The translations under genes were made by a program, and so were the position numbers. A stretch of DNA of 64,000 nucleotides from Thermodesulfobacteriota bacterium (GTDB taxonomy: Bacteria; Desulfobacterota; BSN033; UBA1163): the NCBI GenBank assembly GCA_049513055.1, contig JBEKWN010000006.1, positions 160 through 64,159 of the forward strand, in the 5' to 3' direction. A model generated the notes under the pieces. That model did no database searches. It was not told the origin of the DNA and was given only the letters and a program-made list of their open reading frames with translations. This document shows, piece by piece, positions 1 through 64,000 of the stretch (positions within the stretch are counted from its first letter, which is position 1; every line of letters begins with the position of its first letter).

Positions 1-642
1 CCAAATTACTATTGCAGCGATTACCACAATCAAACCGATTGCCAAACCTATAGTGGCCTTCTGCCATTGTCTGGGTTTAATCTTTTTCTCGCCGATTACT
101 TTACCAGCTGCCTCGGGCTCCATTAGGACTTGATATACCCGAACTGGTTTTGCGATGTTCTTAACAGCCTGTTCTCCAAGATACTGATATCCAAGAGATA
201 ATTTATTCTCCACCTGATCATAAGCAGTTCCAGAGATACAGATGCCTCCTGCTTCGGATAGACTCTCCAATCTTGCTGCGATATTGACCCCGTCTCCCAA
301 GATCTGCTCTCCATCCTCGATCACATCCCCCAGGTTGACACCGATCCGAAATTCCATCTTTCGATTTTCAGGAAGATCAGCATTTCGAGTTTTCAGTTCC
401 TTCTGAATCTCGACCGCACACTCAACCGCATCCACTACACTGCCAAACTCAGCCAGCACATTATCTCCTGGAGCATCAACTACTCTACCACGGTGCTGTT
501 GGATGAGGTTTGTCATGACTTCTTTGTAAGCATTAAGGGTTCGGACGGTGCCCTTCTCATCTTCCCCCATGAGACGGCTGTAACCTTTCACATCCGCACT
601 GAGGATGGCAGCGAGTTTGCGTTTAACTTCTTGTGTGGTCAT
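1..642 (-). CDS. Class III adenylate/guanylate cyclase (CHD domain) followed by a TM segment; gene continues beyond window start (3' partial)
   Basis: Reverse-strand translation from ATG at 640-642 (GGGGGA RBS upstream): MTTQEVKRKLAAILSADVKGYSRLMGEDEKGTVRTLNAYKEV...GDGVNIAARLES...KATIGLAIGLIVVIAAIVIW; typical cyclase catalytic motifs; no stop before coordinate 1. Confidence 0.65.
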   Translation of the reverse strand, partial: MTTQEVKRKLAAILSADVKGYSRLMGEDEKGTVRTLNAYKEVMTNLIQQHRGRVVDAPGDNVLAEFGSVVDAVECAVEIQKELKTRNADLPENRKMEFRIGVNLGDVIEDGEQILGDGVNIAARLESLSEAGGICISGTAYDQVENKLSLGYQYLGEQAVKNIAKPVRVYQVLMEPEAAGKVIGEKKIKPRQWQKATIGLAIGLIVVIAAIVIW

Positions 643-846
643 GGAATCCCCCAAAGGTCAGTTGGGAGGTTGGTAAAACCCTATATTTGGTAAGAGTCTA
701 CTAATTTGGGAAGGAAACATCAACAAGAATTATTGATTAGCACTTGAAAGGTTGTATGGTGGGATAAAAATGCAAAAACAACATTTCAGGAAGAAATCAC
801 CATCACACTTGACAATGTCCGTATAGTCAAATCCTGACTTCCACAA

Positions 847-1164
847 CTAAATCAATGAAAGGCTGTCGGCTATTGCAAGGCCGGTCTGGGTAGGATACAG
901 GTGGCCATCCTGGATTGAGATAAATCCTTCTTCTTCGAGTTTGTCCAATATTTCCTTTTTTTCCGTTAAGAGATCGTAGTGATAATGGTTCTCAAAATCC
1001 TGGAGGGAAACTCCTTTTTTCGTCCGGAGACCGAGGTAAAGCGCCTCCAGTCGTAGTTGCTCCATCGTCAGAATTTCTGTCTCTTCAATCGGAAGATTCC
1101 CCGCGTTGATGGCAGCAAGGTATTGATCAAGGGAAGGATGGTTCCACCAGTAAAGGCGAGAGGG
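847..1164 (-). pseudogene. hemW: HemW/HemN-like radical-SAM protein, C-terminal ~105 aa remnant only (N-terminal radical SAM domain absent)
   Basis: Frame is open only from the TGA at 1165-1167; translation PSRLYWWNHPSLDQYLAAINAGNLPIEETEILTMEQLRLEALYLGLRTKKGVSLQDFENHYHYDLL... resembles the HemW C-terminal domain; no upstream continuation. Confidence 0.5.
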
Positions 1165-1200
1165 TCAGGTCTTGCAATATAACAGTATGGGAGAGCAGGT

Positions 1201-1229
1201 TTGAAAGAGATGGTTGCGTTTTGTGGGTT
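1201..1229. repeat. 29-bp direct repeat copy 1 (ttgaaagagatggttgcgttttgtgggtt), extended similarity ~55 bp
   Basis: 27/29 identity with 1975-2003; flanks the brnTA cassette. Confidence 0.8.
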
Positions 1230-1298
1230 AGATTGCTATGAGTGTGGAGCCTTTTTGGCAACAAAGGAGAGGGATGGAGACCTGGTGTCAGATCGTTA

Positions 1299-1532
1299 TT
1301 ATTGGATTAAGTGGTAAGGAATCCCTTCTTCCAGTGCTTTTTTCTGAATTTCTTCCAAATCTTTGCTTGCAATTCGAATATTAATCCTCTTATCTTTTCT
1401 TATGGTTGCTTGGGCAATTTTCTGATAATGATTGATCTCTGTTTTTAAATTCTTGACTGATTTCCATTCCCCTTTTTCATAGGAATCAAGTAGGTTCTTT
1501 TCTTCTTTCGTCATCCTTGGCATTTTAATCAT
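1299..1532 (-). CDS. brnA: BrnA-like antitoxin (RHH/CopG-type) of the BrnT/BrnA type II TA pair
   Basis: 77 aa; C-terminal KRINIRIASKDLEEIQKKALEEGIPYHLIQ typical of BrnA; overlaps upstream toxin gene by 8 nt. Confidence 0.7.
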   Translation of the reverse strand: MIKMPRMTKEEKNLLDSYEKGEWKSVKNLKTEINHYQKIAQATIRKDKRINIRIASKDLEEIQKKALEEGIPYHLIQ

Positions 1533-1842
1533 CTCCTCTCAAATAGTGTTTTGTTGCCTTACGGCTTGGAATAATGGTTTTTAAAATGATTTCATTTTCC
1601 TTCTCAACAAATGGGACCAGATAGACATAATCCTCGACTTGGATTACAAATATGAATTGGTTTGGATATTTTTTCTTATTCGGGTGTTCCAGAATGTCAA
1701 GAACTTGTCCCCTTTCAATATAAAAGACAATCTCTTCAAAGGATATATTTCGCTCAGCCTTGAGTTTTTCATTTTTCTCAGGATCCCATGAGAAATACTT
1801 CATATTTAGATGAGTATCACATTGTGTGCCTATTGTCAACAC
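1525..1842 (-). CDS. brnT: BrnT-like toxin (DUF497 ribonuclease family); likely true start at MKYFSWDP (~1803)
   Basis: MKYFSWDPEKNEKLKAERNISFEEIVFYIERGQ... matches the DUF497/BrnT N-terminal signature (W-D..K...N..KHG.SFEE); toxin-first gene order typical of brnTA. Confidence 0.75.
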   Translation of the reverse strand: MLTIGTQCDTHLNMKYFSWDPEKNEKLKAERNISFEEIVFYIERGQVLDILEHPNKKKYPNQFIFVIQVEDYVYLVPFVEKENEIILKTIIPSRKATKHYLRGDD

Positions 1843-1850
1843 GGAAACCT

Positions 1851-1870
1851 AGAAAAAACTAGAAAAAACT
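1851..1870. repeat. 10-bp tandem repeat agaaaaaact x2 in the brnT promoter region
   Basis: Direct reading of sequence. Confidence 0.7.
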
Positions 1871-1974
1871 ATATTGAAATGGGAACGAATTTGGATGTAG
1901 AATAAATAAGTTTAGATTATACTTTTGGAATTTCGAGCTTAGCTATTGCAACATGACAGCATAGGAGCTCAGAT

Positions 1975-2003
1975 TTGAATGAGATGATTGCGTTTTGTGG
2001 GTT
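1975..2003. repeat. 29-bp direct repeat copy 2 (ttgaatgagatgattgcgttttgtgggtt)
   Basis: 27/29 identity with 1201-1229. Confidence 0.8.
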
Positions 2004-2045
2004 GGGGTTTCATGAATGCGGGCCATTCTTAGGGTAAAAGGAATT

Positions 2046-2062
2046 GGGGTCATCCATAAAAA
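2046..2062 (+). promoter_or_regulatory. 17-bp motif GGGGTCATCCATAAAAA, copy 1, 20 bp upstream of the DJ-1/PfpI start
   Basis: Identical 17-mer at 3146-3162; near-identical at 3842-3859; each upstream of a plus-strand accessory gene. Confidence 0.5.
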
Positions 2063-2081
2063 CTAAAGAAAGGAGTTAAAT

Positions 2082-2663
2082 ATGGCTGCGAAGAAGATTT
2101 TGATGATTGTTGGTGATTTTGTAGAGGATTATGAGGTGATGGTGCCTTTTCAGGCATTACTGATGGTCGGTCACACTGTCCATGCCGTTTGCCCTGGGAA
2201 AAAGGCTGGTGAAAGGGTTCGGACAGCAGTCCATGATTTTGAGGGAGATCAGACATACAGCGAGAAGCCTGGCCATAACTTTACACTGAACGCAACCTTT
2301 GATGAGGTCAAGCCGGAAACTTATGATGCCCTGGTAATCCCTGGCGGACGAGCGCCGGAATACATTCGCCTGAACGAGAAGGTGCTTGAGGCGGTCCGAC
2401 ACTTTGCCAAGGCGAATAAGCCTATTGCCGCCATTTGCCATGGAGCGCAAGTCCTGGCGGCGGCGGGGGTGATTGCGGGCAAAGCGTGTTCAGCTTATCC
2501 AGCCGTAGGACCCGATGTGAAAACTGCGGGTGGCAAGTTCGTTGATATACCAGTGGATAAGGCTCATGTGGATGGCAACCTCGTCACCGCACCCGCCTGG
2601 CCAGCCCATCCTGAGTGGCTGGCGAAGTTCTTAAAAGTGTTGGGGACAAAGATTGAACCATAA
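2082..2663 (+). CDS. DJ-1/PfpI family protein (class I glutamine amidotransferase-like)
   Basis: 193 aa; conserved nucleophile elbow [10 protein letters not shown], overall PfpI/DJ-1 architecture; RBS aaggag upstream. Confidence 0.85.
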
Positions 2664-2727
2664 GGGAGTTTTTCCCTTACGCCCTCGGCTGCTGGAAGAA
2701 ACGTATCGAGCAGGGGAGAGAAAGAAG

Positions 2728-3054
2728 ATGAATCAGAGTAACCCTCGATGGGTGATTTTTGCATTGTTTATTTTGATACTCACCACGGCTTTTGGATGTT
2801 CCTCTGACAAAGCATTCAAGTCTGGAATTACCTATACATGCGATGGAGGAAAGAGTTTCGTGGTAGAGCTTTACGAGAAGGTCGATATCGCTTTCCTTAA
2901 AATAGACGGGAAGAGGTTTTACCTGCCTCGTGTACCTTCTGCATCAAGGACGAAGTATAGTGAGGGAAATGTAACGCTTTGGATAGAAGGAGAAAAGGCC
3001 TCCGTCGAGATTGAGGGTAAAACCGAATTCAAGAACTGTTCGGTAAAACCTTAA
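2728..3054 (+). CDS. MliC-family lipoprotein (membrane-bound lysozyme inhibitor of C-type lysozyme-like)
   Basis: Lipobox LTTAFGCSS after signal peptide; YTCDGGKSF...SASRTKYSEGNVTLWIEGEKASVEIEG...KNCSV matches the MliC pattern (Y.C...S.SG..Y....W.KG.EA.L...C); start chosen at MNQSNP with RBS. Confidence 0.6.
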   Translation: MNQSNPRWVIFALFILILTTAFGCSSDKAFKSGITYTCDGGKSFVVELYEKVDIAFLKIDGKRFYLPRVPSASRTKYSEGNVTLWIEGEKASVEIEGKTEFKNCSVKP

Positions 3055-3096
3055 ATAAAATTTGGAACTGTTCGGTAAAACCTTAAATAAAATTTG
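3033..3096. repeat. Perfect 32-bp tandem duplication x2 (gaactgttcggtaaaaccttaaataaaatttg) duplicating the last codons plus stop of the MliC-like gene
   Basis: Direct reading of sequence; copies at 3033-3064 and 3065-3096 are identical. Confidence 0.9.
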
Positions 3097-3145
3097 GGTG
3101 CCAGGTTTTTAATCTTAATGATCAGCTTAAAATGGTGAAATTTTC

Positions 3146-3162
3146 GGGGTCATCCATAAAAA
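3146..3162 (+). promoter_or_regulatory. 17-bp motif GGGGTCATCCATAAAAA, copy 2, ~100 bp upstream of the lipoprotein gene
   Basis: Identical to 2046-2062. Confidence 0.5.
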
Positions 3163-3260
3163 GATTGTCTTTCCAAAATGAGAAGTGTATCCTTTTTGAG
3201 ATTGGGATGTTTCCTTATCTTTTTATTTTTATTCTAAAGGCTTGAGGAAAGGAGGAGATC

Positions 3261-3827
3261 ATGAAACGGTATCTCAAGAGTATTCCTTTAATTCTTTTTG
3301 TCTTAATGACTGGTTGCGCTGGCTCGAGCCAATATATGGTAAAGGCCACACCCACTGCAGCCTTCCCACCTGAAAAAGCCCTGGTTTATTTCATGCGACC
3401 GTCAGGCATGGCCTTTGCCGTTAATTTTCAAATATGGGATAGCGATCGTTTTGTTGGTTTGAGCCAGGCGAAGTCCTATTTTGCCTACGAATGTGACCCG
3501 GGTAAGCATCTATTTTTGGGATTTGCTGAAAACAAAGTAGGCGTTGAAGCGGATTTGGAAGCGGGGAAATCCTATTATATTGGCACAAATGTCAGGATGG
3601 GAGCATGGAAAGCCCGTATGGATTTTACACCCGTAACTCGAGGTTCCCAACTATGGGGTCAGGTGGAAGAGTATAAGAAAAACTTAAATTTTATTGCCAT
3701 AAAAGAAGAGGAGAGGGCAAAGTGGGAAGCTGCAAAGAAACAAGAGGCTCAAAGATTCATTGATTATTTTTTGACAGGAGAAGGAAAGTCACAAGTTTTA
3801 AGACTGAATAATGAAGATGGAAGGTAA
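3261..3827 (+). CDS. Lipoprotein, DUF2846-like
   Basis: Lipobox LMTGCAGS; ALVYFMRPSG...GKHLF pattern recalled from DUF2846 proteins; strong RBS aggaggag. Confidence 0.5.
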   Translation: MKRYLKSIPLILFVLMTGCAGSSQYMVKATPTAAFPPEKALVYFMRPSGMAFAVNFQIWDSDRFVGLSQAKSYFAYECDPGKHLFLGFAENKVGVEADLEAGKSYYIGTNVRMGAWKARMDFTPVTRGSQLWGQVEEYKKNLNFIAIKEEERAKWEAAKKQEAQRFIDYFLTGEGKSQVLRLNNEDGR

Positions 3828-3841
3828 AGGTGGCAAATTGT

Positions 3842-3859
3842 GGGGTTATTCATAAAAAA
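3842..3859 (+). promoter_or_regulatory. Motif GGGGTTATTCATAAAAAA, copy 3 (2 mismatches)
   Basis: Variant of the 17-bp motif, upstream of hypothetical gene 4042-4440. Confidence 0.4.
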
Positions 3860-3911
3860 GTAGGGTTTTTGGTGATGGATATCATCGGGTTTCTTAAAAA
3901 AAAGGGAACAA

Positions 3912-4041
3912 AGTGGCCCTTTAAGCCAAAGACCCCGACCTCCGCCAGCTTTCCCGTCGGGCCATATAATTTAGACAGTGGCCCTTTAAGCCAAAGACCC
4001 CGACCTCCGCCAGCTTTCCCGTCGGGCCATATAATTTAGAC
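3912..4041. repeat. Perfect 65-bp tandem duplication x2 immediately upstream of ATG 4042; unit contains a TATAAT-like hexamer
   Basis: Copies 3912-3976 and 3977-4041 identical (gtggccctttaagccaaagaccccgacctccgccagctttcccgtcgggccatataatttagaca). Confidence 0.9.
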
Positions 4042-4440
4042 ATGCAAATTGCCGGGCTAAGCGGATTGCGTGAGCTTTCAAAAATCGAATATAGAGCGGT
4101 TACGCGTCAATTTAAAGGAGAGAGGATCTACCATGCTTTAGATGTTGATTTTTTAGATTACCATTGGAAACTCATGATAAGCGTCGTCAATGGTAAGGTC
4201 TATAAAATTGCGGCATACATAGAAACACAGGATAGGGATTTGGCTCACGTCGCTGCAATGACAACATTTTTATATTGTAAGGGACAAATAGGAGAACCAA
4301 CCAAACAGCGAGGTGAAATGTTTATCTGGGATACGATTGACGGCGATGTTGCACTTCAAACAACACAGATAAAAGAAGAATTTGGAATCAACTTATTTTT
4401 AACCTCTCATGCCGTTCGTCACTTCACCCGATTACGGTAA
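4042..4440 (+). CDS. Hypothetical protein (132 aa), no recognisable domain
   Basis: Intact ORF directly after the tandem repeat; no family recognised by eye. Confidence 0.45.
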   Translation: MQIAGLSGLRELSKIEYRAVTRQFKGERIYHALDVDFLDYHWKLMISVVNGKVYKIAAYIETQDRDLAHVAAMTTFLYCKGQIGEPTKQRGEMFIWDTIDGDVALQTTQIKEEFGINLFLTSHAVRHFTRLR

Positions 4441-4500
4441 AGGCCTTTAATTTGGAAGATTGGGGTCAGGCAATTGTAATAAGCTATTGATACGTTCGAC

Positions 4501-4560
4501 GGCGCCAAACCCCGATTTTAAAATCGGGGTTGAAAGCGCCGCTCAGTATCAACCCTGAGC
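4501..4560. other. Cluster of stable hairpins (10-bp perfect palindrome ccccgatttt/aaaatcgggg nested in ggcgcc...gcgcc; then gctcag...ctgagc)
   Basis: Direct reading; lies in a 325-bp gap between convergent genes. Confidence 0.5.
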
Positions 4561-4765
4561 ATACCCCAGGCTTCAGACCGGGGAGTCGAATGGGTTGATT
4601 TCGATTTATGGGACAGTAGGAAAGAAAGGGTATCAGATCTACACAATTGATAAAATAAATTTTCTTCTAATAATTCATATTTTAAAATCTTGTCAAAATG
4701 TAGACCAGGCAATCAATCGATCTTTCATCTCCAATTTCATTTTTCCAAAGTAACGTCCACAAAGC

Positions 4766-5996
4766 CTATTCTTTGCCCATTCTTTTCAAAATTTCATTTC
4801 CAGCCAATATCCCGCTGATCGAAGCTTGCATCAATCCTCGCGTAATCCCAGCTCCATCACCGATCAAAAAGAGATTCTGTATGTCCGTTTCTAAGGCTGG
4901 TGAGATTTTTACCCGATTGGTATAGAACTTTACTTCCACCCCATAAAGGAGAGTATGCCTGGAAAAAATGCCGGGAGTTATTCGATCCAATGCCTCGAGC
5001 ATCTCGATGATGCTCTTCAAATGTCGATAGGGAATGACAAAACTGAGGTCACCTGGAGTGGCTGAAATCAGAGTAGGTTGAGTAATGCATCGATTGATCC
5101 GATCGGGTGTGGATCGCCTTCCATCGAGTAGATCTCCCAATCTTTGAATGATCACTCCATTCCCAAGAAGATTAGCCAGTCTCGCAATATATTTACCATA
5201 GCCAATGGGGTCGTTGAAGGGTTCGGTAAAGGTGTTGGAAACGAGTATGGCAAAATTGGTATTCTCAGTTCTTTTATTAGCGTAACTATGGCCATTGACT
5301 GTGACAATCTCATCAGCCAGGAGCTTCCACACGAACTCCTATATCGACTGGACTTGGCATAGAAGGGATTCCCAAACGCTGTACTTCGTTCTTGATCCAT
5401 TGAGCTCCCACACGGCCGGGACCACAAATCACATAGTCGGCGCTCACCTGGGTCCCATTCTCAAGCAATACCCCAAGGACCTTTCCATTCCGAACGAGAA
5501 TCTCTTTCACTGGGGTATTAAAGAAGATGTCCACTTTTTTCTCCAAGGCATTTCGGATCTTCTTCAAGAGAGGCACGCAGTTTTCAGTTCCCAGATGTCT
5601 GATTTCCATGGGAATGAATTCTAATCCTGCCAGTTTCGCTTCCTGGTATAGGGCTTCAGTTTTATCAGAGGATTGACCGAAGACCTCTTTCGGGGCACCA
5701 AATGAGAGGTAGATCTCATCAGCTTTTCTGAGGAGATTCACCAATTGGGGCTGGGGAATAAAGTCGCCTAAGAACCCGCCAACCCTTGGTGAAAGAGTCA
5801 GCTTACCATCACTGAAGGCACCTGCTCCTCCCCAGCCACACAGGAGTTCCATTCCCCTCCCCCTTTTCCTCTCATGGATATCCTTTCCTCTCTCAAAAAT
5901 CGCCATATCTTCCATGCCACCCTTCGACAAGGTGAGAGCGGCAAAAATGGCTGATGGACCGGCCCCAACAATCACCACTTGATATCGCTTTTTCAT
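4766..5996 (-). pseudogene. FAD-dependent oxidoreductase (COG2509-like, GxGxxG + G.GGAG.FSDGKL motif) interrupted by a frameshift near 5313-5332
   Basis: ORF 5313-5996 (MKKRYQVVIVGAGPSAIFAAL...GWGGAGAFSDGKLTL) and ORF 4766-5332 are consecutive parts of one protein in different frames with a 20-nt overlap. Confidence 0.6.
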
Positions 5997-6240
5997 CGTT
6001 CCCTATTACCCATTCTCGCTTTGATTCCGTTATCCTCTTATCCTTAAATTTTTACATGGCCAATCAGAGAATTTCAATAGAATTCTATTGATCACAACAT
6101 ACCACAAGAAGAGCTTAAAGTGTTATTCTTAATAAATTGACGATATAGATGCCGGCGACATTGCCCCCGACCTAAGGATATAGGTTCAGATCCAAATCTT
6201 GAATCTTGACATTTGGTAGTCTAACCGAGAGGGTTAAAAG

Positions 6241-6510
6241 TTAGCAACAGCATTCGTCGGAGCAGTCAAAACACGATTCGTAACACGCACTGCAATCTTC
6301 GGAAGTTATTTCTTCGGAATCTCCATAGTCACAGTATCCTTCGCGAATGGCTGATCGTGCTTTATTGTAGAACTCCTTTGAAAATCTTTGGATGCCATGT
6401 ATGGCGAGCACGTGTTGACCCAACTTGCTAAGTGTTTCCTCCTCGGTCTCACCACAGGCCAAAAAATCGCAATCTAAACCAATGTCTCTGCAATAAAGTT
6501 CTTTATCCAT
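6241..6510 (-). CDS. DUF1059-family small metal-binding protein with a Cys-rich C-terminal extension (CSACYESCFDCSDECCC)
   Basis: MDKELYCRDIGLDCDFLACGETEEETLSKLGQHVLAIHG matches DUF1059 core; start placed at MDKELYC. Confidence 0.6.
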   Translation of the reverse strand: MDKELYCRDIGLDCDFLACGETEEETLSKLGQHVLAIHGIQRFSKEFYNKARSAIREGYCDYGDSEEITSEDCSACYESCFDCSDECCC

Positions 6511-6757
6511 TTGAAGTCTCCTTGAAAATGTTGACTCGCTAAATTTCCTCCTCCACAACCTTTCAACTTAAATATAATTACTCTCTTTCAATTTGTAAAA
6601 CCGCAAAGGGCATGGTGCATAGCGCATAGCGCAAAGTGTAAGGAACCTCTTAATAATTACATTGCAGATCGCCTGATCAATAATTATCTTTAAATCCAAA
6701 GGGTAAAAAGGCTTTTATAGACAAGAGTCAATTAAATTAACGCTAAAGGAGGGTACC

Positions 6758-7564
6758 ATGAAAAGCTTATTAATAAAACTTGCTGTATTTACATTGGTTT
6801 TAGGGATAGTAAGCGTTGGAACCGCAGAACCAAAAATTGCGGGGAAAACTGTCGAGTACAGCGCTCAGGGCGTGGTCATGAAGGGTTACCTGGCCTACGA
6901 TGAGAGTATTAAAGAGAAGCGTCCGGGAGTGATGGTGGTTCATGAATGGTGGGGACTTAATGATTATGCACGCAAGCGGGCACGAATGCTGGCGGAGTTG
7001 GGATACACCGCCCTTGCTGTGGACATGTATGGTGAAGGCAAGGTAGCGATGCATCCTGATGATGCAGGAGGATTCGCATCAGAGCTTATGAAGAATTTCG
7101 ATGTTGCCAAAACACGCTTTATGGCGGCCATGGACTTCTTGAAGCGACAGGAGACTGTTGACCCTACCGTTATTGCAGCCATTGGCTATTGTTTCGGAGG
7201 TGGCGTTGTGCTCAACATGGCACGTGAGGGCGTGGATCTCAAGGGGGTTGCAAGCTTTCATGGAGGATTGACTGCAGTCAATCCTGCCCAGCCAGGATCC
7301 GTCAAGGCGAAGATCCTCGTGCTCAATGGTGGGGCTGATAAGTTTACGACTCCAGAACAGATCAAGGCATTCAATCAAGAGATGAAAGCTGCCGGTGCCG
7401 ATTTTAAGTTCATCTCCTATCCGGGCGCCACGCACAGCTTTACCAATCCCGAGGCCGATGCATTGGGAAAGAAATATAACATGCCCATTGCTTACAATGC
7501 TCAAGCAGACAAGAAATCGTGGGATGAGCTGAAGAAGTTTTTGAAGATGATTTTTAAGAGTTAG
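6758..7564 (+). CDS. Dienelactone hydrolase family protein, secreted (signal peptide)
   Basis: 268 aa; N-terminal signal peptide; HEWWGLNDYARKRARMLAELGYTALAVDMYGEG and C-terminal catalytic His region typical of DLH. Confidence 0.85.
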   Translation: MKSLLIKLAVFTLVLGIVSVGTAEPKIAGKTVEYSAQGVVMKGYLAYDESIKEKRPGVMVVHEWWGLNDYARKRARMLAELGYTALAVDMYGEGKVAMHPDDAGGFASELMKNFDVAKTRFMAAMDFLKRQETVDPTVIAAIGYCFGGGVVLNMAREGVDLKGVASFHGGLTAVNPAQPGSVKAKILVLNGGADKFTTPEQIKAFNQEMKAAGADFKFISYPGATHSFTNPEADALGKKYNMPIAYNAQADKKSWDELKKFLKMIFKS

Positions 7565-7656
7565 AAAGATATGGTCTGCCCCAAGACTCCCTGACCACAG
7601 AGACGGGACGACGGTTGTAGCACACCCATTATGTCCTTCTGAGGAAGGTGAGGACA

Positions 7657-8433
7657 TTATTCCTCTAACCAGATGAAATCACCTATCCGCGAGCGCTCCT
7701 TCATGGGCAGGTCCCCAACATATGAGGCGAAGGTTATGACGGCAACTTTAAGCTCGGGATGGTTCTTCTGGAGCTGATTGGGTATGCCGAGATGGTAGTC
7801 GGAATGAAAGTGGCCGCAGCAAAAGAGTATTCGGTGGTCTATAAAGGGCTCAAGTGAGGCGGCCATTACAGCATCCTTAAGAACCTGTGCCTTGAAAAGA
7901 GCCTTTACATTCATACCTTTCATCGGAGTTGAATGCGGCATTATTTCCATATCGGCCACAAAGCGCTTGTAATATTCCTTTGAATCAAGGCGCAAGGTAT
8001 TGGGAAGGTATACGCTGTCTGGTCCCACTACTTTAGATGAAACCTTATTTGCCATAGCCACTGCTGCGGCTGCCCTGCGCGGCACGTTGGCTGCGATCAC
8101 AGGGATTCCTTTCTTCTTCGCAAACTCAATGAGCGGCCGGTAATCCTCCAGATAGTTCGGCCAAGGACGGGCTTGCTCAAGAAATTTATCTTCAGGGATA
8201 GTTCCTTTGAGGTAGGCATCAAGGGTATTTTGGACATCGCGCTCGAACATCTCGAGAGCGAGCACAAGACTCGAATCCCGTTCGGCCAATCCTGTAAGAA
8301 TGGTAAGTTCTGTATCATGGGATATGCGGGAGCTATGTTCTTCTCCAATGAAGATGGCGTTATAATCCAGTAGGATTTCAAAAGCATCTTCTACATCGAA
8401 GAGTTTACCTTTATTGGTCATTAAATAGGGCAT
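7657..8433 (-). CDS. ChaN-family protein (haem-binding uptake, Tiki/TraB-like fold)
   Basis: IFIGEEHSS...LALEMFERDVQ...W.NY...IPVIAANVPR pattern recalled for ChaN/PF04187. Confidence 0.6.
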   Translation of the reverse strand: MPYLMTNKGKLFDVEDAFEILLDYNAIFIGEEHSSRISHDTELTILTGLAERDSSLVLALEMFERDVQNTLDAYLKGTIPEDKFLEQARPWPNYLEDYRPLIEFAKKKGIPVIAANVPRRAAAAVAMANKVSSKVVGPDSVYLPNTLRLDSKEYYKRFVADMEIMPHSTPMKGMNVKALFKAQVLKDAVMAASLEPFIDHRILFCCGHFHSDYHLGIPNQLQKNHPELKVAVITFASYVGDLPMKERSRIGDFIWLEE

Positions 8434-8477
8434 TTGGATTTCCTACGTCATTTTCCGTTACGGTTGCATAGTAACTG

Positions 8478-9050
8478 TCAACGGATATAAGTCGTCTTTT
8501 CTTTCACCTCTTTTCGGTGAACGGGAGTAGGGGGACTCCCTGGCTTTCCAATGCAGATCAGCGCCAGAGGTGTTTTCTCAGGAGCCATGGCAAGTATTTC
8601 TCTCATGGCTTTCTTATCAAATAAAGTGAACCACAAGCTGCTAAGACCTAACGCATAGGCGGCAAGATGCATATTTTGGATGGCGGCTGCGCAGGCTGCT
8701 TGATAGCCCATCGGGCCTTCTTCCGTAAACATGTCGACTCCAGTCTTCTTAGGATCTCCGATCACAGCGATGATCACAGGGGCCAATCTCAAAAAGTCGA
8801 GCTGGTAGGATCCCAACCACTTCCAACCGCTTTTTTCAAGGGCCCACTTTCGACATCTTTCCCCTTCAGAAAAGATCTTTTCTTTTAATTCCTTATTGGT
8901 GACGACAACGAATTCCCAGGGCTGGCTGTTGAGTGGAGATGGTGCCCAAGTGGCCGCCTCGAGAATCTTTTCAATGGTGGCCTCCTCTAATTGATCTGGG
9001 AGAAAATTCCTGCAGCTTCGCCTTTCTTTCATTGCTGTAAAAAGATCCAT
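8478..9050 (-). CDS. Nitroreductase family protein
   Basis: RRSCRNF...WAPSPLNSQPWEFVVV motif. Confidence 0.8.
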   Translation of the reverse strand: MDLFTAMKERRSCRNFLPDQLEEATIEKILEAATWAPSPLNSQPWEFVVVTNKELKEKIFSEGERCRKWALEKSGWKWLGSYQLDFLRLAPVIIAVIGDPKKTGVDMFTEEGPMGYQAACAAAIQNMHLAAYALGLSSLWFTLFDKKAMREILAMAPEKTPLALICIGKPGSPPTPVHRKEVKEKTTYIR

Positions 9051-9251
9051 CTCCCTCCTCCTTTCTGAGAAAGAAAAATTTATAAAGGTTGATCTTAACC
9101 CACCTCACAATGACAAATAAATATTATCCCTTCTCCAGATCCCTTGTCAAAATAAATCCAAATTTTCAGAAGGAGGTGCTTGAAAATGGTTAAGCGACTT
9201 GGTAAAATTTTGTTGAACAAGGAAATATCTTTAGGAAAGGGAGGGTGGCCT

Positions 9252-10880
9252 ATGAAAAAGCTTTTAAAGATAGCCATCGTGGTGGTAGGGGTCCTGGTCC
9301 TTTTATTCATTGGACTTACACTTTTTGTCAAGAGTTATCTCTCCAGCGATCGTCTCAAACCGATCATCCTTCCAAAGGCTGAAGCCGTGACAGGGAGAAA
9401 GGTCCAATTAGATGAGATCAACGTTTCTCTCTTTAAAGGAATTGTAGCAAAAGGATTGAGCGTCAAGGAAAAGGACGGACAGAAAGATTTCCTGAAGATA
9501 GGGAGGTTTGTCCTCTCCTACCGCCTTTTACCCCTTCTGAAGAGACAACTCGTCATCAGCAAGATCGAAATTGTTTCTCCCTCGCTTTCCATCAAGAAGG
9601 AGAGGGAAAGAAGATATAACTTCAGCGACATCACGGAAAAGCGCTCCCAGGAACCCCAAAAGCCCTCTCGGCCCGAACGTCAAGCGCTTCCTGTCTCCAT
9701 CATTGCAGATCGGTTGTTTATCCGAAATGCCAGTTTGACGTTTGTCGATGAAGAGAAAGCATTACCCGATGTCTCCATTACTTTAGATGCAGAGTTTAGG
9801 GGATCAGTGGAAAAGGATGGTACCCCGCGTATGGATTTCGGGCTCATCTCCCTTAAGGAAATCAAAGCTAAGCTTAAGGATAAGGAAATTAAGGTTTCAG
9901 GTAAGATCGACATGGATGCGAAGGCCCTCCGAGCCAATCTTCAGGCCATGATCGGAAAGGATAACATTGAACTCTCTGCAACGGTCAAAGATTACCGTTC
10001 GGCACCCGATATCGTCGCCAATATCCACGCCAAAACGCTCGACCTTCATCAGCTGATGGGTTTAAGCGGTGGAAAGAAAGTGCAGGGAGATCATCCTCAA
10101 CGGAAGGAGGAAAAAGCAGAACCCTCTGAAGGGGGCATGATGCAGAAACTCAAAGCTTCAGGGGAGATCGTGGTGGATAAAGCCAGATATCAAGATTACA
10201 CCCTGAAAGATGTCCGCATCCATTACCAGTATGCAAAAGGGATGGTGAGGGTCGATCCTCTTGGACTACAGTTTTCTGGAGAAGGGTCCTTCACGGCCGA
10301 GGGATCTCTGAATGGGAACCTTCAGTTTGCCATAGAGGAGACATCTACTATTCAAAAGACTTTGAAAGGGACAGCCGTGGCAAAACTTGGGAGGGGGGAA
10401 ATCAAACAGTCTCAAATTTTTGATGCCGTTGCGCTGCTCACCGGCGTTCCTTCCTTGAAGAATCCTGGTTTTGACGAAGGCCTATTCAATTTTGAGGTGA
10501 AGGATGAAAGGGTATTTCTCGATGGCTGGATACGCTCCCCTCTTTTCAAGGTCAGTCCGAAGGGTGTGGTTGACTTTGAGAAGAGGCTGGATGTACCAAC
10601 AGAACTTAAGCTCTCGCCGAGCCTTACAGGAAACCTAAAGGGGAAGCTCGCTGCAATAAAACTCCTCGACGATGAGCAGGGGTGGAAAGTCATCCCCCTC
10701 AGGATCAAAGGCACGACGGAGAAGCCCAGTGTCAATCTTGATGAGGAAGCCTTAGGTAAACAATTAGGCCGTGGTTTGACAAAAGAGATCGAAAAGCGTC
10801 TCTTCGAACGAACGCCCAAGGAGTCAGGGAAACCCTCCAAGAAGTCAAAAGACATTTTGAAAGAACTCCTCGGAGAATAA
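9252..10880 (+). CDS. AsmA-like envelope biogenesis protein (N-terminal TM anchor, long periplasmic domain)
   Basis: MKKLLKIAIVVVGVLVLLFIGLTLF anchor then repetitive beta-rich domain; overall resemblance to AsmA family; start chosen at second in-frame ATG. Confidence 0.5.
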   Translation: MKKLLKIAIVVVGVLVLLFIGLTLFVKSYLSSDRLKPIILPKAEAVTGRKVQLDEINVSLFKGIVAKGLSVKEKDGQKDFLKIGRFVLSYRLLPLLKRQLVISKIEIVSPSLSIKKERERRYNFSDITEKRSQEPQKPSRPERQALPVSIIADRLFIRNASLTFVDEEKALPDVSITLDAEFRGSVEKDGTPRMDFGLISLKEIKAKLKDKEIKVSGKIDMDAKALRANLQAMIGKDNIELSATVKDYRSAPDIVANIHAKTLDLHQLMGLSGGKKVQGDHPQRKEEKAEPSEGGMMQKLKASGEIVVDKARYQDYTLKDVRIHYQYAKGMVRVDPLGLQFSGEGSFTAEGSLNGNLQFAIEETSTIQKTLKGTAVAKLGRGEIKQSQIFDAVALLTGVPSLKNPGFDEGLFNFEVKDERVFLDGWIRSPLFKVSPKGVVDFEKRLDVPTELKLSPSLTGNLKGKLAAIKLLDDEQGWKVIPLRIKGTTEKPSVNLDEEALGKQLGRGLTKEIEKRLFERTPKESGKPSKKSKDILKELLGE

Positions 10881-10947
10881 AAGCTAAATTGTCCGGAACG
10901 ATACTTAATCTGACAGAGGGTGCCAAACCACCTTTTGGCTGTTACAC

Positions 10948-12600
10948 CTACTTATCTTCAATAGAAAGTTGCTCTTGGAGTTGATGTTTACTGGTAGAAA
11001 TGTGCATGATCAAAAGGGGGAAAATATTGTCCCGCCTCCTTTCTGCAATCCCATGGAAACAAAAAGGAGGTATCCGCGGGCGAAGGGAACCTGGGCTTCG
11101 ATCTGACGCTACGGTCTGGTTGGGATTATCGGCAAGCCGGTCGATTAGCGCTGCCAATGTTCTCACTTTCTGCGCCGTCCGGTTCCGGTAGAAACTAACC
11201 TCTCCTTGGGGGCCATCCAGTGGGAACCCATCATGTGGCTGATAGACGATGATCTCGCGGTTGCCTACTAAGCTGAGGGCCTCCACCATGGGTAGATGTA
11301 TACTGCTTCTCGCGACATCAGCTTCTTTCATTGGTCCAGTAAACCAGAGGCTCCATCCCAGAGCAAAGAGGACAGCAATACAGGTAGAAGTCCAACGAAG
11401 ATCGTTTCGTCGGATTGAGAGTACGCAACCCGCGACGGCGAGCACAAAAACAGCACCGGCTGTTGCTACGGAAAGAGCTGATCCTCCCCGGATACCAGTC
11501 ACCCCCACCATACCGCCGGCGATAAGGATAGCCGCCGTTGTTATGATCCAGGTAAGAATCTTGACACCACGTCCCGAAGACATCCATCCTTTCGCGATGC
11601 TCCAGGCAACAAGCATGGCCAGCACCGGGTGTACAGGAAGAAAATAAACCGAATCCTTGGCCAAAGAGGTCGAAAGAAGTACTAAAGGGCCAATAAAGAA
11701 GGCGAGAAAGAAGATCCCAGCTCGATTCTGCCATTCTTTCCGAGTCTTCCAGGCCATCCAGATCGCCAATGGGAGCAAGACCGACCCTGGCGCAAATGCC
11801 GGCCAGATGTTGAGGAGGTAGTAGTAGATAGCCCGTGTGTGGCTCAGGTATCCGAGGAAGCGGCCGATATGGTTCACGATGAAGAATTCCTGAATAAGGT
11901 TAGACGAAGCTTGTAAAAGGAACGGGAAGACCCAACTCAGAACTGGAACCAGAAAAGCAATGACAGGAAACGGCCTTAAAATCTGCCGAAGCTCACCGAA
12001 CCGCCTGCTCAGGATAAGATAGAGAAGGAATCCTGAACCGAAGATGGCGGGGCCGACGAACCCCTTGAAGAGGAAGCTCACCCCGAGTGAAAAACCCGCT
12101 GCAGCATAGGCACGGCGTTTTTTGCATACGTCAGTGTTTTCGAGAGCGATCCAGGTGAAGAGGACAGTAAAGGCAACCCCAGCGGTCAGGGCATTGTCAA
12201 GAAGGACGTTGTGCGCGGTTCGGCAGAACCGCATGGAGAAAGACAGAATGGCCGCCGCCAGAGAACCTCCTTCGACCCCTAAGATACGCCACCCAAGAAG
12301 GAACACAGCAGTGAGGGACGCGAGAGCGAAGGCCGCCGCGGTAAGACGTGCGGCTGCGGCACTCGGCTTGCCAACGATTCGGTACGCTGTGGCTACTACG
12401 GCTGGGAAGCCAGGTGGCTTCTCAACAAATGGGAGCCCCCCGAGGTGAGGCACGATGTAATTGCCTCCTTCGTACATCTCCCGGGCAACCTCCACCTCAC
12501 GAAGGTCATCCGGAGGCAGAAGCTCACGACCTATCTGTCCAATGAGAATAACGATCGCACTCGCCAGAAGGAGAAAGGTTACACGGATTCGCATATCCAC
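10948..12600 (-). CDS. GT-C fold glycosyltransferase, ArnT/PMT_2 (GT39/GT83)-like, compositionally atypical (GC-rich)
   Basis: DDLREVEVAREMYEGGNYIVPHLGGLPFVEKPP signature (DExRYA...EKPPL), multi-TM; Ala-rich; local GC well above neighbours; AT-rich C-terminal tail looks like read-through. Confidence 0.75.
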   Translation of the reverse strand: MDMRIRVTFLLLASAIVILIGQIGRELLPPDDLREVEVAREMYEGGNYIVPHLGGLPFVEKPPGFPAVVATAYRIVGKPSAAAARLTAAAFALASLTAVFLLGWRILGVEGGSLAAAILSFSMRFCRTAHNVLLDNALTAGVAFTVLFTWIALENTDVCKKRRAYAAAGFSLGVSFLFKGFVGPAIFGSGFLLYLILSRRFGELRQILRPFPVIAFLVPVLSWVFPFLLQASSNLIQEFFIVNHIGRFLGYLSHTRAIYYYLLNIWPAFAPGSVLLPLAIWMAWKTRKEWQNRAGIFFLAFFIGPLVLLSTSLAKDSVYFLPVHPVLAMLVAWSIAKGWMSSGRGVKILTWIITTAAILIAGGMVGVTGIRGGSALSVATAGAVFVLAVAGCVLSIRRNDLRWTSTCIAVLFALGWSLWFTGPMKEADVARSSIHLPMVEALSLVGNREIIVYQPHDGFPLDGPQGEVSFYRNRTAQKVRTLAALIDRLADNPNQTVASDRSPGSLRPRIPPFCFHGIAERRRDNIFPLLIMHISTSKHQLQEQLSIEDK

Positions 12601-13290
12601 CCTTCCTTTTGTTCAAAAAATTCACCTTTTGCTTTAATAATTGGTCATGTGTGTGAGAACGCTGCCATCAGGAGAACTGGAATTATTATTACAAATAGTC
12701 TGCGAAAGGGCAATGAGGCATTAAGAATTCTATACGTCTTTGGTGAGTACTTTTTTGGCTTCTTTTCCTGCATTATATTCATTGACGGCCTTCTATCGAT
12801 ATATACGATCCATAGATCAGCAAATCTCTCTTTGTAAATAAGTAAGTAATTTTCGAAAAGAAAGATCAAATGGACATTAAATTTTGACGAAGATTTTCTA
12901 ACCTTGAGAAATAGAATTTTAGGTTTTTAAAGAGGGCAATTACGTGGTGAAGTTTGAATCTTGACTCAACTCAGCAAACTTCAATTCTTCCATATCGATG
13001 GGATCCAATTTTTCCTATCGTAGGGTCAAGGAATGGTGAATTACCTTAGTTTTACCTTGGCTGTATTCGGCGGTTCCATTTTCGTGCCCGTTTAGGTTCG
13101 CCATAGCACTTCTCCATTCCCTGACACATAGTTAGGAGATTATTGATTATTAGTTGAAATCTACACTTCTAATTGAGAGCTGTTAGACCTCGATTACAGG
13201 AAGGAAGTGTTACCGGACTTGACAGTGTCTGTAAGATCAAACTCCGACTTTCACATCTAAATTTTGTTGAATCTCTTGCTTCATAAAAAA

Positions 13291-13320
13291 AGCCCAGGCC
13301 ATCTTGGGTTTTTTCTTCAG
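13291..13320 (+). terminator. Intrinsic terminator (AGCCCAGG-CCAT-CTTGGGTT + TTTTTCTTC), better formed on plus strand (two G-U pairs)
   Basis: Direct reading; on the minus strand the same pairs become A-C mismatches. Confidence 0.5.
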
Positions 13321-13384
13321 GCGACGAAATCTAAATGGTGAGACCTGACTCTTGACCGTAGAGTCGTCTCGTTTTCCCAATATC

Positions 13385-13966
13385 CTACCTTACCAATTTG
13401 GTAAACTTGGCGCCTTCAACCGTGACGTTTGCCATCAAACCCTTCTGACCGAACATGAATGCCACAATAGGGTCCTTGATGTTCACAGTGTCCAGGGATT
13501 TCTCCTTTCCAACATCGATGAAGGCCACTGACCCATCTACTCCTGCCTTCCAGCCAGAACTCCTCAGGAAATTTTTAAGAGCCTCTTCTTGCATGAATAC
13601 AAGGACTAAGTTTGTCTTCTGAGCGCCAATCTGAAATCCGACCGAACCGGCTGCGATGCTATAATATTTGACCGTCTTTCCTCCAATCCTCATGGCACCC
13701 TCACCATACTCGCCTCCCACGCCAAGTCCTGCCTTCGCAATGTTCGGGATGACGAGCACACCCTTTGCGGCATTGAGGAACTCTTTTCCACCTTTTACGT
13801 GCTGGGAGAAAAGCTTCAGAGCCGCATTGACCTCCGAGTTAATCTCTTTGGCCGTTTTAGCATAGGAAGTTGTGGCATAAAAGACTCCTGTGACAAGTGT
13901 GAAGCATGCGACGAAAACTAAAACCGTGGAAACTCTTTTACTCATTTGCATTAATGGTTTTTTCAT
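13385..13966 (-). CDS. SYLF (Ysc84-like, DUF500) domain protein with signal peptide
   Basis: 193 aa; signal peptide; G-rich beta pattern GLGVGGEYGEG...GSVGFQIGAQ typical of SYLF. Confidence 0.6.
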   Translation of the reverse strand: MKKPLMQMSKRVSTVLVFVACFTLVTGVFYATTSYAKTAKEINSEVNAALKLFSQHVKGGKEFLNAAKGVLVIPNIAKAGLGVGGEYGEGAMRIGGKTVKYYSIAAGSVGFQIGAQKTNLVLVFMQEEALKNFLRSSGWKAGVDGSVAFIDVGKEKSLDTVNIKDPIVAFMFGQKGLMANVTVEGAKFTKLVR

Positions 13967-14227
13967 AGGATTCCCCTCCTTTTTTAGAGATTTATTTTAT
14001 AGTAAACTCCTTTTTTAGCGCCCCCGATCTTATCAGAGACAGAATAGACACCAATGGGAGCTTTTATTAAAAATATAGTTATCTATAGGGGGAAGTCAAG
14101 GAGAAGAGGCCATTAATGGCATCTATCAAGATTGTAGATGGGATCTTATAGGATGAATCTTTGGACAAATTCCTGCCCAGTCAGAGGCGTGAAGGTTAAA
14201 TAAAAGATTGGGCACGCCCCTATTTTT

Positions 14228-15022
14228 CTAATTACTTTTTTTGATTCGATCCGTCTTCTCAATAAATTGTTGAAGGGATTTAAAATAGTCCACGAAGCCA
14301 ACGATCATGATGTCATTATGGGTAGCTGAGGGGATGACGAGGAGTTCCTTTTCCTGCCCCCCAAGATTCTGATAGATATCTTTCGCATTTTCGAGAGGAA
14401 CGAGGCTATCCTGTTCACCATGAATGATCAGGGCAGGGATGAATATCTTTTTGATCCTCTCCAGACATTCCTGATCAATCTTTTCGAGACCCATAACCTG
14501 AGTGGGGATTCCAAGATGAAACATGATCCTCACCACACTGGGGAAACCACTTTCAATGATGAGCCCTTTCATCTCTCCTTGATGGTGATAGGCTAACTCC
14601 AGGGCAGAAATACTTCCCAGAGACCTTCCCATCACCCACAGGTCTTTTCGTAGATTTCTTCTGGAGAGCTCTTCTCTGACCTCTTTAAAGATGACATGGG
14701 CATCCTGAATAAGATCGGTGAGGGTAGGGGTCCCGCTACTGGCTCCATAACCCCTGTAATCGGCCACGACTAAGTTAATTTTCTTTTGATGGTAAAAAGG
14801 AGACATCTCATCATAGTCGCTTACCACCTCACCATTGCCATGGAAAAATAGAATCCATGGCCATTCGTGATGCCCCATGTAAAAGCGGCAAGAGATGGAG
14901 ACGCCGTCCCCCACCCATACGGAGAGGTCGAAGGCATTTCCAGGGCATGGGGTGAATTCCTCACGAGGATAAAAAATAGATTGTAATAGAAAGGGTTGGT
15001 CGATAAGAGAATAATCAATCAT
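14228..15022 (-). CDS. Alpha/beta hydrolase
   Basis: HG-NGE oxyanion region, nucleophile elbow GRSLGS, 264 aa. Confidence 0.8.
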   Translation of the reverse strand: MIDYSLIDQPFLLQSIFYPREEFTPCPGNAFDLSVWVGDGVSISCRFYMGHHEWPWILFFHGNGEVVSDYDEMSPFYHQKKINLVVADYRGYGASSGTPTLTDLIQDAHVIFKEVREELSRRNLRKDLWVMGRSLGSISALELAYHHQGEMKGLIIESGFPSVVRIMFHLGIPTQVMGLEKIDQECLERIKKIFIPALIIHGEQDSLVPLENAKDIYQNLGGQEKELLVIPSATHNDIMIVGFVDYFKSLQQFIEKTDRIKKSN

Positions 15023-15096
15023 TACTTTATCACTCCTTTTTCAGGGGAATGGCTATCTGATCGAATTTACCTGCAAACCTTCGAAAAATTCACTTT

Positions 15097-15432
15097 TTAG
15101 TGGCGCCCCACCTCTGAGTGGCCTCCTGCAATGATGTATATGGCGTCAGATTCCCCTTGGTTTTCAAAAAAACATTCTTGGTCCCCTTCAAGGTGAAGAG
15201 CAAAACCTTCTTTCAAATCTCCTGAATAAAAGCCTGTCACCTCCAGATCCCCTTTCATCGCCAGGAAAATTTCCTCGTGTCCTGGGCCCGGTTTCACGGA
15301 CCTTGCTTTTTCTTTTGACTTCAGGATGCCATAAATCATATAGCAAGCATGACTGTTAGTCTCCTGAACGCCGAGTAAAAATTCTCCTCTTTTCGAATGG
15401 ATTGCCTTGTTTTTAACATCAAATATCCTCAT
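15097..15432 (-). CDS. Cupin domain protein
   Basis: 111 aa with G.G.HEE...G motif pattern of cupins. Confidence 0.55.
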   Translation of the reverse strand: MRIFDVKNKAIHSKRGEFLLGVQETNSHACYMIYGILKSKEKARSVKPGPGHEEIFLAMKGDLEVTGFYSGDLKEGFALHLEGDQECFFENQGESDAIYIIAGGHSEVGRH

Positions 15433-15630
15433 CCTGAATTGCTCCTTTTGATGATAGGGAGAATTTATTGTCCAAATCTAAAACCCGTTTCCCATCAGCG
15501 CCACCTCGATATTATAATCCCTTTCGTCGTTTGGCAATCCTTTTTAAAAAGAAGAGGCCGAAGCTAAGAAAATATAGGATTGCAAATTGAAGGAGAATGT
15601 ATCATTTTATATATTAAAAGGAGGGTCTCC

Positions 15631-16644
15631 ATGAAGAAGACAAGAAAAATTAAGAAAATATTAAAAAGTAAACCAACCCTTGAAGGAGCGGGTGTCCATT
15701 TAAAGAGGGCATTCGGATTTTACCAGGTCCCTTTGCTCGACCCCTTTCTCCTTCTCGATGATTTCCATTCTGATCATCCCGATGACTATATCAGAGGTTT
15801 TCCATGGCACCCTCATCGAGGGATCGAGACGATTACCTACGTGCTTTATGGCAAGGTTGAACATGGAGACAGTATGGGGAACAAGGGGATCACTTCTTCA
15901 GGAGATGTCCAATGGATGACGTCTGGGAGCGGGATCATTCACCAGGAAATGCCCAAAGGGCAGAAGGATGGATTGATGTGGGGCTTCCAGCTCTGGGCAA
16001 ATCTCCCAGCTTCTCATAAAATGATGGACCCCCGCTATCGGGATGTCAAAAGTAAACAAATCCCGGAAGTGACATTGGATCATGGGATAAAGGTAAAAAT
16101 TATTTGTGGGGAAGTAAACCCCGTTAGAAATTCCAGCGGGGCATTAAACCCTGACGGAATTATTCTAAAATCTAACCCCGCTGCAGAGCAGCGGGGCATT
16201 ATTTCTAACGGGGTAAACGGTGTGAAGGGTCCGGTGCAGGACATTGTTATCGATCCTGAGTATTTGGATATTACTGTTCCGTCAAAATCTAATTTTACAC
16301 GCCCTGTGAAAAGGGGCCATACAGTCTTCGCCTATGTGATAGAAGGGAAGGGATACTTTGATCCCGGACGGGACTCGTACGCTTATGAGGTGGAAGGGGC
16401 GAATTATTTCGATTTTAAGAGAGATTGCTTCATGGGTTCGGAGACTTTGATCCTATTCGATGATGGGGATGAAGTGGTGATTTCCACTGAGGAGAAACCG
16501 GTAAGATTTCTTCTCATATCAGGAAAACCCATTGGAGAACCAGTGGCCTGGTATGGGCCTATCGTGATGAACACCCAGGAGGAGTTGAGGATCGCCTTTG
16601 AAGAATATCAAAATGGAACTTTCATCAAATATAAAAAGAAGTAA
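15631..16644 (+). CDS. Pirin family protein carrying a 35-aa in-frame insert (16114-16218)
   Basis: HPHRGIETITYVLYG...DVQWMTSGSGIIHQE pirin motifs; start set at MKKTRK after GGAGGG RBS. Confidence 0.8.
   Translation: MKKTRKIKKILKSKPTLEGAGVHLKRAFGFYQVPLLDPFLLLDDFHSDHPDDYIRGFPWHPHRGIETITYVLYGKVEHGDSMGNKGITSSGDVQWMTSGSGIIHQEMPKGQKDGLMWGFQLWANLPASHKMMDPRYRDVKSKQIPEVTLDHGIKVKIICGEVNPVRNSSGALNPDGIILKSNPAAEQRGIISNGVNGVKGPVQDIVIDPEYLDITVPSKSNFTRPVKRGHTVFAYVIEGKGYFDPGRDSYAYEVEGANYFDFKRDCFMGSETLILFDDGDEVVISTEEKPVRFLLISGKPIGEPVAWYGPIVMNTQEELRIAFEEYQNGTFIKYKKK
16114..16218. repeat. 105-bp palindromic element (terminal inverted repeats gtaaaccccgttagaaat / atttctaacggggtaaac; internal cagcggggcatt x2 and aaccccgctg) inserted in-frame in the pirin gene
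   Basis: Direct reading; 105 = 35 codons, same frame as pirin, encodes VNPVRNSSGALNPDGIILKSNPAAEQRGIISNGVN between conserved pirin segments. Confidence 0.7.
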
Positions 16645-16659
16645 TCATCGGAAAGGAGT

Positions 16660-17247
16660 GTGACGATGGGAGAAAAAATACCAACACGCCAGGAAGCCTT
16701 AGAGCTTCTGCATCAATATAACGAAACCGATAGCTTGCGCAAACATGCCTATGCCGTCGAAGGGGTGATGCGTTATATTGCCAGAAAGCGTGGCGAGGAC
16801 GAAGAGAAGTGGGGAATCGTCGGGCTTATCCATGATCTCGATTATGAAAGGTTTCCCGACCAACACTGTTCTAAGACAGGGGAGATCCTACGAGAACAGG
16901 GGTGGCCAGAGGAATATATTCGGGGGGCTGTCTCTCACGGATGGGGGATATGCTCGGACGTCATGCCCCAGACAGATTTGGAAAAGGTCCTCTACGCCAT
17001 CGATGAGCTTACCGGACTCGTGGTGACCACAGCCTTAATTCGTCCCTCAAAAAGTGTCCTGGATGTTCGGGTGAAGTCGGTGAAGAACAAGTGGAAGGAT
17101 AAGAGGTTTGCAGCCGGCGTGGATCGGTCGATCATCGAAAAAGGGGCGGAGATGCTGGGAGTTGGATTGGATGAACTGATTGAGGATACGATCAAAGGGA
17201 TGCAGGAAGTCGCCGAAGCCATCGGACTTAAGGGCAATCCAGGATAA
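16660..17247 (+). CDS. HD domain phosphohydrolase
   Basis: HAYAVEGVMRYIA...GLIHDLDY HD motif. Confidence 0.75.
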   Translation: MTMGEKIPTRQEALELLHQYNETDSLRKHAYAVEGVMRYIARKRGEDEEKWGIVGLIHDLDYERFPDQHCSKTGEILREQGWPEEYIRGAVSHGWGICSDVMPQTDLEKVLYAIDELTGLVVTTALIRPSKSVLDVRVKSVKNKWKDKRFAAGVDRSIIEKGAEMLGVGLDELIEDTIKGMQEVAEAIGLKGNPG

Positions 17248-17358
17248 AGTTATCTCTGTCTGTCTCAATCCAGTTTTTGGGTAAAGTCAAGAATAAAGAT
17301 TGGGTCCCTATTTTCTCGATCACCCTATAAAATTTAGGCTTGGTTTCGAATACCAATT

Positions 17359-18462
17359 ATGCGCGTCATCCTCTTTATCAGTATTGTTCAATCGATCCTC
17401 TTTTTGGGACACTGGTTTTTATACAGAACCCTGGTACGATTTTTTGGAGTCACCCATCCCTCCAGGCTTTTAACCTTGAAAATTGGCCTGGCTTTATTAT
17501 CCGTGAGCCTTGTCCTGACCTCTTTTCTCGCCTTCCGTTATTCCAATCTTCTGGTGCGATGCCTTTACACGGCGGCGGCATCCTGGTTAGGAATTTTTTA
17601 CCTTTTCATTCTCGCGTCCATTCTTTGCTGGGTCTTCTACGGTTTGGCCAAATTATTTCACCTCCATTTGGATGGAAAAATATTGATCGAGATTTTGATC
17701 GGGATCGCCCTGATAGCAAGCCTGTATGGATTCATCAACGGAGGGGTGATTCGCATTACACGAATCAATCTTCGGCTTCCTAATTTACCGGGCCAATGGA
17801 AAGGCAAAACTGCTGTCTGGGTGAGTGACACACATTTAGGGCAGGTAAGAAATTATGGGTTTGCCCAGCATATCGCCACCCAGGTAAAGAACTTACATCC
17901 GGACATTGTTTTTATTGGCGGCGATCTCTACGATGGTCAGGCAGTCGATCTGGATAAGGTGATCGAACCTTTCTCGAGAATCTCCGCTCCTTATGGTATC
18001 TATTTTATCACCGGGAATCATGAAGAATTCTATGATAACACCCAGTACCTCCAGGCTGTTCGTCGTGCGGGGATACGGGTTTTATATAATGAAAAGGTTG
18101 TTCTGGATGGGTTGCAGATTATTGGAGTGGATTACAGGGATTCAAGAAGGGAAGAGCAGTTCAGAACGATTTTACAAAAGATGGGGATCGACCGTCATCA
18201 ACCCAGTATTTTGTTGAAGCATGCCCCTTTACAATTGCAGGTCGCCCAGGAAGAGGGAATTTCGCTCCAGCTTTCAGGTCACACTCACCAGGGCCAGGTT
18301 TTTCTTTTTCGATTCATCACCTCAAAGGTCTATCATGGGTATGACTATGGATTAAAATGGTTTGGCGATCTTTTAGTTTATACCTCCAGCGGGGCTGGCA
18401 CGTGGGGTCCTCCCATGCGCCTCGATACCCAGCCGGAGATTGTGGTGATCACGCTAATATAA
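17359..18462 (+). CDS. Membrane-anchored metallophosphoesterase (calcineurin-like)
   Basis: N-terminal TM helices, then VWVSDTHLG, GGDLYDG, GNHE motifs. Confidence 0.8.
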   Translation: MRVILFISIVQSILFLGHWFLYRTLVRFFGVTHPSRLLTLKIGLALLSVSLVLTSFLAFRYSNLLVRCLYTAAASWLGIFYLFILASILCWVFYGLAKLFHLHLDGKILIEILIGIALIASLYGFINGGVIRITRINLRLPNLPGQWKGKTAVWVSDTHLGQVRNYGFAQHIATQVKNLHPDIVFIGGDLYDGQAVDLDKVIEPFSRISAPYGIYFITGNHEEFYDNTQYLQAVRRAGIRVLYNEKVVLDGLQIIGVDYRDSRREEQFRTILQKMGIDRHQPSILLKHAPLQLQVAQEEGISLQLSGHTHQGQVFLFRFITSKVYHGYDYGLKWFGDLLVYTSSGAGTWGPPMRLDTQPEIVVITLI

Positions 18463-18537
18463 GGCATCCGGTTATCGAAAACCTCGGGTTTTAACTCATT
18501 GGCCTATAGTGTATAATTAATCTACAGTGGAGGGGAT

Positions 18538-19680
18538 ATGGCAATCCTATTGGGTGTTATTGGGGCAGCCCTCATCCTGATTGTTTTAGGGGATGCTTTT
18601 GAGACAATCGTTCTTCCCCGCCGGGTGACACGGCCGATCAGTCTTGCCCGCCTTTTTTACCAAACTACCTGGCTTGCCTGGTCCGGAGCGGTTCGTTCGA
18701 TATTTTCAAGCAAACGTCAGGAAACTTTTTTAAGCTGGTACGGTCCCCTTTCTTTGCTTCTTTTGTTGATCCTTTGGGCGACCTGCCTGATCATTGGATT
18801 TGCTCTCGTGCATTGGGCATCCGGTTCCATCATCAAATCGCAGTACGGGACGGTCAATTTCGGCACCTATCTTTACCTGAGTGGCACCACCTTCTTTACA
18901 CTAGGAATGGGAGATGTTGTGCCTCGTACCACGTTTGGAAGAGGGCTTGTCGCGTTTGAGGCGGGAATGGGCTTTGGTTTCCTGGCCCTTGTCATTGGTT
19001 ACCTCCCCGTGCTGAATCAATCTTTCTCCCGGCGCGAAGTAAATATATCACTCTTGGATGCGCGTGCAGGTTCACCCCCTACTGCCGCTGAGATGTTACG
19101 CCGGCACAGCCATGACCATGGGATGGAGGAACTTCGGCAACTTTTTCATGAGTGGGAACGCTGGTCAGCGGATTTACTCGAAAGTCATCTCTCCTATCCG
19201 GTGCTCGCTTATTTTCGTTCTCACCATGACAACCAGGCCTGGTTGGGAGCCCTCACCGCCATTCTGGATGCAAGCGCTTTTGTCATCGTCAGCTTGGAAG
19301 GTCCCTGTGAGCGCCAAGCCCAACTGACCTTTGCGGTCACACGACATGCCATTGTCGACCTCGCTCAAATCTTCAACTGCCCTCCTTGTGAGCCAGAACA
19401 GGATCGCCTTTCATTGGCACAATTGAATTCTTTACGCACCACTCTGACCTCAGCTGGTTTGAAACTTCGCGAAGGAAGTGGTGTCGATCAAAAGCTCACA
19501 GAGCTTCGCCGCATGTACGAGCCTTATGTCTATTCCCTTTCCAACTACCTGAACATCACTCTCCCGCCCTGGATTCCCGAACCCGGTCGCATCGACAACT
19601 GGCAGACGACTGCATGGGGACGCAGTACTGGTTTTCAAATAGAAGATCTGCCGGAGGAACACCACGACGAACATTTTTAG
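18538..19680 (+). CDS. Potassium-channel family protein (2TM pore domain, non-canonical filter TLGMGD) with ~220-aa C-terminal domain of unknown type
   Basis: Pore helix + TTFFTLGMGDVVP; two flanking TM helices. Confidence 0.6.
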   Translation: MAILLGVIGAALILIVLGDAFETIVLPRRVTRPISLARLFYQTTWLAWSGAVRSIFSSKRQETFLSWYGPLSLLLLLILWATCLIIGFALVHWASGSIIKSQYGTVNFGTYLYLSGTTFFTLGMGDVVPRTTFGRGLVAFEAGMGFGFLALVIGYLPVLNQSFSRREVNISLLDARAGSPPTAAEMLRRHSHDHGMEELRQLFHEWERWSADLLESHLSYPVLAYFRSHHDNQAWLGALTAILDASAFVIVSLEGPCERQAQLTFAVTRHAIVDLAQIFNCPPCEPEQDRLSLAQLNSLRTTLTSAGLKLREGSGVDQKLTELRRMYEPYVYSLSNYLNITLPPWIPEPGRIDNWQTTAWGRSTGFQIEDLPEEHHDEHF

Positions 19681-19739
19681 GACCGATCTTTTAGGACCGG
19701 ATATCAATGGTTGTCAATGACTCAGGTGGAAAAATCCAC

Positions 19740-20645
19740 TTAAGCTTTTCCTTCGATCACACTGGCGATGTGTCGCACCATCTGGCGATATACATCGAGA
19801 AAGATTTCGGGAGAGAGGAAATAGGAGGGATTTTCTTCGTAAAAGGAAGAGATCAGTTTCTGGGCCGCGACATCAATGTCTCGAGTGGAACGGTAAACTT
19901 GCTCCATCCGGGCACGGTTTTTCTTTGCCATTTCGATTGAATTGGAGATGAACTCCCTGGCCTCCACCCCAATGACATACCCATAGTGGTCAGCACAGTA
20001 GACCTCCACTTCAAGGTCCTTTAGCCTTTCGAGGCTTTGCTGATACTTGGAGTAATTGGAATTTCCTGAGGTGACGATCGTCTCGTTGAATGGAATGCCC
20101 CCTCCGTCTGTGGGAAATAAAGCCTTTAGCTCGGGGACATAAGCCGCAATACAGCACGAGGAATGGCCTGGAGTTTCCAGGATCGAGACCTCCAGATTTC
20201 CTAAATTAATTCGGTCTCCTTCACGGATGGTTTTGCCAGAGACATCATTTCTCCACTCTAAGTCGTATGTGGAATAGACATCCTCCTTTTTCATCCTCTT
20301 TGTCACATTTCGGCTGAACTCATTGATCGTAAGAATGGCCTTATCCATCTGAAGGATCTTCCAACCCCTTTCCGAGGCATAAACTTCGATCTCAGGATAA
20401 CGTCGCTTGAAGAAGGGAACAATGCCCACATGATCGAAGTGGGAGTGGAGGATTAAAAGTTTTTTTATCCGGTTCTCCTCAATGCCAAATTCCTTGAATT
20501 GCTGGAGCAGGTCTGACACGATATAGCTCATGCCTCCGCTCACGATCATGGAGCCATTGTTTCCCTCCAGAAGATAGATCCCGGATTCCTCTCGGCCCAA
20601 AAACCAAATTCGCTCATTTACTTTTCCCGGTTTTCGAATTCTCAT
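19740..20645 (-). CDS. MBL-fold metallo-hydrolase
   Basis: LILHSHFDHVG (HxHxDH) motif. Confidence 0.8.
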   Translation of the reverse strand: MRIRKPGKVNERIWFLGREESGIYLLEGNNGSMIVSGGMSYIVSDLLQQFKEFGIEENRIKKLLILHSHFDHVGIVPFFKRRYPEIEVYASERGWKILQMDKAILTINEFSRNVTKRMKKEDVYSTYDLEWRNDVSGKTIREGDRINLGNLEVSILETPGHSSCCIAAYVPELKALFPTDGGGIPFNETIVTSGNSNYSKYQQSLERLKDLEVEVYCADHYGYVIGVEAREFISNSIEMAKKNRARMEQVYRSTRDIDVAAQKLISSFYEENPSYFLSPEIFLDVYRQMVRHIASVIEGKA

Positions 20646-22207
20646 CTCCTATTTTCCTTAAGTTTAATGTTTTTAGATTTTTGAAATAGGGCGTACGCGA
20701 GCAGGAAAATTGACAAAACAGAACAACACCATGCGAAAACATCGCCGTAAAGGGTATAAAAAGTTTTATTCTTCGAGAGTCGGATCGTTCCGTTCATTGA
20801 CTCTTCCGTGAAAATCTCTCCCCCTTTTAAAATCTTTCCTCTTGGATCGATGAAGCCGGTGATCCCAGTATTAGCCGCTCTGGCGACAAAGACTCGATTT
20901 TCAACGGCCCTGAACGTCGCCATGGAGAAGTGCTGATAAGGGGCAGAGGTTCTCCCAAACCAGGCATCGTTTGTGATCGTTATTAGAAAGTTTGCACCCC
21001 TTTTGACGAATCTTCGGCAGAGATCCGGAAAGATGATTTCAAAGCAAATGAGAACACCAAATTTACCTTGAGGTAAGGAGAAATTGAAAATCTCTTTTCC
21101 AGATTTAAAGTCTCCAATACCTTCCCCCAAAGATCCGATAAAAAAGAGAAGGTCTTGCATGGGGACATATTCACCAAAAGGGACGAGGTGGATTTTGTCA
21201 TACTTTCCTACCAGTTCCCCTGAAGGAGAGACCAGGTAAGCACTGTTAAAATGGTTCACTTCCCCTTTCTGGATTTTATAAGAAGGGGTTCCGAAAAGGA
21301 GAAAGGCATTTGTCTTCTTCGGAATATCTAAGACAAAGGGTTGGTATTCTTTGGAGTCCTGAAAAAAGAAGGGAGTGGCTGTTTCAGGCCAGATAATAAG
21401 ATCCGGTTTTTCCTCTGCCACCCTTGAAGAAAGCTTCTCATAAATCTTTAAGGTCTCTATCTGAAAAGATTTATCCCATTTTATTGACTGATCGATATTT
21501 CCTTGAACCAATCCAATCTTCAAGGGAGGGTTTTGGATCATTTGCCGATCTATAACCCCCATCTTTAAATATCCATAGATCAGGAAGCCGAGAAGGATGA
21601 CGGCTGTAACGATTACTTCCTTAAATGGAAAGACCCTTTTTGACCATTGATGGAGCACCCCAAAGAGTGTGGCATTCACCAGAAGGATGACAAAGGAGAG
21701 ACCATAGGCTCCTGTGATATCTGCCATCTGAATAAAAGGGAGATTGAGATATTGAGAATAGCCTAAGTTTGCCCAGGGAAAACCCGTCAGAAGGAAAGAG
21801 CGGAGGTATTCTAAGGCCACCCAGAGGAACGGGGTGAAAAGAGTGAATTGAAGTCCTGATCGTATCTGAATGAATCGGGTTAGGTATGTGAAGGCGCCGA
21901 TAAAGAGGCTCAGGTAGACTACTAAGAGCAAGAGAATGAAGCCGCTCAGGATCAGAGGGACGTTACCATATGTGTGGACCGCCACAATGATCCAATAAAG
22001 AATTCCGAGAAAAGAGATGATGCCTGTCAAGAACCCGAGTTCAAAACTACGGACTAATCCCTTTCCCTCTATGGAGTAGAAAAGAGGAACCAGAGCAAAC
22101 CAGGCGAAAAATTCGAGATCAAAATTAGGGAAGGAGAGGATGAGGAGAATTCCGGAAAGGAGACTTAGCAGGATGTCTCTTTTTTTCATGGTTTTCATCA
22201 TAAGCAA
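20642..22207 (-). CDS. lnt: Apolipoprotein N-acyltransferase
   Basis: Multi-TM N-terminus plus CN-hydrolase domain (WPE..., CFEIIFPDL) of Lnt length (521 aa). Confidence 0.85.
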   Translation of the reverse strand: MLMMKTMKKRDILLSLLSGILLILSFPNFDLEFFAWFALVPLFYSIEGKGLVRSFELGFLTGIISFLGILYWIIVAVHTYGNVPLILSGFILLLLVVYLSLFIGAFTYLTRFIQIRSGLQFTLFTPFLWVALEYLRSFLLTGFPWANLGYSQYLNLPFIQMADITGAYGLSFVILLVNATLFGVLHQWSKRVFPFKEVIVTAVILLGFLIYGYLKMGVIDRQMIQNPPLKIGLVQGNIDQSIKWDKSFQIETLKIYEKLSSRVAEEKPDLIIWPETATPFFFQDSKEYQPFVLDIPKKTNAFLLFGTPSYKIQKGEVNHFNSAYLVSPSGELVGKYDKIHLVPFGEYVPMQDLLFFIGSLGEGIGDFKSGKEIFNFSLPQGKFGVLICFEIIFPDLCRRFVKRGANFLITITNDAWFGRTSAPYQHFSMATFRAVENRVFVARAANTGITGFIDPRGKILKGGEIFTEESMNGTIRLSKNKTFYTLYGDVFAWCCSVLSIFLLAYALFQKSKNIKLKENRR

Positions 22208-22220
22208 TCAGAAGGCAATT

Positions 22221-22248
22221 TTCAAGAAAGATTTGAATTTCTAAAAGG
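22221..22248 (+). promoter_or_regulatory. Box copy upstream of the response-regulator gene (ttcaagaaagatttgaatttctaaaagg)
   Basis: 20/22 match to 24337-24356; shares AAGATT(T)GAA core with four other intergenic sites. Confidence 0.5.
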
Positions 22249-22268
22249 ATTTGTTAGAATAAGATCCG

Positions 22269-22946
22269 ATGAGAATTTTATTGGTTGAAGATGACAAAGG
22301 CATCGTTCGATTCGTTAAGAAAGGGCTGTTAGAAAATTCTTTTTCTGTAGATGTGGCCATCAATGGAGAAGAGGGGGTAAACTCTGCCCTTCATATGAAA
22401 TACGATCTGATCGTCCTCGATATCCTGCTTCCGAAAGTGGACGGGAGAGAGGTTTTGAAAAGAATCAGGTCCATGGATATTCAAACCCCTGTGATCTTTT
22501 TGACGGCCAAGGATTCGGAGGGCGACATTGTTAATGGTTTAAATTTAGGGGCAGATGATTACTTAACCAAACCTTTCTCTTTTAATGAATTGCTGGCCAG
22601 GATTCAGGCTATCCTTAGAAGGGGCCAGGCAGTCACCTCCCCTTCAAGATTACAAGTGGCAAACCTCGTTTTAGAGCCCGATGGCCATCGGGTTTTTCGG
22701 GAAAAAACGAAGATCGAACTCACCCCGAAAGAGTATGCCCTTCTCGAATTCTTCATGAGACACCCAGGTCAGATCATCACCCGGACCATGATCTCTGAGA
22801 AGGTCTGGGATTACCACTTCGATACCGTTACGAATATCATTGATGTCCATGTCTCTCATCTTCGGAATAAGATCGACAAGGATTTTGAACCGAAACTTCT
22901 TCATACCGTGAAAGGGGTTGGCTATGTCCTGGAAGATCGGGGGTAA
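22269..22946 (+). CDS. OmpR/PhoB-family response regulator (receiver + winged helix)
   Basis: DLIVLDILLP...D receiver motifs; C-terminal winged-helix region. Confidence 0.9.
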   Translation: MRILLVEDDKGIVRFVKKGLLENSFSVDVAINGEEGVNSALHMKYDLIVLDILLPKVDGREVLKRIRSMDIQTPVIFLTAKDSEGDIVNGLNLGADDYLTKPFSFNELLARIQAILRRGQAVTSPSRLQVANLVLEPDGHRVFREKTKIELTPKEYALLEFFMRHPGQIITRTMISEKVWDYHFDTVTNIIDVHVSHLRNKIDKDFEPKLLHTVKGVGYVLEDRG

Positions 22947-24348
22947 GTTTTACCGAAGGACCGATTTCAAAATGACCCTCTGGTATGTATTTACCTTCTT
23001 AATCTCTGCTCTGATCATCTGTACGTTTCTTTACTTAGGTCTGAGGCATCGACTCCTCAAAGAGATTGACCAATTTCTCCTTGATGAGACGAAAGAAATG
23101 GAGAAGGTTTTATCCCAGGAACCCCAAGAGACAAAATTTTTGATGAGATTCGAAGACGAAATCATGAGGAGAAAGTATTACCCTTTCTTTTTTCAGATCT
23201 TGGACCCAAATGGAAAACCTCTCTACGTTTCAAAAGGCTTTCAGGAAATCGGATATGAACTCAAAGATAGGGTGTTGATCAACGCCGGGAATAGGAAAGA
23301 GACCCTGGAGGAAATTCAATCTTTTGGAGGAAGAATAACATTTCATCTCATCAGCACCCCCGTTTATCGGGAGGGAAAACTCACTGAAATCATTCAACTG
23401 GGGACCCAACTTCATTATGTGATAAAGAACCTATCTCATTTTAGAAATAATATATTGATAGCCCTTCCTATCATATTGATATTAGGGGCACTGGGAGGGT
23501 GGGTACTCGCCAGGAGGTCTCTTTCTCCGATTGGCTATATTGCTGCGAAGGCTCAGAGCATTACCTCTCAAAACCTCAGCGAGAGACTCACTCCAAGAGG
23601 AACAGATGATGAGATGGACGATCTCATCTGGACTATCAATGAAATGATTGCCAGATTAGAGAGTTCTTTTAAGCGAATGGCTGAATTTACCGCAGATGCT
23701 TCTCACGAATTGAAGACTCCCATTTGTGCAATGAGGGGAGAAGCAGAGGTTCTACTTTTGAAAGGAAGAACGGCCGAAGAGTATCAGGAAGGGTTGGTCC
23801 ATTTTGTAGAAGAATTTGATCATCTGAATCAGATGGTCAATAATTTACTTCTCCTTTCTAAATTTGACACCACCCAGGGGGGGGTGAAGATGGCTCCCCT
23901 TCGTTTGGATCTTCTGATTCAGGACCTGTGCAATCTCTTCCAAGTCCTTGCTGAACAGAAAAATATTGCCTTAGAAATAGGTACCATTGAAGAGGTCACA
24001 GTGATAGGGGATAAGGTCCGTCTTCAGCAACTCTTTACCAACCTGATTGACAATGCTATCAAATATACTTCGAAAGGGTCCATTCATGTCACAGTTGAAA
24101 AGAATGAAAGTGCTGCTCTGGTTAAAATAAAAGACACTGGAATTGGCATTCCCAAAGAGGAGCAAGAGAGGATCTTCAGACGTTTTTATCGAGCGGATAA
24201 ATCTCGATCGAGGGAAACGGGTGGGGTGGGGTTGGGACTGAGTATCGCTGAATGGATCGTACATGCCCACCACGGGAGGATCGAGATCGATAGTGAATTA
24301 AATAAAGGTTCCACCTTCACCGTCTATTTGCCCATTCAAAAAGATTGA
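22918..24348 (+). CDS. Sensor histidine kinase (2TM periplasmic sensor, HAMP, HisKA, HATPase_c)
   Basis: H-box ADASHELKTP, N/G1/G2 boxes; overlaps RR gene end. Confidence 0.9.
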   Translation: MAMSWKIGGKFYRRTDFKMTLWYVFTFLISALIICTFLYLGLRHRLLKEIDQFLLDETKEMEKVLSQEPQETKFLMRFEDEIMRRKYYPFFFQILDPNGKPLYVSKGFQEIGYELKDRVLINAGNRKETLEEIQSFGGRITFHLISTPVYREGKLTEIIQLGTQLHYVIKNLSHFRNNILIALPIILILGALGGWVLARRSLSPIGYIAAKAQSITSQNLSERLTPRGTDDEMDDLIWTINEMIARLESSFKRMAEFTADASHELKTPICAMRGEAEVLLLKGRTAEEYQEGLVHFVEEFDHLNQMVNNLLLLSKFDTTQGGVKMAPLRLDLLIQDLCNLFQVLAEQKNIALEIGTIEEVTVIGDKVRLQQLFTNLIDNAIKYTSKGSIHVTVEKNESAALVKIKDTGIGIPKEEQERIFRRFYRADKSRSRETGGVGLGLSIAEWIVHAHHGRIEIDSELNKGSTFTVYLPIQKD

Positions 24349-24392
24349 ATTTCCATTCCTCAGGATTAAGGAATCTTCATCTAAATTTAATC
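24337..24392 (+). promoter_or_regulatory. Double box (aaagattgaatttcc + aggattaaggaatctt + catctaaatttaatc) overlapping the HK stop and preceding the orphan HK
   Basis: Shared motif, see finding. Confidence 0.5.
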
Positions 24393-24529
24393 TCCGTTTA
24401 ATCGTCTTTTCTTAATATTTATACAGGAAAACAAAGGGGTAAAGCCCGCGGTTATAGGGGATTGTAGTCAATATTCATGGCGGACTCCAGCTGCAAGATG
24501 AATATCCACCCGAGTTTTAAGATAAAAAA

Positions 24530-25528
24530 ATGAAAGGCAATTTAGCCCTGGAGGATAGAAGCAGGGCCAGGACATTCAGAGACTTGGTTATCATCTCTGT
24601 AACTGCCGTTTTGGCGTTTGCCATAGCCTATGTTTTTAATCTATTTGAGATGATCGCAGATTTGTCACGGAAACATGTAGGATGGAACATTGATGAATTC
24701 ATTATTGTCCTTGCGATCTTAGCATTCGCTTTTGGGATTTTTTCATTACGGAGGTGGAGGGAATTGAAAGATGAAATTGCTGAGCGCAGGCGGGCGGAGA
24801 AGGAGATCAAAAAGCTGAATGAAGATTTGGAACGCCGGACCATTGAGCTTGAAGCAACCAACAACGAATTGGAAGCATTCAGTTACTCTGTCTCCCATGA
24901 CCTGCGCAACCCGGTGCTGGCCATTGGCGGTTTTTCGCGTCTCTTGTTAGAAAAATACTCAAGCCATCTCGATGAAAAAGGGCATCATTATTTAAATATC
25001 ATACTGTCGAGCACACAAAACATGTGCCAGTTCATTGATGATATTCTTGCTTTCTCTCATTCAGGGCACCGACAAATTGAGTTCTCAGACATTGACATGG
25101 GGGAACTTGCCAAAGCCTTATTTGAGGAACTCAAAGGCATCACCTTAGGACGAATGCTGCGATTGAACCTTAAACCCCTTCCTCCTGCCCGTTGTGATCG
25201 GGCAATGATTCGGGAAGTCCTCATGAATCTGTTGTCCAATGCCATTAAATTTACAAGGGACAAAGAAACTGGTATCATTGAGATGAGTGGGTGGATTGAG
25301 AAAAATCAAAACATCTATTATGTCAAGGATAATGGTGCTGGGTTTGATATGCAGAATGCAGATAAATTATTCGGTGTTTTTCAACGGTTGCACAACACAG
25401 AGGAATTTGAAGGAACGGGTGTAGGGCTCGCCCTTGTCCAGCGCATTATTTATCGACACGGTGGACGAGTGTGGGCTGTAGGGAAAGTCAACGAAGGTGC
25501 CACCTTCTTTTTTTCGCTTCCAAGATGA
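24530..25528 (+). CDS. Orphan membrane sensor histidine kinase (2TM, coiled coil, HisKA, HATPase_c)
   Basis: SHDLRNPV H-box; HATPase motifs; no adjacent RR. Confidence 0.85.
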   Translation: MKGNLALEDRSRARTFRDLVIISVTAVLAFAIAYVFNLFEMIADLSRKHVGWNIDEFIIVLAILAFAFGIFSLRRWRELKDEIAERRRAEKEIKKLNEDLERRTIELEATNNELEAFSYSVSHDLRNPVLAIGGFSRLLLEKYSSHLDEKGHHYLNIILSSTQNMCQFIDDILAFSHSGHRQIEFSDIDMGELAKALFEELKGITLGRMLRLNLKPLPPARCDRAMIREVLMNLLSNAIKFTRDKETGIIEMSGWIEKNQNIYYVKDNGAGFDMQNADKLFGVFQRLHNTEEFEGTGVGLALVQRIIYRHGGRVWAVGKVNEGATFFFSLPR

Positions 25529-25658
25529 GATTAAAATTCGATGAAAGAAATGTATCCGAATTCCTTTTTGTTGAAGACAATCCAGACAAAGTTTAACTTA
25601 CACACATAGAGATAGAGAGATATCGTTTTGCCAAGGAAGTGTTTAAGGACTTAATCCG

Positions 25659-25704
25659 ATTTCTTGCTCCTCAAGATTGAAGAAATTTTCATCTAAATTC
25701 ATCT
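25659..25704 (+). promoter_or_regulatory. Box copy upstream of the GNAT module (cgatttcttgctcctcaagattgaagaaattttcatctaaattcatc)
   Basis: Shared motif. Confidence 0.5.
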
Positions 25705-25725
25705 CATTAAACCCCTGTCTTATTA

Positions 25726-26856
25726 ATGGAAATGGTCGAGGTGACATACAAAATTTTAGATTCGGTTAGTAAAATCAATAGGAATGATTGGGATTCCGTA
25801 TTCGGAAGTATTCCCGAAGGATATGAGTTTTACCATACGCTTGAAAAGTCAGACCTTAAAGAATTCTCTTTTTACTACTTACTCCTTTATCGAGACGGGA
25901 ATATTCTTTCCATTGCGCCCCTCTTTGTTACTGATTTTTATTTGGATATTGTTTTGGAAGGATTTATTAAAAATGTCATCGGTTTTATCCGTCATTTTGT
26001 ACCCAAATTTTTTATTTTAAAGACGTTATTTTGCGGTTCCCCTTTCAGTGAAAATGGTGTTTTGGGTATCACGAAAGACGTTGGGGATGCCCGTATTCTT
26101 ATTGACGAAATCGTTCAAGTCATGCAAAGATTTAGCAGAGGGAATAAGGTCCCCTTCATTATTTTTAAGGATTTCTTAAGAGAAGATACTTCCCTTTTAG
26201 ATTCCCTTAGACACAAGGGATTTCTTAAGGTTGACAGCTTTCCCTTAGTCAGGATGGAATTGAATTTTAATTCCTTAGAAGAGTATTTTGGAAGTTTAAG
26301 CACTTCCACAAGAAAGGATTTGCGTCGTAAGATAAAAAAAGCTTACTCCAAGGATAAAATCAAAATAAGAGTTGTGGATGACATCGAAGATATCATCGAC
26401 GATGTCTATCCCCTCTATTTAAACACCTATCACGCCGGCGAGGTAAAATTTGAGTTTTTAACCAAAGATTTTTTTATCAATGTCTCAAAAAATTTAAAAC
26501 CGCACACCAAATATTTTCTTTATTATGTGGAAGATCAACTCGCTGCCTTTAACCTCTGCTTTGTATATGATCATTTACTGATCGATAAATTCATCGGTTT
26601 TGATTATGAGATCGCCCATCAATATTCTTTGTATTTCGTCAGTTGGTGTTTTAATATTGAGTGGTGCCTGAAAAATTCGATACGCTACTACCAAGTGGGG
26701 CAAACGGATTATGAACCAAAGTTAAAATTAGGCGGAAGTCTCGTCCCCTTATTCGCCTATTTCAAACACAAAAATTTATTTTTTAATTTAATTATAAAAT
26801 TACTTGCGATATGGCTACTCAAACCAAATTCTTCCATCAGGAATGCAGAAAATTAG
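25726..26856 (+). CDS. FemAB-like / GNAT-fold acyltransferase (PF04339/PF13480-like)
   Basis: 376 aa; N-terminal region resembles FemAB_like proteins; family assignment from memory, moderate. Confidence 0.45.
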   Translation: MEMVEVTYKILDSVSKINRNDWDSVFGSIPEGYEFYHTLEKSDLKEFSFYYLLLYRDGNILSIAPLFVTDFYLDIVLEGFIKNVIGFIRHFVPKFFILKTLFCGSPFSENGVLGITKDVGDARILIDEIVQVMQRFSRGNKVPFIIFKDFLREDTSLLDSLRHKGFLKVDSFPLVRMELNFNSLEEYFGSLSTSTRKDLRRKIKKAYSKDKIKIRVVDDIEDIIDDVYPLYLNTYHAGEVKFEFLTKDFFINVSKNLKPHTKYFLYYVEDQLAAFNLCFVYDHLLIDKFIGFDYEIAHQYSLYFVSWCFNIEWCLKNSIRYYQVGQTDYEPKLKLGGSLVPLFAYFKHKNLFFNLIIKLLAIWLLKPNSSIRNAEN

Positions 26857-27273
26857 ATGCCGAAGCGTAAATTGACCCTAAAAATATTTTTATTTCTTAT
26901 TCTTTCTGATGTGTTAGAGACGTTTCACCAATTTTGTTTTAAGAAAAGCGCTTTATTTGAGGAGGATCCTCCACTCACCGGTTTTTATGACCTTCTCCTA
27001 TTTTTCAAAGTAGTCTTTTCTTCTCCGTTTTTCTGGATTGGTCTCCTCTCCTTAATCATCATGTTTATCATCTGGTCAAGCATCCTTTCAAAAATAGATT
27101 TAAGTATGGCCGTTCCCATCGCCAGTTTCAGCTATATCCTTGTTGCTTTGGTTTCCATCCTTTTTCTCCATGAGACGATCACCCTCCTCAGGTGGATGGG
27201 AATATTTTTAATATTGACCGGCGTGATATTCGTCTCCGTGAGCAGCCGTGTTAAAGAGAGCACTTTGACATGA
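26857..27273 (+). CDS. Small 4-TM DMT/EamA-like half-transporter (ArnE/ArnF-like)
   Basis: 138 aa, four hydrophobic helices; paired with a second similar gene overlapping by 4 nt. Confidence 0.55.
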   Translation: MPKRKLTLKIFLFLILSDVLETFHQFCFKKSALFEEDPPLTGFYDLLLFFKVVFSSPFFWIGLLSLIIMFIIWSSILSKIDLSMAVPIASFSYILVALVSILFLHETITLLRWMGIFLILTGVIFVSVSSRVKESTLT

Positions 27274-27653
27274 AAGAAGGCCAGCTTTTTATTCTAAGTT
27301 TAATTGTATTTACAAGCCTCTGTGACACGTTCAGGGAGCTCTTCTTGAAATCAGGGGTGAATGTTTTAAATCAATTCAATCCCGGGAATATCAAAGAAGT
27401 GATCCTTTTTATTTTGAAATTAATCAGGACTCCGAGGGTGTGGATCAGTTTGCTTTTTGGTTTTCTTTCTTTATTTATTTGGCTCTTTATTTTATCAAAA
27501 GTCGATTTAAATTTTGCTTTCTCCTTAGACAGTATGCACTATATCTTTATTGCCTTGGCCTCTCAGTTCCTATTAAAGGAAAAAGTGAGATTGACGCGCT
27601 GGGTGGGTACCCTCTTCATCGTATTGGGAATCACCTTGGTCACCCTGAGTTAA
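27270..27653 (+). CDS. Small 4-TM DMT/EamA-like half-transporter (ArnE/ArnF-like), partner of previous
   Basis: 127 aa, four TM helices, same architecture. Confidence 0.55.
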   Translation: MKEGQLFILSLIVFTSLCDTFRELFLKSGVNVLNQFNPGNIKEVILFILKLIRTPRVWISLLFGFLSLFIWLFILSKVDLNFAFSLDSMHYIFIALASQFLLKEKVRLTRWVGTLFIVLGITLVTLS

Positions 27654-27664
27654 TTGAACCTTCC

Positions 27665-28906
27665 ATGAGCCTATTCAGAGAAATTCCCCCCACGGCTGGT
27701 TTCCCCCTCTATTGGAAAGATATTTTGTCCGTCTTTAAGGTAAAAGATCCCGAAGACGTTTTGGAGAAGGATTTCAAAAATTACCTTAACGTTGAATATG
27801 CAAAGGTAACATGTTCGGGGACAGTCGCTTTATACCTTATCCTTGAGACCTTGAAAGAATTATCCCCTCGTAAAACGGTCATTATCCCTTCTTTTATATG
27901 CCCTCTCGTTCCCTTGGCCATTCAAAGAGCAGGATTAACTGTAGAGATATGCGACATCAACAAGGGTGATTTTAATTTTAACTTTGAAGCATTAGAGGAA
28001 TTATGCTTAAAAAACCCAGATATCTTAGCAATCGTTCCCGTACACCTGGGAGGGATCCCACTCGATTTTGATCCCATTAAAAATATTTCCAATCCATACG
28101 GGATATTTGTTATTGAGGATTGTGCCCAATCCTTAGGGGCAACTTATCAAGAGAAGAAGGTGGGGACGCTGGGAGATTTTTCTTTTTTCAGCCTCTGTCG
28201 TGGCAAAGGATTAACCCTCTATGAAGGAGGAGTGGTGGTAACCCATCGGAAAGATTACGGCGCTGTGTTGGGAAAAAAGATAGATCAGTTCGTCAAGGAT
28301 GATTTTATTTTGGAAAGCCTGAGAGTCCTCGAATTATTTGGATACTGGCTTTTATACCGCCCCTCTTTTTTCTGGTTTGTTTTCAGCCTCCCCCAAATTT
28401 TCTGGAATCTACAGGGCAAGAAATTCAAAGCCTTCATGGAAGACCTCACCATTGATTTTCCTATTCATCAAGTATCCAAGATGAGAAGATTAATAGGACA
28501 TGTCCATTTCCATCACTTAGAGGAAGAGATAGAGAAACAAAGCCAAAAGGCATCTTATTATATAGAAGGGCTTAAAAACATCGAAGGGGTTCAAGTCATC
28601 AAGGCCCCTGAATATGGCAGGGGAAACTATCCTTATTTAACTTTAATTTTTGATACCCCCGAGAAACGGGAGATGGCTTTAAAACAATTTGAAAATTCTG
28701 GCTTGGGGGTCTCCCAGATTTATGTCTGTGCCATTACGGATTATGACTATCTCAAACCCATCCTCCCTGATCGGCCCTGTCCGAACGCCCGTTATCTGGC
28801 AGAGAGGGAAATCACTTTATCTACCAGTACTTTTTTGAAGGAGGTAGATTTAGATTCGATTTTAAATATATTAGGAGATTTATTAGGAGCTGGCCGGAGG
28901 CGATGA
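27665..28906 (+). CDS. DegT/DnrJ/EryC1/StrS-family PLP aminotransferase (ArnB-like)
   Basis: CSGTVALYL, ...IEDCAQSLGATYQ..., FSFFSLCRGKGL motifs; start ATG 27665 just after the upstream gene stop. Confidence 0.85.
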   Translation: MSLFREIPPTAGFPLYWKDILSVFKVKDPEDVLEKDFKNYLNVEYAKVTCSGTVALYLILETLKELSPRKTVIIPSFICPLVPLAIQRAGLTVEICDINKGDFNFNFEALEELCLKNPDILAIVPVHLGGIPLDFDPIKNISNPYGIFVIEDCAQSLGATYQEKKVGTLGDFSFFSLCRGKGLTLYEGGVVVTHRKDYGAVLGKKIDQFVKDDFILESLRVLELFGYWLLYRPSFFWFVFSLPQIFWNLQGKKFKAFMEDLTIDFPIHQVSKMRRLIGHVHFHHLEEEIEKQSQKASYYIEGLKNIEGVQVIKAPEYGRGNYPYLTLIFDTPEKREMALKQFENSGLGVSQIYVCAITDYDYLKPILPDRPCPNARYLAEREITLSTSTFLKEVDLDSILNILGDLLGAGRRR

Positions 28907-29830
28907 GTGGAGAAGTTCTAAGATGCTGAGATTTGTCCTTTCGTTTATTTCGTTTACCAAAGCATCGGATAGATATTTTGTCTTCAGGTCCTCGGGATGG
29001 TCCAAATACGAAATAAATTTCTTGAGCTTCCCCTTCACTGAAATCTCTGAATAATCTCCGACGATATCCAACCCGATAAGATCCACATGGCCCATGATCA
29101 GTTTTAGCATCCAAAGCAATTCTTTTAAAGAAAGCATTCCTTCTTCCCAATTCGTTAAGGCGTATTCGTTTCTTAAACAATCTTTATCGATGGAGAGGTA
29201 AACCCTTGGGGTGGGGAGACGTTTCAGGATGGAGAATAAATGGTTCATCATGTCTTTCCCCTTCAACTCATTCCAGCTAATCTTATTTACGAATAGGCCC
29301 TTCTTCATTTTGATAGAGAAATTCTCTGGGATCCTTTTGAAAAAGGTAAATGAGGGACGGTGTGAATAAGGATAGATCTCTACCCTATTTCTTTTCAAGG
29401 ATTTCATATTTCCAGTCTGAATCCAGGGACTCGATAGATCCTTGGAAGAAGTCCCTATGAGAATAAACTTCAAAATATTCTTGTTTCTTAAACTCTCGGC
29501 CACCCAAGAACCGCAACCCAGACGGGGGGGCAAGATGTCCCAGTCCGGATGAAAATCGAAAAGGATGACGCAAATCGGTTCGGCAAACTGATTGATTAAA
29601 ATATGGCTCACCTGATGAAAATCACCAGAGCCTAAGAAAGTGACGGAGTTCTTAGCCGAACCGTCGATTCGTTTTTCGATTTCTTTCTTTGTCTTTTTAT
29701 CCAACCAGATTCTTGCCCTGGGTCCAAGATCTTTTAGGTCTATGATTTCGGTTTGATATCGGGAGATGAGGTTTTGTTGTTTGATCAGGCTGTCATCGAA
29801 ATTTAATATGCGAATGGATTTACTTAACAT
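28883..29830 (-). CDS. Arginase/agmatinase-fold protein with degenerate metal-binding motifs
   Basis: LGSGDFHQVSH (cf GGDHS), DFHPD (cf DAHAD), SIDKDCL (cf SxDxDxxDP). Confidence 0.4.
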   Translation of the reverse strand: MLSKSIRILNFDDSLIKQQNLISRYQTEIIDLKDLGPRARIWLDKKTKKEIEKRIDGSAKNSVTFLGSGDFHQVSHILINQFAEPICVILFDFHPDWDILPPRLGCGSWVAESLRNKNILKFILIGTSSKDLSSPWIQTGNMKSLKRNRVEIYPYSHRPSFTFFKRIPENFSIKMKKGLFVNKISWNELKGKDMMNHLFSILKRLPTPRVYLSIDKDCLRNEYALTNWEEGMLSLKELLWMLKLIMGHVDLIGLDIVGDYSEISVKGKLKKFISYLDHPEDLKTKYLSDALVNEINERTNLSILELLHSSPPASS

Positions 29831-29835
29831 AAGAC

Positions 29836-30201
29836 TTATCGATGAGGCGTTTCGTCCTTGGAGGTGGAAGGAATGAAATCCTTTTCAGGAGGAGACTTCT
29901 CAGATGAAGCGGGAGCCTCTTTTGGCGCTGAGGTTTCAGGTGTTCCAGGGCTGTCTGTCATGGAATTGGAAACCGACACGGCCAAATCAGCCAAGAGATT
30001 CTCCCGGGGGAGAGTGCTTTTTATCTCTTGCAAATCCTTCGTTTCAGCCTCAAAACTTCCCTTCATTTCTTCGGTCGATTTTTTGAACTCCTTGATCGCC
30101 TTACCGAGAGCCTTACTAAGCTCTGGAAGTTTTTGCGGCCCAAAGACAATTAAAGCAATGACCAAGATGACCAGCAATTCCGGCAACCCAATATCGAACA
30201 T
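29836..30201 (-). CDS. TatA/TatB-family Sec-independent translocase subunit (longer, TatB-like)
   Basis: N-terminal [28 protein letters not shown] + amphipathic helix. Confidence 0.8.
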
Positions 30202-30275
30202 AAATCCTCCTTTTGATTAAATCCCGAAGGATACTATTTCTCGATGATCAATGGCGTAAAATAGTCTTCGAATTT

Positions 30276-30473
30276 TTATTTTTTCCCTTCAGAAATTTCT
30301 TCGGTATTTTTGGGATCGATACCCATTTTCCCCTTTTCTTTGATGTTCTTCTTGAAGTTCTGAATTCCTTTTCCAAGCCCTTCACCGATCTGGGGAAGTT
30401 TATTGGCACCAAAAATGATCAAGACGATAACCAAAATGACAAGTAGCTCTGGCATTCCTATTCCGCCAAACAT
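30276..30473 (-). CDS. tatA: TatA
   Basis: 65 aa; [30 protein letters not shown]. Confidence 0.85.
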
Positions 30474-30545
30474 ATTTTCCTCCTTTAAAAATATTAAAAA
30501 CCGCCACCTCTCCCGCTTGGGATGGGATAGGATTTTCAGAATATG

Positions 30546-31217
30546 TTACCGGTCACGATAGGTATCTGCAAAGGTTCTATCGGGACGATGGCGTTGCCGT
30601 AAAAATTCCATCACACCGGGTAAAATTGAAATAACAATAATCAGGTAGATAATCAGAGTGAAGTGTTTTTTGACAAAGAGAAGATTACCGAAATAAAAAC
30701 CCCCGAAAACAAAAGCGGCAATCCAGGCAATCCCTCCTGAAATGTTATAAGTAATAAAATGTCTGTAAGTCATCTTCCCAATCCCAGCCACAAAGGGGGC
30801 AAAGGTACGGATGATGGGAATGAATCTTGCTATGATAATAGTTTTCCCTCCATACTTCTCGTAGAACCGATGGGTACGGTCCAGATACTCCCTGTTCAGG
30901 AAACGGACTTTTTCCTTATGAAAAACCTTCGGTCCCACAAAGTATCCTATCCAGTAATTCACTGTATCTCCTGCTACTGCCGCAACGCTGAGAATGGCGA
31001 ATAACCATCCGGCTTTCAGCGAGCCGCTGGCCGCAAAGGTACCTGTAGCAAAAAGGAGAGAATCACCCGGAAGGATGGGAGTCACTACCAGACCTGTTTC
31101 ACAAAAGATGATGAGAAAAAGCAATAGATATGTCCAAACACCATAATTTTGAATGACCCAATTAAGATGCTCACCCAGGTGAATAAAAAGGTCGGTGAAT
31201 CTTGTAAACAGTTCCAT
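30546..31217 (-). CDS. DedA family membrane protein
   Basis: [15 protein letters not shown] motif, multi-TM. Confidence 0.85.
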
Positions 31218-31255
31218 AGATTCTTAATGCGGATTCATTCTGTTTATGGGTAAAC

Positions 31256-32056
31256 CTAAGGGGAAGGGAATATCTGATCCCTAAAAAATTTTATCGTTTC
31301 TTCGGCCACCCGGTCCTTCTGGTTATCGATCGTCATCATGTGATAACTGTCATCCAGAATAATCTTTCGAACGATCTGGGAACCAATTTTCTTTTCGACA
31401 AAATCCGGGTTCTTGGTGCTAGTCAGATCATCTTCTCTGGAGTGGAGGATCAAGGCTGGAGTCGTGATAGCAGGGAGTTCTTTCTTCACCTCTCTGATCA
31501 ACTTGAACAGTTCGTGCATACTCGCAGCCGGAGTCTTTGTATAGGCAATCGAGTCATTTTTCATAAGATTGACAATCCGTTCCCTCAGTGGTTTGTTCTT
31601 TATTCCATATGGCTCTGTCTCCGAATACGAATAAATATATCTAAATGGAATGTAATAGGCGACGGGTAGCAGAAATTTAAACCAGGGGAGGCTCCAGCCA
31701 TCATAAAAAAGAGTCGTCGAAATCAGAGATAAGGCCGCCACTTCTGAACCAAACTCATAGGAGAGGTGAAGGGAGAGAAGGGCCCCCATACAAAGGCCCA
31801 CGACAGATACCGTATCAAAAGATTTCTTCATCTCTATAAAGCTTTTATGGACTGACCGGTACCAATCTTCCCAGTTGGTTTTAGAAAGATTCTTAAGGGT
31901 TGTACAGTGCCCCTCCAGGCAGGGGCCTTTGACGGTGAACCCGGCTTTGTTTAATTTTCTGGCAAGGTATTTCATCTCGAAAGGACTCCCCGTCAGACCA
32001 TGAATGAGCAGCACTGAATGATTTCCGCCAGAGAGGTCTATCTTGTGATCGGACAT
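31256..32056 (-). CDS. Alpha/beta hydrolase (lysophospholipase-like) with Cys in the nucleophile elbow (GLCMG)
   Basis: LLIHGLTGSP oxyanion region; VVGLCMGALLS elbow. Confidence 0.7.
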   Translation of the reverse strand: MSDHKIDLSGGNHSVLLIHGLTGSPFEMKYLARKLNKAGFTVKGPCLEGHCTTLKNLSKTNWEDWYRSVHKSFIEMKKSFDTVSVVGLCMGALLSLHLSYEFGSEVAALSLISTTLFYDGWSLPWFKFLLPVAYYIPFRYIYSYSETEPYGIKNKPLRERIVNLMKNDSIAYTKTPAASMHELFKLIREVKKELPAITTPALILHSREDDLTSTKNPDFVEKKIGSQIVRKIILDDSYHMMTIDNQKDRVAEETIKFFRDQIFPSP

Positions 32057-32066
32057 TTTAAGTTTC

Positions 32067-33437
32067 CTATGCTTTCTTACACTTGCTTATCAGTTGGTCA
32101 AAGAGTTCGACGGCCATCTCCATTTCCCCTCGGGTGATGTGAAGGGAGGGGGCAAGCGTAAATACATTCTTATAATATCCTCCTATGTCAAGAACAAGTC
32201 CATATTTCGATCCCTTATGGCTCAACGTTCCTTTCAACCCTTCAAGAAACATTTTCTCTGCCAATTCCCTGTCAGGGGTAAAACTGTCTGATTTGCAGAT
32301 TTCCACCCTGAAGGCAAGGCCAAGGCCATCCACATCTCCTATCTCCCGGTGTTTCTTCTTGAGATCTTGAAGTAATGAGAGAAAATAAGTTCCGCTTTCT
32401 GAAACTTTCTTTTCATAATCTTCCTCATCAAGCATCGCCATCACCTCAAGGGCAATCCTTGTGCCGAGAGGATTTGATGAAAAAGTCGAATGGGTTGAAC
32501 CAGGAGGGAAGACTGAAGGACTGATCAGAGCTTCTCTGGCCCAGATTCCTGATAAAGGGTTTAGGCCATTGGTGAGTGCCTTTCCAAAAACGATGATATC
32601 TGGACTGACCTCAAAATTCTCGATCGCCCAGAGTTTTCCTGCTCGACAGATCCCCATCTGAATTTCATCATCCACAAACAAGATTCCCCAGTCGTCGAGG
32701 ACTTTCTTAAATCTCTTAAAATAACCCTTGGGCGGCACGATATAGCCTCCTGTCGCCTGGATGGGCTCTACGAAAAAAGCGGCATACTCGGACTCTTTCA
32801 CCTTGGTATCGATGATGGAGTAATACTCTGTCTCAAAAAGCTTTTCAAACTGGGAAATGCAGTAGAAATCGCAATCCTCCCGCTTCTTCCCATAATAACA
32901 ACGAAAGCAGTAGGGATATGGAATAAATTGGGCTCGATCTGAAAAATGGCCATACCTTCTCCTGTAGCGATAACTGGAAGTGATCGCAGAGGCCCCCAGC
33001 GTCCGTCCATGATAGCTCCCCATAAAGGCAAACATCAGATTCTTTCCCTTGGCGTTTCGGACGAGTTTTAGGGCGTCTTCAATGGCCTGGGCGCCGCCAA
33101 CGTTAAAAAGTATTCTGCCCTTTTCTTTGAACCTCCTCATATTCGCAAGACAGATTTTTTCTGCAAGAAGGACCTTCTCCTCATGAAGGTATTGGCAGGC
33201 GAGTTGGGGGAGGGTGTCTATCTGAGTCTTGAATACCTCGCCCAGTCTCGGGTTTTTATATCCAAAACTTGCAGCGGAATACCACATCTGGAGATCAAGA
33301 TAGGGAATATTCAAGCTGTCATAAAGGAAGCTTCCTTCGCATCCTCTGAAGATTTTTGGAGGCTCTGCATAATGGACTGTATCTCCATAGGAACAGTAGA
33401 TCGAATCTTTCTTGATCAGTTCCTCGTCTTTAACCAT
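32067..33437 (-). CDS. Class III (omega) aminotransferase
   Basis: LFVDDEIQMG...FGKALTNG PLP-lysine motif; 456 aa. Confidence 0.85.
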   Translation of the reverse strand: MVKDEELIKKDSIYCSYGDTVHYAEPPKIFRGCEGSFLYDSLNIPYLDLQMWYSAASFGYKNPRLGEVFKTQIDTLPQLACQYLHEEKVLLAEKICLANMRRFKEKGRILFNVGGAQAIEDALKLVRNAKGKNLMFAFMGSYHGRTLGASAITSSYRYRRRYGHFSDRAQFIPYPYCFRCYYGKKREDCDFYCISQFEKLFETEYYSIIDTKVKESEYAAFFVEPIQATGGYIVPPKGYFKRFKKVLDDWGILFVDDEIQMGICRAGKLWAIENFEVSPDIIVFGKALTNGLNPLSGIWAREALISPSVFPPGSTHSTFSSNPLGTRIALEVMAMLDEEDYEKKVSESGTYFLSLLQDLKKKHREIGDVDGLGLAFRVEICKSDSFTPDRELAEKMFLEGLKGTLSHKGSKYGLVLDIGGYYKNVFTLAPSLHITRGEMEMAVELFDQLISKCKKA

Positions 33438-34137
33438 TCCGGGTTCCCCTTAGGCCATGATGGATGAAAGCTCTTTGGGATACAAAACGCTCTTGCCCTA
33501 TTTGATTCCTCAACCATGCAATGATGTCTCCAAATTCCCTGTGCTCACCATGGGGAATTTTTTCAACCCGGCAAAAATCTAAGAGGTCTGATTTGGCGAA
33601 GGTCAAGTCCGCTTTGCCTGCGATGCAAAAATCAGAGCGACCATCGCCTACAAGAATGTTGGTTCCCTCTGGACTGGAAAGTTCTTCCATAATCTTACAC
33701 TTGCAGATGCCGCTTCTGCTCAAACAATCCTCCTGGAAATAGGGGAAGTACATCTCATAGCTCCCGTTTGTAGACCCCAAACTGTTTGAGAACACCCTGA
33801 TATCGTTCAATCCATATCGTTTCAGTATGGATTTTATGAACAGGTCGATCCCATCGCTGAGGATAATGATTTCAAAGGCTTTGCTTCTACAGTACCTTGC
33901 GAAATCGATAAAGGTTTCGTCAATTTCGATCCCTTCCACAAAATCGAGAAGATCACATTCTTTCGCTTTGATGAGCCTGGTCTGCATGGCCAGGCAGTCG
34001 CGGGAACCCATCTCTCCTCTAACCCAGGATTGCTCTATCTCCATCCACGTGGGGTCGGCAAATTCTTCTAAAATCCTGTCGATCACATCCTCCTTCGTGA
34101 TCGTTCCATCAAAGTCACAGAAGAACATATATTTCAT
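33430..34137 (-). CDS. HAD-IB phosphatase (phosphoserine phosphatase / MtnX-like)
   Basis: FFCDFDGTIT motif I; translationally coupled to flanking genes. Confidence 0.7.
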   Translation of the reverse strand: MKYMFFCDFDGTITKEDVIDRILEEFADPTWMEIEQSWVRGEMGSRDCLAMQTRLIKAKECDLLDFVEGIEIDETFIDFARYCRSKAFEIIILSDGIDLFIKSILKRYGLNDIRVFSNSLGSTNGSYEMYFPYFQEDCLSRSGICKCKIMEELSSPEGTNILVGDGRSDFCIAGKADLTFAKSDLLDFCRVEKIPHGEHREFGDIIAWLRNQIGQERFVSQRAFIHHGLRGTRNG

Positions 34138-34138
34138 A

Positions 34139-35377
34139 CTACCCCTCCGTCTTCCTGGCGATGAGAACTGCATTGGTCCCGCCGAAAGCAAACGAATTTG
34201 ACATCACCGTATTCACCTTCACCCCTTTACGACCAATGTTTGGGACATAGTCGAGGTCGCACTCCGGGTCAGGCTGATCAAGATTGGTCGTAGGGGGAAT
34301 GGCTTGATTTTTTATTGCAAGCAGTGAAACAACAAATTCAATGGCCCCGGCCGCTCCGATCGTATGGCCATGCATCGATTTCGTAGAACTCACAGGAACT
34401 TTGTATGCATAATCGCCGAATACCTTCTTGATCGCCTGTGTCTCCAAAAGATCATTCCACTGAGTTGCAGTCCCATGAGCATTGATGTAGTCTATATCTT
34501 CAGAAGAGATCCCGGCCTCTCTGATCGCTTCTGATATGGCTTGTGCCTGTCTTTCAAAAGAGGGTTTGGTCATATGAAAGGCATCGGAGGTAGAGCCATA
34601 GCCAAGGATCTCGGCGTAGAGTGGCGCTCCATGACGGACAGCCCTTTCCATCTCCTCAAGCACTACTACGGCGGCTCCCTCACCCAGCACTAATCCGGAA
34701 CGGTTTTTTGAAAATGGCTTGCAAGACTTCGATGGGTCATCAGGGTCTTCCATAGCCAGGACCCTGAGGGCCTCCCAACTTCGGAAAACCCCATAGGTCA
34801 AAAAGGCCTCGGTCCCTCCTGCGAGCATCACGTCCGCATATCCATCTCTGATCTGTCGAAAGGCCTCACCAATCGCGTTTGAGGACGAAGCACAAGCGGT
34901 GGATACAGTCAAACACGGCCCCGTAAGTCCATACTCTATGGAAAGATAAGAAGCAGAAGCGTTACTCATGATCATCAAGACAGATAATGGTTTCACCCTA
35001 TCTGCGTTTTCCTTAAACAAGCGTACGTACCCATCCTCTATGGCATTCGCACCACCTAACCCTGTCCCCATATATACTCCCGACCGTTCCTTTTCTTTCG
35101 CATCGAGAGATAGCTTTGCATCCTTCCAGGCTTGCGAAGCAGCGGCTAAAGCGAATTGGTTGACGCGGTCCAAGCTGGACACCTGTTTCTTGTTGAAATA
35201 ATCGAAAGGATTAAAATCGACTTCGGCTGCAACTTTTACCGAAAGAAGGTTTGAAAATTCCGAAGAGATTCTTCTGACTCCAGACTTGCCAGCCATGATA
35301 TTGGCTGAAAAATCATTGATATTATTCCCACAAGAGGAAATAACGCCCAGTCCGGTAACCGCGACTCTCCTTCTCAT
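34139..35377 (-). CDS. fabF: Beta-ketoacyl-ACP synthase II-like (KAS)
   Basis: Active-site Cys (TVSTACASS) and His motifs (HGTAT, HGHTIGAAG). Confidence 0.85.
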   Translation of the reverse strand: MRRRVAVTGLGVISSCGNNINDFSANIMAGKSGVRRISSEFSNLLSVKVAAEVDFNPFDYFNKKQVSSLDRVNQFALAAASQAWKDAKLSLDAKEKERSGVYMGTGLGGANAIEDGYVRLFKENADRVKPLSVLMIMSNASASYLSIEYGLTGPCLTVSTACASSSNAIGEAFRQIRDGYADVMLAGGTEAFLTYGVFRSWEALRVLAMEDPDDPSKSCKPFSKNRSGLVLGEGAAVVVLEEMERAVRHGAPLYAEILGYGSTSDAFHMTKPSFERQAQAISEAIREAGISSEDIDYINAHGTATQWNDLLETQAIKKVFGDYAYKVPVSSTKSMHGHTIGAAGAIEFVVSLLAIKNQAIPPTTNLDQPDPECDLDYVPNIGRKGVKVNTVMSNSFAFGGTNAVLIARKTEG

Positions 35378-35414
35378 TTAAATAGAATCCCCACATTCGT
35401 CTCCATGCTCAGCT

Positions 35415-35681
35415 TCAAGTGCTCATCGCTAGATTTGGAGAACTTAACAACTGTTCAGATACGAATCGGTCAATCGCATCAACCATATCTTGTATCGTTG
35501 TCACTTTAAACTCTTGGTCAGGAATTTTTATCCTAAACTCGTTTTCGATATCGAACATGAATTCAATCTTATCGAGAGAATCGAGACCCAAATATTCGAG
35601 CGTTGTTTCAGGTTTAAGTTCTTCAACATTAAAATCAAACTTATCGATAAAAAGTTTTTTAAGTCTCTCTATTGTAGACAT
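35415..35681 (-). CDS. Acyl carrier protein
   Basis: LGLDSLDKIEF phosphopantetheine-attachment motif; 88 aa. Confidence 0.8.
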   Translation of the reverse strand: MSTIERLKKLFIDKFDFNVEELKPETTLEYLGLDSLDKIEFMFDIENEFRIKIPDQEFKVTTIQDMVDAIDRFVSEQLLSSPNLAMST

Positions 35682-35762
35682 CCCTACCTCCTTTTTGGTA
35701 AAAAGATAATTCTTGGCCCTTTCTGCTATGATAAAATTTGAATATTAAAATATCGTTAAAAC

Positions 35763-35784
35763 AAGATTAATTTCCCTTAATCTT
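35763..35784. promoter_or_regulatory. Perfect inverted repeat AAGATTAA-N6-TTAATCTT in the divergent promoter region
   Basis: Direct reading; shares the AAGATTAA half-site with the boxes. Confidence 0.5.
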
Positions 35785-36000
35785 ACTATTATATAGTATA
35801 GAAAAAGGTAAGACAAGAACCCTCACTTAGATTTTGATTGCCTTTTATTTAGCAACGGTAGGTTCTTTTTTTTGGCAGATAATGGATACCACATAAAAAA
35901 TATCACCTTAATTCTAAAAAAGCAAGAAAATTCAATGAAACAACATATTCTCGTTACTGAGGAAATCTAATTTTTATAATTTTGACCTCAATTTCTTCTC

Positions 36001-36044
36001 CAAGATTAAGAAATCTTAATGGAAACTTCATCTATGTTTAATCA
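36001..36044 (+). promoter_or_regulatory. Box copy upstream of GT-C paralog 1 (caagattaagaaatcttaatgg ... cttcatctatgtttaatc)
   Basis: Shared motif; contains IR ATTAAGA-AA-TCTTAAT. Confidence 0.55.
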
Positions 36045-36164
36045 TTTTTTGTGTTATATTAAGAAACTAAAAGTTTATATACTTTTGAAGTGTTCATTTC
36101 GACGGATTGATAAGCTTTTTATATCTTGTTATATAAGTATCGATTTAGAAGGGACTTTAGGTTG

Positions 36165-37766
36165 ATGGATGTGAGGAGAAAATATATCTTTGGGTTACTC
36201 GCCATAGGGATGGTTCTCTTCTTTTTCAATTTGGGAGGAAGGGATCTCTGGGAACCCGATGAAACCCGGTATGCCGTGGTGGCCCGCGAGATGGTGCAAA
36301 GCGGGGATTGGATTTTACCTCATTTCAACAGGGAGATTTATGCAGAAAAACCTCCTCTCTTTTTCTGGTTGGTCAATCTCTCCACTTTCTTTCTAGGAGA
36401 AAACAACGAGTTGTCCAATCGCCTTCCTTCTGCCCTGGCAGGGTTGATGACCCTTTTCATCACATTTCTTTTTGGAGAGAGACTCTTTAATCTCAGAGTC
36501 GGATTCCTTTCCGCTTTGGTGCTGGGGACATGTATTTTGTTTCCCCAATTATCGCGTTGGATGATGCTCGATTCATTGTTTACCCTTTTTTTACTCTTGA
36601 GCCTTTTTTATTTTTATCTTGGTTACGAGAAAGAGGGGAGTCGCCGGAAATATTACTATCTCGCCAGCCTCTTTATGGGGCTGGGGGTTTTAACGAAAGG
36701 GCCTATTGGTTATCTTCCTCTTCCCATCCTCCTCCTCTTTGCCTTTTTTCAAAAAGACGTTAAGAAATTTTGGAATCGCGATTTGCTATGGGGATGTCTC
36801 CTCTCCTTGATTCTTGTATTGATCTGGTGGTTACCTGCTTGTTGGATTGGGGGAAAAGAATATATCTATTGGCTCTTGTTTAAGCAAGCCGTTGGAACTT
36901 ATGTAGAGGGGGGAAGACATTTTCATCCTGAGTCATTCTATTTCTACTTTGTCCGTTTCCCGATAGAATTTTTTCCGTGGATCGTTTTTTTGCCCACCGC
37001 ATTTGTTTTAGGGTTACGAAGGGACTTTCGCAAAAGAAAAGAATTCGTATTTCTCTCCATCTGGTTCTTTTTCATTTTCCTTTTCTTTACCCTCTCCAAA
37101 GGGAAGAAGGATAATTACCTTTTACCCCTTTACCCAGCTGCCGCCATGATGGTCGGGAGTCTATGGGATTTTGGGGTTCAGTCAGGGGAGGGGAAGAAAG
37201 GATTCCTATCTGGACTTCTTCTTTTAACCTTTCTGTTTCTCGCCGGCCTGGTTCTGTTCCTATCAAAAATGCCACAACAGTCCTATCCAGACATGACGGC
37301 CTATTCTTCTTTAGGGCTTTCCATTCTCTCTTATATCCTGCTTGGGTCCTTTTTCTCTCTGTTGTTTTTTATTAAGAAAAAGAAACAGGCCTCGTTCATC
37401 AGCCTTATGATCGCTTTCGCTCTTTTCCATCTTCATCTCTCCTATTCTCTTCCGCCAAAACTCAATCCCCAGAGGTCAGCCAAGGCATTTTCAGAGAAAG
37501 TTCTAAAGAGAATGGAGATGGGGGATGAACTTAAAACTTATTCCCTTAAGTCTAATGGATTGCTTTTCTATACCCAGAAACCCTATATAGAGAGTATTCA
37601 AAGCAAAGATCGCTTTTTTGAAATTCTCAACTCCTCCCAACGAGTTTTTGTTGTGTTTTATCCGGAAGTCCTTAATCAACTTCAGAAAGAAACAGGAGTT
37701 GAGTTCACTCCTCTTGAACAGGTGAAGGTAGGCCATTGGAAATATGTTCTCATTTCAAATCATTAA
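36165..37766 (+). CDS. GT-C glycosyltransferase, ArnT/PMT_2-like, paralog 1 (full length with C-terminal periplasmic domain)
   Basis: DETRYAVVAREM...AEKPPLFFW signature; 12+ TM; ORF could start at 36126. Confidence 0.8.
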   Translation: MDVRRKYIFGLLAIGMVLFFFNLGGRDLWEPDETRYAVVAREMVQSGDWILPHFNREIYAEKPPLFFWLVNLSTFFLGENNELSNRLPSALAGLMTLFITFLFGERLFNLRVGFLSALVLGTCILFPQLSRWMMLDSLFTLFLLLSLFYFYLGYEKEGSRRKYYYLASLFMGLGVLTKGPIGYLPLPILLLFAFFQKDVKKFWNRDLLWGCLLSLILVLIWWLPACWIGGKEYIYWLLFKQAVGTYVEGGRHFHPESFYFYFVRFPIEFFPWIVFLPTAFVLGLRRDFRKRKEFVFLSIWFFFIFLFFTLSKGKKDNYLLPLYPAAAMMVGSLWDFGVQSGEGKKGFLSGLLLLTFLFLAGLVLFLSKMPQQSYPDMTAYSSLGLSILSYILLGSFFSLLFFIKKKKQASFISLMIAFALFHLHLSYSLPPKLNPQRSAKAFSEKVLKRMEMGDELKTYSLKSNGLLFYTQKPYIESIQSKDRFFEILNSSQRVFVVFYPEVLNQLQKETGVEFTPLEQVKVGHWKYVLISNH

Positions 37767-37919
37767 GGGTCAGATGAGTTTTCTGGAAAGATAGGTATCC
37801 AAAAAAGGAACGGAGTAAAATAAAAACGATGAGGATCCAAGGGGAGTAAAGAGGGATATGATATCATAGGCTCATTAAAGAAATGGAATGGAAGATCCTC
37901 TATCGATTGAAATGAAAAG

Positions 37920-38564
37920 GTGCCGATCATGTATCATGTAAAGGTTATGTATCAAAATAAGAAATATGCGGCAGGCTATGAGAAGACAAGGTTCAAGGGG
38001 ATCTACGGAAGATTTAAGAATTGGAATACCAAAAGGGTGATTTCAAAACTGATTGGGTTTACAGAGAGAAAAGGTTTCGCCCTTGACCTTCCCTGCGGGA
38101 CAGGGAGATTAGGCCGCCTGATCTTAAAGAGTGGGTATAAATGGATCGGCGCGGATATCTCGTTAGAGATGATGATGGAGTCAAGAAAAAGGATGAACGG
38201 CTTTGAAGACTCATTCTGGAATATCCGCCTGGATGCAGAGACGATGTCATTTAAGGACAATAGTATTGACTGCCTCTTCTCCATTCGATTTATCTATCAC
38301 ATCCCCGTTGAGATAAGATATCGGATGCTTAAAGAGATGAGGAGGGTCACCAAGAAATGGCTGATCATCGATTATAATTATCCAAACAGGTTTAAAGAGT
38401 TGGCTCGCAGGGTAGGATCCTTATTAAGCAAAAGGCCGATCAAGAAAAGAATGATGCTCCAAGAGATATCGAGAGAGCTACGGGAGAATGGCTTAAATGT
38501 TTATAAAGCCATCCCTACATCAAGATTATTTTCCGATAATATATTATTGTTATGTCATAAATAA
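37920..38564 (+). CDS. Class I SAM-dependent methyltransferase
   Basis: LDLPCGTGRLG motif I. Confidence 0.75.
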   Translation: MPIMYHVKVMYQNKKYAAGYEKTRFKGIYGRFKNWNTKRVISKLIGFTERKGFALDLPCGTGRLGRLILKSGYKWIGADISLEMMMESRKRMNGFEDSFWNIRLDAETMSFKDNSIDCLFSIRFIYHIPVEIRYRMLKEMRRVTKKWLIIDYNYPNRFKELARRVGSLLSKRPIKKRMMLQEISRELRENGLNVYKAIPTSRLFSDNILLLCHK

Positions 38565-38677
38565 GGCCGCCGCCATTTTTTATCTGAAGGACTTATTCTG
38601 TTAATTCCTTTGTCGCCTCTTTAAAAAAAGGAAAAATGGAGGGGCATGAGAAATCTTAAGGAGAGTTAGGGAGGGAT

Positions 38678-39655
38678 ATGAAGCTTTTATTGATTGGCGT
38701 AGGAAGGTGGGGCAAGAACCATCTGAAGGCTCTGGTGAACCTCGTCGACGAGCTTTATGTGGTGGACTACGATCCGAGTCAACTGAAAGTCTGCAAGGAA
38801 TACTCAATTCCTGAAGATCATCTTTCCACCGATTATCGTGATTTTCTTGATCGCGTGGACGGGGTAGACATCGTTACGCCAGCGGATGGCCATCTGGGAA
38901 TTTGTAAGCACTGCTTTGAAAAGGGGAAGGATGTCTTTGTAGAAAAACCGATTGCCCTGACCACCCAAGAGGCAAAAGAGATGATCACTCAGGCCAAAGA
39001 GAATGGGATGATTCTACAGGTAGGCCATCTTTATCGGTATCATCCAGCCGCTTCGAAAATAAAACAGATCCTTGAGGAAGGGAAATTGGGCACCATTCAA
39101 TACGCCTATGGTCATTTCATGGGATTCAAAAGACCTAGAACGGATGTCGGCGTGACCCAAACGGATGCGATCCATTATTTCGATCTTTTTAATTATCTCT
39201 TTCATGAGCCCCCTCAAGCGGTCACGGCCGTTGTAAAAAATTACCTTCACCTTTCTCTTGATGATACCTCTGTCTCAGTCTTGGACTATCATGGAAAGAT
39301 CGTTTTTGTCGAAGCGGGGTATATGCCCCCTGAAAAAAGAAGAGATATTGCCATGGTTGGAGACCGAGCGAGCCTTTATTGCGACTTCCAAAAAAATTCC
39401 CTTCTCTTCTGTGAGAATCGACACGAGAGACAAGAGGGAAAATGTGTCGCTGTGGAAGGAGAAGCCCGAGGCATTCCCATAGAGCTTGAAGAGCCCCTGA
39501 CGATAGAATTAAAAGCGTTTCTCAATTCGATGAAGAATCGGTCCAAGCCCTTAGCAGATGGGCAGGCGGGCTTTGAGGCATTGAAAATTGTTGAAGTCTG
39601 TTATGAGTCCTCTCGGAGTGGAAGGAGATTGGAGATTGAATGGGAGAAAATCTGA
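38678..39655 (+). CDS. Gfo/Idh/MocA-family NAD(P) oxidoreductase (sugar-nucleotide dehydrogenase-like)
   Basis: MKLLLIGVGRWGKNHL Rossmann N-terminus; EKP motif. Confidence 0.85.
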   Translation: MKLLLIGVGRWGKNHLKALVNLVDELYVVDYDPSQLKVCKEYSIPEDHLSTDYRDFLDRVDGVDIVTPADGHLGICKHCFEKGKDVFVEKPIALTTQEAKEMITQAKENGMILQVGHLYRYHPAASKIKQILEEGKLGTIQYAYGHFMGFKRPRTDVGVTQTDAIHYFDLFNYLFHEPPQAVTAVVKNYLHLSLDDTSVSVLDYHGKIVFVEAGYMPPEKRRDIAMVGDRASLYCDFQKNSLLFCENRHERQEGKCVAVEGEARGIPIELEEPLTIELKAFLNSMKNRSKPLADGQAGFEALKIVEVCYESSRSGRRLEIEWEKI

Positions 39656-39676
39656 CATTCAGGGAAAGGAGTTAAA

Positions 39677-40792
39677 ATGAAGGTTCCTCTTTCTAAACCT
39701 TACATCGATAAAGAAATGAAAGATCGCGTATTAGAGGTGATTGATTCTGGACAATATATTTTGGGAGGCCAATGCAAAGACTTTGAAAAAGAGTTTGCCC
39801 AATTCATCGGAGTGAAACACGCCGTCCTCACCTCCTCAGGAACCTCCGCCATTTTTTTGTGTCTCAAGGCTTTGGGGGTCAAAGAAGGCGATGGCGTTTT
39901 GGTTCCCTCTCTCACCGCCTTTCCCACCATCGAACCCGTGTTTCATGTTGGAGCCAGACCCATTTTCATCGATATTGATGATACCTTTACCGTCGATCCA
40001 AAACATATCGAATCGGTTTTAAAAAATAGGAACCAGATATCGGGGGTCAAGGAGATCAAAGGAATTATTCCTGTACATCTTTACGGTCACCCTGCCCATA
40101 TGGATTCCCTTCTTGATCTGGCAAAGCGTTATGGACTTTTCGTTTTGGAAGATTGCTGTCAAGCCCATGGTGCCAAATATAAAGGGAAAAGGGTAGGATC
40201 AATGGGAATTGGCGGTTGTTTCTCTTTCTATCCTTCGAAAAACCTGACCGTTTTTGGAGATGGTGGAATTCTTGTCACCCCGGATGATGAGATGGCCAAG
40301 ACCTGTCGAATGCTGAGAGATCACGGTCGAAAAGAGAAGTATGAACATGAACTGGTTGGATATAATTTGAGGTTTAACGAAATCCAAGGGGCAGTGGGTC
40401 GCCTCCAACTTCGAAGGTTGGACTGGTTTAATGAATCGAGAAGGCGCATCGCTCAATGGTACAGCGATGGATTAAAGGGAATTCCAGTGACTACACCTCA
40501 GGCAAGGGATTGGGCTGAACCTGTCTATCATCTTTATGTCATCCAAACTCCCCATCGGGATGAGCTGGCTGATTTCTTAAAAGAGAAAGGGATTCAGTCA
40601 GGGATTCATTATCCTATTCCAAATCATCAACAACCAGCCGTTCGGAATGCTCTCGGTCAGCAGCCCAAACTGGAAAAGACAGAAGATACGGTCAAGAAAA
40701 TTCTCTCCCTGCCCATCTACCCAGAACTCGAAAAAGAGAAGGTGGATTTTGTGTGCGCCACCATCAGAGAGTTCTTTCATCAAAAAAGTTGA
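39677..40792 (+). CDS. DegT/DnrJ/EryC1/StrS-family sugar aminotransferase
   Basis: SSGTSAIFL, EDCCQAHGAKYKGKRVGS, FSFYPSKNL motifs. Confidence 0.9.
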   Translation: MKVPLSKPYIDKEMKDRVLEVIDSGQYILGGQCKDFEKEFAQFIGVKHAVLTSSGTSAIFLCLKALGVKEGDGVLVPSLTAFPTIEPVFHVGARPIFIDIDDTFTVDPKHIESVLKNRNQISGVKEIKGIIPVHLYGHPAHMDSLLDLAKRYGLFVLEDCCQAHGAKYKGKRVGSMGIGGCFSFYPSKNLTVFGDGGILVTPDDEMAKTCRMLRDHGRKEKYEHELVGYNLRFNEIQGAVGRLQLRRLDWFNESRRRIAQWYSDGLKGIPVTTPQARDWAEPVYHLYVIQTPHRDELADFLKEKGIQSGIHYPIPNHQQPAVRNALGQQPKLEKTEDTVKKILSLPIYPELEKEKVDFVCATIREFFHQKS

Positions 40793-40813
40793 GATCAGAA
40801 GGGAGATCGTCTT

Positions 40814-41539
40814 TTGGGAGAAAACTATCAGATTGATATTTCAGTGGTGGTTCCGGTCTACAATGAAGAGGAGAATCTTCCCGTTTTGATTCCTCAACTC
40901 CATGACGTGCTCCGGGGGTTGGGAAAAACGTATGAGATGATTTTCATTGATGATGGGAGTACGGATCGTAGCCGTCGTCTTCTTAAAGAGATGGTTCCTC
41001 CGTATCCTGAAATACGAGTCCTTGGATTTAAGAGGAATTGCGGTGAGACAGTGGCAGGCGTAGCAGGGTTAAAAGAGGCAAGGGGAGAGATTGTCATCAC
41101 CATAGATGCTGACCTCCAGAATGACCCCAAGGATATCCCCAGGATGTTGGAATACCTGAAAGATTATGACATGGTAACAGGATGGCGTCAGAAGAGAGAA
41201 GATTCTTGGGTCAAACGGATCACATCAAAGATTGCTAATAGGATTAGGAACAGCTTGAGCGGAGAGGAGATCCGGGACAGTGGTTGTACCTTCCGGGCTT
41301 ATAAGAGGGAGTGTCTTCAAAATCTCAAATTGTACAAGGGGATGCACCGCTTCATGCCAACCCTGGTAAAGATGGAAGGATTTCGAGTGATTGAAATACC
41401 CATTGCCCACCATCCCAGGAAATTCGGAGTATCGAAATATACCACCTGGAATCGGATGTGGCGTGCCTTCATCGATCTTCTGGCTGTGAAATGGATGAGG
41501 AGTCGCCATATCCATTATGACATTGAGGAAAGGATCTGA
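40814..41539 (+). CDS. GT2 polyprenyl-phosphate sugar transferase (ArnC/DPM1/GtrB-like), TTG start
   Basis: SVVVPVYNEEENL, DDGSTD, DADLQNDP motifs. Confidence 0.85.
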   Translation: MGENYQIDISVVVPVYNEEENLPVLIPQLHDVLRGLGKTYEMIFIDDGSTDRSRRLLKEMVPPYPEIRVLGFKRNCGETVAGVAGLKEARGEIVITIDADLQNDPKDIPRMLEYLKDYDMVTGWRQKREDSWVKRITSKIANRIRNSLSGEEIRDSGCTFRAYKRECLQNLKLYKGMHRFMPTLVKMEGFRVIEIPIAHHPRKFGVSKYTTWNRMWRAFIDLLAVKWMRSRHIHYDIEERI

Positions 41540-41540
41540 A

Positions 41541-41897
41541 ATGGAATGTTTTTCATTTTTTAGTTTCGTGACCGATTTCTTGCAAGACCTATCTGTGCGA
41601 TATCCAAAATTTCAACTTGACTTCTGGGTGCTTTTCGGTTTTATCGGCCAGACGATGTTCACGATGAGGTTCATTGTCCAATGGATTGCGTCTGAGAAAA
41701 GGAAAGAAAGTATCATTCCGGTGGCCTTCTGGTACTTCAGCTTAGGAGGAGGGTTGATTCTCTTGGCCTATGCGATTCGCCAGATGGACCCAGTTTTTAT
41801 CGCTGCCTATCTTCTCAATCCTATTATCTACTTTAGGAACCTGTACTTCATTTATAAGAAAAAACCCAATCCAGAAACTTCTCACCCGAACCATTAA
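41541..41897 (+). CDS. Small membrane protein with LAB_N (lipid-A biosynthesis N-terminal, PF07578-like) domain
   Basis: RFIVQWIASEKRKESIIPVAFWYFSLGGGLILLAYAI; start overlaps GT2 stop. Confidence 0.6.
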   Translation: MECFSFFSFVTDFLQDLSVRYPKFQLDFWVLFGFIGQTMFTMRFIVQWIASEKRKESIIPVAFWYFSLGGGLILLAYAIRQMDPVFIAAYLLNPIIYFRNLYFIYKKKPNPETSHPNH

Positions 41898-41927
41898 AAA
41901 GGAAGATGTTGCGCAGGCTGGAATGGG

Positions 41928-43406
41928 ATGGTTAGACTGCAATGGTTCTTAAATAGAGAAAGGGTTCTATCATTCATGGAACGCGGGTGTTTTAAATTTT
42001 ATCAGCAAAAGTGGACTCAGATCGTTCTGCTCTTAGGATTCTGTTTCGTACTTTACTTTCTTAACTTAGGTCAATGGGAGCTTCGAAAACCGGATGAAAT
42101 CCGTTATGCTCAAGTCGCCCAGGAAATGGTTGAAGGAGGGGATTGGATCGTCCCGCGTCTCTGGCCATCTCATCCATTTCATGGGGAACCCTACATGGAA
42201 AAACCCCCCCTTTTTTTCTGGCTCATTGCACTTTCCTCTTATCTATGGAAAGGTTTTAACCCTTTTTCGGCGAGGTTTCCTTCAGCCTTTTTCGGGACCC
42301 TCACCGTGTTGTTTACCTTTTTTATTGGAAAGAATCTCTATAATTCCAGGACGGGATTCGTTTCCGGTCTCATCCTTGCTACAAGCTTTTTTTTCGCCCG
42401 TTTTTCTACCCGGGCCAATATCGATGCCACCCTGACTTTTTTTATCACAGCCTCCCTTTTTTGTTTTCTCCAATGGTACCAGGGGCGCAGAGAGGGATCA
42501 GATGGGCAGAAGGATATCCGGAGGCTATCCATCTATGGATTTTATGTGGGGATGGGATTGGCCACCCTCACTAAGGGACCAGTGGGTTTTTTCCTTCCCC
42601 TGCTGGCCAGTCTGGTCTATCTCCTGATCCAAAAGGATTGGAAAAAGATCAAGAGAATGAGGATTCTTTCGGGAATGCTCCTATGTTTAGCTATTGTTTT
42701 ATCCTGGTACCTTCCTGCGATACTCAAGGGAGGGCAAACGTACCTCAATGAAACGCTCTTCCATCAAACAATCGATTATTATTCAAAGGGATGGGATCAT
42801 CCCAAACCCATCTATTTTTATTTACGCAACTTTCCTGTAGATTTTTTACCCTGGATACTTTTTTTACCTGGGGCAATGGTTTATGGTTATTCCAAAGAGG
42901 CTTTTGGGAAAAGGAAAGAGTTTCTTTTCCTTCTGACCTGGTTCATTGTGATCTTTCTCTTTTTCTCTTTTTCCAAGACGAAGAGGGACCTCTATCTTTT
43001 ACCTCTTTATCCAGCCGCATCGCTCATGATTGGCAAGTTTTGGGGAGATTTTATTTTTGAACGGATAGAACATTTTCGAAAGGAATGGATCTCCTTACCG
43101 CTTTATGGTTTTATGGGATTGTCTTTGGCAGCAGGTCTAATCATCTTTTGGGAGGTCTCTAAAAAATTTCCTTCTTATTTGCTCTATACTCTGCCCATTA
43201 CCTGTTTCCTGGTCGGAGGTAGCATCGTATTGTTCTTTTTATATCGCTTTAAAAAATATGGAATCATCTTTTTTCTATCTATTTTGATGGCAGCAGGGGG
43301 ATTCTTTTATATAGAAAATATTCTATTTCCTTTGGAAAAGCGACTTAAATCTCCTCGTTCTATTTCCCATGAGATGAAGAATGAAATTAGTTTGGTCTCC
43401 CCTTAA
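41928..43406 (+). CDS. GT-C ArnT/PMT_2-like paralog 2, lacking the C-terminal periplasmic domain present in paralogs
   Basis: DEIRYAQVAQEM...MEKPPLFFW; ends ...ISHEMKNEISLVSP where paralogs continue ~100 aa. Confidence 0.75.
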   Translation: MVRLQWFLNRERVLSFMERGCFKFYQQKWTQIVLLLGFCFVLYFLNLGQWELRKPDEIRYAQVAQEMVEGGDWIVPRLWPSHPFHGEPYMEKPPLFFWLIALSSYLWKGFNPFSARFPSAFFGTLTVLFTFFIGKNLYNSRTGFVSGLILATSFFFARFSTRANIDATLTFFITASLFCFLQWYQGRREGSDGQKDIRRLSIYGFYVGMGLATLTKGPVGFFLPLLASLVYLLIQKDWKKIKRMRILSGMLLCLAIVLSWYLPAILKGGQTYLNETLFHQTIDYYSKGWDHPKPIYFYLRNFPVDFLPWILFLPGAMVYGYSKEAFGKRKEFLFLLTWFIVIFLFFSFSKTKRDLYLLPLYPAASLMIGKFWGDFIFERIEHFRKEWISLPLYGFMGLSLAAGLIIFWEVSKKFPSYLLYTLPITCFLVGGSIVLFFLYRFKKYGIIFFLSILMAAGGFFYIENILFPLEKRLKSPRSISHEMKNEISLVSP

Positions 43407-43494
43407 AGGGAGAATCCTTTCAGGCAAGCTGCGAATCTCGGTAAAAGCTTCTGGAATTATTTGCGTTTTAGGCGATAAAAGGAGGATTTTCAGG

Positions 43495-45153
43495 TTGTTA
43501 GAGAAGCGATTAACAAAAATCTATTCCCGGAAATGGGTTCAGATTGCCTTCCTCTTAGGATTCTGTTTTGTTCTTTACTTTTTTAATCTGGGCCGATGGG
43601 ATCTCTGGAATCCAGATGAGCCCCGTTATGCACAGATTGCCAGGGAGATGGTGAATGGAGGGGATTGGATTCTCATGCATTTTAATGGAGGCGTATACGG
43701 AGACAAACCCCCCCTCTTTTTCTGGCTGATTGCTCTTTCATCCTACTTGTGGCAAGGTTTCACTTCCTTTTCAGTGAGATTTCCTTCAGCCTTTTTCGGG
43801 ACACTCACCGTTCTCCTCACTTTCTTCCAGGGCGAAAGACTTTATTCATCCCGGACGGGATTCTTCTCCGGCCTGATCCTGGCGACCAGCCTTCATTTCG
43901 CCCATCTTTCCACCCGTGCCAATATTGATGTCACCCTCACCTTTTGTACCACCGCTTCGCTTCTTTGTTTCTTTCTATGGTATCCATATGGCCAGAAGGA
44001 GGGAATTCATCACAACCGGACTATCAGGAACCTTTTGATTTATGGATTTTATGTGAGCATGGCCTTTGCTACCTTAGCCAAAGGGCCGATTGGATTCATC
44101 CTTCCCCTTTTGGTGAGCCTCATCTATCTTTTAATTCAAAAAGATTATAAAGAAATTAAACGGATGAAACTGCTGCCTGGGATTCCCTTGCTTCTGGCCA
44201 TTGTCCTGGCATGGTATCTTCCCGCTGTATTCTTGGGGGGGAAGACCTACCTTGAGGAAAATCTTTTAAGGCATACTACCGAGGCTTATGGCACAGGATG
44301 GACCCATCCTCGCCCGCTCTATTACTATTTCTATAATTTCCCCTTGAGCTTTTTCCCCTGGACCTTCTTTTTGCCCGCTGCAATTGTTTATGGGTGCTCC
44401 AAAATGACAATCGAAAAGAGAAAAGGGTTCCTTTTTCTTTTGGTATGGTGTCTCGTCATCTTCACATTTTTTTCCCTATCCAAATCAAAAAGGGCCCTTT
44501 ACCTCTTACCTCTCTATCCGGCTGCGTCTCTCATGGTCGGGAAATTCTGGAGTGATTTTATCTCGCACCCATTGGATCAGTTTAGGCGTGGATGGATTAC
44601 TTTCCCTCTCTATGGATTCATTGGGCTTGGTGTGATCGCAGGGGCTGCTACTCCGTGGGTGGCCTCAATAAAATTTCCCTCTTATCTGTCTTATAGTCTC
44701 CCCATCGCTCTCCTCTTGTTCGGGGGCAGTATGGTCATGATGATCTTCTGTCGCTATAAAAATTATAGGGCTATCCTGTTTCTCCTCATCGGGATGATGG
44801 TTGCGGGATATTTTTATGCGTTTAGGGTTATTTTCCCTCTTGCCAATCCGCAAATGTCGGCCCGTTTCATTTCGGAAGAAATTACATCGCGGATTCAACC
44901 AGGTGAAAAATTAGCAATTTATGGAGGGCTTGGAACCGATCCTTATAATTATTACACTGGGGTCGTACCCATTATAAAATTTGATAATAGAGAAGCTTTT
45001 CTTGATTTTATAGGATCTTCAGAAAGAGTATTCTGCCTTCTCAAATTCCGTGATTTTTCTCGATTGTTCAACAGTGAAGGGGAACCGAAGGTCCAATTGA
45101 TCGCCCGGCGCAAGGTGAGAAACGATGATGTTGTTTTGATTTCCAATCGATAA
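43495..45153 (+). CDS. GT-C ArnT/PMT_2-like paralog 3 (TTG start after AGGAGG RBS)
   Basis: DEPRYAQIAREM...DKPPLFFW; full C-terminal domain; ORF-track extension 43381-43494 is an out-of-frame remnant. Confidence 0.75.
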   Translation: MLEKRLTKIYSRKWVQIAFLLGFCFVLYFFNLGRWDLWNPDEPRYAQIAREMVNGGDWILMHFNGGVYGDKPPLFFWLIALSSYLWQGFTSFSVRFPSAFFGTLTVLLTFFQGERLYSSRTGFFSGLILATSLHFAHLSTRANIDVTLTFCTTASLLCFFLWYPYGQKEGIHHNRTIRNLLIYGFYVSMAFATLAKGPIGFILPLLVSLIYLLIQKDYKEIKRMKLLPGIPLLLAIVLAWYLPAVFLGGKTYLEENLLRHTTEAYGTGWTHPRPLYYYFYNFPLSFFPWTFFLPAAIVYGCSKMTIEKRKGFLFLLVWCLVIFTFFSLSKSKRALYLLPLYPAASLMVGKFWSDFISHPLDQFRRGWITFPLYGFIGLGVIAGAATPWVASIKFPSYLSYSLPIALLLFGGSMVMMIFCRYKNYRAILFLLIGMMVAGYFYAFRVIFPLANPQMSARFISEEITSRIQPGEKLAIYGGLGTDPYNYYTGVVPIIKFDNREAFLDFIGSSERVFCLLKFRDFSRLFNSEGEPKVQLIARRKVRNDDVVLISNR

Positions 45154-45287
45154 CGTTACGGGGAAGAAAACGATTGCTCTCAAGAAGCCAGAGAGATGAT
45201 GGTCCGGGCCGATGATATTTTCCCCGCGGCATTAACTGTGTTAAAATACGAGTAATTTTTAGCCAAGCACAGGAAATGTGAGGGTTT

Positions 45288-46247
45288 TTGATTCGACTGA
45301 ATGTATCCATCATAGGGGCGGGTAGAACGAGAAATGGTATCGGCGAGTATATAGGAAAGTATTTCCATCAGCACGGAGCAAAAGTAACCTCGGTGCTGGG
45401 GACGACTGAAAAAACAAGCCTCCAAGCCTCTTCTGCTCTTCGGAAATATGGAATAGAAGCCCATCCCTATACAAACTTTGATGAAATGGTGAGAGGCGAA
45501 AAGCCTGATGCAGTGGTGATCGCCTCCCCTTCTTCTACCCATTATGAATATCTATTGAAATCCTTAAATTCGGGACTCCATATCTTCTGCGAAAAACCCT
45601 TCCTCTGGGACGATCACAAGGATATTCGAAGAAGGATTGAAGATATTTTTGAGAAGGCCCGAGAAAAAACATTAACCATTGCCATGAATTCTCAATGGCC
45701 TTTTTCCATAGACTATTATGAGGAAATCTGCGGAAAGATCAGAATTAAAGAAACCAACAATTTTTTTATACGGATGTCGCCCTTTTCCCCAGGAAAAGTG
45801 ATGATTCCAGAATCCATTCCTCATCCCTTGAGTATTCTTTATTGCCGATTGGGTGCCGGAGAGATACAGAATTTGAATTTTGAATCGGATGGGGAAGGGG
45901 AGATGAGCATCAGATTTACCTATTTGTTTAGAACCTGGGCGTGTGATGCGTTAATAAGGTTGGTACACCAAAAGACCCCGCCCCGTGAGTTTTCTTTTGG
46001 ATTTAATGATAAGATTGTTTTTCGAAGTCTGGATTTAAAAAATTATGAAATCTATTTTCATTATGGGAGTAAAAAATTGAGGATCGTGGACCCCCTTGAG
46101 CTCTCCGTTAAAAATTTTATGGAGGCCGTTGAAAAGAAGACCGAGCCTTTCATCGGGCCTCCTCATATTCTCCATAATATGTCACTGCTGAAAGAGATTT
46201 ATGATGGCTTTGGCGAATTTGGGAAGAGAAATTTATGGAAAAGTTAA
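45288..46247 (+). CDS. Gfo/Idh/MocA-like oxidoreductase
   Basis: N-terminal Rossmann SIIGAGRTRNGIGEY; ...EKP motif. Confidence 0.6.
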   Translation: MIRLNVSIIGAGRTRNGIGEYIGKYFHQHGAKVTSVLGTTEKTSLQASSALRKYGIEAHPYTNFDEMVRGEKPDAVVIASPSSTHYEYLLKSLNSGLHIFCEKPFLWDDHKDIRRRIEDIFEKAREKTLTIAMNSQWPFSIDYYEEICGKIRIKETNNFFIRMSPFSPGKVMIPESIPHPLSILYCRLGAGEIQNLNFESDGEGEMSIRFTYLFRTWACDALIRLVHQKTPPREFSFGFNDKIVFRSLDLKNYEIYFHYGSKKLRIVDPLELSVKNFMEAVEKKTEPFIGPPHILHNMSLLKEIYDGFGEFGKRNLWKS

Positions 46248-47452
46248 AAGAAAGAGAGCACGATTTTAGCTCCAAATTGAGACAGGATGCCACCCTTCAA
46301 AGGCTGAAAGACTATATTCAATGGCAGAGAAACTGTGACGTCAATGCTCCGGATCGAGAGCGACTGATTTTCAGTCCGATCTCCATCAATTTAGATCTGA
46401 CCTCTGCCTGCAATTTCTCATGCCCTTTTTGTGTCGATTCGAAGCTGATCAATGCCGGAAAAAGCTTGACCTTGGAGGAAGTAAAAAAGACGATCCACAC
46501 ACTCCATTCCCACGGTCTTCTCTCCGTTATCTTGATAGGAGGGGGAGAACCCACTCTTCACAAAGATTTTGGGGAGATCGTCCGTTATATCAAAAGTAAA
46601 CGGTTACAAATCGGGATCGTGACCAATGGCTCAAGACTAGAAAAAATTGAAGCAGTGGTCGAAGAACTAAGAGAGAAGGATTGGATCAGGATATCCATTG
46701 ATGCGGCCGGGGAAGGAGTCTTTAAAGATTTACACCTGCCTAAAACGCAAATGACTCTGAGTCGGATATTAGAAAAAGCAAAAAAGGTGAAAAAAAAGAA
46801 TCCCGTGGTTTCGCTGGGATATTCGTTTGTGATCGTCTGGGAAGGCGTGGAGATTAACGGGAAGAGACTCCATCCCAATATGGATGAGATAGCCAGATCG
46901 GTGGAGCTCGCCAGGGAATTCTCCTTTGATTATATTTCCTTTAAGCCCTGTTTAGTCCGATTGAATGAGTCTCAGAGGGAGACGTTGCTTAAAAACGTTG
47001 AAAAAACGAAAGAAGAAGAGATTATCGATAAAATCAAGATGCATCTGCAAGAGGCCAAGCGTTTCGCAGGGGACCAAGTCAAGATTCTTGAAAGCTCAAA
47101 CCTGAAGGCCATGTTAAATCAGGAAACGGATAGGATCAAAAGGCAGCCCAAAAGATGCCACATGCAATTTTTCAGAACCGTGGTGACCCCCTTCGGCATC
47201 TTTCACTGTCCGGCGTTTCGAGGAGTGGAAGAAGCCAGAATTGGAGATCCGGAGGGTTACCTATCGGAAAGAAAATTCAAGGAAAGTCTCAAAAGTACAG
47301 CTAAATCGATTCTGACCTTTGATGCCGAAGAGGAATGTAGAGATGTTGGATGTTTTTACAATCGTACCAACTGGTGGTTAGAAGAGTTCATCCATTCCAA
47401 AGAAGACATCCATGAACTTGAAAAAGTTGAAAATGATAACTTTTTCCTTTAG
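46235..47452 (+). CDS. Radical SAM enzyme (CNFSCPFC cluster; additional C-terminal Cys motifs)
   Basis: Cx3Cx2C at residue ~58; GGGEP; C-terminal CHMQ...CPAF...CRDVGC. Confidence 0.75.
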   Translation: MEKLKEREHDFSSKLRQDATLQRLKDYIQWQRNCDVNAPDRERLIFSPISINLDLTSACNFSCPFCVDSKLINAGKSLTLEEVKKTIHTLHSHGLLSVILIGGGEPTLHKDFGEIVRYIKSKRLQIGIVTNGSRLEKIEAVVEELREKDWIRISIDAAGEGVFKDLHLPKTQMTLSRILEKAKKVKKKNPVVSLGYSFVIVWEGVEINGKRLHPNMDEIARSVELAREFSFDYISFKPCLVRLNESQRETLLKNVEKTKEEEIIDKIKMHLQEAKRFAGDQVKILESSNLKAMLNQETDRIKRQPKRCHMQFFRTVVTPFGIFHCPAFRGVEEARIGDPEGYLSERKFKESLKSTAKSILTFDAEEECRDVGCFYNRTNWWLEEFIHSKEDIHELEKVENDNFFL

Positions 47453-47497
47453 GCCAGGCCTTCGACAGCTTGAATACTTGGGTGGGTTCTGAATAGA

Positions 47498-48661
47498 ATG
47501 AAGATTCTCCATCTTTTCAGCAACTGGAAGTGGACAGGTCCTGCTGATCCAACCTTGAACCTCTGTAAGGGATTGGAGAAACGGGGGCATGATGTCACCT
47601 TTGTCTATCGAAAACCTCCTCTTCCGGTCGAGGATAGTATTGAGAAAAGGGTCCTCCAGGCAGGAGTAAAAGCCACGGATCGATTTCAATTGGACCATTC
47701 GGTGAAGTTTTACCATCTTTCCTTTTTACCGACCCATCTGCGTGACATTTTAGACCTCACCCAATATCTTCGTCAGGAAAAGTTCGATATTCTCAATGTC
47801 CACCACTCCCATGGCCATCTCTTGGGCGGGATCGCTGCCAGGAGGTCAGGCCATCCTGTGATCATCATTCGCACCGACCACAAGCGAGACCCTTTGAAGC
47901 CCAATTTGGGGAATCGCTTTCTCATCTCTCAGTTTACGGATGGAATGATTACTTTTTCCGAGAGGGCCAGGAGAGAGGATGCAGAACATTTCGGCCTTCC
48001 TCTTGAGAGGGTAGGGAAGATCTCACCGGCCTTGGATTTAAACCGGTATGATCCTCAGGGGAAATTTAAAGATATGAGGACTCTCTTTGGAATTGGATCA
48101 AAGGATATCGTTATCGGAATGGTCGCCCGATTTCAAAGATACAGAAGGACGACTGTCTTTTTGGAGGCGGTGAAAAAGATTGCCAGGGAATTTCCAAATG
48201 TGAAGGTTCTCTTGGTTGGCCGATCGAGTCAGATGGAGCAGAGTGTCATCCAGCCCATGAAACAGCTCGGCGTTGAAAAGTGGGTCGTTCTCGGAGGATA
48301 TCGGACGAATGACTATCTCGACACCTTAGCCTGTATGGACATCTTTGTCTTCTTAATGGCAGGTTCTGATGGAACAGCCCGAGCCTTGAGAGAGGCCATG
48401 GCCATGGGCAAACCGGTCATTGTGGCCAATCGGGGGATGCTCCCAGAATTGGTGGAGGAGGGCATTTCAGGTTTGGTGGTGAATGATACCCCTGAAGAGT
48501 TGGCCGGGGCGGTCCTTCGACTGCTTCACCATCCAGAAATGAGGGAGATTTTAGGGAAGGCGGCTTATCAGAAGGCCCATCAGGATTTCCAATTGGATCG
48601 ACAAGTGGAGGGCGTTGAAACGTTTTATCAAGAGATGATTAGACTCGGAAAGCGGAAGTGA
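47498..48661 (+). CDS. Glycosyltransferase family 4 (GT-B fold)
   Basis: N-terminal MKILHLFSNWKWTG; C-terminal E..G.P motif region. Confidence 0.8.
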   Translation: MKILHLFSNWKWTGPADPTLNLCKGLEKRGHDVTFVYRKPPLPVEDSIEKRVLQAGVKATDRFQLDHSVKFYHLSFLPTHLRDILDLTQYLRQEKFDILNVHHSHGHLLGGIAARRSGHPVIIIRTDHKRDPLKPNLGNRFLISQFTDGMITFSERARREDAEHFGLPLERVGKISPALDLNRYDPQGKFKDMRTLFGIGSKDIVIGMVARFQRYRRTTVFLEAVKKIAREFPNVKVLLVGRSSQMEQSVIQPMKQLGVEKWVVLGGYRTNDYLDTLACMDIFVFLMAGSDGTARALREAMAMGKPVIVANRGMLPELVEEGISGLVVNDTPEELAGAVLRLLHHPEMREILGKAAYQKAHQDFQLDRQVEGVETFYQEMIRLGKRK

Positions 48662-48725
48662 AAATTAGAGTAACAACAGTTATCTTTTTTAAAAAGTAAG
48701 GCTAACGGCTTACAACTCTTCCAAG

Positions 48726-50348
48726 ATGGGGACTTCAATTCTTAAAAGAATATCGAAAGGTGAGATCAAGGGTTGGGTGAGAGGGGAAGTGTTGGATAAT
48801 CTTCCTCCCACTTTTTTTGATGACCCCACCTCTTCTGTTCAGGAGATGGGAGGAGAGGTCATCAAGGAGTCAACCTGGAGGTGGGCGGCTATTTTCTGTT
48901 CACCGAATGGTCGGAGGATTTTTTTAAAGAAAGATAAGACAAAGGGCTGGGCAGAGTATATGAAATATCTTTTTTCCCCCTCAAGGGGACAGAAAGAATT
49001 TCTCATCGCTTCCCTATTAGAGAGGAAGAGTCTCAACATCCCTAAACCCTTGGGCTGGATGGAGAGGGTCCGGAGGGGTTTGGTCAAGGAAAGTTATTAC
49101 CTCTCCGAGGCGATTGGAACAGGGGTTTCATTTATCGAGGAGGTTGCAAAATCAAAAACACCTCATTCAATGATTGAATTAGCGACGACCGTGAGGAAGT
49201 TTCAAGAAGTGGGATTATTTCATCAAGATCTTCACGCCGGAAACTTTTTGTGGGATGGCGACTCCTTATTTCTCACCGATTTACATCGTGCCAAAATCGT
49301 AAAGCCCCTCTCCCTGAACCAGAGGTTATGGAATTTATCACACCTCTTCCATTCTTTAAGATCGATGTGGGGAGAAGGGGAACAACTTCAATTCCTGAAT
49401 CAGTATTTTGAGGGGAGATTCGACGAATCTCAAAGAAGAGAAATGTTACATCAGCAGATTCATCCCGTTATGGGCCGCCTTCAAAAGAGGCAGTGGCGAA
49501 GCAGAACAAAACGTTGTCTGAAGGAAAGCACAGAGTTTACGGTTCAATGGGAGGAGGGGATTCGTTATTTTCATCGAAGGGATTTCCCCATGGGTCGTCT
49601 GAAAAGGGTGATGGAAGAGCACCAAGACCTGGTGAGAGAAAGACCCTTTTCCCTAGTCAAAAATTCTCCAGAAGTGATCGTTTCCATATTGAATGATGAA
49701 GGGGAGAAGATATGTTTGAAACAGTTCCGCACCCCTCATTTCTGGGGGCGGATGAAAGAACATTTCCGTCGCTCGAAAGGGCTTAAGTCCTGGATGGCGG
49801 CCAATGGCATGCGGGCGAGGGGCATTCCGTCTCTGAAACCCCTGGCTTTGGTGGAGAGAAAAAACTGGTTAGGATTGAAGGAGAGTTTTCTATTCATGGA
49901 GGCCCTGGCAAATGATCAAGAGATGGATCGATATATTTTAAAAGGGTTTGAAGATTTAAATAAAAAGAGGCTTTTTATTAAAACCTTTGCCCGTTGGCTT
50001 GATAGTCTTCATAAAATGAGTTTATTTCATAGGGATATGAAAACCTGTAATATCCTCGTCTCAGAAAAAGGAAAGACATGGGATTTCCATCTTCTCGATT
50101 TCGAGGATCTCCTCTTGGGGGAGAAGGTGAATCGAAAAAAATTGTTTAGAAATTTTCTCCAACTCAACACCTCCACTCCTAAAGTCATCACGAAGATTGA
50201 TCGCTTCAGGTTTTTTAGAGAATACCTCCGTCTCAACCCCATCATAAAAGACCAAGGGATTTTTCTCCGGGGGTTAATGAGAGAAAGTCGTCGGAGAGGA
50301 TTAGTTTACGTCTCGCCCCAGGGAGTGGTCACAGAAAGGATGGAATAA
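48726..50348 (+). CDS. Tandem two-domain lipopolysaccharide kinase (Kdo/WaaP family)
   Basis: Two kinase catalytic loops HQDLHAGNFLWDGD and HRDMKTCNILV. Confidence 0.65.
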   Translation: MGTSILKRISKGEIKGWVRGEVLDNLPPTFFDDPTSSVQEMGGEVIKESTWRWAAIFCSPNGRRIFLKKDKTKGWAEYMKYLFSPSRGQKEFLIASLLERKSLNIPKPLGWMERVRRGLVKESYYLSEAIGTGVSFIEEVAKSKTPHSMIELATTVRKFQEVGLFHQDLHAGNFLWDGDSLFLTDLHRAKIVKPLSLNQRLWNLSHLFHSLRSMWGEGEQLQFLNQYFEGRFDESQRREMLHQQIHPVMGRLQKRQWRSRTKRCLKESTEFTVQWEEGIRYFHRRDFPMGRLKRVMEEHQDLVRERPFSLVKNSPEVIVSILNDEGEKICLKQFRTPHFWGRMKEHFRRSKGLKSWMAANGMRARGIPSLKPLALVERKNWLGLKESFLFMEALANDQEMDRYILKGFEDLNKKRLFIKTFARWLDSLHKMSLFHRDMKTCNILVSEKGKTWDFHLLDFEDLLLGEKVNRKKLFRNFLQLNTSTPKVITKIDRFRFFREYLRLNPIIKDQGIFLRGLMRESRRRGLVYVSPQGVVTERME

Positions 50349-50353
50349 ACAGA

Positions 50354-52006
50354 ATGAATCAACGATTTTCCAAAATGAGTCCTCAGCCATGGGCCCAGTT
50401 CGCCCTTCTCCTGGGACTCTGTTTCGTCATTTATTTTGTAAATCTGGGTCAATGGGACCTCTGGAGTCCAGATGAGCCCCGTTACGCTGAGGTTTCAAGA
50501 GAGATGGTGAACGGGGGGGACTGGATTCTCATGCATCGCAATGGGGAACTATACACCGATAAGCCCCCTCTCTTTTTCTGGTTCAATGGCATTTCATCCT
50601 TCCTCTGGCAAGGAGTTACCCCGTTTTCAGTAAGATTCCCCTCTGCCCTCTTTGGGACCTTGACGGTCCTTCTCACTTTTTTCATTGGGAGGAGGCTCTA
50701 TTCATCACGCACAGGGTTCCTCTCTGGGCTCATTTTGGCGACGAGTTTTCAATTCGCCTATCTCTCTACACGGGGCAATATTGATACCACCCTAACCTTC
50801 TTTACCACGGCTTCTATACTTTGTTTTATCCAATGGTATCAAAGCAACCAAGAGGGAGAGATTTCCCTAAAGGGGATGAAGGGTCTCTCTTTTTATGGAT
50901 ACTATGTGGGCATGGCTTTGGCCACCTTAGCCAAGGGACCTGTTGGATTTATCCTTCCCTTATTGGTCACTCTTCTTTTTCTTTTGGTTCAGAAGGATTG
51001 GAAAGGGATCAAGGCCATTAGGCTCCTTCCTGGGATGCTCCTGTTTTTGGCCATCGTCCTGTCATGGTATCTTCCTGCCGTTTTAATGGGAGGAAAAGAT
51101 TACCTCAACGCCACCCTGTTGCACCATTCTTTTGATCGCTTTGCAAAAGGATCAGCCCATATTCGGCCCATCTATTACTATCTCTATCAGTTTCCGCCTA
51201 ACTTTTTGCCCTGGATCATTTTTCTCCCTGCTGCCATGGCTTATGGTTTTTCTAGAGCGATGATAGCAAAGAGAAAAGAATTTCTTTTTCTAATGATCTG
51301 GTTCATTTGTATCTTTGGATTTTTTACTCTGTCTAAGGGAAAAAGAGGACTTTACTTTTTACCTCTCTTCCCGGCTGTATCGCTGATGGTCGGGAGGCTT
51401 TGGGAAGATTTTGTCTCTTTTTCGATGAAACATTTTCGGCATGAATGGATCACGATTCCCCTTTATGGATTGATGGGAGTGATTTGTGTGGCCGGTGTTG
51501 CCCTGCCATGGGTGATTTCGGCAAAACTTCCTTCTTACTTTTCCTATAGCCTCCCTGTTGCCTTTCTCTTGGTCGGAGTGAGCATTGGTCTATTTGTGCT
51601 TAACCGGTTTAAGTATTACGGAGCCATTTTTTTACTTCTCATCGGGATGATGGCAGGAGGATTTTTCTATGCATTGAGGGTTGTGTTCCCCCTTGTGAAT
51701 CCCTACAAATCATCCCGTTTCATTTGTCAGGAGATCACTACACGAATGCAACCCGGTGAGAAATTAGCCATCTATGGAGATTTTGAACCGGGTCCTTTTA
51801 ATTTTTATACAGGAATCGTTCCCATCCCGGTGTTGGAGGAGGAAGAGGCCCTCTTGCATTTTTTAAGGTCTCCGGAGAGGGGCTTCTGTCTGCTTAAATC
51901 CAGAGATTTTTTAAAATTTCAGAGCATAGAAGGTAGACCAGAAGTTCAATTGATCGTTCGACGTAGGATAGGCGATGGTGATTTTGTCTTGATTTCCAAC
52001 CGATAA
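50354..52006 (+). CDS. GT-C ArnT/PMT_2-like paralog 4 (full length)
   Basis: DEPRYAEVSREM...DKPPLFFW. Confidence 0.8.
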   Translation: MNQRFSKMSPQPWAQFALLLGLCFVIYFVNLGQWDLWSPDEPRYAEVSREMVNGGDWILMHRNGELYTDKPPLFFWFNGISSFLWQGVTPFSVRFPSALFGTLTVLLTFFIGRRLYSSRTGFLSGLILATSFQFAYLSTRGNIDTTLTFFTTASILCFIQWYQSNQEGEISLKGMKGLSFYGYYVGMALATLAKGPVGFILPLLVTLLFLLVQKDWKGIKAIRLLPGMLLFLAIVLSWYLPAVLMGGKDYLNATLLHHSFDRFAKGSAHIRPIYYYLYQFPPNFLPWIIFLPAAMAYGFSRAMIAKRKEFLFLMIWFICIFGFFTLSKGKRGLYFLPLFPAVSLMVGRLWEDFVSFSMKHFRHEWITIPLYGLMGVICVAGVALPWVISAKLPSYFSYSLPVAFLLVGVSIGLFVLNRFKYYGAIFLLLIGMMAGGFFYALRVVFPLVNPYKSSRFICQEITTRMQPGEKLAIYGDFEPGPFNFYTGIVPIPVLEEEEALLHFLRSPERGFCLLKSRDFLKFQSIEGRPEVQLIVRRRIGDGDFVLISNR

Positions 52007-52027
52007 GGTCTGAAAACCTATAAGGCT

Positions 52028-52753
52028 ATGAAAAATTCTGAACCCATAGAAATCTCTGTGGTGGTGCCTGTCTATAATGAAGAGGGAAACCTTCCACTTT
52101 TAATTCCTAAGCTGGTGGAGGTTTTAAAGGGCCTTGGACGCTCCTACGAAATGATCTTCGTGGATGATGGAAGTTCAGATAAAAGCCGAAGGATTCTGGT
52201 AGAAATGGCCTCTCAATATCCTTCGCTCCGAATCCTTCGTTCTAAGGAGAACCGTGGGTTAAGCACGGCCCTTTTGATAGGAATGAGGGAGGCCCGGGGG
52301 GAGAAAATCGTCACCTTAGATTCAGACCTTCAGAATGATCCTGCCGATATTCCCAGATTATTGGAATATTTAGATTATTATGATATGGCGACGGGGTGGC
52401 GTCAGAAAAGGGAAGATTCATGGCTGAAGAAAATCTCTGCTAAAATCGCTAACGCCGTTCGGAACTGGGTGAGCGGTGAAAACATCCACGACAGTGCATG
52501 TACCCTCCGAGCATTCAAAAAGGAATGTATCCAAGATATCCCGGCCTTTAATGGGATGCATCGGTTTCTTTCTACGTTGGTCAAGATGGAAGGATATCGG
52601 ATCATTGAAGTTCCAGTTTCTCACCATCCGAGAAGGTTTGGGAAGTCAAAATACAATATTCGAAACCGCATGGTACGATCCTTCATCGACCTGCTAGCCG
52701 TGAGATGGATGAAACGGCGCACCATCCACTATGATATTGAGGAAAGGGTTTAA
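52028..52753 (+). CDS. GT2 polyprenyl-phosphate sugar transferase (ArnC/DPM1-like), paralog 2
   Basis: SVVVPVYNEEGNL, DDGSSD, DSDLQNDP. Confidence 0.85.
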   Translation: MKNSEPIEISVVVPVYNEEGNLPLLIPKLVEVLKGLGRSYEMIFVDDGSSDKSRRILVEMASQYPSLRILRSKENRGLSTALLIGMREARGEKIVTLDSDLQNDPADIPRLLEYLDYYDMATGWRQKREDSWLKKISAKIANAVRNWVSGENIHDSACTLRAFKKECIQDIPAFNGMHRFLSTLVKMEGYRIIEVPVSHHPRRFGKSKYNIRNRMVRSFIDLLAVRWMKRRTIHYDIEERV

Positions 52754-52754
52754 G

Positions 52755-53045
52755 ATGGAATGTCTAACGTTTCTGGGTTTCGCGCTCGATTGTTTCAGAG
52801 ATTTCTCAGCCAGATATCCAAAATTCGATTTGGACTTCTGGCTGGTCTTTGGTTTCATTGGATCAGTGATGTTTACCATGAGGTTCATCGTCCAAGGGAT
52901 CGCTTCTGAGAAAAAGAAGGAGAGCGTCATTCCTGTCTCTTTCTGGTATCTCAGTTTAGCCGGGGGATTGATTGTCCTCTTTAATGCCATTCATCGCATG
53001 GATCCGGTTTTCATCCTGGCCTATTTGCCAGGGAATTTTATTTAA
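52755..53045 (+). CDS. LAB_N-domain small membrane protein, paralog 2
   Basis: RFIVQGIASEKKKESVIPVSFWYLSLAGGLIVLFNAI. Confidence 0.6.
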   Translation: MECLTFLGFALDCFRDFSARYPKFDLDFWLVFGFIGSVMFTMRFIVQGIASEKKKESVIPVSFWYLSLAGGLIVLFNAIHRMDPVFILAYLPGNFI

Positions 53046-53116
53046 GAAACCCTTACTTTATTTACAAGAAAAAGAGAGTCTCTCCCCATCTGGTTCAATA
53101 AAAAAGAGAGGATGTT

Positions 53117-53674
53117 ATGGACGACAAGAGGACGTCTTGGCAGAGGAAAGTCCGAAGGATTCCACTTTTTATCGGAGCCTTTTTATTGGTGATCTTTGCG
53201 AAACCCCAATTCCCTGGGATCTTGATTGGGGTGATTTTGATCTTTTTAGGGGAAGGCATTCGTATCTGGGCGGCAGGTCATCTTCAAAAGAACGAGGTTC
53301 TGACGGTGACAGGCCCTTATGCTTATGTCAAGAATCCACTCTACATCGGTTCGATTTTTATTACGGCAGGCTTTTGCATCCTGGCGGACAATATCTATCT
53401 TCTGGCGGCAGCCTTCTTTATGTTCTGCTTCCATTACATTCCCTATAAGAAGAGGGTGGAGGGAGATCGGTTGAGAAAGATTTTTGGGAGCCGATTTGAG
53501 GATTATGACGAGAAGGTTCCGGATTACCTTCCCCGACGGACTCCCTATTCGAACGAAAAAGTCTCCTGGCAATTCAGATGCTTTATTGAAAACAGCGAAG
53601 AGGGAATTCTCCTCATCATCCTTGCTGGAATCGTGCTGATCCTGAGCCGCCCCTATTGGGGCCTCTTATTTTAA
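53117..53674 (+). CDS. Isoprenylcysteine carboxyl methyltransferase / PEMT-family membrane methyltransferase
   Basis: VTGPYAYVKNPLYIGS...R...EE..L...FG..Y..Y...VP motif region. Confidence 0.7.
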   Translation: MDDKRTSWQRKVRRIPLFIGAFLLVIFAKPQFPGILIGVILIFLGEGIRIWAAGHLQKNEVLTVTGPYAYVKNPLYIGSIFITAGFCILADNIYLLAAAFFMFCFHYIPYKKRVEGDRLRKIFGSRFEDYDEKVPDYLPRRTPYSNEKVSWQFRCFIENSEEGILLIILAGIVLILSRPYWGLLF

Positions 53675-53684
53675 AGGAGCGGAA

Positions 53685-54299
53685 GTGAAGCGAGAAGATT
53701 TTGAACACGGGGTTGTCTCCTGTGTCAAGGGAAAAGCCTTTGGGAAACCTGACTTGAATCAGGTCAAGGTGGAAGGTCGGTCCTTGATGGTGAAGGATGT
53801 CCGAAGAAAGAATTTTTTTTTGCGATGGACATTAGGACTTTGGTTAATTCATAAAGAATGGAAGATTTATTCCCGGCTCACCGGGATGAAAGGCATTCCC
53901 CAGCCTGTGGGGCGCATTGACCGCTTTGCTTTTGCCATGGAGTTCATCCCAGGAAGACCCATCCTGAGAGGAGAGCCCCTTCCTTCTTCTTTTTTCTCTG
54001 ATTTAGAAAGAGTGCTCAGAGAAGTTCATGACAGGGGAGTGGTCCACTTGGATTTGAGACATAAGGGGAACATCCTCGTCTCTGAAAACGGAGAACCTTT
54101 CCTCATCGACTTCAATAGCAGTTTTGCTTTTAAAGAAAAAAGATTCCTCCGGCGTTATCTTTTTCCTCTGCTCAGGTGGGTGGATTATGGAGGATTGCTA
54201 AAATTGAAAAAGAGAATTTCTCCTTCCTCGATGACTCCCGAGGAACTTGCCTTCCTCAAAGGGTTTGATCGGCTTCGAAGACTCTGGATCTTCAATTAA
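53685..54299 (+). CDS. Kdo-kinase (KdkA)/lipopolysaccharide-kinase-like protein
   Basis: VVHLDLRHKGNILVSENGEPFLIDFNSS catalytic-loop-like region. Confidence 0.55.
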   Translation: MKREDFEHGVVSCVKGKAFGKPDLNQVKVEGRSLMVKDVRRKNFFLRWTLGLWLIHKEWKIYSRLTGMKGIPQPVGRIDRFAFAMEFIPGRPILRGEPLPSSFFSDLERVLREVHDRGVVHLDLRHKGNILVSENGEPFLIDFNSSFAFKEKRFLRRYLFPLLRWVDYGGLLKLKKRISPSSMTPEELAFLKGFDRLRRLWIFN

Positions 54300-54381
54300 A
54301 CATAACACCGCTCGATCGTTAAGTTCGTTTAGATCGTTCATTTCGTCAAACGATCAAAACGTTCTAAACGGTTGTACCGTT

Positions 54382-54825
54382 CTAACCGGTCTTAATAATA
54401 CACTGGAAGAGTTCCTTCTGCTTGAGGGTCATCTCCCGGGCCCCCTTTTTCGTCCCCTCATGCTCATAGCCAATCAAATGAAGCACCCCATGGACCATTA
54501 GGAGGATGACCATTTCCATTTCATCGAGGCCAAACCGATTCGATTGACGCTTGGCCGTCTCAACCGAAATCACAAGGTCTCCAAGGAGATGGGGATGGAG
54601 GGCCGAGAACTCTCCCTTCCTCATGGGGAAGGCCAGGACGTTGGTCGGTTTATCCCGATGGAGGTATCGCCGATTCAACGCTTGAATCTGGAGATCATTG
54701 ACAAACAGGAGGCTAAGCTCAGCCTCAAGAAGCCCCAATTCGGTCAATATCCTTTGGGCCACCCTTCTTATTTTTCTTAAGTTTAAGGGGATATGTTTTT
54801 GCCGATTTCGAATCCAGATCTTCAT
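54382..54825 (-). CDS. ybeY: Endoribonuclease YbeY
   Basis: HGVLHLIGYEHE zinc motif; start placed at MKIWIRN. Confidence 0.85.
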   Translation of the reverse strand: MKIWIRNRQKHIPLNLRKIRRVAQRILTELGLLEAELSLLFVNDLQIQALNRRYLHRDKPTNVLAFPMRKGEFSALHPHLLGDLVISVETAKRQSNRFGLDEMEMVILLMVHGVLHLIGYEHEGTKKGAREMTLKQKELFQCIIKTG

Positions 54826-57121
54826 CGTTCCTCTTCTTAGGTGATTCCGAGCTTGTTGAAAGGGGATAGTCAATTCTCTGGTGAAAAATAGCTGTTAGAA
54901 TTCGATCAAAACTCTCTTGGATTTTTTGAAGGTCCTTCAGAGTCAATTCACACTCTTCCAGCTGTCCATCCAAAAAGATGTTGTTCGTAATCCGTTGGAC
55001 CAGGCTCTTGATTCGAGAAGGCGTGGGATCGGTGAGGGCGCGAGAGGCGGCCTCTACCGAATCGGCCAGCATGACAATCCCGGCTTCTTTGGTCTGGGGT
55101 TTGGGGCCGGGATAACGGAAATCGTTCTCATTGATCGATTCCATCTCAGGATTTTCTTTTTCCTTGGCCTTTTGAAAAAAGTAGGAAATCAGACTTGTCC
55201 CATGATGTTGTTGAATGATGTGGCCGATTCGTTCCCCCAGACGATTTTCACGAGCCATCTCCACCCCGTCCTTGACATGAGAAATGAGAATGAGGCTCGA
55301 CATTGTGGGAATGAGATGGTCGTGTTTATTTTCTCCCCCCCCAACGTTTTCAATGAAGTAAAGAGGTTTTTTCAACTTTCCAATGTCATGATAATAAGCA
55401 CTGACCCTCGCCAACAAGGGGTTGGCTGCAATGGATTTGGCAGCCGCCTCCACCAGACTTCCGACAATAATGCTATGGTGATAGGTGCCGGGAACCTGAA
55501 GAATAAGGTCCTTGAGGATGGGATGGTCCATATTGGCCAATTCGAGCAGTTTGATATCTGTGGTGTAGCCGAACAAGCTTTCAATGATGGGAGCAATTCC
55601 CAAGACAAGGACCGGAGCAAGAATGCCTCCCAGAAAACCCATCATCAGATCAGAGAGAAGGGTCATTTTGAAAGGATTTCCAGAAATCAGGTTGTAAGAG
55701 ATGATCATGAGGATATTGATCCCTCCCACGGTGATTCCAGCCTTGATGAGGACGCTCCTCTGTTCGCATCGCGCCACCTTATGAGCACCGATCACACTCC
55801 CCACAAAGGTGAAAATGAAATAGAAAAGTTGATTTCCCATCAAGGCGGCTGAGAAATAACTGGCCAGGAGGGAGAAGACGATAGCCACCTCTGAGTTGAG
55901 GACGATCCGAACAAGCATAGCACCCGTGGCGATGGGAAAGAGATAGAGGTAAGAAGAAGAGGGGATGGAGAAAAATTCTCCTCCCAGAACATCCGTACTC
56001 AGTTGGAAAAGTTTGAGTAAGGCAATAATCCCAAGCAGAGCGGTAGAGAAGAAAAGGAGATCTTTCTGGGAAAGGGCGATCTTTCGGATGTTTTGCGTTG
56101 AGAATTGATAGAGGCTGACTAAGATAAGGAAAGTTAGAAGACCCATGCCGATGAGAATGGCCAGGAGGTGTGTTCTTTCCTGTGCCTTCTTGAGAGCCTT
56201 GATTTTTAAAAGATGCTCTTCTTGTACCCGCTCCCCGGGCCTCAGGATCACCTCTCCTCTTTTGACCTGAAAATAGACGGGATTGATCTTTTCTCTTGCA
56301 TTTATTTTTTTCTCTTCGGTTTCATCTTTATTAAAGGTGAGATTTGGCCTCAGAAAATGTTCAGCGATCTTCAGAGCAATGGCTGATGTTTCTTTCCCCA
56401 GAACAGGAGTGAGGAGAGCCGCCTGAGCCCGGAGTTTTGCCCTGGCTTCCTTAAAATCTAAAAAGGTAAAAGGAGGAAAGTTCTTTCTCTCCTCGCGGGT
56501 CTGGATATTCCGGATGACGATTCCTTTTTCTGCATCTGGGTCAAGAAGTTCTTTATCATTGACGATCCCTTTTTTCAGGATGGGAGCAATTATTTTCAAG
56601 GCGGCCTCTCCGATGGCGGGATGGAAGCTTTCCTTTTCCAGAATTTGCCATTCCCTTTGTGTGAGGGGAAAGCGGAGAGAGGAATCCCATTCCTTTTTTC
56701 TTAGAGCATTTTGATCCCCCCCTTTCTCCCTTTTCTGGAAAGAGGCAGCCAGTGATTCAAACGTCGATCGGATTCGATTTTCAGACTCGCTGAGAATAGC
56801 TGGATCGTAGTCATAGACTGAGAGTACAGATCTTTCTGCTTCAGCACGTTTCTCTTGAGTCGACTTTTCATCCTCGACCAGAAGATCCTGCGTGGATTTG
56901 ATCTCCTTGGTAGCGATGTCCCCCACCTTGTATTCTTTAAGATGGAGGGTCAGACTCGGGGAGAGGAGGAGAGTAAGAATGATGGCGATTCCAATGCCAA
57001 CAAACCATTTCTGATAAGAGGGGGTTTTGATCCTCTCCAGCCATGAGCGGTCTCTCAGGCCATTGGTGGTTTTGAGAAAGGGAAGATCGAGGATGAATTT
57101 TTTGATGGAGTTTTTTATCAC
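54725..57121 (-). CDS. 7TM-receptor with intracellular HD hydrolase (PgpH/YqfF-like)
   Basis: Extracellular domain, 7 TM, HD/HDIG motifs (HSIIVG, YYHDIGK); canonical phoH-yqfF-ybeY order. Confidence 0.85.
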   Translation of the reverse strand: MIKNSIKKFILDLPFLKTTNGLRDRSWLERIKTPSYQKWFVGIGIAIILTLLLSPSLTLHLKEYKVGDIATKEIKSTQDLLVEDEKSTQEKRAEAERSVLSVYDYDPAILSESENRIRSTFESLAASFQKREKGGDQNALRKKEWDSSLRFPLTQREWQILEKESFHPAIGEAALKIIAPILKKGIVNDKELLDPDAEKGIVIRNIQTREERKNFPPFTFLDFKEARAKLRAQAALLTPVLGKETSAIALKIAEHFLRPNLTFNKDETEEKKINAREKINPVYFQVKRGEVILRPGERVQEEHLLKIKALKKAQERTHLLAILIGMGLLTFLILVSLYQFSTQNIRKIALSQKDLLFFSTALLGIIALLKLFQLSTDVLGGEFFSIPSSSYLYLFPIATGAMLVRIVLNSEVAIVFSLLASYFSAALMGNQLFYFIFTFVGSVIGAHKVARCEQRSVLIKAGITVGGINILMIISYNLISGNPFKMTLLSDLMMGFLGGILAPVLVLGIAPIIESLFGYTTDIKLLELANMDHPILKDLILQVPGTYHHSIIVGSLVEAAAKSIAANPLLARVSAYYHDIGKLKKPLYFIENVGGGENKHDHLIPTMSSLILISHVKDGVEMARENRLGERIGHIIQQHHGTSLISYFFQKAKEKENPEMESINENDFRYPGPKPQTKEAGIVMLADSVEAASRALTDPTPSRIKSLVQRITNNIFLDGQLEECELTLKDLQKIQESFDRILTAIFHQRIDYPLSTSSESPKKRNDEDLDSKSAKTYPLKLKKNKKGGPKDIDRIGAS

Positions 57122-58122
57122 GGGTCGTTAAGGAGAGTTTTTTGGCGATGGCGCCTTTCCTCTGCTCTTTCATAAGCCTTGATAATTTCCTGAACAAGGG
57201 GATGTCTGACGACATCCTTGTCCGAGAAATAAACAAATTCAATTCCTTCGATTCCTTTAAGGATGCCCTGGATTTCGATCAACCCCGAAACCTTATTTTC
57301 TGGAAGATCTACTTGGGTAATATCCCCTGTAATGACAGCCTTGGAACTATAACCCAATCGTGTCAAAAACATCTTCATCTGTTCTGGCCCTGTATTTTGT
57401 GCCTCGTCGAGGATGACGAAGGAATCGTTGAGAGTCCTTCCCCTCATGAAGGCTAAGGGAGCCACTTCGATCACACCCCTCTCCACGAGTTTGGAGGCCC
57501 GATCAAAATCCATCATATCGTGTAAGGCATCGTAAAGCGGACGAAGATAGGGATTGACCTTCTCAGAAATATCACCAGGAAGGAATCCTAACTTCTCCCC
57601 GGCTTCTACAGCAGGACGGGTCAAGACAATCCTCTCGACCTCCTGTTTCATAAGGCTGGCGACCGCCATGGCCATGGCCAGATAGGTCTTTCCTGTTCCA
57701 GCAGGTCCAATACCAATCACGAGATCATATTTCCGAATGGCATCAATATAACGCTTTTGAGCGAGGCTCTTGGGTGTGATCACCCTCTTCCTGGAAGAAA
57801 TATAAACGGTATCGAGAAAGATATTTTCGAGGTTAACATTCCGATCATCGGAGATCATTCGAATGGCATAATCGATATCGGTTGGGTAAAGGGGGTAGCC
57901 TTTTTTCAGGAGGGCATAAAGATTGTTCAGAACACGTCTTGAAAGATTGACATCCAGCTCTTCACCTTGGATGGTGAGGGCATTGCCTTTGGCATTGATC
58001 TTTACTCCAATGGTTCGGGCAATGCGTCTTAAATTTTCACTGTGAGCGCCGAAAAGGGCATTGGCCATCTGGAGATCATCAAAGATGACCTTTTCGACGG
58101 TTTCCTCTTGCTGTTCTTTCAA
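57118..58122 (-). CDS. phoH: PhoH family ATPase
   Basis: Walker A GPAGTGKTYLA; KH-like N-terminus. Confidence 0.9.
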   Translation of the reverse strand: MKEQQEETVEKVIFDDLQMANALFGAHSENLRRIARTIGVKINAKGNALTIQGEELDVNLSRRVLNNLYALLKKGYPLYPTDIDYAIRMISDDRNVNLENIFLDTVYISSRKRVITPKSLAQKRYIDAIRKYDLVIGIGPAGTGKTYLAMAMAVASLMKQEVERIVLTRPAVEAGEKLGFLPGDISEKVNPYLRPLYDALHDMMDFDRASKLVERGVIEVAPLAFMRGRTLNDSFVILDEAQNTGPEQMKMFLTRLGYSSKAVITGDITQVDLPENKVSGLIEIQGILKGIEGIEFVYFSDKDVVRHPLVQEIIKAYERAEERRHRQKTLLNDP

Positions 58123-58259
58123 AAATAAACCTTCACCCCATGATGACCTGTCTACACCTGCCTGTCGGCAGACAGGGTAGGCAAGAAGGGTTCTTTAATA
58201 TTAACCAATCATATCACCTTAAATCTTGGATTGCAATATTCCTCTCCGGCTATCTCTTT

Positions 58260-59009
58260 TTACCTCGATTGCTTCACTTCTTTGACAATGGAAGGGATGA
58301 TTTCGCCTGCGGAACCAGAGATCAGATAATCTGATATCTGATCTGTCAAGGGAGTGGGTTCCATATTGATTTCAATGACAATGGCTCCTCTTTCTTTAGC
58401 TGTAATGGGGATGGAGGCTGCTGGATAGACAACCGCCGAGGTTCCGATGGAAAGCACCACATCGCATGATTTGGATTCTTTAAATGACATGACCTGAGCT
58501 TCCCAGGGGATGGGTTCTCCAAAAAAGACGACATCGGGTTTCAAAAGCGATGAGCACCGGGAACATCGGGGAGGGAGGTCCTCCATTTTGAGGGAAGTTC
58601 CATCGATGGTGGTCGAACACTTTAAACAGGAGAGTGTCCTGTGAGTCCCATGAAATTCAATCACATTATGGCTACCCGCTGCCTGATGAAGGCCATCCAC
58701 ATTCTGAGTGATGACCGAAGAGAGCAACCCCATCCGTTCCAGTTCAGCCAACCCAATATGGGCGGGGTTTGGCTTTGCGGTCATGATGAGGGCGAACATA
58801 TCCTTGAGCATCAGCCAGACCCGGTCTGGATTTGAATAGAAGGCATGGATATGGGCATATTCCTCGGGATCATATTTTTGCCAGAGGCCCTGAGCCCCCC
58901 TGAAATCAGGAATGCCGCTCTCTACAGAAATACCTGCCCCAGTGAAAGCGATCGTCTTTTTTGAATTGAGAATATCCTTGGCCGCCCTTTGAATTAATTT
59001 GTGATCCAT
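58260..59009 (-). CDS. cobB: NAD-dependent protein deacylase (sirtuin, CobB-like)
   Basis: GAGISVESGIPDFRG; Zn-binding CxxC...CxxC. Confidence 0.85.
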   Translation of the reverse strand: MDHKLIQRAAKDILNSKKTIAFTGAGISVESGIPDFRGAQGLWQKYDPEEYAHIHAFYSNPDRVWLMLKDMFALIMTAKPNPAHIGLAELERMGLLSSVITQNVDGLHQAAGSHNVIEFHGTHRTLSCLKCSTTIDGTSLKMEDLPPRCSRCSSLLKPDVVFFGEPIPWEAQVMSFKESKSCDVVLSIGTSAVVYPAASIPITAKERGAIVIEINMEPTPLTDQISDYLISGSAGEIIPSIVKEVKQSR

Positions 59010-59111
59010 GTTTTACTCCTATTAATAGGGTTCTAGGATTCTAGGGTTCCAGGGTTCAAGTCTCTTTAGGTTTTTATTCGACCGCAAGAACCCTTGACCC
59101 CTTTCAATTCA

Positions 59112-59702
59112 TTAACTCTTTTTTCTAAAAAATTTCTTTACTAATGAGAGGGGACCTGACCGAAGCATCCCATCCCCCAAGGTTTGCCTCCTTACATTGG
59201 ACCAAGACTCCCAATGAACGATCTTCTCCAGCTCAACCCTTGGAGGGACCTCCGCATTCTCATTGGGATAACCCAGCGTGATGAGACCGATTACCTCGAT
59301 GTTCTCCGGGATCTCCAGAATCTCTTTCACCTTTGGCTCATCAAAGGCACCGATCCAACAAGTTCCAAAGCCAAGATCCGTGGCCATGATCATCATATTT
59401 GCTCCTGCTAGAGTTACATCATACCTTCCGTATTTTCCCTTTCGGGTGTCGAAACCTAGAACGAGGACCACAGGAGCCTTTCCCACATGGGATGATTTGA
59501 TAAAGAGGAATCGGGCCACCTCTCCGATTTTTCTTCTCGTCTCTTGATCGGTCACGACAATGAAGTGCCAGGGTTGGAGGTTTGCTCCAGTGGGGGCCCA
59601 CCTTCCTGTCTCGAGAATCTGTAGGAGAAGATCCTGTGGAATGGGTTTGTCTTGGTAAACCCGAATGGACCTTCGGGATTTTAACAGATTTAATATTTCC
59701 AC
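59112..59702 (-). CDS. Nitroreductase family protein
   Basis: RRSIRVY...WAPTGANLQPWHFIVV. Confidence 0.8.
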   Translation of the reverse strand: MEILNLLKSRRSIRVYQDKPIPQDLLLQILETGRWAPTGANLQPWHFIVVTDQETRRKIGEVARFLFIKSSHVGKAPVVLVLGFDTRKGKYGRYDVTLAGANMMIMATDLGFGTCWIGAFDEPKVKEILEIPENIEVIGLITLGYPNENAEVPPRVELEKIVHWESWSNVRRQTLGDGMLRSGPLSLVKKFFRKKS

Positions 59703-59714
59703 TTTAGATTTTTC

Positions 59715-60824
59715 TCAGAGCCGCCTATTTCCGGTGGAACATTCCTCCCGAGCTACAATGTCTTGATACGCCGGGATGATTCCAAATCCCTTTGCTTTGG
59801 TGACAGCTCTTTTGACTGACTCGATTAAGGCTACTTCTCCAAGAAGCCCAATGGTATTCACATCACCTTTTATCTTTCCATAGGAGATGGCAAAGATCAA
59901 ATCCCCATCGAAGGTCGTATGAAGGGGTGAGATGACTTTGGCCAAGCCCGAGTGGGCGATCTGGGCGACTTGATGTAACTCTTTTTTTGTTAGATCGGCG
60001 TTGGTTGCAATCACCCCGAGGGTTGTATTAAAAGCATTGGAATCAGAAGGTGTGATTGCTCCAAACTGTTTCCGAGTCACCCCTTGTTTCATCCACTTCG
60101 ATGAATTGGCCAATTGGGAGCTTTTCTTTGATTTCCTTGCCCCTGCTAAAATTTGATGAGAGAGAGGGTCAAGTACATCGCCGAAGGCATTGACCACAAC
60201 CAGGGCTCCTACAATGAGCCCCTTGGGCCCTTGAATACTCGAAGTCCCGACTCCACCCTTCATCGCCTGTTCGATTCCAAAAAGTTTTCCGACCGTGGCT
60301 CCTGTTCCAGCCCCAACACTTCCTTCTTCTACTTTTTTTGATGCATTAAGACAGGCCTGATATCCCATCTCGCGATCTGGCCTCACACGAAAATCACCAA
60401 TGCCAAAATCGAAAATCACAGCAGTGGGGACGATAGGAATTTTTGTCTTGACCACATCAAATCCCTTTCCCCTTTCCTCCAGATAAGCCATCACTCCTCC
60501 TGCAGCATCTAACCCAAAAGAACTACCTCCTGCTAACAGAATGGCATGGATTTTATCAACGAGATGGAGGTGGGTGAGGGCATCGATCTGCCTTGTCCCG
60601 GTTGCTGTTCCGCGGATGTCAACGGCCCCGATAGCCCCCTCTTTACAGAGGATAACGGTGCACCCCGTCAAAGCCTTGAAGTCACTGGCATGACCAGCCT
60701 TGATCCCTGGAACATCGGTAATGGCATTGAGCCTCTTCATTTGTGGGGATATTATCAAAAAGGAAGAAGCAGTGTCAATGATCCCTTTCTTTTGGAGTTT
60801 CTTCTTCAAATTATCATCGCTCAA
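59715..60824 (-). CDS. DmpA/S58-family peptidase (L-aminopeptidase/D-Ala-esterase-like)
   Basis: ITDVPGIKAGH...GSS autoprocessing-site-like motif region. Confidence 0.7.
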   Translation of the reverse strand: MSDDNLKKKLQKKGIIDTASSFLIISPQMKRLNAITDVPGIKAGHASDFKALTGCTVILCKEGAIGAVDIRGTATGTRQIDALTHLHLVDKIHAILLAGGSSFGLDAAGGVMAYLEERGKGFDVVKTKIPIVPTAVIFDFGIGDFRVRPDREMGYQACLNASKKVEEGSVGAGTGATVGKLFGIEQAMKGGVGTSSIQGPKGLIVGALVVVNAFGDVLDPLSHQILAGARKSKKSSQLANSSKWMKQGVTRKQFGAITPSDSNAFNTTLGVIATNADLTKKELHQVAQIAHSGLAKVISPLHTTFDGDLIFAISYGKIKGDVNTIGLLGEVALIESVKRAVTKAKGFGIIPAYQDIVAREECSTGNRRL

Positions 60825-60897
60825 AATTCTTTGATAAAAAGGATTCTTTCAATTATAATGGCTGAGTATTCAACAGAAGGGAAGGAGGAGATAGATA

Positions 60898-61448
60898 TGG
60901 ATCTGATGGAAGCGATCAAAGGAAGACGAAGCATTCGAAAATACAAGCCTGACCCTATTCCTGAGGACGCACTTCAAAAGATAATGGAGGCAGTTCGATG
61001 GTCTCCCTCCTGGGCCAATACCCAATGTTGGGAGGTGATTGTTGTAAAAGATCCGAAGATTAAATCCGAGTTGGCAACGGCACTTAACAAGACGAACCCA
61101 TCGCTCTCCTCAATGACTGATGCGCCGATTGTAATTGTCCTGTGTGGGAAGAAAGGAGTCTCTGGTTTTAAGAAAGGTGAGGCAGTTACAGTGAAGGGGG
61201 ATTGGGTGATGTTCGATACGGGGATTGCCATGCAGAATCTCTGTTTGGCTGCCCATTCCTTGGGTTTGGGCACAGTGATTGTGGGGAGGTTCGATCATAA
61301 AAAAGCGGAGGAAATTTTGGGAGTTCCTGAAAGCGTAGTAGTGGTGGCCATGACCCCTCTTGGATACCCAGCCACAGAAGGGAGCACTTCGAAGAGGAAA
61401 GAACCATCAGAATTTATTTTTTATGAAAAATATCATGGAACAAAATGA
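60898..61448 (+). CDS. Nitroreductase family protein
   Basis: RRSIRKY...WSPSWANTQCWEVIVV; start after GGAGG RBS. Confidence 0.8.
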
Positions 61449-61482
61449 TGGGGTTTAGATCAGAGGAGGTGGAAAAGAAGGG

Positions 61483-62688
61483 ATGACAAAAGAGGAAGTT
61501 CTTCAATCCCTTGTGGTTCAAACGGAATCGAAGTTGGTGATGGTGGTGATTGATGGGATTGGTGGATTGCCGGTCCGGGGGAAGACAGAGCTGGAAGCAG
61601 CAAAGACTCCGAACCTTGATCGAGTCACTTCAAAAGCCATCTGTGGATTGATCGATCCTGTCTCCTATGGGATCACCCCGGGAAGCGGTCCTTCCCATTT
61701 AGCCCTCTTTGGTTATGACCCGTTTCGATATGAAATTGGAAGAGGGGTGATGGAGGCATTGGGGATCGATATCCCACTGGCCAAGGACGATTTGTCAGCC
61801 AGAGGCAATTTTGCAACGATCGATGAAAAAGGAATCGTTGTCGATCGAAGAGCGGGAAGAATTCCGACCGAAAAAAACCGAGAGATTTGTGAGTTTCTCG
61901 GAAATAAAATCAAAGAGGTCGAAGGGGTTCGCATTTCTATCTATCCAGGGAAAGAGCATCGGTTCGTCCTGGTTTTTCGAGGAGAAGGATTGAGAGATGA
62001 TCTGACGGATGCCGATCCTCAGAAGGATGGGCTTAAGGCAAAAGGGACAGAAGGGCTTTCTCAGGAGGCTCGAAGGACGGCTGAGATCGTCAACCTTTAT
62101 TTGAAGAAGGCGACCGAAGTCCTCAAACCCTTTCATCCTGTCAATACGATCCTGCTCAGAGGATTTTCAAAGATTCCGCATATTCCAACCATGTCAGAGA
62201 GATTTAAACTCCGGCCCGCTGCCATTGCCACCTACCCAATGTATCGCGGACTGGCGAGGTTGGTTGGAATGGAGATTTTAAAGACAGGAGAGACCCTCCA
62301 GGAAGAAGTGGAGACCCTGAAGAAATATTTTGACCGAAATGATTTCTTTTATATTCATTTCAAAAAGCCTGATATGGCTGGAGAAGACGGAAATTTTAAA
62401 ATGAAGGTTAAAGCCATTGAGGAGATAGATCGAATTCTGCCCTTTATTTTCAAACTGAAACCTGATGTCTTAGTCATCACAGGAGACCATTCTACTCCCA
62501 CTTTCTTAAAATCTCACAGTTGGCATCCCAACCCCATTCTACTGTTTTCAAACTATGTCCGGCCAGACAGGATCCGGCGCTTCACAGAGAGAGATTGTCA
62601 GAGAGGACAATTGGGCAGGTTTCCAGCCATGGATGTCATTCCCTTGATGTTAGCCAACGGATTAAAATTAAAGAAATTTGGAGCTTAA
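61483..62688 (+). CDS. apgM: Cofactor-independent phosphoglycerate mutase, archaeal type
   Basis: MVVIDGIGG...TPNLD N-terminus and length 401 aa typical of ApgM. Confidence 0.8.
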   Translation: MTKEEVLQSLVVQTESKLVMVVIDGIGGLPVRGKTELEAAKTPNLDRVTSKAICGLIDPVSYGITPGSGPSHLALFGYDPFRYEIGRGVMEALGIDIPLAKDDLSARGNFATIDEKGIVVDRRAGRIPTEKNREICEFLGNKIKEVEGVRISIYPGKEHRFVLVFRGEGLRDDLTDADPQKDGLKAKGTEGLSQEARRTAEIVNLYLKKATEVLKPFHPVNTILLRGFSKIPHIPTMSERFKLRPAAIATYPMYRGLARLVGMEILKTGETLQEEVETLKKYFDRNDFFYIHFKKPDMAGEDGNFKMKVKAIEEIDRILPFIFKLKPDVLVITGDHSTPTFLKSHSWHPNPILLFSNYVRPDRIRRFTERDCQRGQLGRFPAMDVIPLMLANGLKLKKFGA

Positions 62689-62690
62689 GT

Positions 62691-62848
62691 GGTTGAAATT
62701 CCAATCACCAAATTCCAAATCCCAAATAAATTCCAATTCCCCAATGTTCAAATAACATAAATATTTATTAGTTTTTTGAATTTTGGTCATTGATATTTTG
62801 GTAATTATTTGATGCTTGGATTTTGGAATTTGGTTATTGAGTTTGGAA
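62691..62848. repeat. AT-rich ~150-bp imperfect palindrome (arms caccaaattccaaatcccaa / ttggattttggaatttggtta around aaatattt centre) rich in TTCCAA/TTGGAA units
   Basis: Direct reading. Confidence 0.6.
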
Positions 62849-62898
62849 GTTCAGCGAGTCAATACCCAGGTTGAATCCGCAATCCGGTTACAAATAGG

Positions 62899-63846
62899 AT
62901 GAAGACATATCGTTACCTCTACGGTCCCGTTCCTTCAAGAAGATTGGGGAGATCGCTCGGGATTGACCTCGTTCCCCATAAAATTTGCACCTATGACTGT
63001 ATCTACTGCCAAATTGGAAACACCACGGATAAAACTCTTATAAGAAAAGAATATGTTCCTGTAAAAAAAGTTCTGGAAGAAGTGAGTCGCTTTCTTAAGG
63101 AAGAGACTTCCTCCATCGATCATCTCTCCCTTTCTGGGTCTGGAGAACCAACCCTCCATTCTCAAATCCGTTCAGTGATTGAAGGAATTAAAATCATCAC
63201 CTCCATACCAATCGCTGTTCTCACCAATGGATCTTTATTCTATGAAGAAGAAGTGAGAAAAGATCTCCTCGGTGCAGATATTATTCTCCCTTCGTTAGAT
63301 GCTGTATCGTCAGAAGTTTTTATGATAATCAATCGCCCTTGCTCGGGGATTTCTATTGAAAAGGTGACTGAAGGAATGGTCGAATTTAGAAAGGTTTACA
63401 AGGGTCAGATTTGGCTGGAGATACTATTCTGTAAGGGGGTGAACGACGGCAAAGAAGAACTTTTGAAGATGAAAAAAGCCATTGATCGAATCCAACCCGA
63501 TCGTATCCACCTTAACACGGTCGTTCGACCTCCTTCTGAAAAATGGGCAACCCCTTTGAATCAAAAAGAAATAGAAAAAATCAGAGACTTTTTCGGCGAG
63601 AAGGCGGAGATCATTTCCGAATTCGATCGTCATCCATCATCGGTCTTGGAGAGGGATATTAAAGAAGAGATATTAAAGATTCTGAGAAGAAGACCTCTTT
63701 CTCTATCTGATCTCTCCAAAGGCATGGGAATTCCACAAAATGAACTGGACCAATATGTCAAGCCTCTGACCCGAGAAGGAAAGATTCAAACCAGAATTTT
63801 TGGTGGTTCGATTTACTATGAAATAGGTAAAAATCAAAGAAACTAA
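62899..63846 (+). CDS. Radical SAM protein (CTYDCIYC cluster) with C-terminal putative DNA/RNA-binding-like domain
   Basis: YGPVPSRRLGRSLGIDL...CTYDCIYC N-terminus; SGSGEPTL. Confidence 0.75.
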   Translation: MKTYRYLYGPVPSRRLGRSLGIDLVPHKICTYDCIYCQIGNTTDKTLIRKEYVPVKKVLEEVSRFLKEETSSIDHLSLSGSGEPTLHSQIRSVIEGIKIITSIPIAVLTNGSLFYEEEVRKDLLGADIILPSLDAVSSEVFMIINRPCSGISIEKVTEGMVEFRKVYKGQIWLEILFCKGVNDGKEELLKMKKAIDRIQPDRIHLNTVVRPPSEKWATPLNQKEIEKIRDFFGEKAEIISEFDRHPSSVLERDIKEEILKILRRRPLSLSDLSKGMGIPQNELDQYVKPLTREGKIQTRIFGGSIYYEIGKNQRN

Positions 63847-64000
63847 GATCTCTGAGTGGCTGATTTAATCACGATCGATCCCTTAGCGACGTCCGAAGAC
63901 TCCTTCCTGAACTCGTGATTCCTGAAAATTACCCCTCTATACAAGTTTTCAAAAGGTAATCCTTAAAAAGATAATTTTCACAAGCTTCTTCATTGATTGA

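Follow-up and report, generated by a model that had tools for sequence, protein, structure and literature searches.

What a group of minus-strand genes for a carrier protein, a ketosynthase, a phosphatase, an aminotransferase and a hydrolase makes together, and which neighbouring genes belong to it, is the question raised by this locus, which lies in the 64,000-nucleotide stretch of Thermodesulfobacteriota DNA analysed here (the window). The initial annotation had described an operon of eight genes joined by 4-8 nt overlaps and ending at position 29836. All eight ORFs were found on the minus strand where it had placed them, with the domain identities it had claimed (Table 1). The tight overlapping did not hold: only the HAD phosphatase and aminotransferase genes overlap, by 8 nt, and the seven other junctions are gaps of 37, 1, 10, 38, 72, 74 and 5 nt, in order from the acyl carrier protein (ACP) gene to an arginase-fold gene. 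Nor does the run end at 29836, as the latter gene begins on the same strand 5 nt past the TatB-like stop. A search for intrinsic terminators and promoters inside the run returned none above chance, and a single transcript for its nine genes is putative. Its divergence from a GT-C locus was borne out, with a GT-C/ArnT-like gene (GT-C1) lying opposite the ACP across a spacer of 444-483 nt; this is the first gene of a plus-strand envelope-glycosylation run and keeps its divergent position in L007 and L009. The minus-strand run is a mosaic and not a single, tightly overlapping pathway operon.

Table 1 Features of the locus, in window coordinates, with supporting domain matches (scores in bits) or motifs.
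Feature	Position	Strand	Evidence or remark
OmpR-family response regulator	22269..22946	+	Pfam
Sensor kinase	22918..24348	+	Pfam
Third box copy	24376..24404	+	CTTCAT-N5-TTTAAT-N5-TTTAAT, upstream of second kinase gene
Second kinase	24530..25528	+	Pfam
FemAB-like/GNAT	25726..26856	+	Pfam/NCBIfam
Half-size EamA, ArnE/ArnF-like	26857..27273	+	Pfam/NCBIfam
Second half-size EamA, ArnE/ArnF-like	27270..27653	+	Pfam/NCBIfam
Divergent DegT-family PLP enzyme	27665..28906	+	Pfam/NCBIfam
Arginase-fold metallohydrolase (ArgL), 315 aa	28883..29830	-	PF00491 26.4 vs 22; last same-strand gene
TatA/TatB-like protein, 121 aa	29836..30201	-	TIGR01411 68; TatB TIGR01410 58.9 vs 56.5
TatA, 65 aa	30276..30473	-	TIGR01411 63.3 vs 53.9
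DedA-family membrane protein	30546..31217	-	PRK10847 256 vs 236
Alpha/beta hydrolase (acyl hydrolase or transferase)	31256..32056	-	PF12146 64.6; elbow G-L-C-M-G
Class III (omega-type) PLP aminotransferase, 456 aa	32067..33437	-	PF00202 232; cassette anchor gene
HAD-IB phosphatase, MtnX/PHOSPHO1-like	33430..34137	-	TIGR01489 120.4 vs 81.55; PF06888 49
FabF-like ketosynthase (KAS II-like), 412 aa	34139..35377	-	PRK07314 498; TIGR03150 fabF 493.3 vs cut-off 493.75
ACP, 88 aa	35415..35681	-	PP-binding PF00550 43.7; first cassette gene
Direct-repeat box facing ACP	35742..35784	-	TTAAG/TTAAT/TTAAC/TTAAT, 10-11 bp spacing
Direct-repeat box facing GT-C1	36004..36042	+	ATTAAG, CTTAAT, CTTCAT, TTTAAT
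GT-C/ArnT-like glycosyltransferase (GT-C1)	36126..37766 (gene caller start 36165)	+	PMT_2 86.9; ArnT equivalog 188 vs 567

Comparison across genomes identifies the stretch from the ACP to the hydrolase (31256-35681; ACP, ketosynthase (KAS), HAD, aminotransferase, hydrolase) as a conserved, uncharacterised cassette, for which we found no published description in the literature. The aminotransferase has relatives at 62-91% identity in no fewer than 588 species, distributed over the Desulfobacterota, Acidobacteriota, Omnitrophota, Planctomycetota, Methylomirabilota, Nitrospirota, Proteobacteria (including Legionella steigerwaltii and Extensimonas vulgaris), Chlamydiota and Bacteroidota, and all 80 genome matches retained belong to double-membraned lineages. 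The HAD gene adjoins the aminotransferase in 84 of 86 loci, lying immediately 5' of it on the same strand in 69 of 71, and at least one acyl-handling gene stands next to the pair in 73 of 82. KAS and ACP could be detected in no more than about half of these loci. Many contigs are truncated, and the ORF families come from a crude ORF caller. Two mutually exclusive layouts emerged: the hydrolase is present in 24 loci, together with ACP-KAS, EamA x2-DegT and ArgL-FemAB, and a PaaK-like ligase in 42, with ACP-KAS, an MGDG-synthase-like GT28, a polysaccharide deacetylase, an ABC-2 exporter and a radical SAM enzyme; no locus has both. KAS pairs, FabA-like dehydratases and ketoreductases occur in some variants, which in this resemble aryl-polyene or PKS clusters. 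Envelope genes are found among the neighbours, namely ArnT-like GT-C, PAP2, MipA, LPG_synthase_TM, CDP-alcohol transferase and GT28 lipid glycosyltransferase genes.

The DedA and Tat genes are lineage-specific passenger insertions outside this conserved system. Of the 86 loci, the window's own contig is the only one with DedA near the cassette; L007 and L009, both close relatives, lack it. TatA stands next to the cassette in the window's own lineage alone (L001/L002, L008 and L009), to which the TatA/TatB-like gene is likewise confined; in a Nitrospira locus (L054), a further TatA match lies on the opposite strand at a distance of 9 kb. Their earlier assignment to the pathway is therefore withdrawn, and DedA, being outside the conserved system, gives no argument for lipid flipping. 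The initial annotation had overlooked other, conserved partners: the arginase-fold gene and the convergent FemAB-like, paired EamA and DegT-like genes. The arginase-fold gene accompanies the cassette in 20 of 86 loci, usually adjoining the FemAB-like gene, and its putative binuclear-metal ligands by our own assignment (H72, D92, H94, D96, D215 and D217) are invariant in 17 of 17 homologues. The FemAB-like, both EamA and the DegT-like genes each accompany the cassette in 20-23 of 86 loci, and in L088 a single block, HAD-aminotransferase-hydrolase-ACP-KAS-EamA-EamA-DegT, is followed by convergent ArgL-FemAB. These five genes together form a second conserved sub-module.

The ACP and KAS point to a dedicated acyl supply. 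The ACP, which has a DSL phosphopantetheine site and a start codon preceded by a strong ribosome-binding site (AAAGGAGG), shares 41% identity with E. coli AcpP. It scores 46-51 bits against AcpP equivalogs with cut-offs of 70-106, and 51 bits when the cut-offs compared span 66-106. The KAS carries a Cys and two His at positions that align with the catalytic residues of B. subtilis FabF and looks, on this reading, like an intact elongating enzyme. It shares 54-60% identity with cassette KAS from other phyla (57% with that of the Sulfuricaulis module, itself 40% identical to E. coli FabF), compared with 42% and 47% with the FabF of E. coli and B. subtilis, which are 54% identical to each other. 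In a neighbour-joining tree, the cassette KAS form a cross-phylum clade (bootstrap 70/100) apart from these two FabF proteins. Since the KAS clade is separate and the ACP fails the AcpP thresholds, a role in housekeeping fatty-acid synthesis is unlikely. The earlier proposal that the module is specialised, and does not serve bulk fatty-acid synthesis, is thus supported, with five genes travelling together across phyla.

The HAD protein has DFDGT as motif I, and its ATG start at 34137 is preceded by GGAGG 8 nt upstream. It falls under the cut-off of the MtnX equivalogs, it matches PDB 2fea at 87 bits, and it also matches PF06888, a family that we take to include phosphoethanolamine and phosphocholine phosphatases. 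In the aminotransferase, K286, R377 and a four-cysteine signature (C177/C180/C189/C193) are invariant in 81 of 81 sequences. Enzymes of phospho(no)-amino alcohols are among its better matches (PbfA family, 232 bits; ethanolamine-phosphate phospho-lyase 6tor, 123 bits). An amino-acid substrate or racemase activity is possible, because its closest solved structures are an archaeal Ala/Ser racemase (9wqz) and GABA-aminotransferase-like enzymes.

The hydrolase is of the bacterial monoacylglycerol-lipase/Est30 type, and its nearest solved relatives are monoacylglycerol lipases (5xks, 120 bits). The cysteine elbow noted earlier is real in the window (Cys89) but does not define the family, in which 20 of 28 homologues have Ser as the nucleophile and the other 8 have Cys; Asp209/210, His239 and the oxyanion HG motif are present in all 28. 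In Legionella steigerwaltii and one other gammaproteobacterium, a fatty-acyl-AMP ligase (FAAL), an ACP and a C-terminal hydrolase form one polypeptide, which adjoins the HAD and aminotransferase. This fusion places the hydrolase directly after acyl-ACP and shows that the acyl chain is fatty; in the Legionella locus the chain is loaded by the FAAL and no KAS lies within 10 kb. The hydrolase could also be a plain thioesterase.

The shared boxes reported in the divergent spacer were recovered as two arrays, one facing each operon. Three-repeat TTAAT-like arrays with 10-11 bp spacing gave 4 matches in the window against about 0.2 expected, and lie only upstream of the ACP, GT-C1 and a histidine kinase gene. 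The ACP-facing box ends about 60 nt before the start codon, and the relative L007 has the same repeat array upstream of its ACP. In L005, L007, L038, L063 and L067, the first cassette gene is immediately preceded by exact TTAAK-N5-YTTAAK sites (about 19 in 1.48 Mb in total). Exact sites occur before the cassette in other phyla as well. The PmrA box, CTTAAG/XTTAAT with a 5-bp spacer, is used for lipid A remodelling genes (PMC3973317). By their sequence, the cassette boxes are assigned to this type, the kind controlling polymyxin-resistance genes in enteric bacteria. They are presumably read by the nearby response regulator and two kinases. The regulator scores closest to the CopR/CzcR type (263.9 vs 279; PmrA equivalog 186 vs 330), and a homologous one lies near the cassette in 34 of 86 loci. 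Overall, the earlier interpretation stands as regards the specialised module and the shared box, and falls as regards DedA and Tat.

The analysis establishes what the genes encode, how they are conserved and arranged, the fusion protein, the clade of the KAS and the presence of the boxes; the substrate, product, order of steps and regulator given below are inferred. The aminotransferase would aminate a phosphorylated carbonyl metabolite, such as a triose or pentose phosphate, and the translationally coupled HAD phosphatase would strip the phosphate, directly or after acylation, so that the two together would yield an amino alcohol. The dedicated ACP and KAS would provide the acyl chain, which the Ser/Cys-Asp-His hydrolase may lift off the ACP as an acyl-enzyme and hand to the amine. 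The arginase-fold/FemAB-like/EamA x2/DegT sub-module would presumably decorate and flip the product. To the full model, a three-part mosaic whose cassette builds an acylated amine, we assign a probability of roughly 0.45.

The same genes could be read as a route to a beta-amino fatty acid, in which the KAS makes a 3-oxoacyl-ACP, the aminotransferase introduces a 3-amino group, as in zeamine- and iturin-type systems, and the hydrolase frees the beta-aminoacyl chain or passes it on, to serve as a cationic acyl substituent of the envelope. All substrates would then come from within the cassette, whose KAS appears from its alignment to keep the condensing residues and sits immediately upstream of HAD-aminotransferase in the window and many other loci; class III aminotransferases act on keto groups without an alpha-carboxylate. 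We nevertheless consider this route unlikely: it has no role for the phosphatase, the most constant partner of all, and would need a KAS, which was not detected in about half of the loci and is absent from the vicinity of the FAAL-loaded Legionella system.

Less likely again is a Dlt/AlmEFG-like aminoacyl-carrier route, in which the phosphatase and an aminotransferase/racemase supply a (D-)amino acid, for instance serine, that passes from the carrier to an envelope acceptor and reduces its negative charge. The racemase structure nearest to the aminotransferase fits this route, as do the weak phosphoserine-phosphatase similarity of the HAD (TIGR00338, 35.8 bits; PDB 1f5s), the adenylating ligases that take the hydrolase's place in 42 loci, the PmrA-type box and the FemAB-like gene. 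Against it, the KAS is a seemingly intact elongating enzyme of the conserved cassette clade, the Legionella fusion has a fatty-acyl-AMP ligase instead of an amino-acid adenylation domain, the DltC model gives the ACP a score of 16.6 (cut-off 68), and the window is without an adenylating enzyme.

EamA-family proteins are often exporters, and the pair might export a diffusible molecule, such as an N-acyl amine signal, a surfactant or a polyketide-alkaloid-like metabolite. Clusters combining type II PKS and an aminotransferase do make alkaloids such as koreenceine (PMC6498172), and the variants with KAS pairs, dehydratases and ketoreductases would suit such a product. This seems distinctly improbable, as the window lacks a reductase or cyclase and the cassette is confined to double-membraned lineages among the retained matches, neighbours envelope genes and has the box type of lipid A remodelling genes (PMC3973317). 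Finally, that the ACP and KAS are the housekeeping acpP and fabF beside unrelated neighbours is highly improbable, despite the near-threshold FabF score, the 47% identity to B. subtilis FabF and the FAS-type DSLD...E..F pattern kept in ACP helix II, given the ACP scores, the KAS clade, the same ACP-KAS pair accompanying HAD-aminotransferase-hydrolase in several phyla, and no fabH, fabD or fabG domain among the 50 larger window ORFs scanned.

The acylated-amine reading can be placed beside several known systems. AcpXL, FabF1XL-FabF2XL and LpxXL of Rhizobium and Brucella provide the very-long-chain fatty acid of lipid A and, like the cassette, pair a dedicated ACP with FabF-like KAS paralogues, apart from housekeeping synthesis, for a special outer-membrane acyl chain. 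The cassette differs in its phosphatase, class III aminotransferase and alpha/beta hydrolase, and the domain scan of window ORFs found no LpxL-family acyltransferase or FabZ-like dehydratase in it. Ornithine lipids and N-acyl amino lipids (OlsB/OlsA, N-acyl amino acid synthases) are phosphorus-free or cationic membrane lipids, often stress-induced, whose synthesis shares with our proposal the acyl-ACP-dependent N-acylation of a small amine. In the cassette, the acyl transfer would proceed through an alpha/beta hydrolase and the amine would be made in situ by the aminotransferase-phosphatase pair; OlsB-type GNAT and PlsC-type acyltransferase domains were not found. Serinol(-phosphate) is formed by the N-terminal domain of RtxA and by the C. 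jejuni transaminase Cj1437 with the HAD phosphatase Cj1435. Compared by description, these also use a PLP transaminase on a triose phosphate and a HAD phosphatase to give an amino alcohol that ends in an amide; the acceptor is capsule glucuronate, not acyl-ACP, and to our knowledge the transaminases are not class III. PMC11800397 is a related paper. Dlt and Vibrio AlmEFG carry out carrier-protein-dependent envelope aminoacylation under two-component control, with a small carrier protein bringing a charge-modifying group to the envelope, but have no KAS and use an amino-acid adenylating enzyme and MBOAT or LpxL-like transferases.

The Arn system (PmrHFIJKLM/pbgP) modifies lipid A with 4-amino-arabinose under PmrA. 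The window resembles it in its PmrA-type direct-repeat boxes (PMC3973317), ArnE/ArnF-like half-size EamA pair, DegT-family PLP enzyme, ArnT-like GT-C, ArnC-like GT2 and adjacent OmpR-family two-component system. However, the window scores lie far under the cut-offs (ArnE/F 34-41 vs 92-99, ArnT 188 vs 567, ArnB 83 vs 631), the window ORFs that were scanned include neither ArnA nor ArnD, the response regulator is not orthologous to PmrA, and Arn has no counterpart to the ACP/KAS/HAD/class III aminotransferase core. Koreenceine clusters, like the cassette, use an ACP, ketosynthases and a PLP aminotransferase to place nitrogen on a fatty or polyketide chain, but their KecF has a fused aldehyde-making reductase, they lack a HAD phosphatase and a monoacylglycerol-lipase-like hydrolase, and their product is a secreted alkaloid (PMC6498172).

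The identities of the amine and its precursor are guesses, and it is not obvious that a small amino alcohol bearing one N-acyl chain would act as a bilayer lipid. The cassette would most likely make a specialised acylated amine, an N-acyl amino-alcohol type envelope lipid or building block, and its common PmrA-type boxes may place it, with the divergent ArnT-like glycosylation operon, under the adjacent OmpR-family two-component system.

The initial annotation had described a minus-strand operon running from an ACP to TatA/B, and the ORF listing and profile searches bore out eight genes there and their identities (table). The tight, overlapping packing that it claimed holds at one junction, where the HAD-IB phosphatase (HAD) and class III aminotransferase (AT) genes overlap by 8 nt, while the other junctions, read from the ACP downstream, are gaps of 37, 1, 10, 38, 72 and 74 nt. 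Nor does the run end at 29836: an arginase-fold gene continues on the same strand after 5 nt and is convergent with a DegT-family gene, the two 3' ends overlapping by 24 nt as they also do in two related loci, L003 and L088. A scan of 28700-36200 for consensus promoters and terminators gave counts at or below chance and is therefore uninformative on operon or transcript structure. As a metagenome contig from peat or soil, the window has identical loci in ENA and JGI assemblies, and the genomes nearest to it are Thermodesulfobacteriota ('delta proteobacterium') MAGs.

Coordinates of the genes and sites discussed (window positions unless a locus is named)
Feature	Position	Strand	Basis or remark
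ACP	35415-35681	-	ORF listing, profile searches
FabF-like β-ketoacyl-ACP synthase (KAS)	34139-35377	-	ORF listing, profile searches
MtnX-like HAD-IB phosphatase (HAD)	33430-34137	-	ORF listing, profile searches
Class III aminotransferase (AT)	32067-33437	-	ORF listing, profile searches
Four-cysteine segment of AT	32859-32909		
Alpha/beta hydrolase, G-L-C-M-G elbow	31256-32056	-	ORF listing, profile searches
DedA	30546-31217	-	ORF listing, profile searches
TatA	30276-30473	-	ORF listing, profile searches
TatA/TatB-like protein	29836-30201	-	ORF listing, profile searches
Arginase-fold gene	28883-29830	-	same-strand run
Overlap of arginase-fold (-) and DegT-like (+) genes	28883-28906		convergent 3' ends
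Array facing ACP	35784-35742	-	ends ~60 nt ahead of ACP start
Array facing divergent GT-C gene	36004-36042	+	repeat scan
Third array, ahead of second kinase gene	24376-24404		repeat scan
Second histidine kinase	24530-25528	+	
GT-C/PMT_2 (ArnT-like) paralogue	10948-12600	-	
GT-C/PMT_2 (ArnT-like) paralogues	36126-37766, 41928-43406, 43381-45153, 50354-52006	+	
ArnC-like GT2 genes	40814-41539, 52028-52753		
LAB_N protein	41517-41897		
Kdo/WaaP-like kinase	48726-50348		
AsmA	9180-10880		
Lnt	20642-22207		
Gfo/Idh/MocA oxidoreductase, then DegT aminotransferase	38678-40792	+	
Two further alpha/beta hydrolases	6758-7564 (+), 14228-15022 (-)		
FAAL-ACP-hydrolase fusion	L052:12043-15078, L072:11985-14990	-	Legionella steigerwaltii and a related gammaproteobacterium

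The AT is conserved to an unusual degree: it has more than 6,500 relatives among database proteins at E <= 1e-20, many of them 65-70% identical in unrelated phyla, and a scan of one genome per species placed relatives in at least 588 species. The best 80 of these, with 62-91% AT identity, were retained, and their carriers include Acidobacteriota, Omnitrophota, Planctomycetia, Methylomirabilis, Nitrospira and Hyphomicrobium, as well as Legionella steigerwaltii, Extensimonas vulgaris, Magnetococcales, Parachlamydiales and Bacteroidota. When all window proteins were compared by tblastn with 86 loci, the HAD was found near the AT in 84, the KAS in 45, the hydrolase in 35 and the ACP in 31; the response regulator was present in 34, and the FemAB-like, EamA, DegT-like and arginase-fold genes in 20-23 each. 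TatA, the TatB-like gene and DedA were found in 5, 3 and 2 of the 86 loci, DedA on the window's own contig only, and DedA and the Tat genes were rejected as pathway members for this poor conservation. In L009, a 91%-identical relative, tatA comes after the hydrolase and the two-component genes come next, with nothing in between, and an 87% relative (L007) is without DedA, TatB, the arginase-fold gene, FemAB and the DegT-like gene. By the co-occurrence counts and these two layouts, the annotated operon has three components: a conserved five-gene cassette (ACP, KAS, HAD, AT and hydrolase), the DedA and Tat genes, which are lineage-specific bystanders, and the arginase-fold gene. The initial observation is confirmed in part, and of its interpretation the specialised ACP/KAS/HAD/AT module and the shared box are supported. 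In L007 the DedA/Tat/arginase-fold/FemAB block is replaced by one EamA gene, another GT-C gene and two further ORFs (12619-16274, minus strand), and the stretch that follows the cassette seems to be a hot spot at which envelope-modification genes are exchanged.

By its gene neighbourhood, the arginase-fold gene belongs with a convergent set of FemAB-like, two EamA and DegT-like genes. In L088 these genes and the cassette make up a single block, in the order HAD-AT-hydrolase-ACP-KAS-EamA-EamA-DegT followed by the arginase-fold and FemAB-like genes in convergent orientation, and the same genes recur in L003/L004, L012, L018/L019 and L087, accompanied by a two-component system and in some cases by PAP2 or MipA. 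The finding is a widespread, uncharacterised five-gene cassette with an optional five-gene set, presumed to serve decoration and flipping, under a putative PmrA-box-type switch. The arginase-fold protein passes PF00491 (26.4 against 22), falls below the agmatinase equivalogs (17-20 against 174-302) and gave a marginal match only in a PDB sequence search (E 0.94). Its residues H72, D92, H94, D96, D215 and D217, invariant in a motif alignment of 17/17 homologues, are by our own reading of the motifs the probable binuclear-metal ligands. Among the bystanders, DedA passes PRK10847 (256 against 236) and has a VTT domain (PF09335, 73.9 bits), both Tat genes pass the TatA/E subfamily model TIGR01411 (63.3 and 68 against 53.9), and the more distal one also passes the TatB model TIGR01410 (58.9 against 56.5); TatC was absent from the window ORFs scanned.

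When the ORFs of 83 non-redundant loci were clustered without bias, the surroundings of the HAD-AT pair fell into two layouts that exclude each other. The hydrolase follows the AT in 24 loci, including the window, and a PaaK/DVU_1553/FlxY-like adenylating ligase flanks the AT in 42; hydrolase and PaaK-like ligase occurred together in none. At least one acyl-handling gene lies beside HAD-AT in 73/82 loci. The Acidobacteriota form of the ligase type, which looks like a glycolipid pathway, includes ACP-KAS, a GT28 resembling MGDG synthase, a small radical SAM enzyme, a NodB-type polysaccharide deacetylase and an ABC-2 exporter; L075 (3278-11368) and many others of this phylum (L011, L017, L028 and more) carry the radical SAM, ACP, KAS, GT28 and PaaK/DVU_1553-like ligase genes, often with the deacetylase, the exporter and a sigma-54 regulator. 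Among Planctomycetia and Omnitrophota, the ligase is accompanied by KAS pairs, FabA-like dehydratases, a ketoreductase and a phosphopantetheinyl transferase, and also by LPG_synthase_TM and a CDP-alcohol phosphatidyltransferase. There, L089 (2648-15471; also L010, L014, L020, L034, L035 and L050) has HAD-AT inside a type II FAS/PKS-like set of two KAS, two FabA-like dehydratases, ketoreductase, ACP and phosphopantetheinyl transferase, adjoining the LPG_synthase_TM protein, the CDP-alcohol phosphatidyltransferase and a class V aminotransferase, a neighbourhood that suggests a phospholipid head-group variant.

Legionella steigerwaltii and another gammaproteobacterium encode a fusion protein of 1,000 residues, in which a fatty-acyl-AMP ligase (FAAL), an ACP and the hydrolase domain follow one another in that order. 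Its gene adjoins HAD and AT genes, and the 21-kb Legionella locus contains no KAS. The fusion puts the hydrolase directly behind an acyl-ACP, and it shows that what the ACP carries is a fatty acyl chain and that the role of the KAS is to supply this chain, not the carbonyl that is aminated.

The AT itself passes Pfam PF00202 (232.4 bits against 30.5) and reaches no NCBIfam equivalog threshold. It keeps R377, and both its PLP-binding lysine K286 and four cysteines (C177-x2-C180-x8-C189-x3-C193) are invariant in 81/81 sequences. The cysteines stand, without an insertion, where the nearest solved relative, an archaeal one, has ordinary residues; they possibly form a metal or Fe-S site, and the libraries searched hold no four-Cys annotation for class III aminotransferases. 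The HAD passes the broader MtnX-like HAD-IB subfamily (TIGR01489, 120.4 against 81.55). It was rejected as an MtnX phosphatase, with scores too low for the MtnX equivalogs (NF007103, 129 against 292; TIGR03333, 102.7 against 303) and no mtn genes of a methionine-salvage context nearby. The hydrolase (PF12146, 64.6 bits; PDB 5xks, 120 bits) belongs to the bacterial monoacylglycerol-lipase/Est30 group and departs from the strict Ser-Asp-His, G-x-S-x-G pattern in having a Cys nucleophile (GLCMG). All 28 homologues have Asp209/210, His239 and the HG motif; the nucleophile is Ser in 20 of them and Cys in 8, with Cys in 4/4 of the window's own lineage. The Cys elbow pointed out initially is therefore real but variable across the family, and a Cys/Ser nucleophile fits covalent acyl-enzyme chemistry. 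The window encodes two more alpha/beta hydrolases, a dienelactone-hydrolase family member and a second Hydrolase_4 protein, with no evident link to the cassette.

Since HAD-AT is constant and translationally coupled, the two enzymes are expected to catalyse consecutive steps. The AT would aminate a phosphorylated small carbonyl, and the HAD would dephosphorylate the product to an amino alcohol. This route is favoured because the HAD passes the MtnX-like HAD-IB threshold and matches PF06888, a family that includes phosphoethanolamine/phosphocholine phosphatases, because the better matches of the AT include the phospho(no)-amino alcohol enzymes PbfA and ethanolamine-phosphate phospho-lyase, and because the cassette is without a reductase or oxidase to make an acyl-chain carbonyl. 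The acyl chain would come from the dedicated ACP, loaded via the KAS here, FAAL in Legionella and a ligase elsewhere, and the lipase-like Ser/Cys hydrolase would move it onto the amine, a role in which the adenylating ligase would substitute in the ligase-type layout. Candidate amines are serinol, aminopropanediol, an aminopentitol or an amino acid, among which the sequence does not discriminate. Taken together, the four-Cys AT, the HAD and the acyl-ACP hand-off may represent an unrecognised cross-phylum pathway to amide-linked amino-(poly)ol membrane lipids, under an ancient PmrA-box-type circuit that would predate enterobacterial Arn, a reading to which we give a probability of about 0.3. 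The product could be a ceramide-like N-acyl serinol or aminoglycerol, or carry an aminopentanetetrol-type head group, and would serve envelope remodelling in double-membraned bacteria of peat, soil and groundwater, and in Legionella.

A beta-amino fatty acid route accounts for the adjacency of KAS and AT but leaves both the phosphatase and the Legionella FAAL fusion unexplained, and we regard it as doubtful. A Dlt/Alm-like aminoacyl-carrier route, which matches the racemase-like relatives of the AT and the presence of ligases, is at odds with the conserved elongating KAS and the fatty-acid-specific ligase, and is unlikely. A secreted signal or alkaloid is possible, at low odds, and has weaker support from the gene neighbourhood: an envelope lipid would fit better than a soluble product, given the lipid-alcohol glycosyltransferase, deacetylase, exporter, LPG_synthase_TM and CDP-alcohol transferase of other variants and the ArnE/F-like pair, FemAB-like transferase and ureohydrolase-fold gene of the window. 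A biotin pathway with BioC/BioH/BioA-like steps was rejected (BioA, 184 against 405; BioC, 28.6 against 185; no BioF, BioD or BioB), and hopanoid side-chain genes (HpnO/I/J/K) were set aside as unlikely, given the enzyme families to which they belong.

Finally, it is very unlikely that the ACP and KAS are those of housekeeping type II fatty acid synthesis. The ACP shares 41% identity with E. coli AcpP, it falls short of the AcpP equivalog cut-offs (TIGR00517, 45.8 against 70.45; NF002149, 51 against 106), and, in comparison with the E. coli neighbourhood, none of the 50 window ORFs scanned contains a fabH, fabD or fabG domain. The KAS, whose condensing Cys and both His look conserved in our reading of an alignment with B. 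subtilis FabF, is borderline for the FabF equivalog TIGR03150 (493.3 against 493.75) and above the subfamily model PRK07314 (498 against 387). It shares 54-60% identity with cassette KAS of other phyla (57% with that of Sulfuricaulis), compared with 47% to B. subtilis FabF and 42% to E. coli FabF; the Sulfuricaulis KAS is 40% identical to E. coli FabF, and the two FabFs are 54% identical to each other. In a neighbour-joining tree, 29 cassette KAS formed one clade apart from the two FabFs in 70/100 bootstraps (77/100 for the hydrolase-type subset), a support that is moderate because the tree holds only two housekeeping FabFs.

The initial annotation had also tied the run to the divergent glycosylation genes through a shared box, which the repeat scans upheld. 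Within the 444-nt divergent spacer, TTAAT-like pentamers spaced 10-11 bp apart form two arrays, one facing the ACP and one facing the ArnT-like GT-C gene. A strict scan (four repeats, 11 bp) returned the kinase-upstream site only, and a relaxed one (three repeats, 10-11 bp) recovered both spacer arrays, giving 4 matches at 3 loci against ~0.2 in shuffled sequence. L007 has the same array ahead of its ACP. The exact motif TTAAK-N5-YTTAAK is rare, with ~19 sites in 1.48 Mb of fetched loci, yet it immediately precedes the first gene of the cassette in Sulfuricaulis (L005), L007, the Omnitrophota loci L038 and L063, and L067, an enrichment somewhat inflated because intergenic DNA and motif are both AT-rich. 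In nine loci from other phyla, the DNA ahead of the cassette had no exact 6-mer direct repeats. An Rfam scan of the whole window gave no match to a leader or riboswitch in the spacer. The PmrA box of the pbgP/arn promoter consists of CTTAAG/XTTAAT half-sites with a 5-bp spacer (PMC3973317), and a direct repeat of this type (hexamer, 5 bp, hexamer) is present at the promoter. The adjacent OmpR-family regulator, at 22269-22946, is nearest the CopR/CzcR type (263.9 against 279) and was rejected as a PmrA orthologue (PmrA equivalog, 186 against a cut-off of 330). The case for a PmrA-like circuit comes from the DNA motif, a putative regulator site, and from the gene neighbourhood. A second histidine kinase, which has its own TTAAT repeat box upstream, is similar to the kinase half of Leptospira LvrA (232 bits, cut-off 1200).

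The surrounding genes, five GT-C/PMT_2 paralogues with two ArnC-like GT2, LAB_N, Kdo/WaaP-like kinase, AsmA and Lnt genes, constitute a large envelope-glycosylation island. The window also holds a Gfo/Idh/MocA oxidoreductase of the UDP-GlcNAc 3-dehydrogenase family (165 bits, under the cut-off) followed by a full-length DegT aminotransferase, a pairing that resembles GnnA/GnnB, the enzymes behind the 2,3-diamino sugar present in some lipid A backbones.

Several known systems resemble the cassette in part. The AcpXL/FabFXL/LpxXL lipid A fatty-acid system likewise has a dedicated ACP and KAS, but the ORFs scanned for ~15 kb on each side of the cassette include neither an LpxL-family acyltransferase nor a FabZ-like dehydratase. 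The Arn operon shares the PmrA box and ArnE/F-, ArnB- and ArnT-like neighbours, whereas all Arn (L-Ara4N) equivalog scores are well under cut-off here and no ArnA or ArnD domain was found among the window ORFs scanned. Ornithine-lipid synthesis shares the acyl-ACP N-acylation proposed here, and serinol-phosphate chemistry shares a transaminase and a HAD. Since each of the four fails on a defining feature, the cassette lies outside all of them. Within an incomplete coverage of the literature (gene combination, serinol lipids, aminopentanetetrol genes, Legionella FAAL with aminotransferase, MtnX with ACP), we found no published account of it.

With two cultured carriers, Extensimonas vulgaris DSM 100911 and Legionella steigerwaltii, and a cassette small enough for heterologous expression, the question is directly testable. 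If the proposed model is true, hundreds of double-membraned species, environmental ones and some that are host-associated, would make a nitrogen-containing lipid by an undescribed route, with an acyl chain from its own ACP/KAS (or FAAL) and switched by the type of promoter box through which enteric bacteria control lipid A remodelling for polymyxin resistance. This would represent a new lipid class and biosynthetic logic, in which a sugar phosphate is aminated and dephosphorylated and then acylated from an ACP, would provide candidate genes for the orphan amino-lipids of environmental lipidomics, and would extend the PmrA-box circuit far outside Enterobacteria.

Follow-up and report, generated by a model that had tools for sequence, protein, structure and literature searches.

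A probable lipopolysaccharide decoration locus pairing helix-less ArnC-like synthases with small LAB_N membrane proteins

Gene content and conservation of the locus

In the window, i.e., the whole stretch of 64,000 nucleotides analysed (GC 0.444), 17 co-directional genes span positions 36165-54299, approximately 18 kb, with intergenic gaps of -26 to 162 nt. Families were assigned by Pfam gathering thresholds, NCBIfam equivalog cut-offs and PDB sequence matches. The families and coordinates given in an earlier note on this DNA were recovered above the Pfam gathering thresholds in this HMM check, except for the last kinase. The features are as follows.

36165-37766, plus strand: GTC1, ArnT-like GT-C, 533 aa, full length with C-terminal domain (Pfam PMT_2 86.9 bits, PMT 74.9 bits)
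37929-38564, plus strand: class I SAM-dependent methyltransferase, 211 aa (Pfam Methyltransf_25/11/12)
38678-39655, plus strand: Gfo1, Gfo/Idh/MocA nucleotide-sugar 3-dehydrogenase-like, GnnA/WlbA-like (Pfam GFO_IDH_MocA and C-terminal domains)
39677-40792, plus strand: DegT-family PLP sugar aminotransferase, 3-aminotransferase type (Pfam DegT 392.8 bits)
40814-41539, plus strand: GT2a, ArnC-like polyprenyl-phosphate glycosyltransferase catalytic domain, 241 aa (Pfam Glycos_transf_2)
41541-41897, plus strand: LABa, intact LAB_N protein, 118 aa (Pfam LAB_N 106 bits)
41976-43406 (alternative start 41928), plus strand: GTC2, ArnT-like GT-C, 476 aa (Pfam PMT/PMT_2)
43381-45153 (alternative start 43495), plus strand: GTC3, ArnT-like GT-C, 590 aa as the longest ORF (Pfam PMT/PMT_2)
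45288-46247, plus strand: Gfo2, oxidoreductase with Gfo/Idh/MocA NAD-binding domain and divergent C-terminal half (Pfam GFO_IDH_MocA, N-terminal domain only)
46235-47452, plus strand: radical SAM enzyme, 405 aa (Pfam Radical_SAM 81.6 bits)
47498-48661, plus strand: GT4 (GT-B fold) cytoplasmic glycosyltransferase (Pfam Glycos_transf_1 and Glyco_transf_4)
48726-50348, plus strand: Kin2x, 540 aa, two kinase-like halves (Pfam Kdo 78.3 bits, cut-off 21.3)
50375-52006 (alternative start 50354), plus strand: GTC4, ArnT-like GT-C of the conserved core, 543 aa, full length (Pfam PMT/PMT_2)
52028-52753, plus strand: GT2b, second ArnC-like GT2, 241 aa (Pfam Glycos_transf_2 107.8 bits)
52755-53101, plus strand: LABb, frameshifted LAB_N gene (alignment and three-frame translation)
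53117-53674, plus strand: PEMT/ICMT-type integral-membrane methyltransferase, 185 aa (Pfam PEMT 34.8 bits, cut-off 25; ICMT 20.4 bits)
53685-54299, plus strand: small protein-kinase-fold protein, 204 aa (sub-threshold Pfam Pkinase, RIO1 and APH only)
10948-12600, minus strand: GTC5, distant ArnT/PMT-like GT-C outside the cluster (NCBIfam ArnT 123 bits)

The synteny comparison proposed by the earlier note was run and showed that the gene order is kept across 80 metagenome loci and across more than 20 loci of related MAGs; the genes are found again in many Syntrophaceae/Thermodesulfobacteriota MAGs. The single strand, the tight gaps and this conserved order show that the genes are not grouped by accident. 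It comprises a swappable 5' module (GT-C, methyltransferase, sugar 3-dehydrogenase, 3-aminotransferase, GT2, LAB_N, GT-C, GT-C) and a conserved core (Gfo2, radical SAM, GT4, WaaP-like double kinase, GT-C, GT2, LAB_N, PEMT-like methyltransferase, small kinase). These sub-modules are conserved across 53-90% protein identity, gene content differs between relatives, and one relative (L004) retains a LAB_N remnant. Promoter and terminator scans of the locus gave no operon signal above chance.

GTC1 shares 37-42% identity with GTC2-4, scores 188 bits against NCBIfam ArnT (below the cut-off of 567) and matches ArnT 5EZM in the PDB at E 1.4e-27. The PDE, RYA, EKPP, D and Y motifs are retained in GTC1, and a motif comparison drawing on PMC5377068 found the GT-C catalytic motifs retained. 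GTC3 and GTC4 are 62% identical; the homology of GTC3 to its paralogues begins near 43528 and its orthologues (76-83%) come after GT2a in relatives, while nearly all core loci hold an orthologue of GTC4 (186 bits against NCBIfam ArnT). GTC2 is approximately 60% identical to GTC3 and GTC4, terminates at their residues 506 and 459, and is without the C-terminal periplasmic domain of about 85 aa present in its paralogues; a remnant of this domain was sought downstream of GTC2 and not found. GTC2 is also missing from the six closest MAGs. Judged from its sequence, its functional status is doubtful, and given this truncation there are probably three full-length in-cluster GT-Cs in the window. The fifth, GC-rich GT-C is present at 10948 as previously claimed (GC 0.538); GTC5 is 25-27% identical to GTC1-4, has REV for the RYA motif and adjoins an AsmA-family gene at 9180-10880.

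Both the Gfo/Idh/MocA-DegT pair and the oxidoreductase-radical SAM pair were found by Pfam. The top NCBIfam match of Gfo1 is UDP-GlcNAc 3-dehydrogenase (165 bits, below the cut-off of 450), its top PDB match is 7BVJ, and members of its cluster carry the JGI name UDP-N-acetylglucosamine 3-dehydrogenase. The best PDB matches of the DegT protein are 7B0D, 2OGA, 3FRK (QdtB) and WbpE (E 1e-100 to 1e-66), which we take to be C-3 aminotransferases, compared with merely 1e-51 for ArnB. The protein was therefore rejected as ArnB; it groups with sugar 3-aminotransferases. By these matches, the predicted activities of Gfo1 and DegT are of the 3-dehydrogenase/3-aminotransferase type. The gap from DegT to GT2a is 21 nt. 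The class I SAM methyltransferase, missing from the list of the earlier note, co-travels with GTC1, Gfo1, DegT and GT2a in relatives.

In the core, Gfo2 accompanies the radical SAM gene in all of at least 20 loci, at identities down to 53%, and distant pairs of the two adjoin GT9 heptosyltransferases and an LpxL-type acyltransferase (Lip_A_acyltrans). The radical SAM enzyme bears CxxxCxxC at residues 59/63/66 and four C-terminal Cys, and matches viperin, MoaA, SkfB and Tes weakly. GT4, conserved at 75-91% in all core loci, probably serves the LPS core. The C-terminal half of Kin2x is WaaP/Kdo-kinase-like (NCBIfam RfaP and KdkA, about 75 bits); Kin2x aligns with WaaP 6DFL in the PDB, has HRD..N and DFED motifs, and a member of its cluster is named 'lipopolysaccharide kinase InaA family protein' by NCBI. 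Its Pfam Kdo score bears out its earlier description as a Kdo/WaaP kinase. The same description of the small kinase did not hold up, as this protein lies below every Pfam threshold and is only generically protein-kinase-like (NCBIfam PRK12274 63 bits, KdkA 28 bits; weak PDB kinase matches). It always lies directly after the PEMT-like methyltransferase, in relatives and metagenome loci. The methyltransferase, correctly described as ICMT-like, has LmtA_Leptospira as its top NCBIfam match (39 bits, below the cut-off of 325) and is a distant LmtA-like protein.

The GT2-LAB_N pairs and the LAB_N family

GT2a matches ArnC in the PDB (9HWJ, E 9e-45, over ArnC residues 10-225 of 322), as well as GtrB 5EKP and DPMS 5MLZ, and contains a DAD motif. 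GT2b, 64% identical to GT2a, scores 156 bits against NCBIfam ArnC over profile positions 7-224 of 316. Hydrophobic segments were sought in both proteins and none was found, so they are without a transmembrane helix; compared to ArnC, the catalytic domain is kept but the transmembrane hairpin is missing. In fact, GT2 length tracks LAB_N: GT2s with LAB_N have 233-270 aa, whereas the ArnC-type GT2s without it in sister MAGs have 321-350 aa.

Each LAB_N gene lies 1 nt after its GT2. LABa consists of an N-terminal amphipathic helix and three transmembrane helices, has an AF2 model with pLDDT 83.6 (above 90 in the transmembrane core) and keeps 14 of 14 family-invariant residues. The LABb ORF ends at 53045 (96 aa), and the conserved tail YLRNPYFIYKKK runs on in another frame to 53101; a G stands in place of the invariant W48, and Y97, R99 and N100 are missing. 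Orthologues of LABb are 113-127 aa long, and the 96-aa product was called identically in three assemblies. LABa is thus probably the one working LAB_N in the window. The pathway had been described as multiplied, with LAB_N consistently paired with GT2. The extra GT-C, GT2 and LAB_N copies do exist, but they are partly decayed: one LAB_N is frameshifted and one GT-C truncated, both apparently defective. The pairing holds in the window but not beside GT2a in the six closest MAGs or beside GT2b in two others, where LAB_N is missing. These gaps, together with the broken LABb, suggest that the cell can do without LAB_N, that another site in the genome supplies it, or that it is redundant.

Beyond these relatives, a short GT2 lies directly upstream of LAB_N in 57 of 58 metagenome loci, and the GT2-LAB_N-GT-C trio is found in four phyla, with contiguous GT2-LAB_N-GT39 trios in Azospirillum, Thalassospira, Ilyobacter, Cetobacterium, Pelagovum and Paracoccus. 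Among nine LAB_N proteins of more than 500 aa, seven carry LAB_N in tandem, joined to a GT-C (GT87 or PMT_2), and the tandem forms have a SWEET-like 3+1+3 transmembrane layout. The conserved intramembrane polar residues of LAB_N are R43, Q47, E52, R99 and N100. Lab-N is a member of the Pfam MtN3-like (SWEET/PQ-loop) clan (PMC4499210), glycolipid scramblase activity has been proven for a PQ-loop protein, and the use of Dol-P-Man requires MPDU1 (PMC9169118). Sequence and fold comparisons between SemiSWEET and LAB_N gave no significant score, and profile searches of the cluster genes for GtrA- or SMR-type flippase candidates found none. Other LAB_N fusions involve an LpxL-type acyltransferase, a metallophosphoesterase and chlamydial LpxB (NCBIfam model); such fusions to cytoplasmic-face lipid A enzymes would be as compatible with a general function in membrane anchoring or glycolipid binding as with flipping. 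The earlier suggestion of a flippase or donor-handling subunit gains support from the trios, the GT-C fusions and the clan, and LAB_N may represent a type of flippase for lipid-linked sugars that has not been described before.

Relation to the Arn system, proposed pathway and alternatives

In the sister MAG L006, a canonical ArnT/ArnF/ArnC/ArnA/ArnD/ArnB operon occupies the position of the 5' module (ArnA 1071 bits, above the cut-off of 777; ArnC 468, ArnB 457 and ArnD 306 bits; ArnF-like and ArnT-like proteins). This exchange connects the locus with lipid A/LPS and places LAB_N in the slot of the ArnE/F flippase: in the Arn pathway, ArnE/F serves as flippase, whereas here LAB_N lies between GT2 and GT-C instead. 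The LPS context is further indicated by the GT9/Lip_A_acyltrans neighbours, the Kdo/WaaP match of Kin2x and the LmtA best match. The Arn-like logic first proposed therefore stands as regards ArnC/ArnT homology and the shared site, but not as orthology; the cluster genes were rejected as Arn orthologues, every score being far under the NCBIfam equivalog cut-offs, so that the sugar and acceptor are not readable from homology. That one GT2 feeds several ArnT-like GT-Cs is already known from the rhizobial Rgt system. For GT2a and GT2b, at 64% identity, the distinct sugar specificities suggested earlier are putative.

With moderate confidence, we regard the locus as serving lipid A/inner core LPS assembly and decoration in its host, a Syntrophaceae-type peat bacterium (Thermodesulfobacteriota) not yet in culture. 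A conserved core with a replaceable 5' module that works in an Arn-like manner with a different amino sugar is likewise the reading that we consider rather probable. Gfo1 would oxidise a UDP-HexNAc at C-3 and DegT would then transaminate it, the likely product being a UDP-GlcNAc3N-type sugar that the adjacent methyltransferase possibly methylates. GT2a, seated at the membrane without a transmembrane hairpin of its own, would load the sugar onto undecaprenyl phosphate. LABa, a three-helix, SemiSWEET-like protein and probably a dimer, may hold GT2a, the polar head group or both, and may carry the lipid-linked sugar, or pass it on, to the periplasmic side of the membrane, where GTC1, GTC3 and the core GTC4 would place it at different lipid A/inner core positions. 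The core module would contribute a GT4 sugar added in the cytoplasm and WaaP-type phosphorylation. GT2b would form a second donor pathway, presumably relying on LABa since LABb is broken; the membrane methyltransferase and the small kinase may yield a methylated phosphate or carboxylate, and the Gfo2-radical SAM pair may carry out a sugar-tailoring step.

It is possible, though unlikely, that LAB_N does no more than anchor the helix-less GT2 in the membrane or act as its assembly subunit, with flipping by an unlinked protein or spontaneously; DPM3 for human DPM1 and the membrane partner of mycobacterial Ppm1/PpgS are analogues. The missing ArnC hairpin, the confinement of LAB_N to the shorter GT2s, the translational coupling of the two genes (1-nt gap or overlaps) and the fusions to peripheral cytoplasmic-face lipid A enzymes would agree with this. 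On the other hand, the majority of fusions are to GT-Cs, whose transmembrane helices (at least 10) make an anchor needless, the invariant charged/polar intrahelical residues resemble a substrate site, and LAB_N is placed in a clan of transporters and scramblases (PMC4499210, PMC9169118). Six MAGs keep GT2a without LAB_N, so an anchor is not strictly required either. As for the amino sugar, Gfo1/DegT could correspond to GnnA/GnnB, the classic adjacent gene pair for GlcN3N lipid A, and provide UDP-GlcNAc3N for a 2,3-diamino-glucose backbone, while the substrates of GT2a/b, like those of RgtE, would be ordinary UDP-hexoses or uronic acids. The top matches to UDP-GlcNAc 3-dehydrogenase and 3-aminotransferases favor this assignment. 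However, the pair moves within a unit that also includes GTC1, the methyltransferase and GT2a, the gaps up to GT2a being 21 nt, and the Arn operon replaces the whole unit in sister MAGs; a backbone-defining role is not expected of a unit swapped for a decoration pathway, and we consider GnnA/GnnB (mentioned in PMC7663294) a rather improbable identity.

That the GT-Cs modify a target other than LPS, by PMT-like protein O-glycosylation or on another envelope polymer, is very unlikely. The Pfam matches are indeed PMT/PMT_2, the automatic NCBI name is 'glycosyltransferase family 39', ArnT/PMT-like GT-Cs are able to glycosylate proteins or other glycans, a LAB_N homologue occurs in a record of Paenibacillus, an organism without lipid A, and some LAB_N fusions are to GT87, familiar from mycobacterial mannosyltransferases; but among specific NCBIfam models, each of the four GT-Cs within the cluster matches ArnT best by far (E 1e-46 to 1e-55 versus 9e-5 for Pmt), and the genomic context is that of LPS throughout. 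Least likely is a waa-like neighbourhood of independent, partly decaying LPS genes with no integrated multi-sugar pathway. The variable gene content, the LABb frameshift, the GTC2 truncation, the L004 remnant and the scans without operon signal point that way, but the tight single-strand spacing, the conservation of sub-modules at such varied identities and the recurrence of the GT2-LAB_N-GT-C unit across phyla speak for an integrated locus.

The 18-kb LPS decoration cluster is thus real and mostly ordinary in make-up. What sets it apart is that sugar-lipid synthases lacking an anchor are paired with a small membrane protein that resembles SWEET transporters. On sequence grounds, the locus is a previously undescribed version of three-component periplasmic glycosylation, for which we infer the acceptor, the sugars, the way in which the GT-Cs share the work and a LAB_N function that would include flippase activity.

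Gene content and integrity of the cluster

The cluster comprises 17 genes, all on the plus strand between 36165 and 54299, with intergenic distances of -26 to 162 nt and a 483-bp divergent intergenic region upstream. These genes, together with a related gene elsewhere in the window, are as follows.

36165-37766, plus strand: GTC1, ArnT/PMT-like GT-C glycosyltransferase
37929-38564, plus strand: class I SAM methyltransferase, missing from the list in the earlier note
38678-39655, plus strand: Gfo1, sugar 3-dehydrogenase-like protein
39677-40792, plus strand: DegT-family aminotransferase
40814-41539, plus strand: GT2a, ArnC-like GT2
41541-41897, plus strand: LABa, small LAB_N membrane protein
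41976-43406, plus strand: GTC2, ArnT/PMT-like GT-C glycosyltransferase
43381-45153, plus strand: GTC3, ArnT/PMT-like GT-C glycosyltransferase
45288-46247, plus strand: Gfo2, oxidoreductase
46235-47452, plus strand: radical SAM protein
47498-48661, plus strand: GT4 glycosyltransferase
48726-50348, plus strand: double kinase
50375-52006, plus strand: GTC4, ArnT/PMT-like GT-C glycosyltransferase
52028-52753, plus strand: GT2b, ArnC-like GT2
52755-53101, plus strand: LABb, small LAB_N membrane protein
53117-53674, plus strand: PEMT, membrane methyltransferase
53685-54299, plus strand: small kinase-like protein
10948-12600, minus strand: GTC5, ArnT/PMT-like GT-C glycosyltransferase

The earlier note had read this region as an Arn-like envelope glycosylation pathway with multiplied components. 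Its family calls are borne out by Pfam for PMT/PMT_2 (four in the cluster, and GTC5), the two GT2s, LAB_N, the Gfo/Idh/MocA-DegT and oxidoreductase-radical SAM pairs, GT4, the Kdo/WaaP kinase and the PEMT/ICMT-like methyltransferase. The exception is the last proposed kinase, a 204-aa protein that scores below every family threshold, Kdo/WaaP included, and is only generically kinase-like. Each of the two GT2 genes is indeed followed, after a 1-nt gap, by a LAB_N gene, and the fifth GT-C is GC-rich as described (0.538 vs 0.444). The logic of that interpretation is largely right; on the other hand, the multiplicity was overstated, because two components have decayed, and what connects the cluster to Arn is homology and analogy rather than orthology. 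The GT2-LAB_N-GT-C module deserves follow-up; otherwise this is a large but ordinary LPS decoration locus.

The window is near-identical to contigs of ~63 kb assembled independently from several peat metagenomes (ENA ERZ27249763; JGI 3300018057, 3300009621 and 3300009614), from which it differs by 1 nt over 21 kb, and its proteins recur in an NCBI MAG labelled Thermodesulfobacteriota bacterium. One of the decayed components is LABb, which shares 69% identity with LABa and is frameshifted in a T-rich run (…AATTTTATTTAAG…); the protein stops after ...YLPGNFI, and the conserved tail that forms the C-terminal helix, YLRNPYFIYKKK, continues in another frame. The frameshift deletes the invariant Y..RN, and a Gly replaces the family-invariant Trp, so that LABb looks defective as judged from its sequence. 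An assembly error was rejected as the cause, because three independent peat assemblies yield an identical 96-aa product, though these represent one near-clonal population; LABb orthologues elsewhere are 113-127 aa long. The other component is GTC2. GTC1, GTC3 and GTC4 each have a soluble, periplasmic C-terminal domain of ~85 residues, whereas GTC2 stops just past its last transmembrane helix and has no such domain. No remnant of this domain occurs downstream of GTC2, and the possibility that it is concealed in another frame was rejected, as none was found. In ArnT, the corresponding segment contains a functionally required residue (E493 in B. cenocepacia; PMC5377068). GTC2 is also missing from the six closest MAGs, and it is possibly defective. 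A cluster of pseudogenes was nevertheless rejected, since only LABb and possibly GTC2 are affected and the remaining genes are intact and conserved.

Rfam and tRNA scans found no RNA genes within the window, and promoter and terminator scans gave signals at chance level only. Beside the cluster lies a divergent operon (30546-35681, minus strand) encoding an ACP, a FabF-like ketosynthase, a HAD-IB phosphatase, a class III aminotransferase, an alpha/beta hydrolase, a DedA/VTT protein and two TatA/B proteins. It may represent a special acyl chain or aminolipid pathway; the ACP and ketosynthase genes remain adjacent to GTC1 in relatives, and DedA proteins are known as Und-P flippases (PMC12893004). 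Further upstream, a FemAB-like/GNAT protein and a second, long (488-aa) DegT-family aminotransferase (25726-28906) may serve another envelope amino-sugar or peptide-modification function. The 3' side is bounded by the housekeeping trio YbeY, 7TM-HD (PgpH-like) and PhoH (54382-58122, minus strand), which is conserved in relatives.

Transferases, synthases and amino-sugar enzymes

An ArnT/PMT-like GT-C was defined by a PMT/PMT_2 domain together with D(E/D)xRYA, Y.(E/D)KP and a second catalytic Asp. All five GT-C proteins score above the PMT/PMT_2 Pfam thresholds, and GTC1-4 retain PDE, RYA and (E/D)KPP in the first loop, as well as the second Asp and a conserved Tyr; residues within these motifs are required for ArnT function (PMC5377068). 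The solved ArnT structure 5EZM aligns to GTC1 with an E value of 1.4e-27, yet none of the five reaches the 567-bit cut-off of the NCBIfam ArnT equivalog NF009784 (GTC1, 188; GTC2, 184; GTC3, 157; GTC4, 186; GTC5, 123 bits). GTC2, GTC3 and GTC4 are mutually 60-62% identical, and GTC1 shares 37-42% with them. GTC5 is only 25-27% identical to the other GT-Cs, has REV where GTC1-4 have RYA, and may have been acquired separately; its gene lies tail-to-tail with an AsmA/DUF748-family gene (9180-12600). By analogy with the rhizobial Rgt system (PMC7663294), the several GT-Cs probably serve different acceptor positions.

The two GT2 proteins, 64% identical to each other, are each 241 aa long with zero hydrophobic segments. 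As polyprenyl-phosphate GT2 synthases they are assigned by homology, with a GT-A domain and a DXD motif (DAD and DSD). Their PDB matches 9HWJ, 5EKP and 5MLZ (ArnC/GtrB/DPMS) have E values of 9e-45 to 2e-23, and the best of these, between GT2a and solved ArnC 9HWJ (E 9e-45), spans only ArnC residues 10-225 of 322. Similarly, the NCBIfam ArnC equivalog NF007986 (cut-off 529 bits) is matched with 157-166 bits over profile positions 7-224 of 316, and the NCBIfam PpgS model is matched weakly. GT2a and GT2b are thus predicted to be ArnC catalytic domains without the transmembrane hairpin.

The adjacent Gfo1 and DegT genes give best matches of the GnnA/GnnB type. For Gfo1, the best specific NCBIfam match is UDP-GlcNAc 3-dehydrogenase, at 165 bits against a 450-bit cut-off, and the best solved relative is 7BVJ, which we take to be GnnA. 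Among solved structures, the DegT protein is closest to 7B0D, 2OGA, 3FRK (QdtB) and WbpE, all presumably C-3 aminotransferases; ArnB is a much weaker match. Since these matches are of the 3-dehydrogenase and C-3 aminotransferase type, the predicted product is most likely a UDP-2-acetamido-3-amino sugar. ArnA, ArnB and ArnD are all absent from the window by Pfam and NCBIfam, and all are present in a sister MAG. A canonical Ara4N pathway was rejected because ArnA and ArnD are lacking, the aminotransferase is of the 3-amino type and the scores fall below the cut-offs. Sequence comparison indicates that no gene of the cluster is an Arn orthologue, and that the GT-Cs and GT2s are clear homologues of ArnT and ArnC.

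The double kinase scores 78.3 bits against 21.3 for Pfam PF06293, and its HRD..N and DFED motifs align to WaaP (6DFL), which places it in the Kdo/WaaP family as a predicted WaaP-like kinase. For the PEMT protein only family membership is indicated (34.8 bits, cut-off 25); the LmtA model TIGR04571 (lipid A 1-phosphate O-methyltransferase) gives 39 bits and its cut-off of 325 is not reached. The roles of the two methyltransferases, the small kinase and the Gfo2-radical SAM pair are guesses.

Module swapping at one LPS locus

Gene order was compared across 24 MAG loci and 80 metagenome loci, in which the locus consists of a conserved core and a variable 5' module. The core runs in the order Gfo2, radical SAM, GT4, double kinase, GTC4, (GT2b, LAB_N), PEMT and small kinase, followed by the convergent 7TM-HD gene. 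The six closest MAGs carry GTC1, the methyltransferase, Gfo1, DegT, GT2a and GTC3; LAB_N (apart from a 3' remnant in one of them) and the GT2b/LAB_N pair are absent from them, as is GTC2. On other contigs the order GT2a-LABa-GTC3 is found.

In the sister MAG (locus L006, 1345-8712), a canonical Arn operon occupies exactly the position of the 5' module of the window. It encodes an ArnT-like GT-C, an ArnF/E-like SMR protein, a full-length ArnC (468 bits), ArnA (1071 bits, above the cut-off), ArnD and ArnB. This is module swapping at one LPS locus, and it provides the strongest evidence here that the window module decorates lipid A/LPS, that Gfo1 and DegT supply the donor sugar and not the lipid A backbone, and that LAB_N fills the ArnE/F slot. 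For anaerobic peat Syntrophaceae, such a locus would be a means of varying the charge and surface of the outer membrane, by exchanging amino-sugar modules (Ara4N versus a 3-amino sugar) at a single site.

With few exceptions, the MAGs in which relatives of the radical SAM protein (58-89% identity) were found are labelled Syntrophaceae, Thermodesulfobacteriota or 'delta proteobacterium', and the database comparisons matched the enzyme to no subfamily. The Gfo2-radical SAM pair is kept down to ~56% identity. In more distant genomes (L018, 2406-6737; L020, 7507-10849; L022, 4978-8056) it adjoins GT9 heptosyltransferases or an LpxL-type acyltransferase (lipid A late acyltransferase), which suggests that anaerobes build their inner core/lipid A with an uncharacterised radical SAM step. 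A fragment 61% identical to the radical SAM protein, on a 1.6-kb contig (L027, JAECRW010000263.1) binned as the archaeon 'Candidatus Sifarchaeum marinoarchaea', is probably a binning contaminant.

LAB_N and the three-component module

Literature searches found no functional study of LAB_N (PF07578). The family comprises ~2,468 clusters at 50% identity, many members having two LAB_N repeats, and in Pfam it belongs, like SWEET/SemiSWEET and PQ-loop proteins, to the MtN3-like clan (PMC4499210; see also PMC3281891). An initial AF2 model of LABa from a shallow alignment reached a pLDDT of 60, and a fold search from it was meaningless; the later model (pLDDT 83.6) predicts an amphipathic N-terminal helix and three transmembrane helices, the latter with pLDDT above 90. 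In the tandem members examined, a hydrophobic linker helix separates the repeats, which is the 3+1+3 plan of SWEETs, so that LAB_N displays both the three-transmembrane unit and the 3+1+3 tandem of the SWEET/SemiSWEET/PQ-loop clan. Across 40 diverse members 14 residues are invariant, including intramembrane Arg, Gln, Glu and Asn. Direct similarity between LAB_N and SemiSWEET stayed below significance in sequence and fold comparison, and a search of solved structures with the LAB_N profile gave no match.

The association with GT2 and GT-C genes extends well beyond the window. A short GT2 lies directly upstream of LAB_N in 57 of 58 metagenome loci, and on annotated replicons of cultured bacteria contiguous GT2 (233-270 aa)-LAB_N-GT-C trios are found in Azospirillum, Thalassospira, Ilyobacter (with two GT-Cs), Cetobacterium and Pelagovum, frequently with overlapping genes; Paracoccus has the three genes in a different order. 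In the compared MAG loci, L006 among them, no LAB_N accompanies the long ArnC-type GT2s, which have transmembrane helices of their own. In the window, an adjacent polyprenyl-phosphate GT2, small multi-pass membrane protein and GT-C are found at 40814-45153 and at 50375-53045; the cluster holds no GtrA or SMR/ArnE-F gene for the flippase slot, and it is LAB_N that supplies the small membrane protein. A LAB_N homologue (53% identity over 73 residues) also occurs in Paenibacillus cellulosilyticus (NZ_CP054613.1, 104785-113003), a Gram-positive without lipid A.

A two-component system adjoins five of the eight LAB_N loci of cultured bacteria, and in Cetobacterium, Ilyobacter, Thalassospira and Hymenobacter it stands directly beside the LAB_N/GT-C locus, which hints at PmrAB-like regulation. 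In the window, a response regulator and HAMP histidine kinase pair lies ~12 kb upstream of the cluster (22269-24348).

Nine LAB_N proteins among the top representatives exceed 500 aa. In seven of them, tandem LAB_N is joined to a GT-C (GT87 in four, PMT_2 in three); of the other two, one has an LpxL-type acyltransferase as its fusion partner and one a metallophosphoesterase. In the representative library, fusion proteins with an N-terminal tandem LAB_N are as follows.

P0123, P0125, P0127, P0129, P0131, P0136, P0207, P0154, P0215

The window module would be a three-component periplasmic glycosylation system (as defined in PMC11127046), with a GT2 synthase that would have shed its transmembrane hairpin and a SemiSWEET-like LAB_N, probably dimeric, that would occupy the flippase slot. 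That LAB_N is fused to GT-Cs speaks against its being solely an anchor. Close relatives frequently lack LAB_N, and there are also fusions to lipid A enzymes of the cytoplasmic face; on these grounds LAB_N may be a glycolipid-binding module, helpful but not always essential. A more specific proposal, to which we would give somewhat less than an even chance, is that LAB_N proteins are widespread SemiSWEET-type flippases/scramblases or hand-over chaperones for polyprenyl-phosphate monosaccharides, complexed with hairpin-less ArnC-like synthases and feeding GT-Cs; they would form a third component class of bacterial three-component glycosylation systems and a prokaryotic functional counterpart of eukaryotic MPDU1. 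Bordetella LgmD may be a LAB_N protein. The lgmD gene is not essential for GlcN modification (PMC4993483). RgtF was considered as a LAB_N protein and rejected, being a GT-C (PMC7663294).

Among the closest known systems is Arn (PmrHFIJKLM), in which likewise an oxidoreductase and a DegT protein yield a UDP-amino sugar, a GT2 transfers it to undecaprenyl phosphate, a small membrane protein fills the flippase slot and the final transfer is by an ArnT-type GT-C; homology to ArnC is genuine for GT2a/b, as is that of GTC1-4 to ArnT. In contrast to Arn, the window lacks ArnA (decarboxylase/formyltransferase) and ArnD, its aminotransferase is of the 3-amino type and not ArnB-like, its GT2s lack the transmembrane hairpin, LAB_N replaces the SMR-type ArnE/F, and three or four GT-Cs stand in place of one. 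The rhizobial Rgt system (RgtA-D and RgtF, GT-Cs; RgtE, GT2; GalA on lipid A and core) is similar in architecture, with several ArnT-like GT-C paralogues, RgtA-C among them, that have different acceptor sites and receive their donor from a GT2. However, the Rgt genes are dispersed, the sugar is a uronic acid and no LAB_N partner is described. In the RgtD/E/F system, the GT-Cs draw on a lipid-linked donor made by the GT2 (PMC7663294). GtrA/GtrB/Gtr*, CsbB/GtcA/YfhO and C. youngae ORF12-15 also have neighbouring genes for a polyprenyl-phosphate glycosyltransferase, a GT-C and a small protein that is the candidate flippase (PMC11127046), but GtrB-type GT2s carry their own transmembrane helices. 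That work names GtrA, the SMR-family exporter Rv3789 and an EmrE/ArnE-like protein (MATE-family to its authors) as flippase candidates; LAB_N is absent.

The eukaryotic Dol-P-Man pathway (DPM1 with DPM2/3, MPDU1, PMT/ALG GT-Cs) likewise combines an anchor-less GT2, a SWEET/PQ-loop-clan protein needed for a lipid-linked monosaccharide and PMT-type GT-Cs (PMC3281891, PMC9169118, PMC4499210). The clan thus offers precedents for LAB_N: MPDU1 is required for the use of Dol-P-Man and Dol-P-Glc, and another PQ-loop protein, CLPTM1L, scrambles GlcN-PI (PMC9169118). The likeness to the window system is one of parts, and nothing points to a shared ancestry of the two systems as wholes; LAB_N, here one three-helix unit and elsewhere among bacteria a 3+1+3 tandem, is no more than a remote relative of MPDU1. 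In mycobacteria, which add GalN to arabinogalactan, PpgS (Rv3631) is a short GT2 without transmembrane helices that is stimulated by an adjoining small membrane protein, Rv3632, and works with a GT-C, Rv3779. This system differs in its acceptor and in Rv3632, which we take to be GtrA-like and not LAB_N.

There is little firm agreement on how lipid-linked monosaccharides such as Und-P-Ara4N, Und-P-Glc and Dol-P-Man get across the membrane; for the bacterial candidates GtrA and ArnE/F direct evidence is scarce. LAB_N is tied genetically to a synthase and GT-C transferases, and some bacteria have it in one polypeptide with the GT-C. As a small, tractable bacterial protein in the clan of MPDU1 and the SWEETs, it would offer a simple test system for the crossing of lipid-linked sugars.
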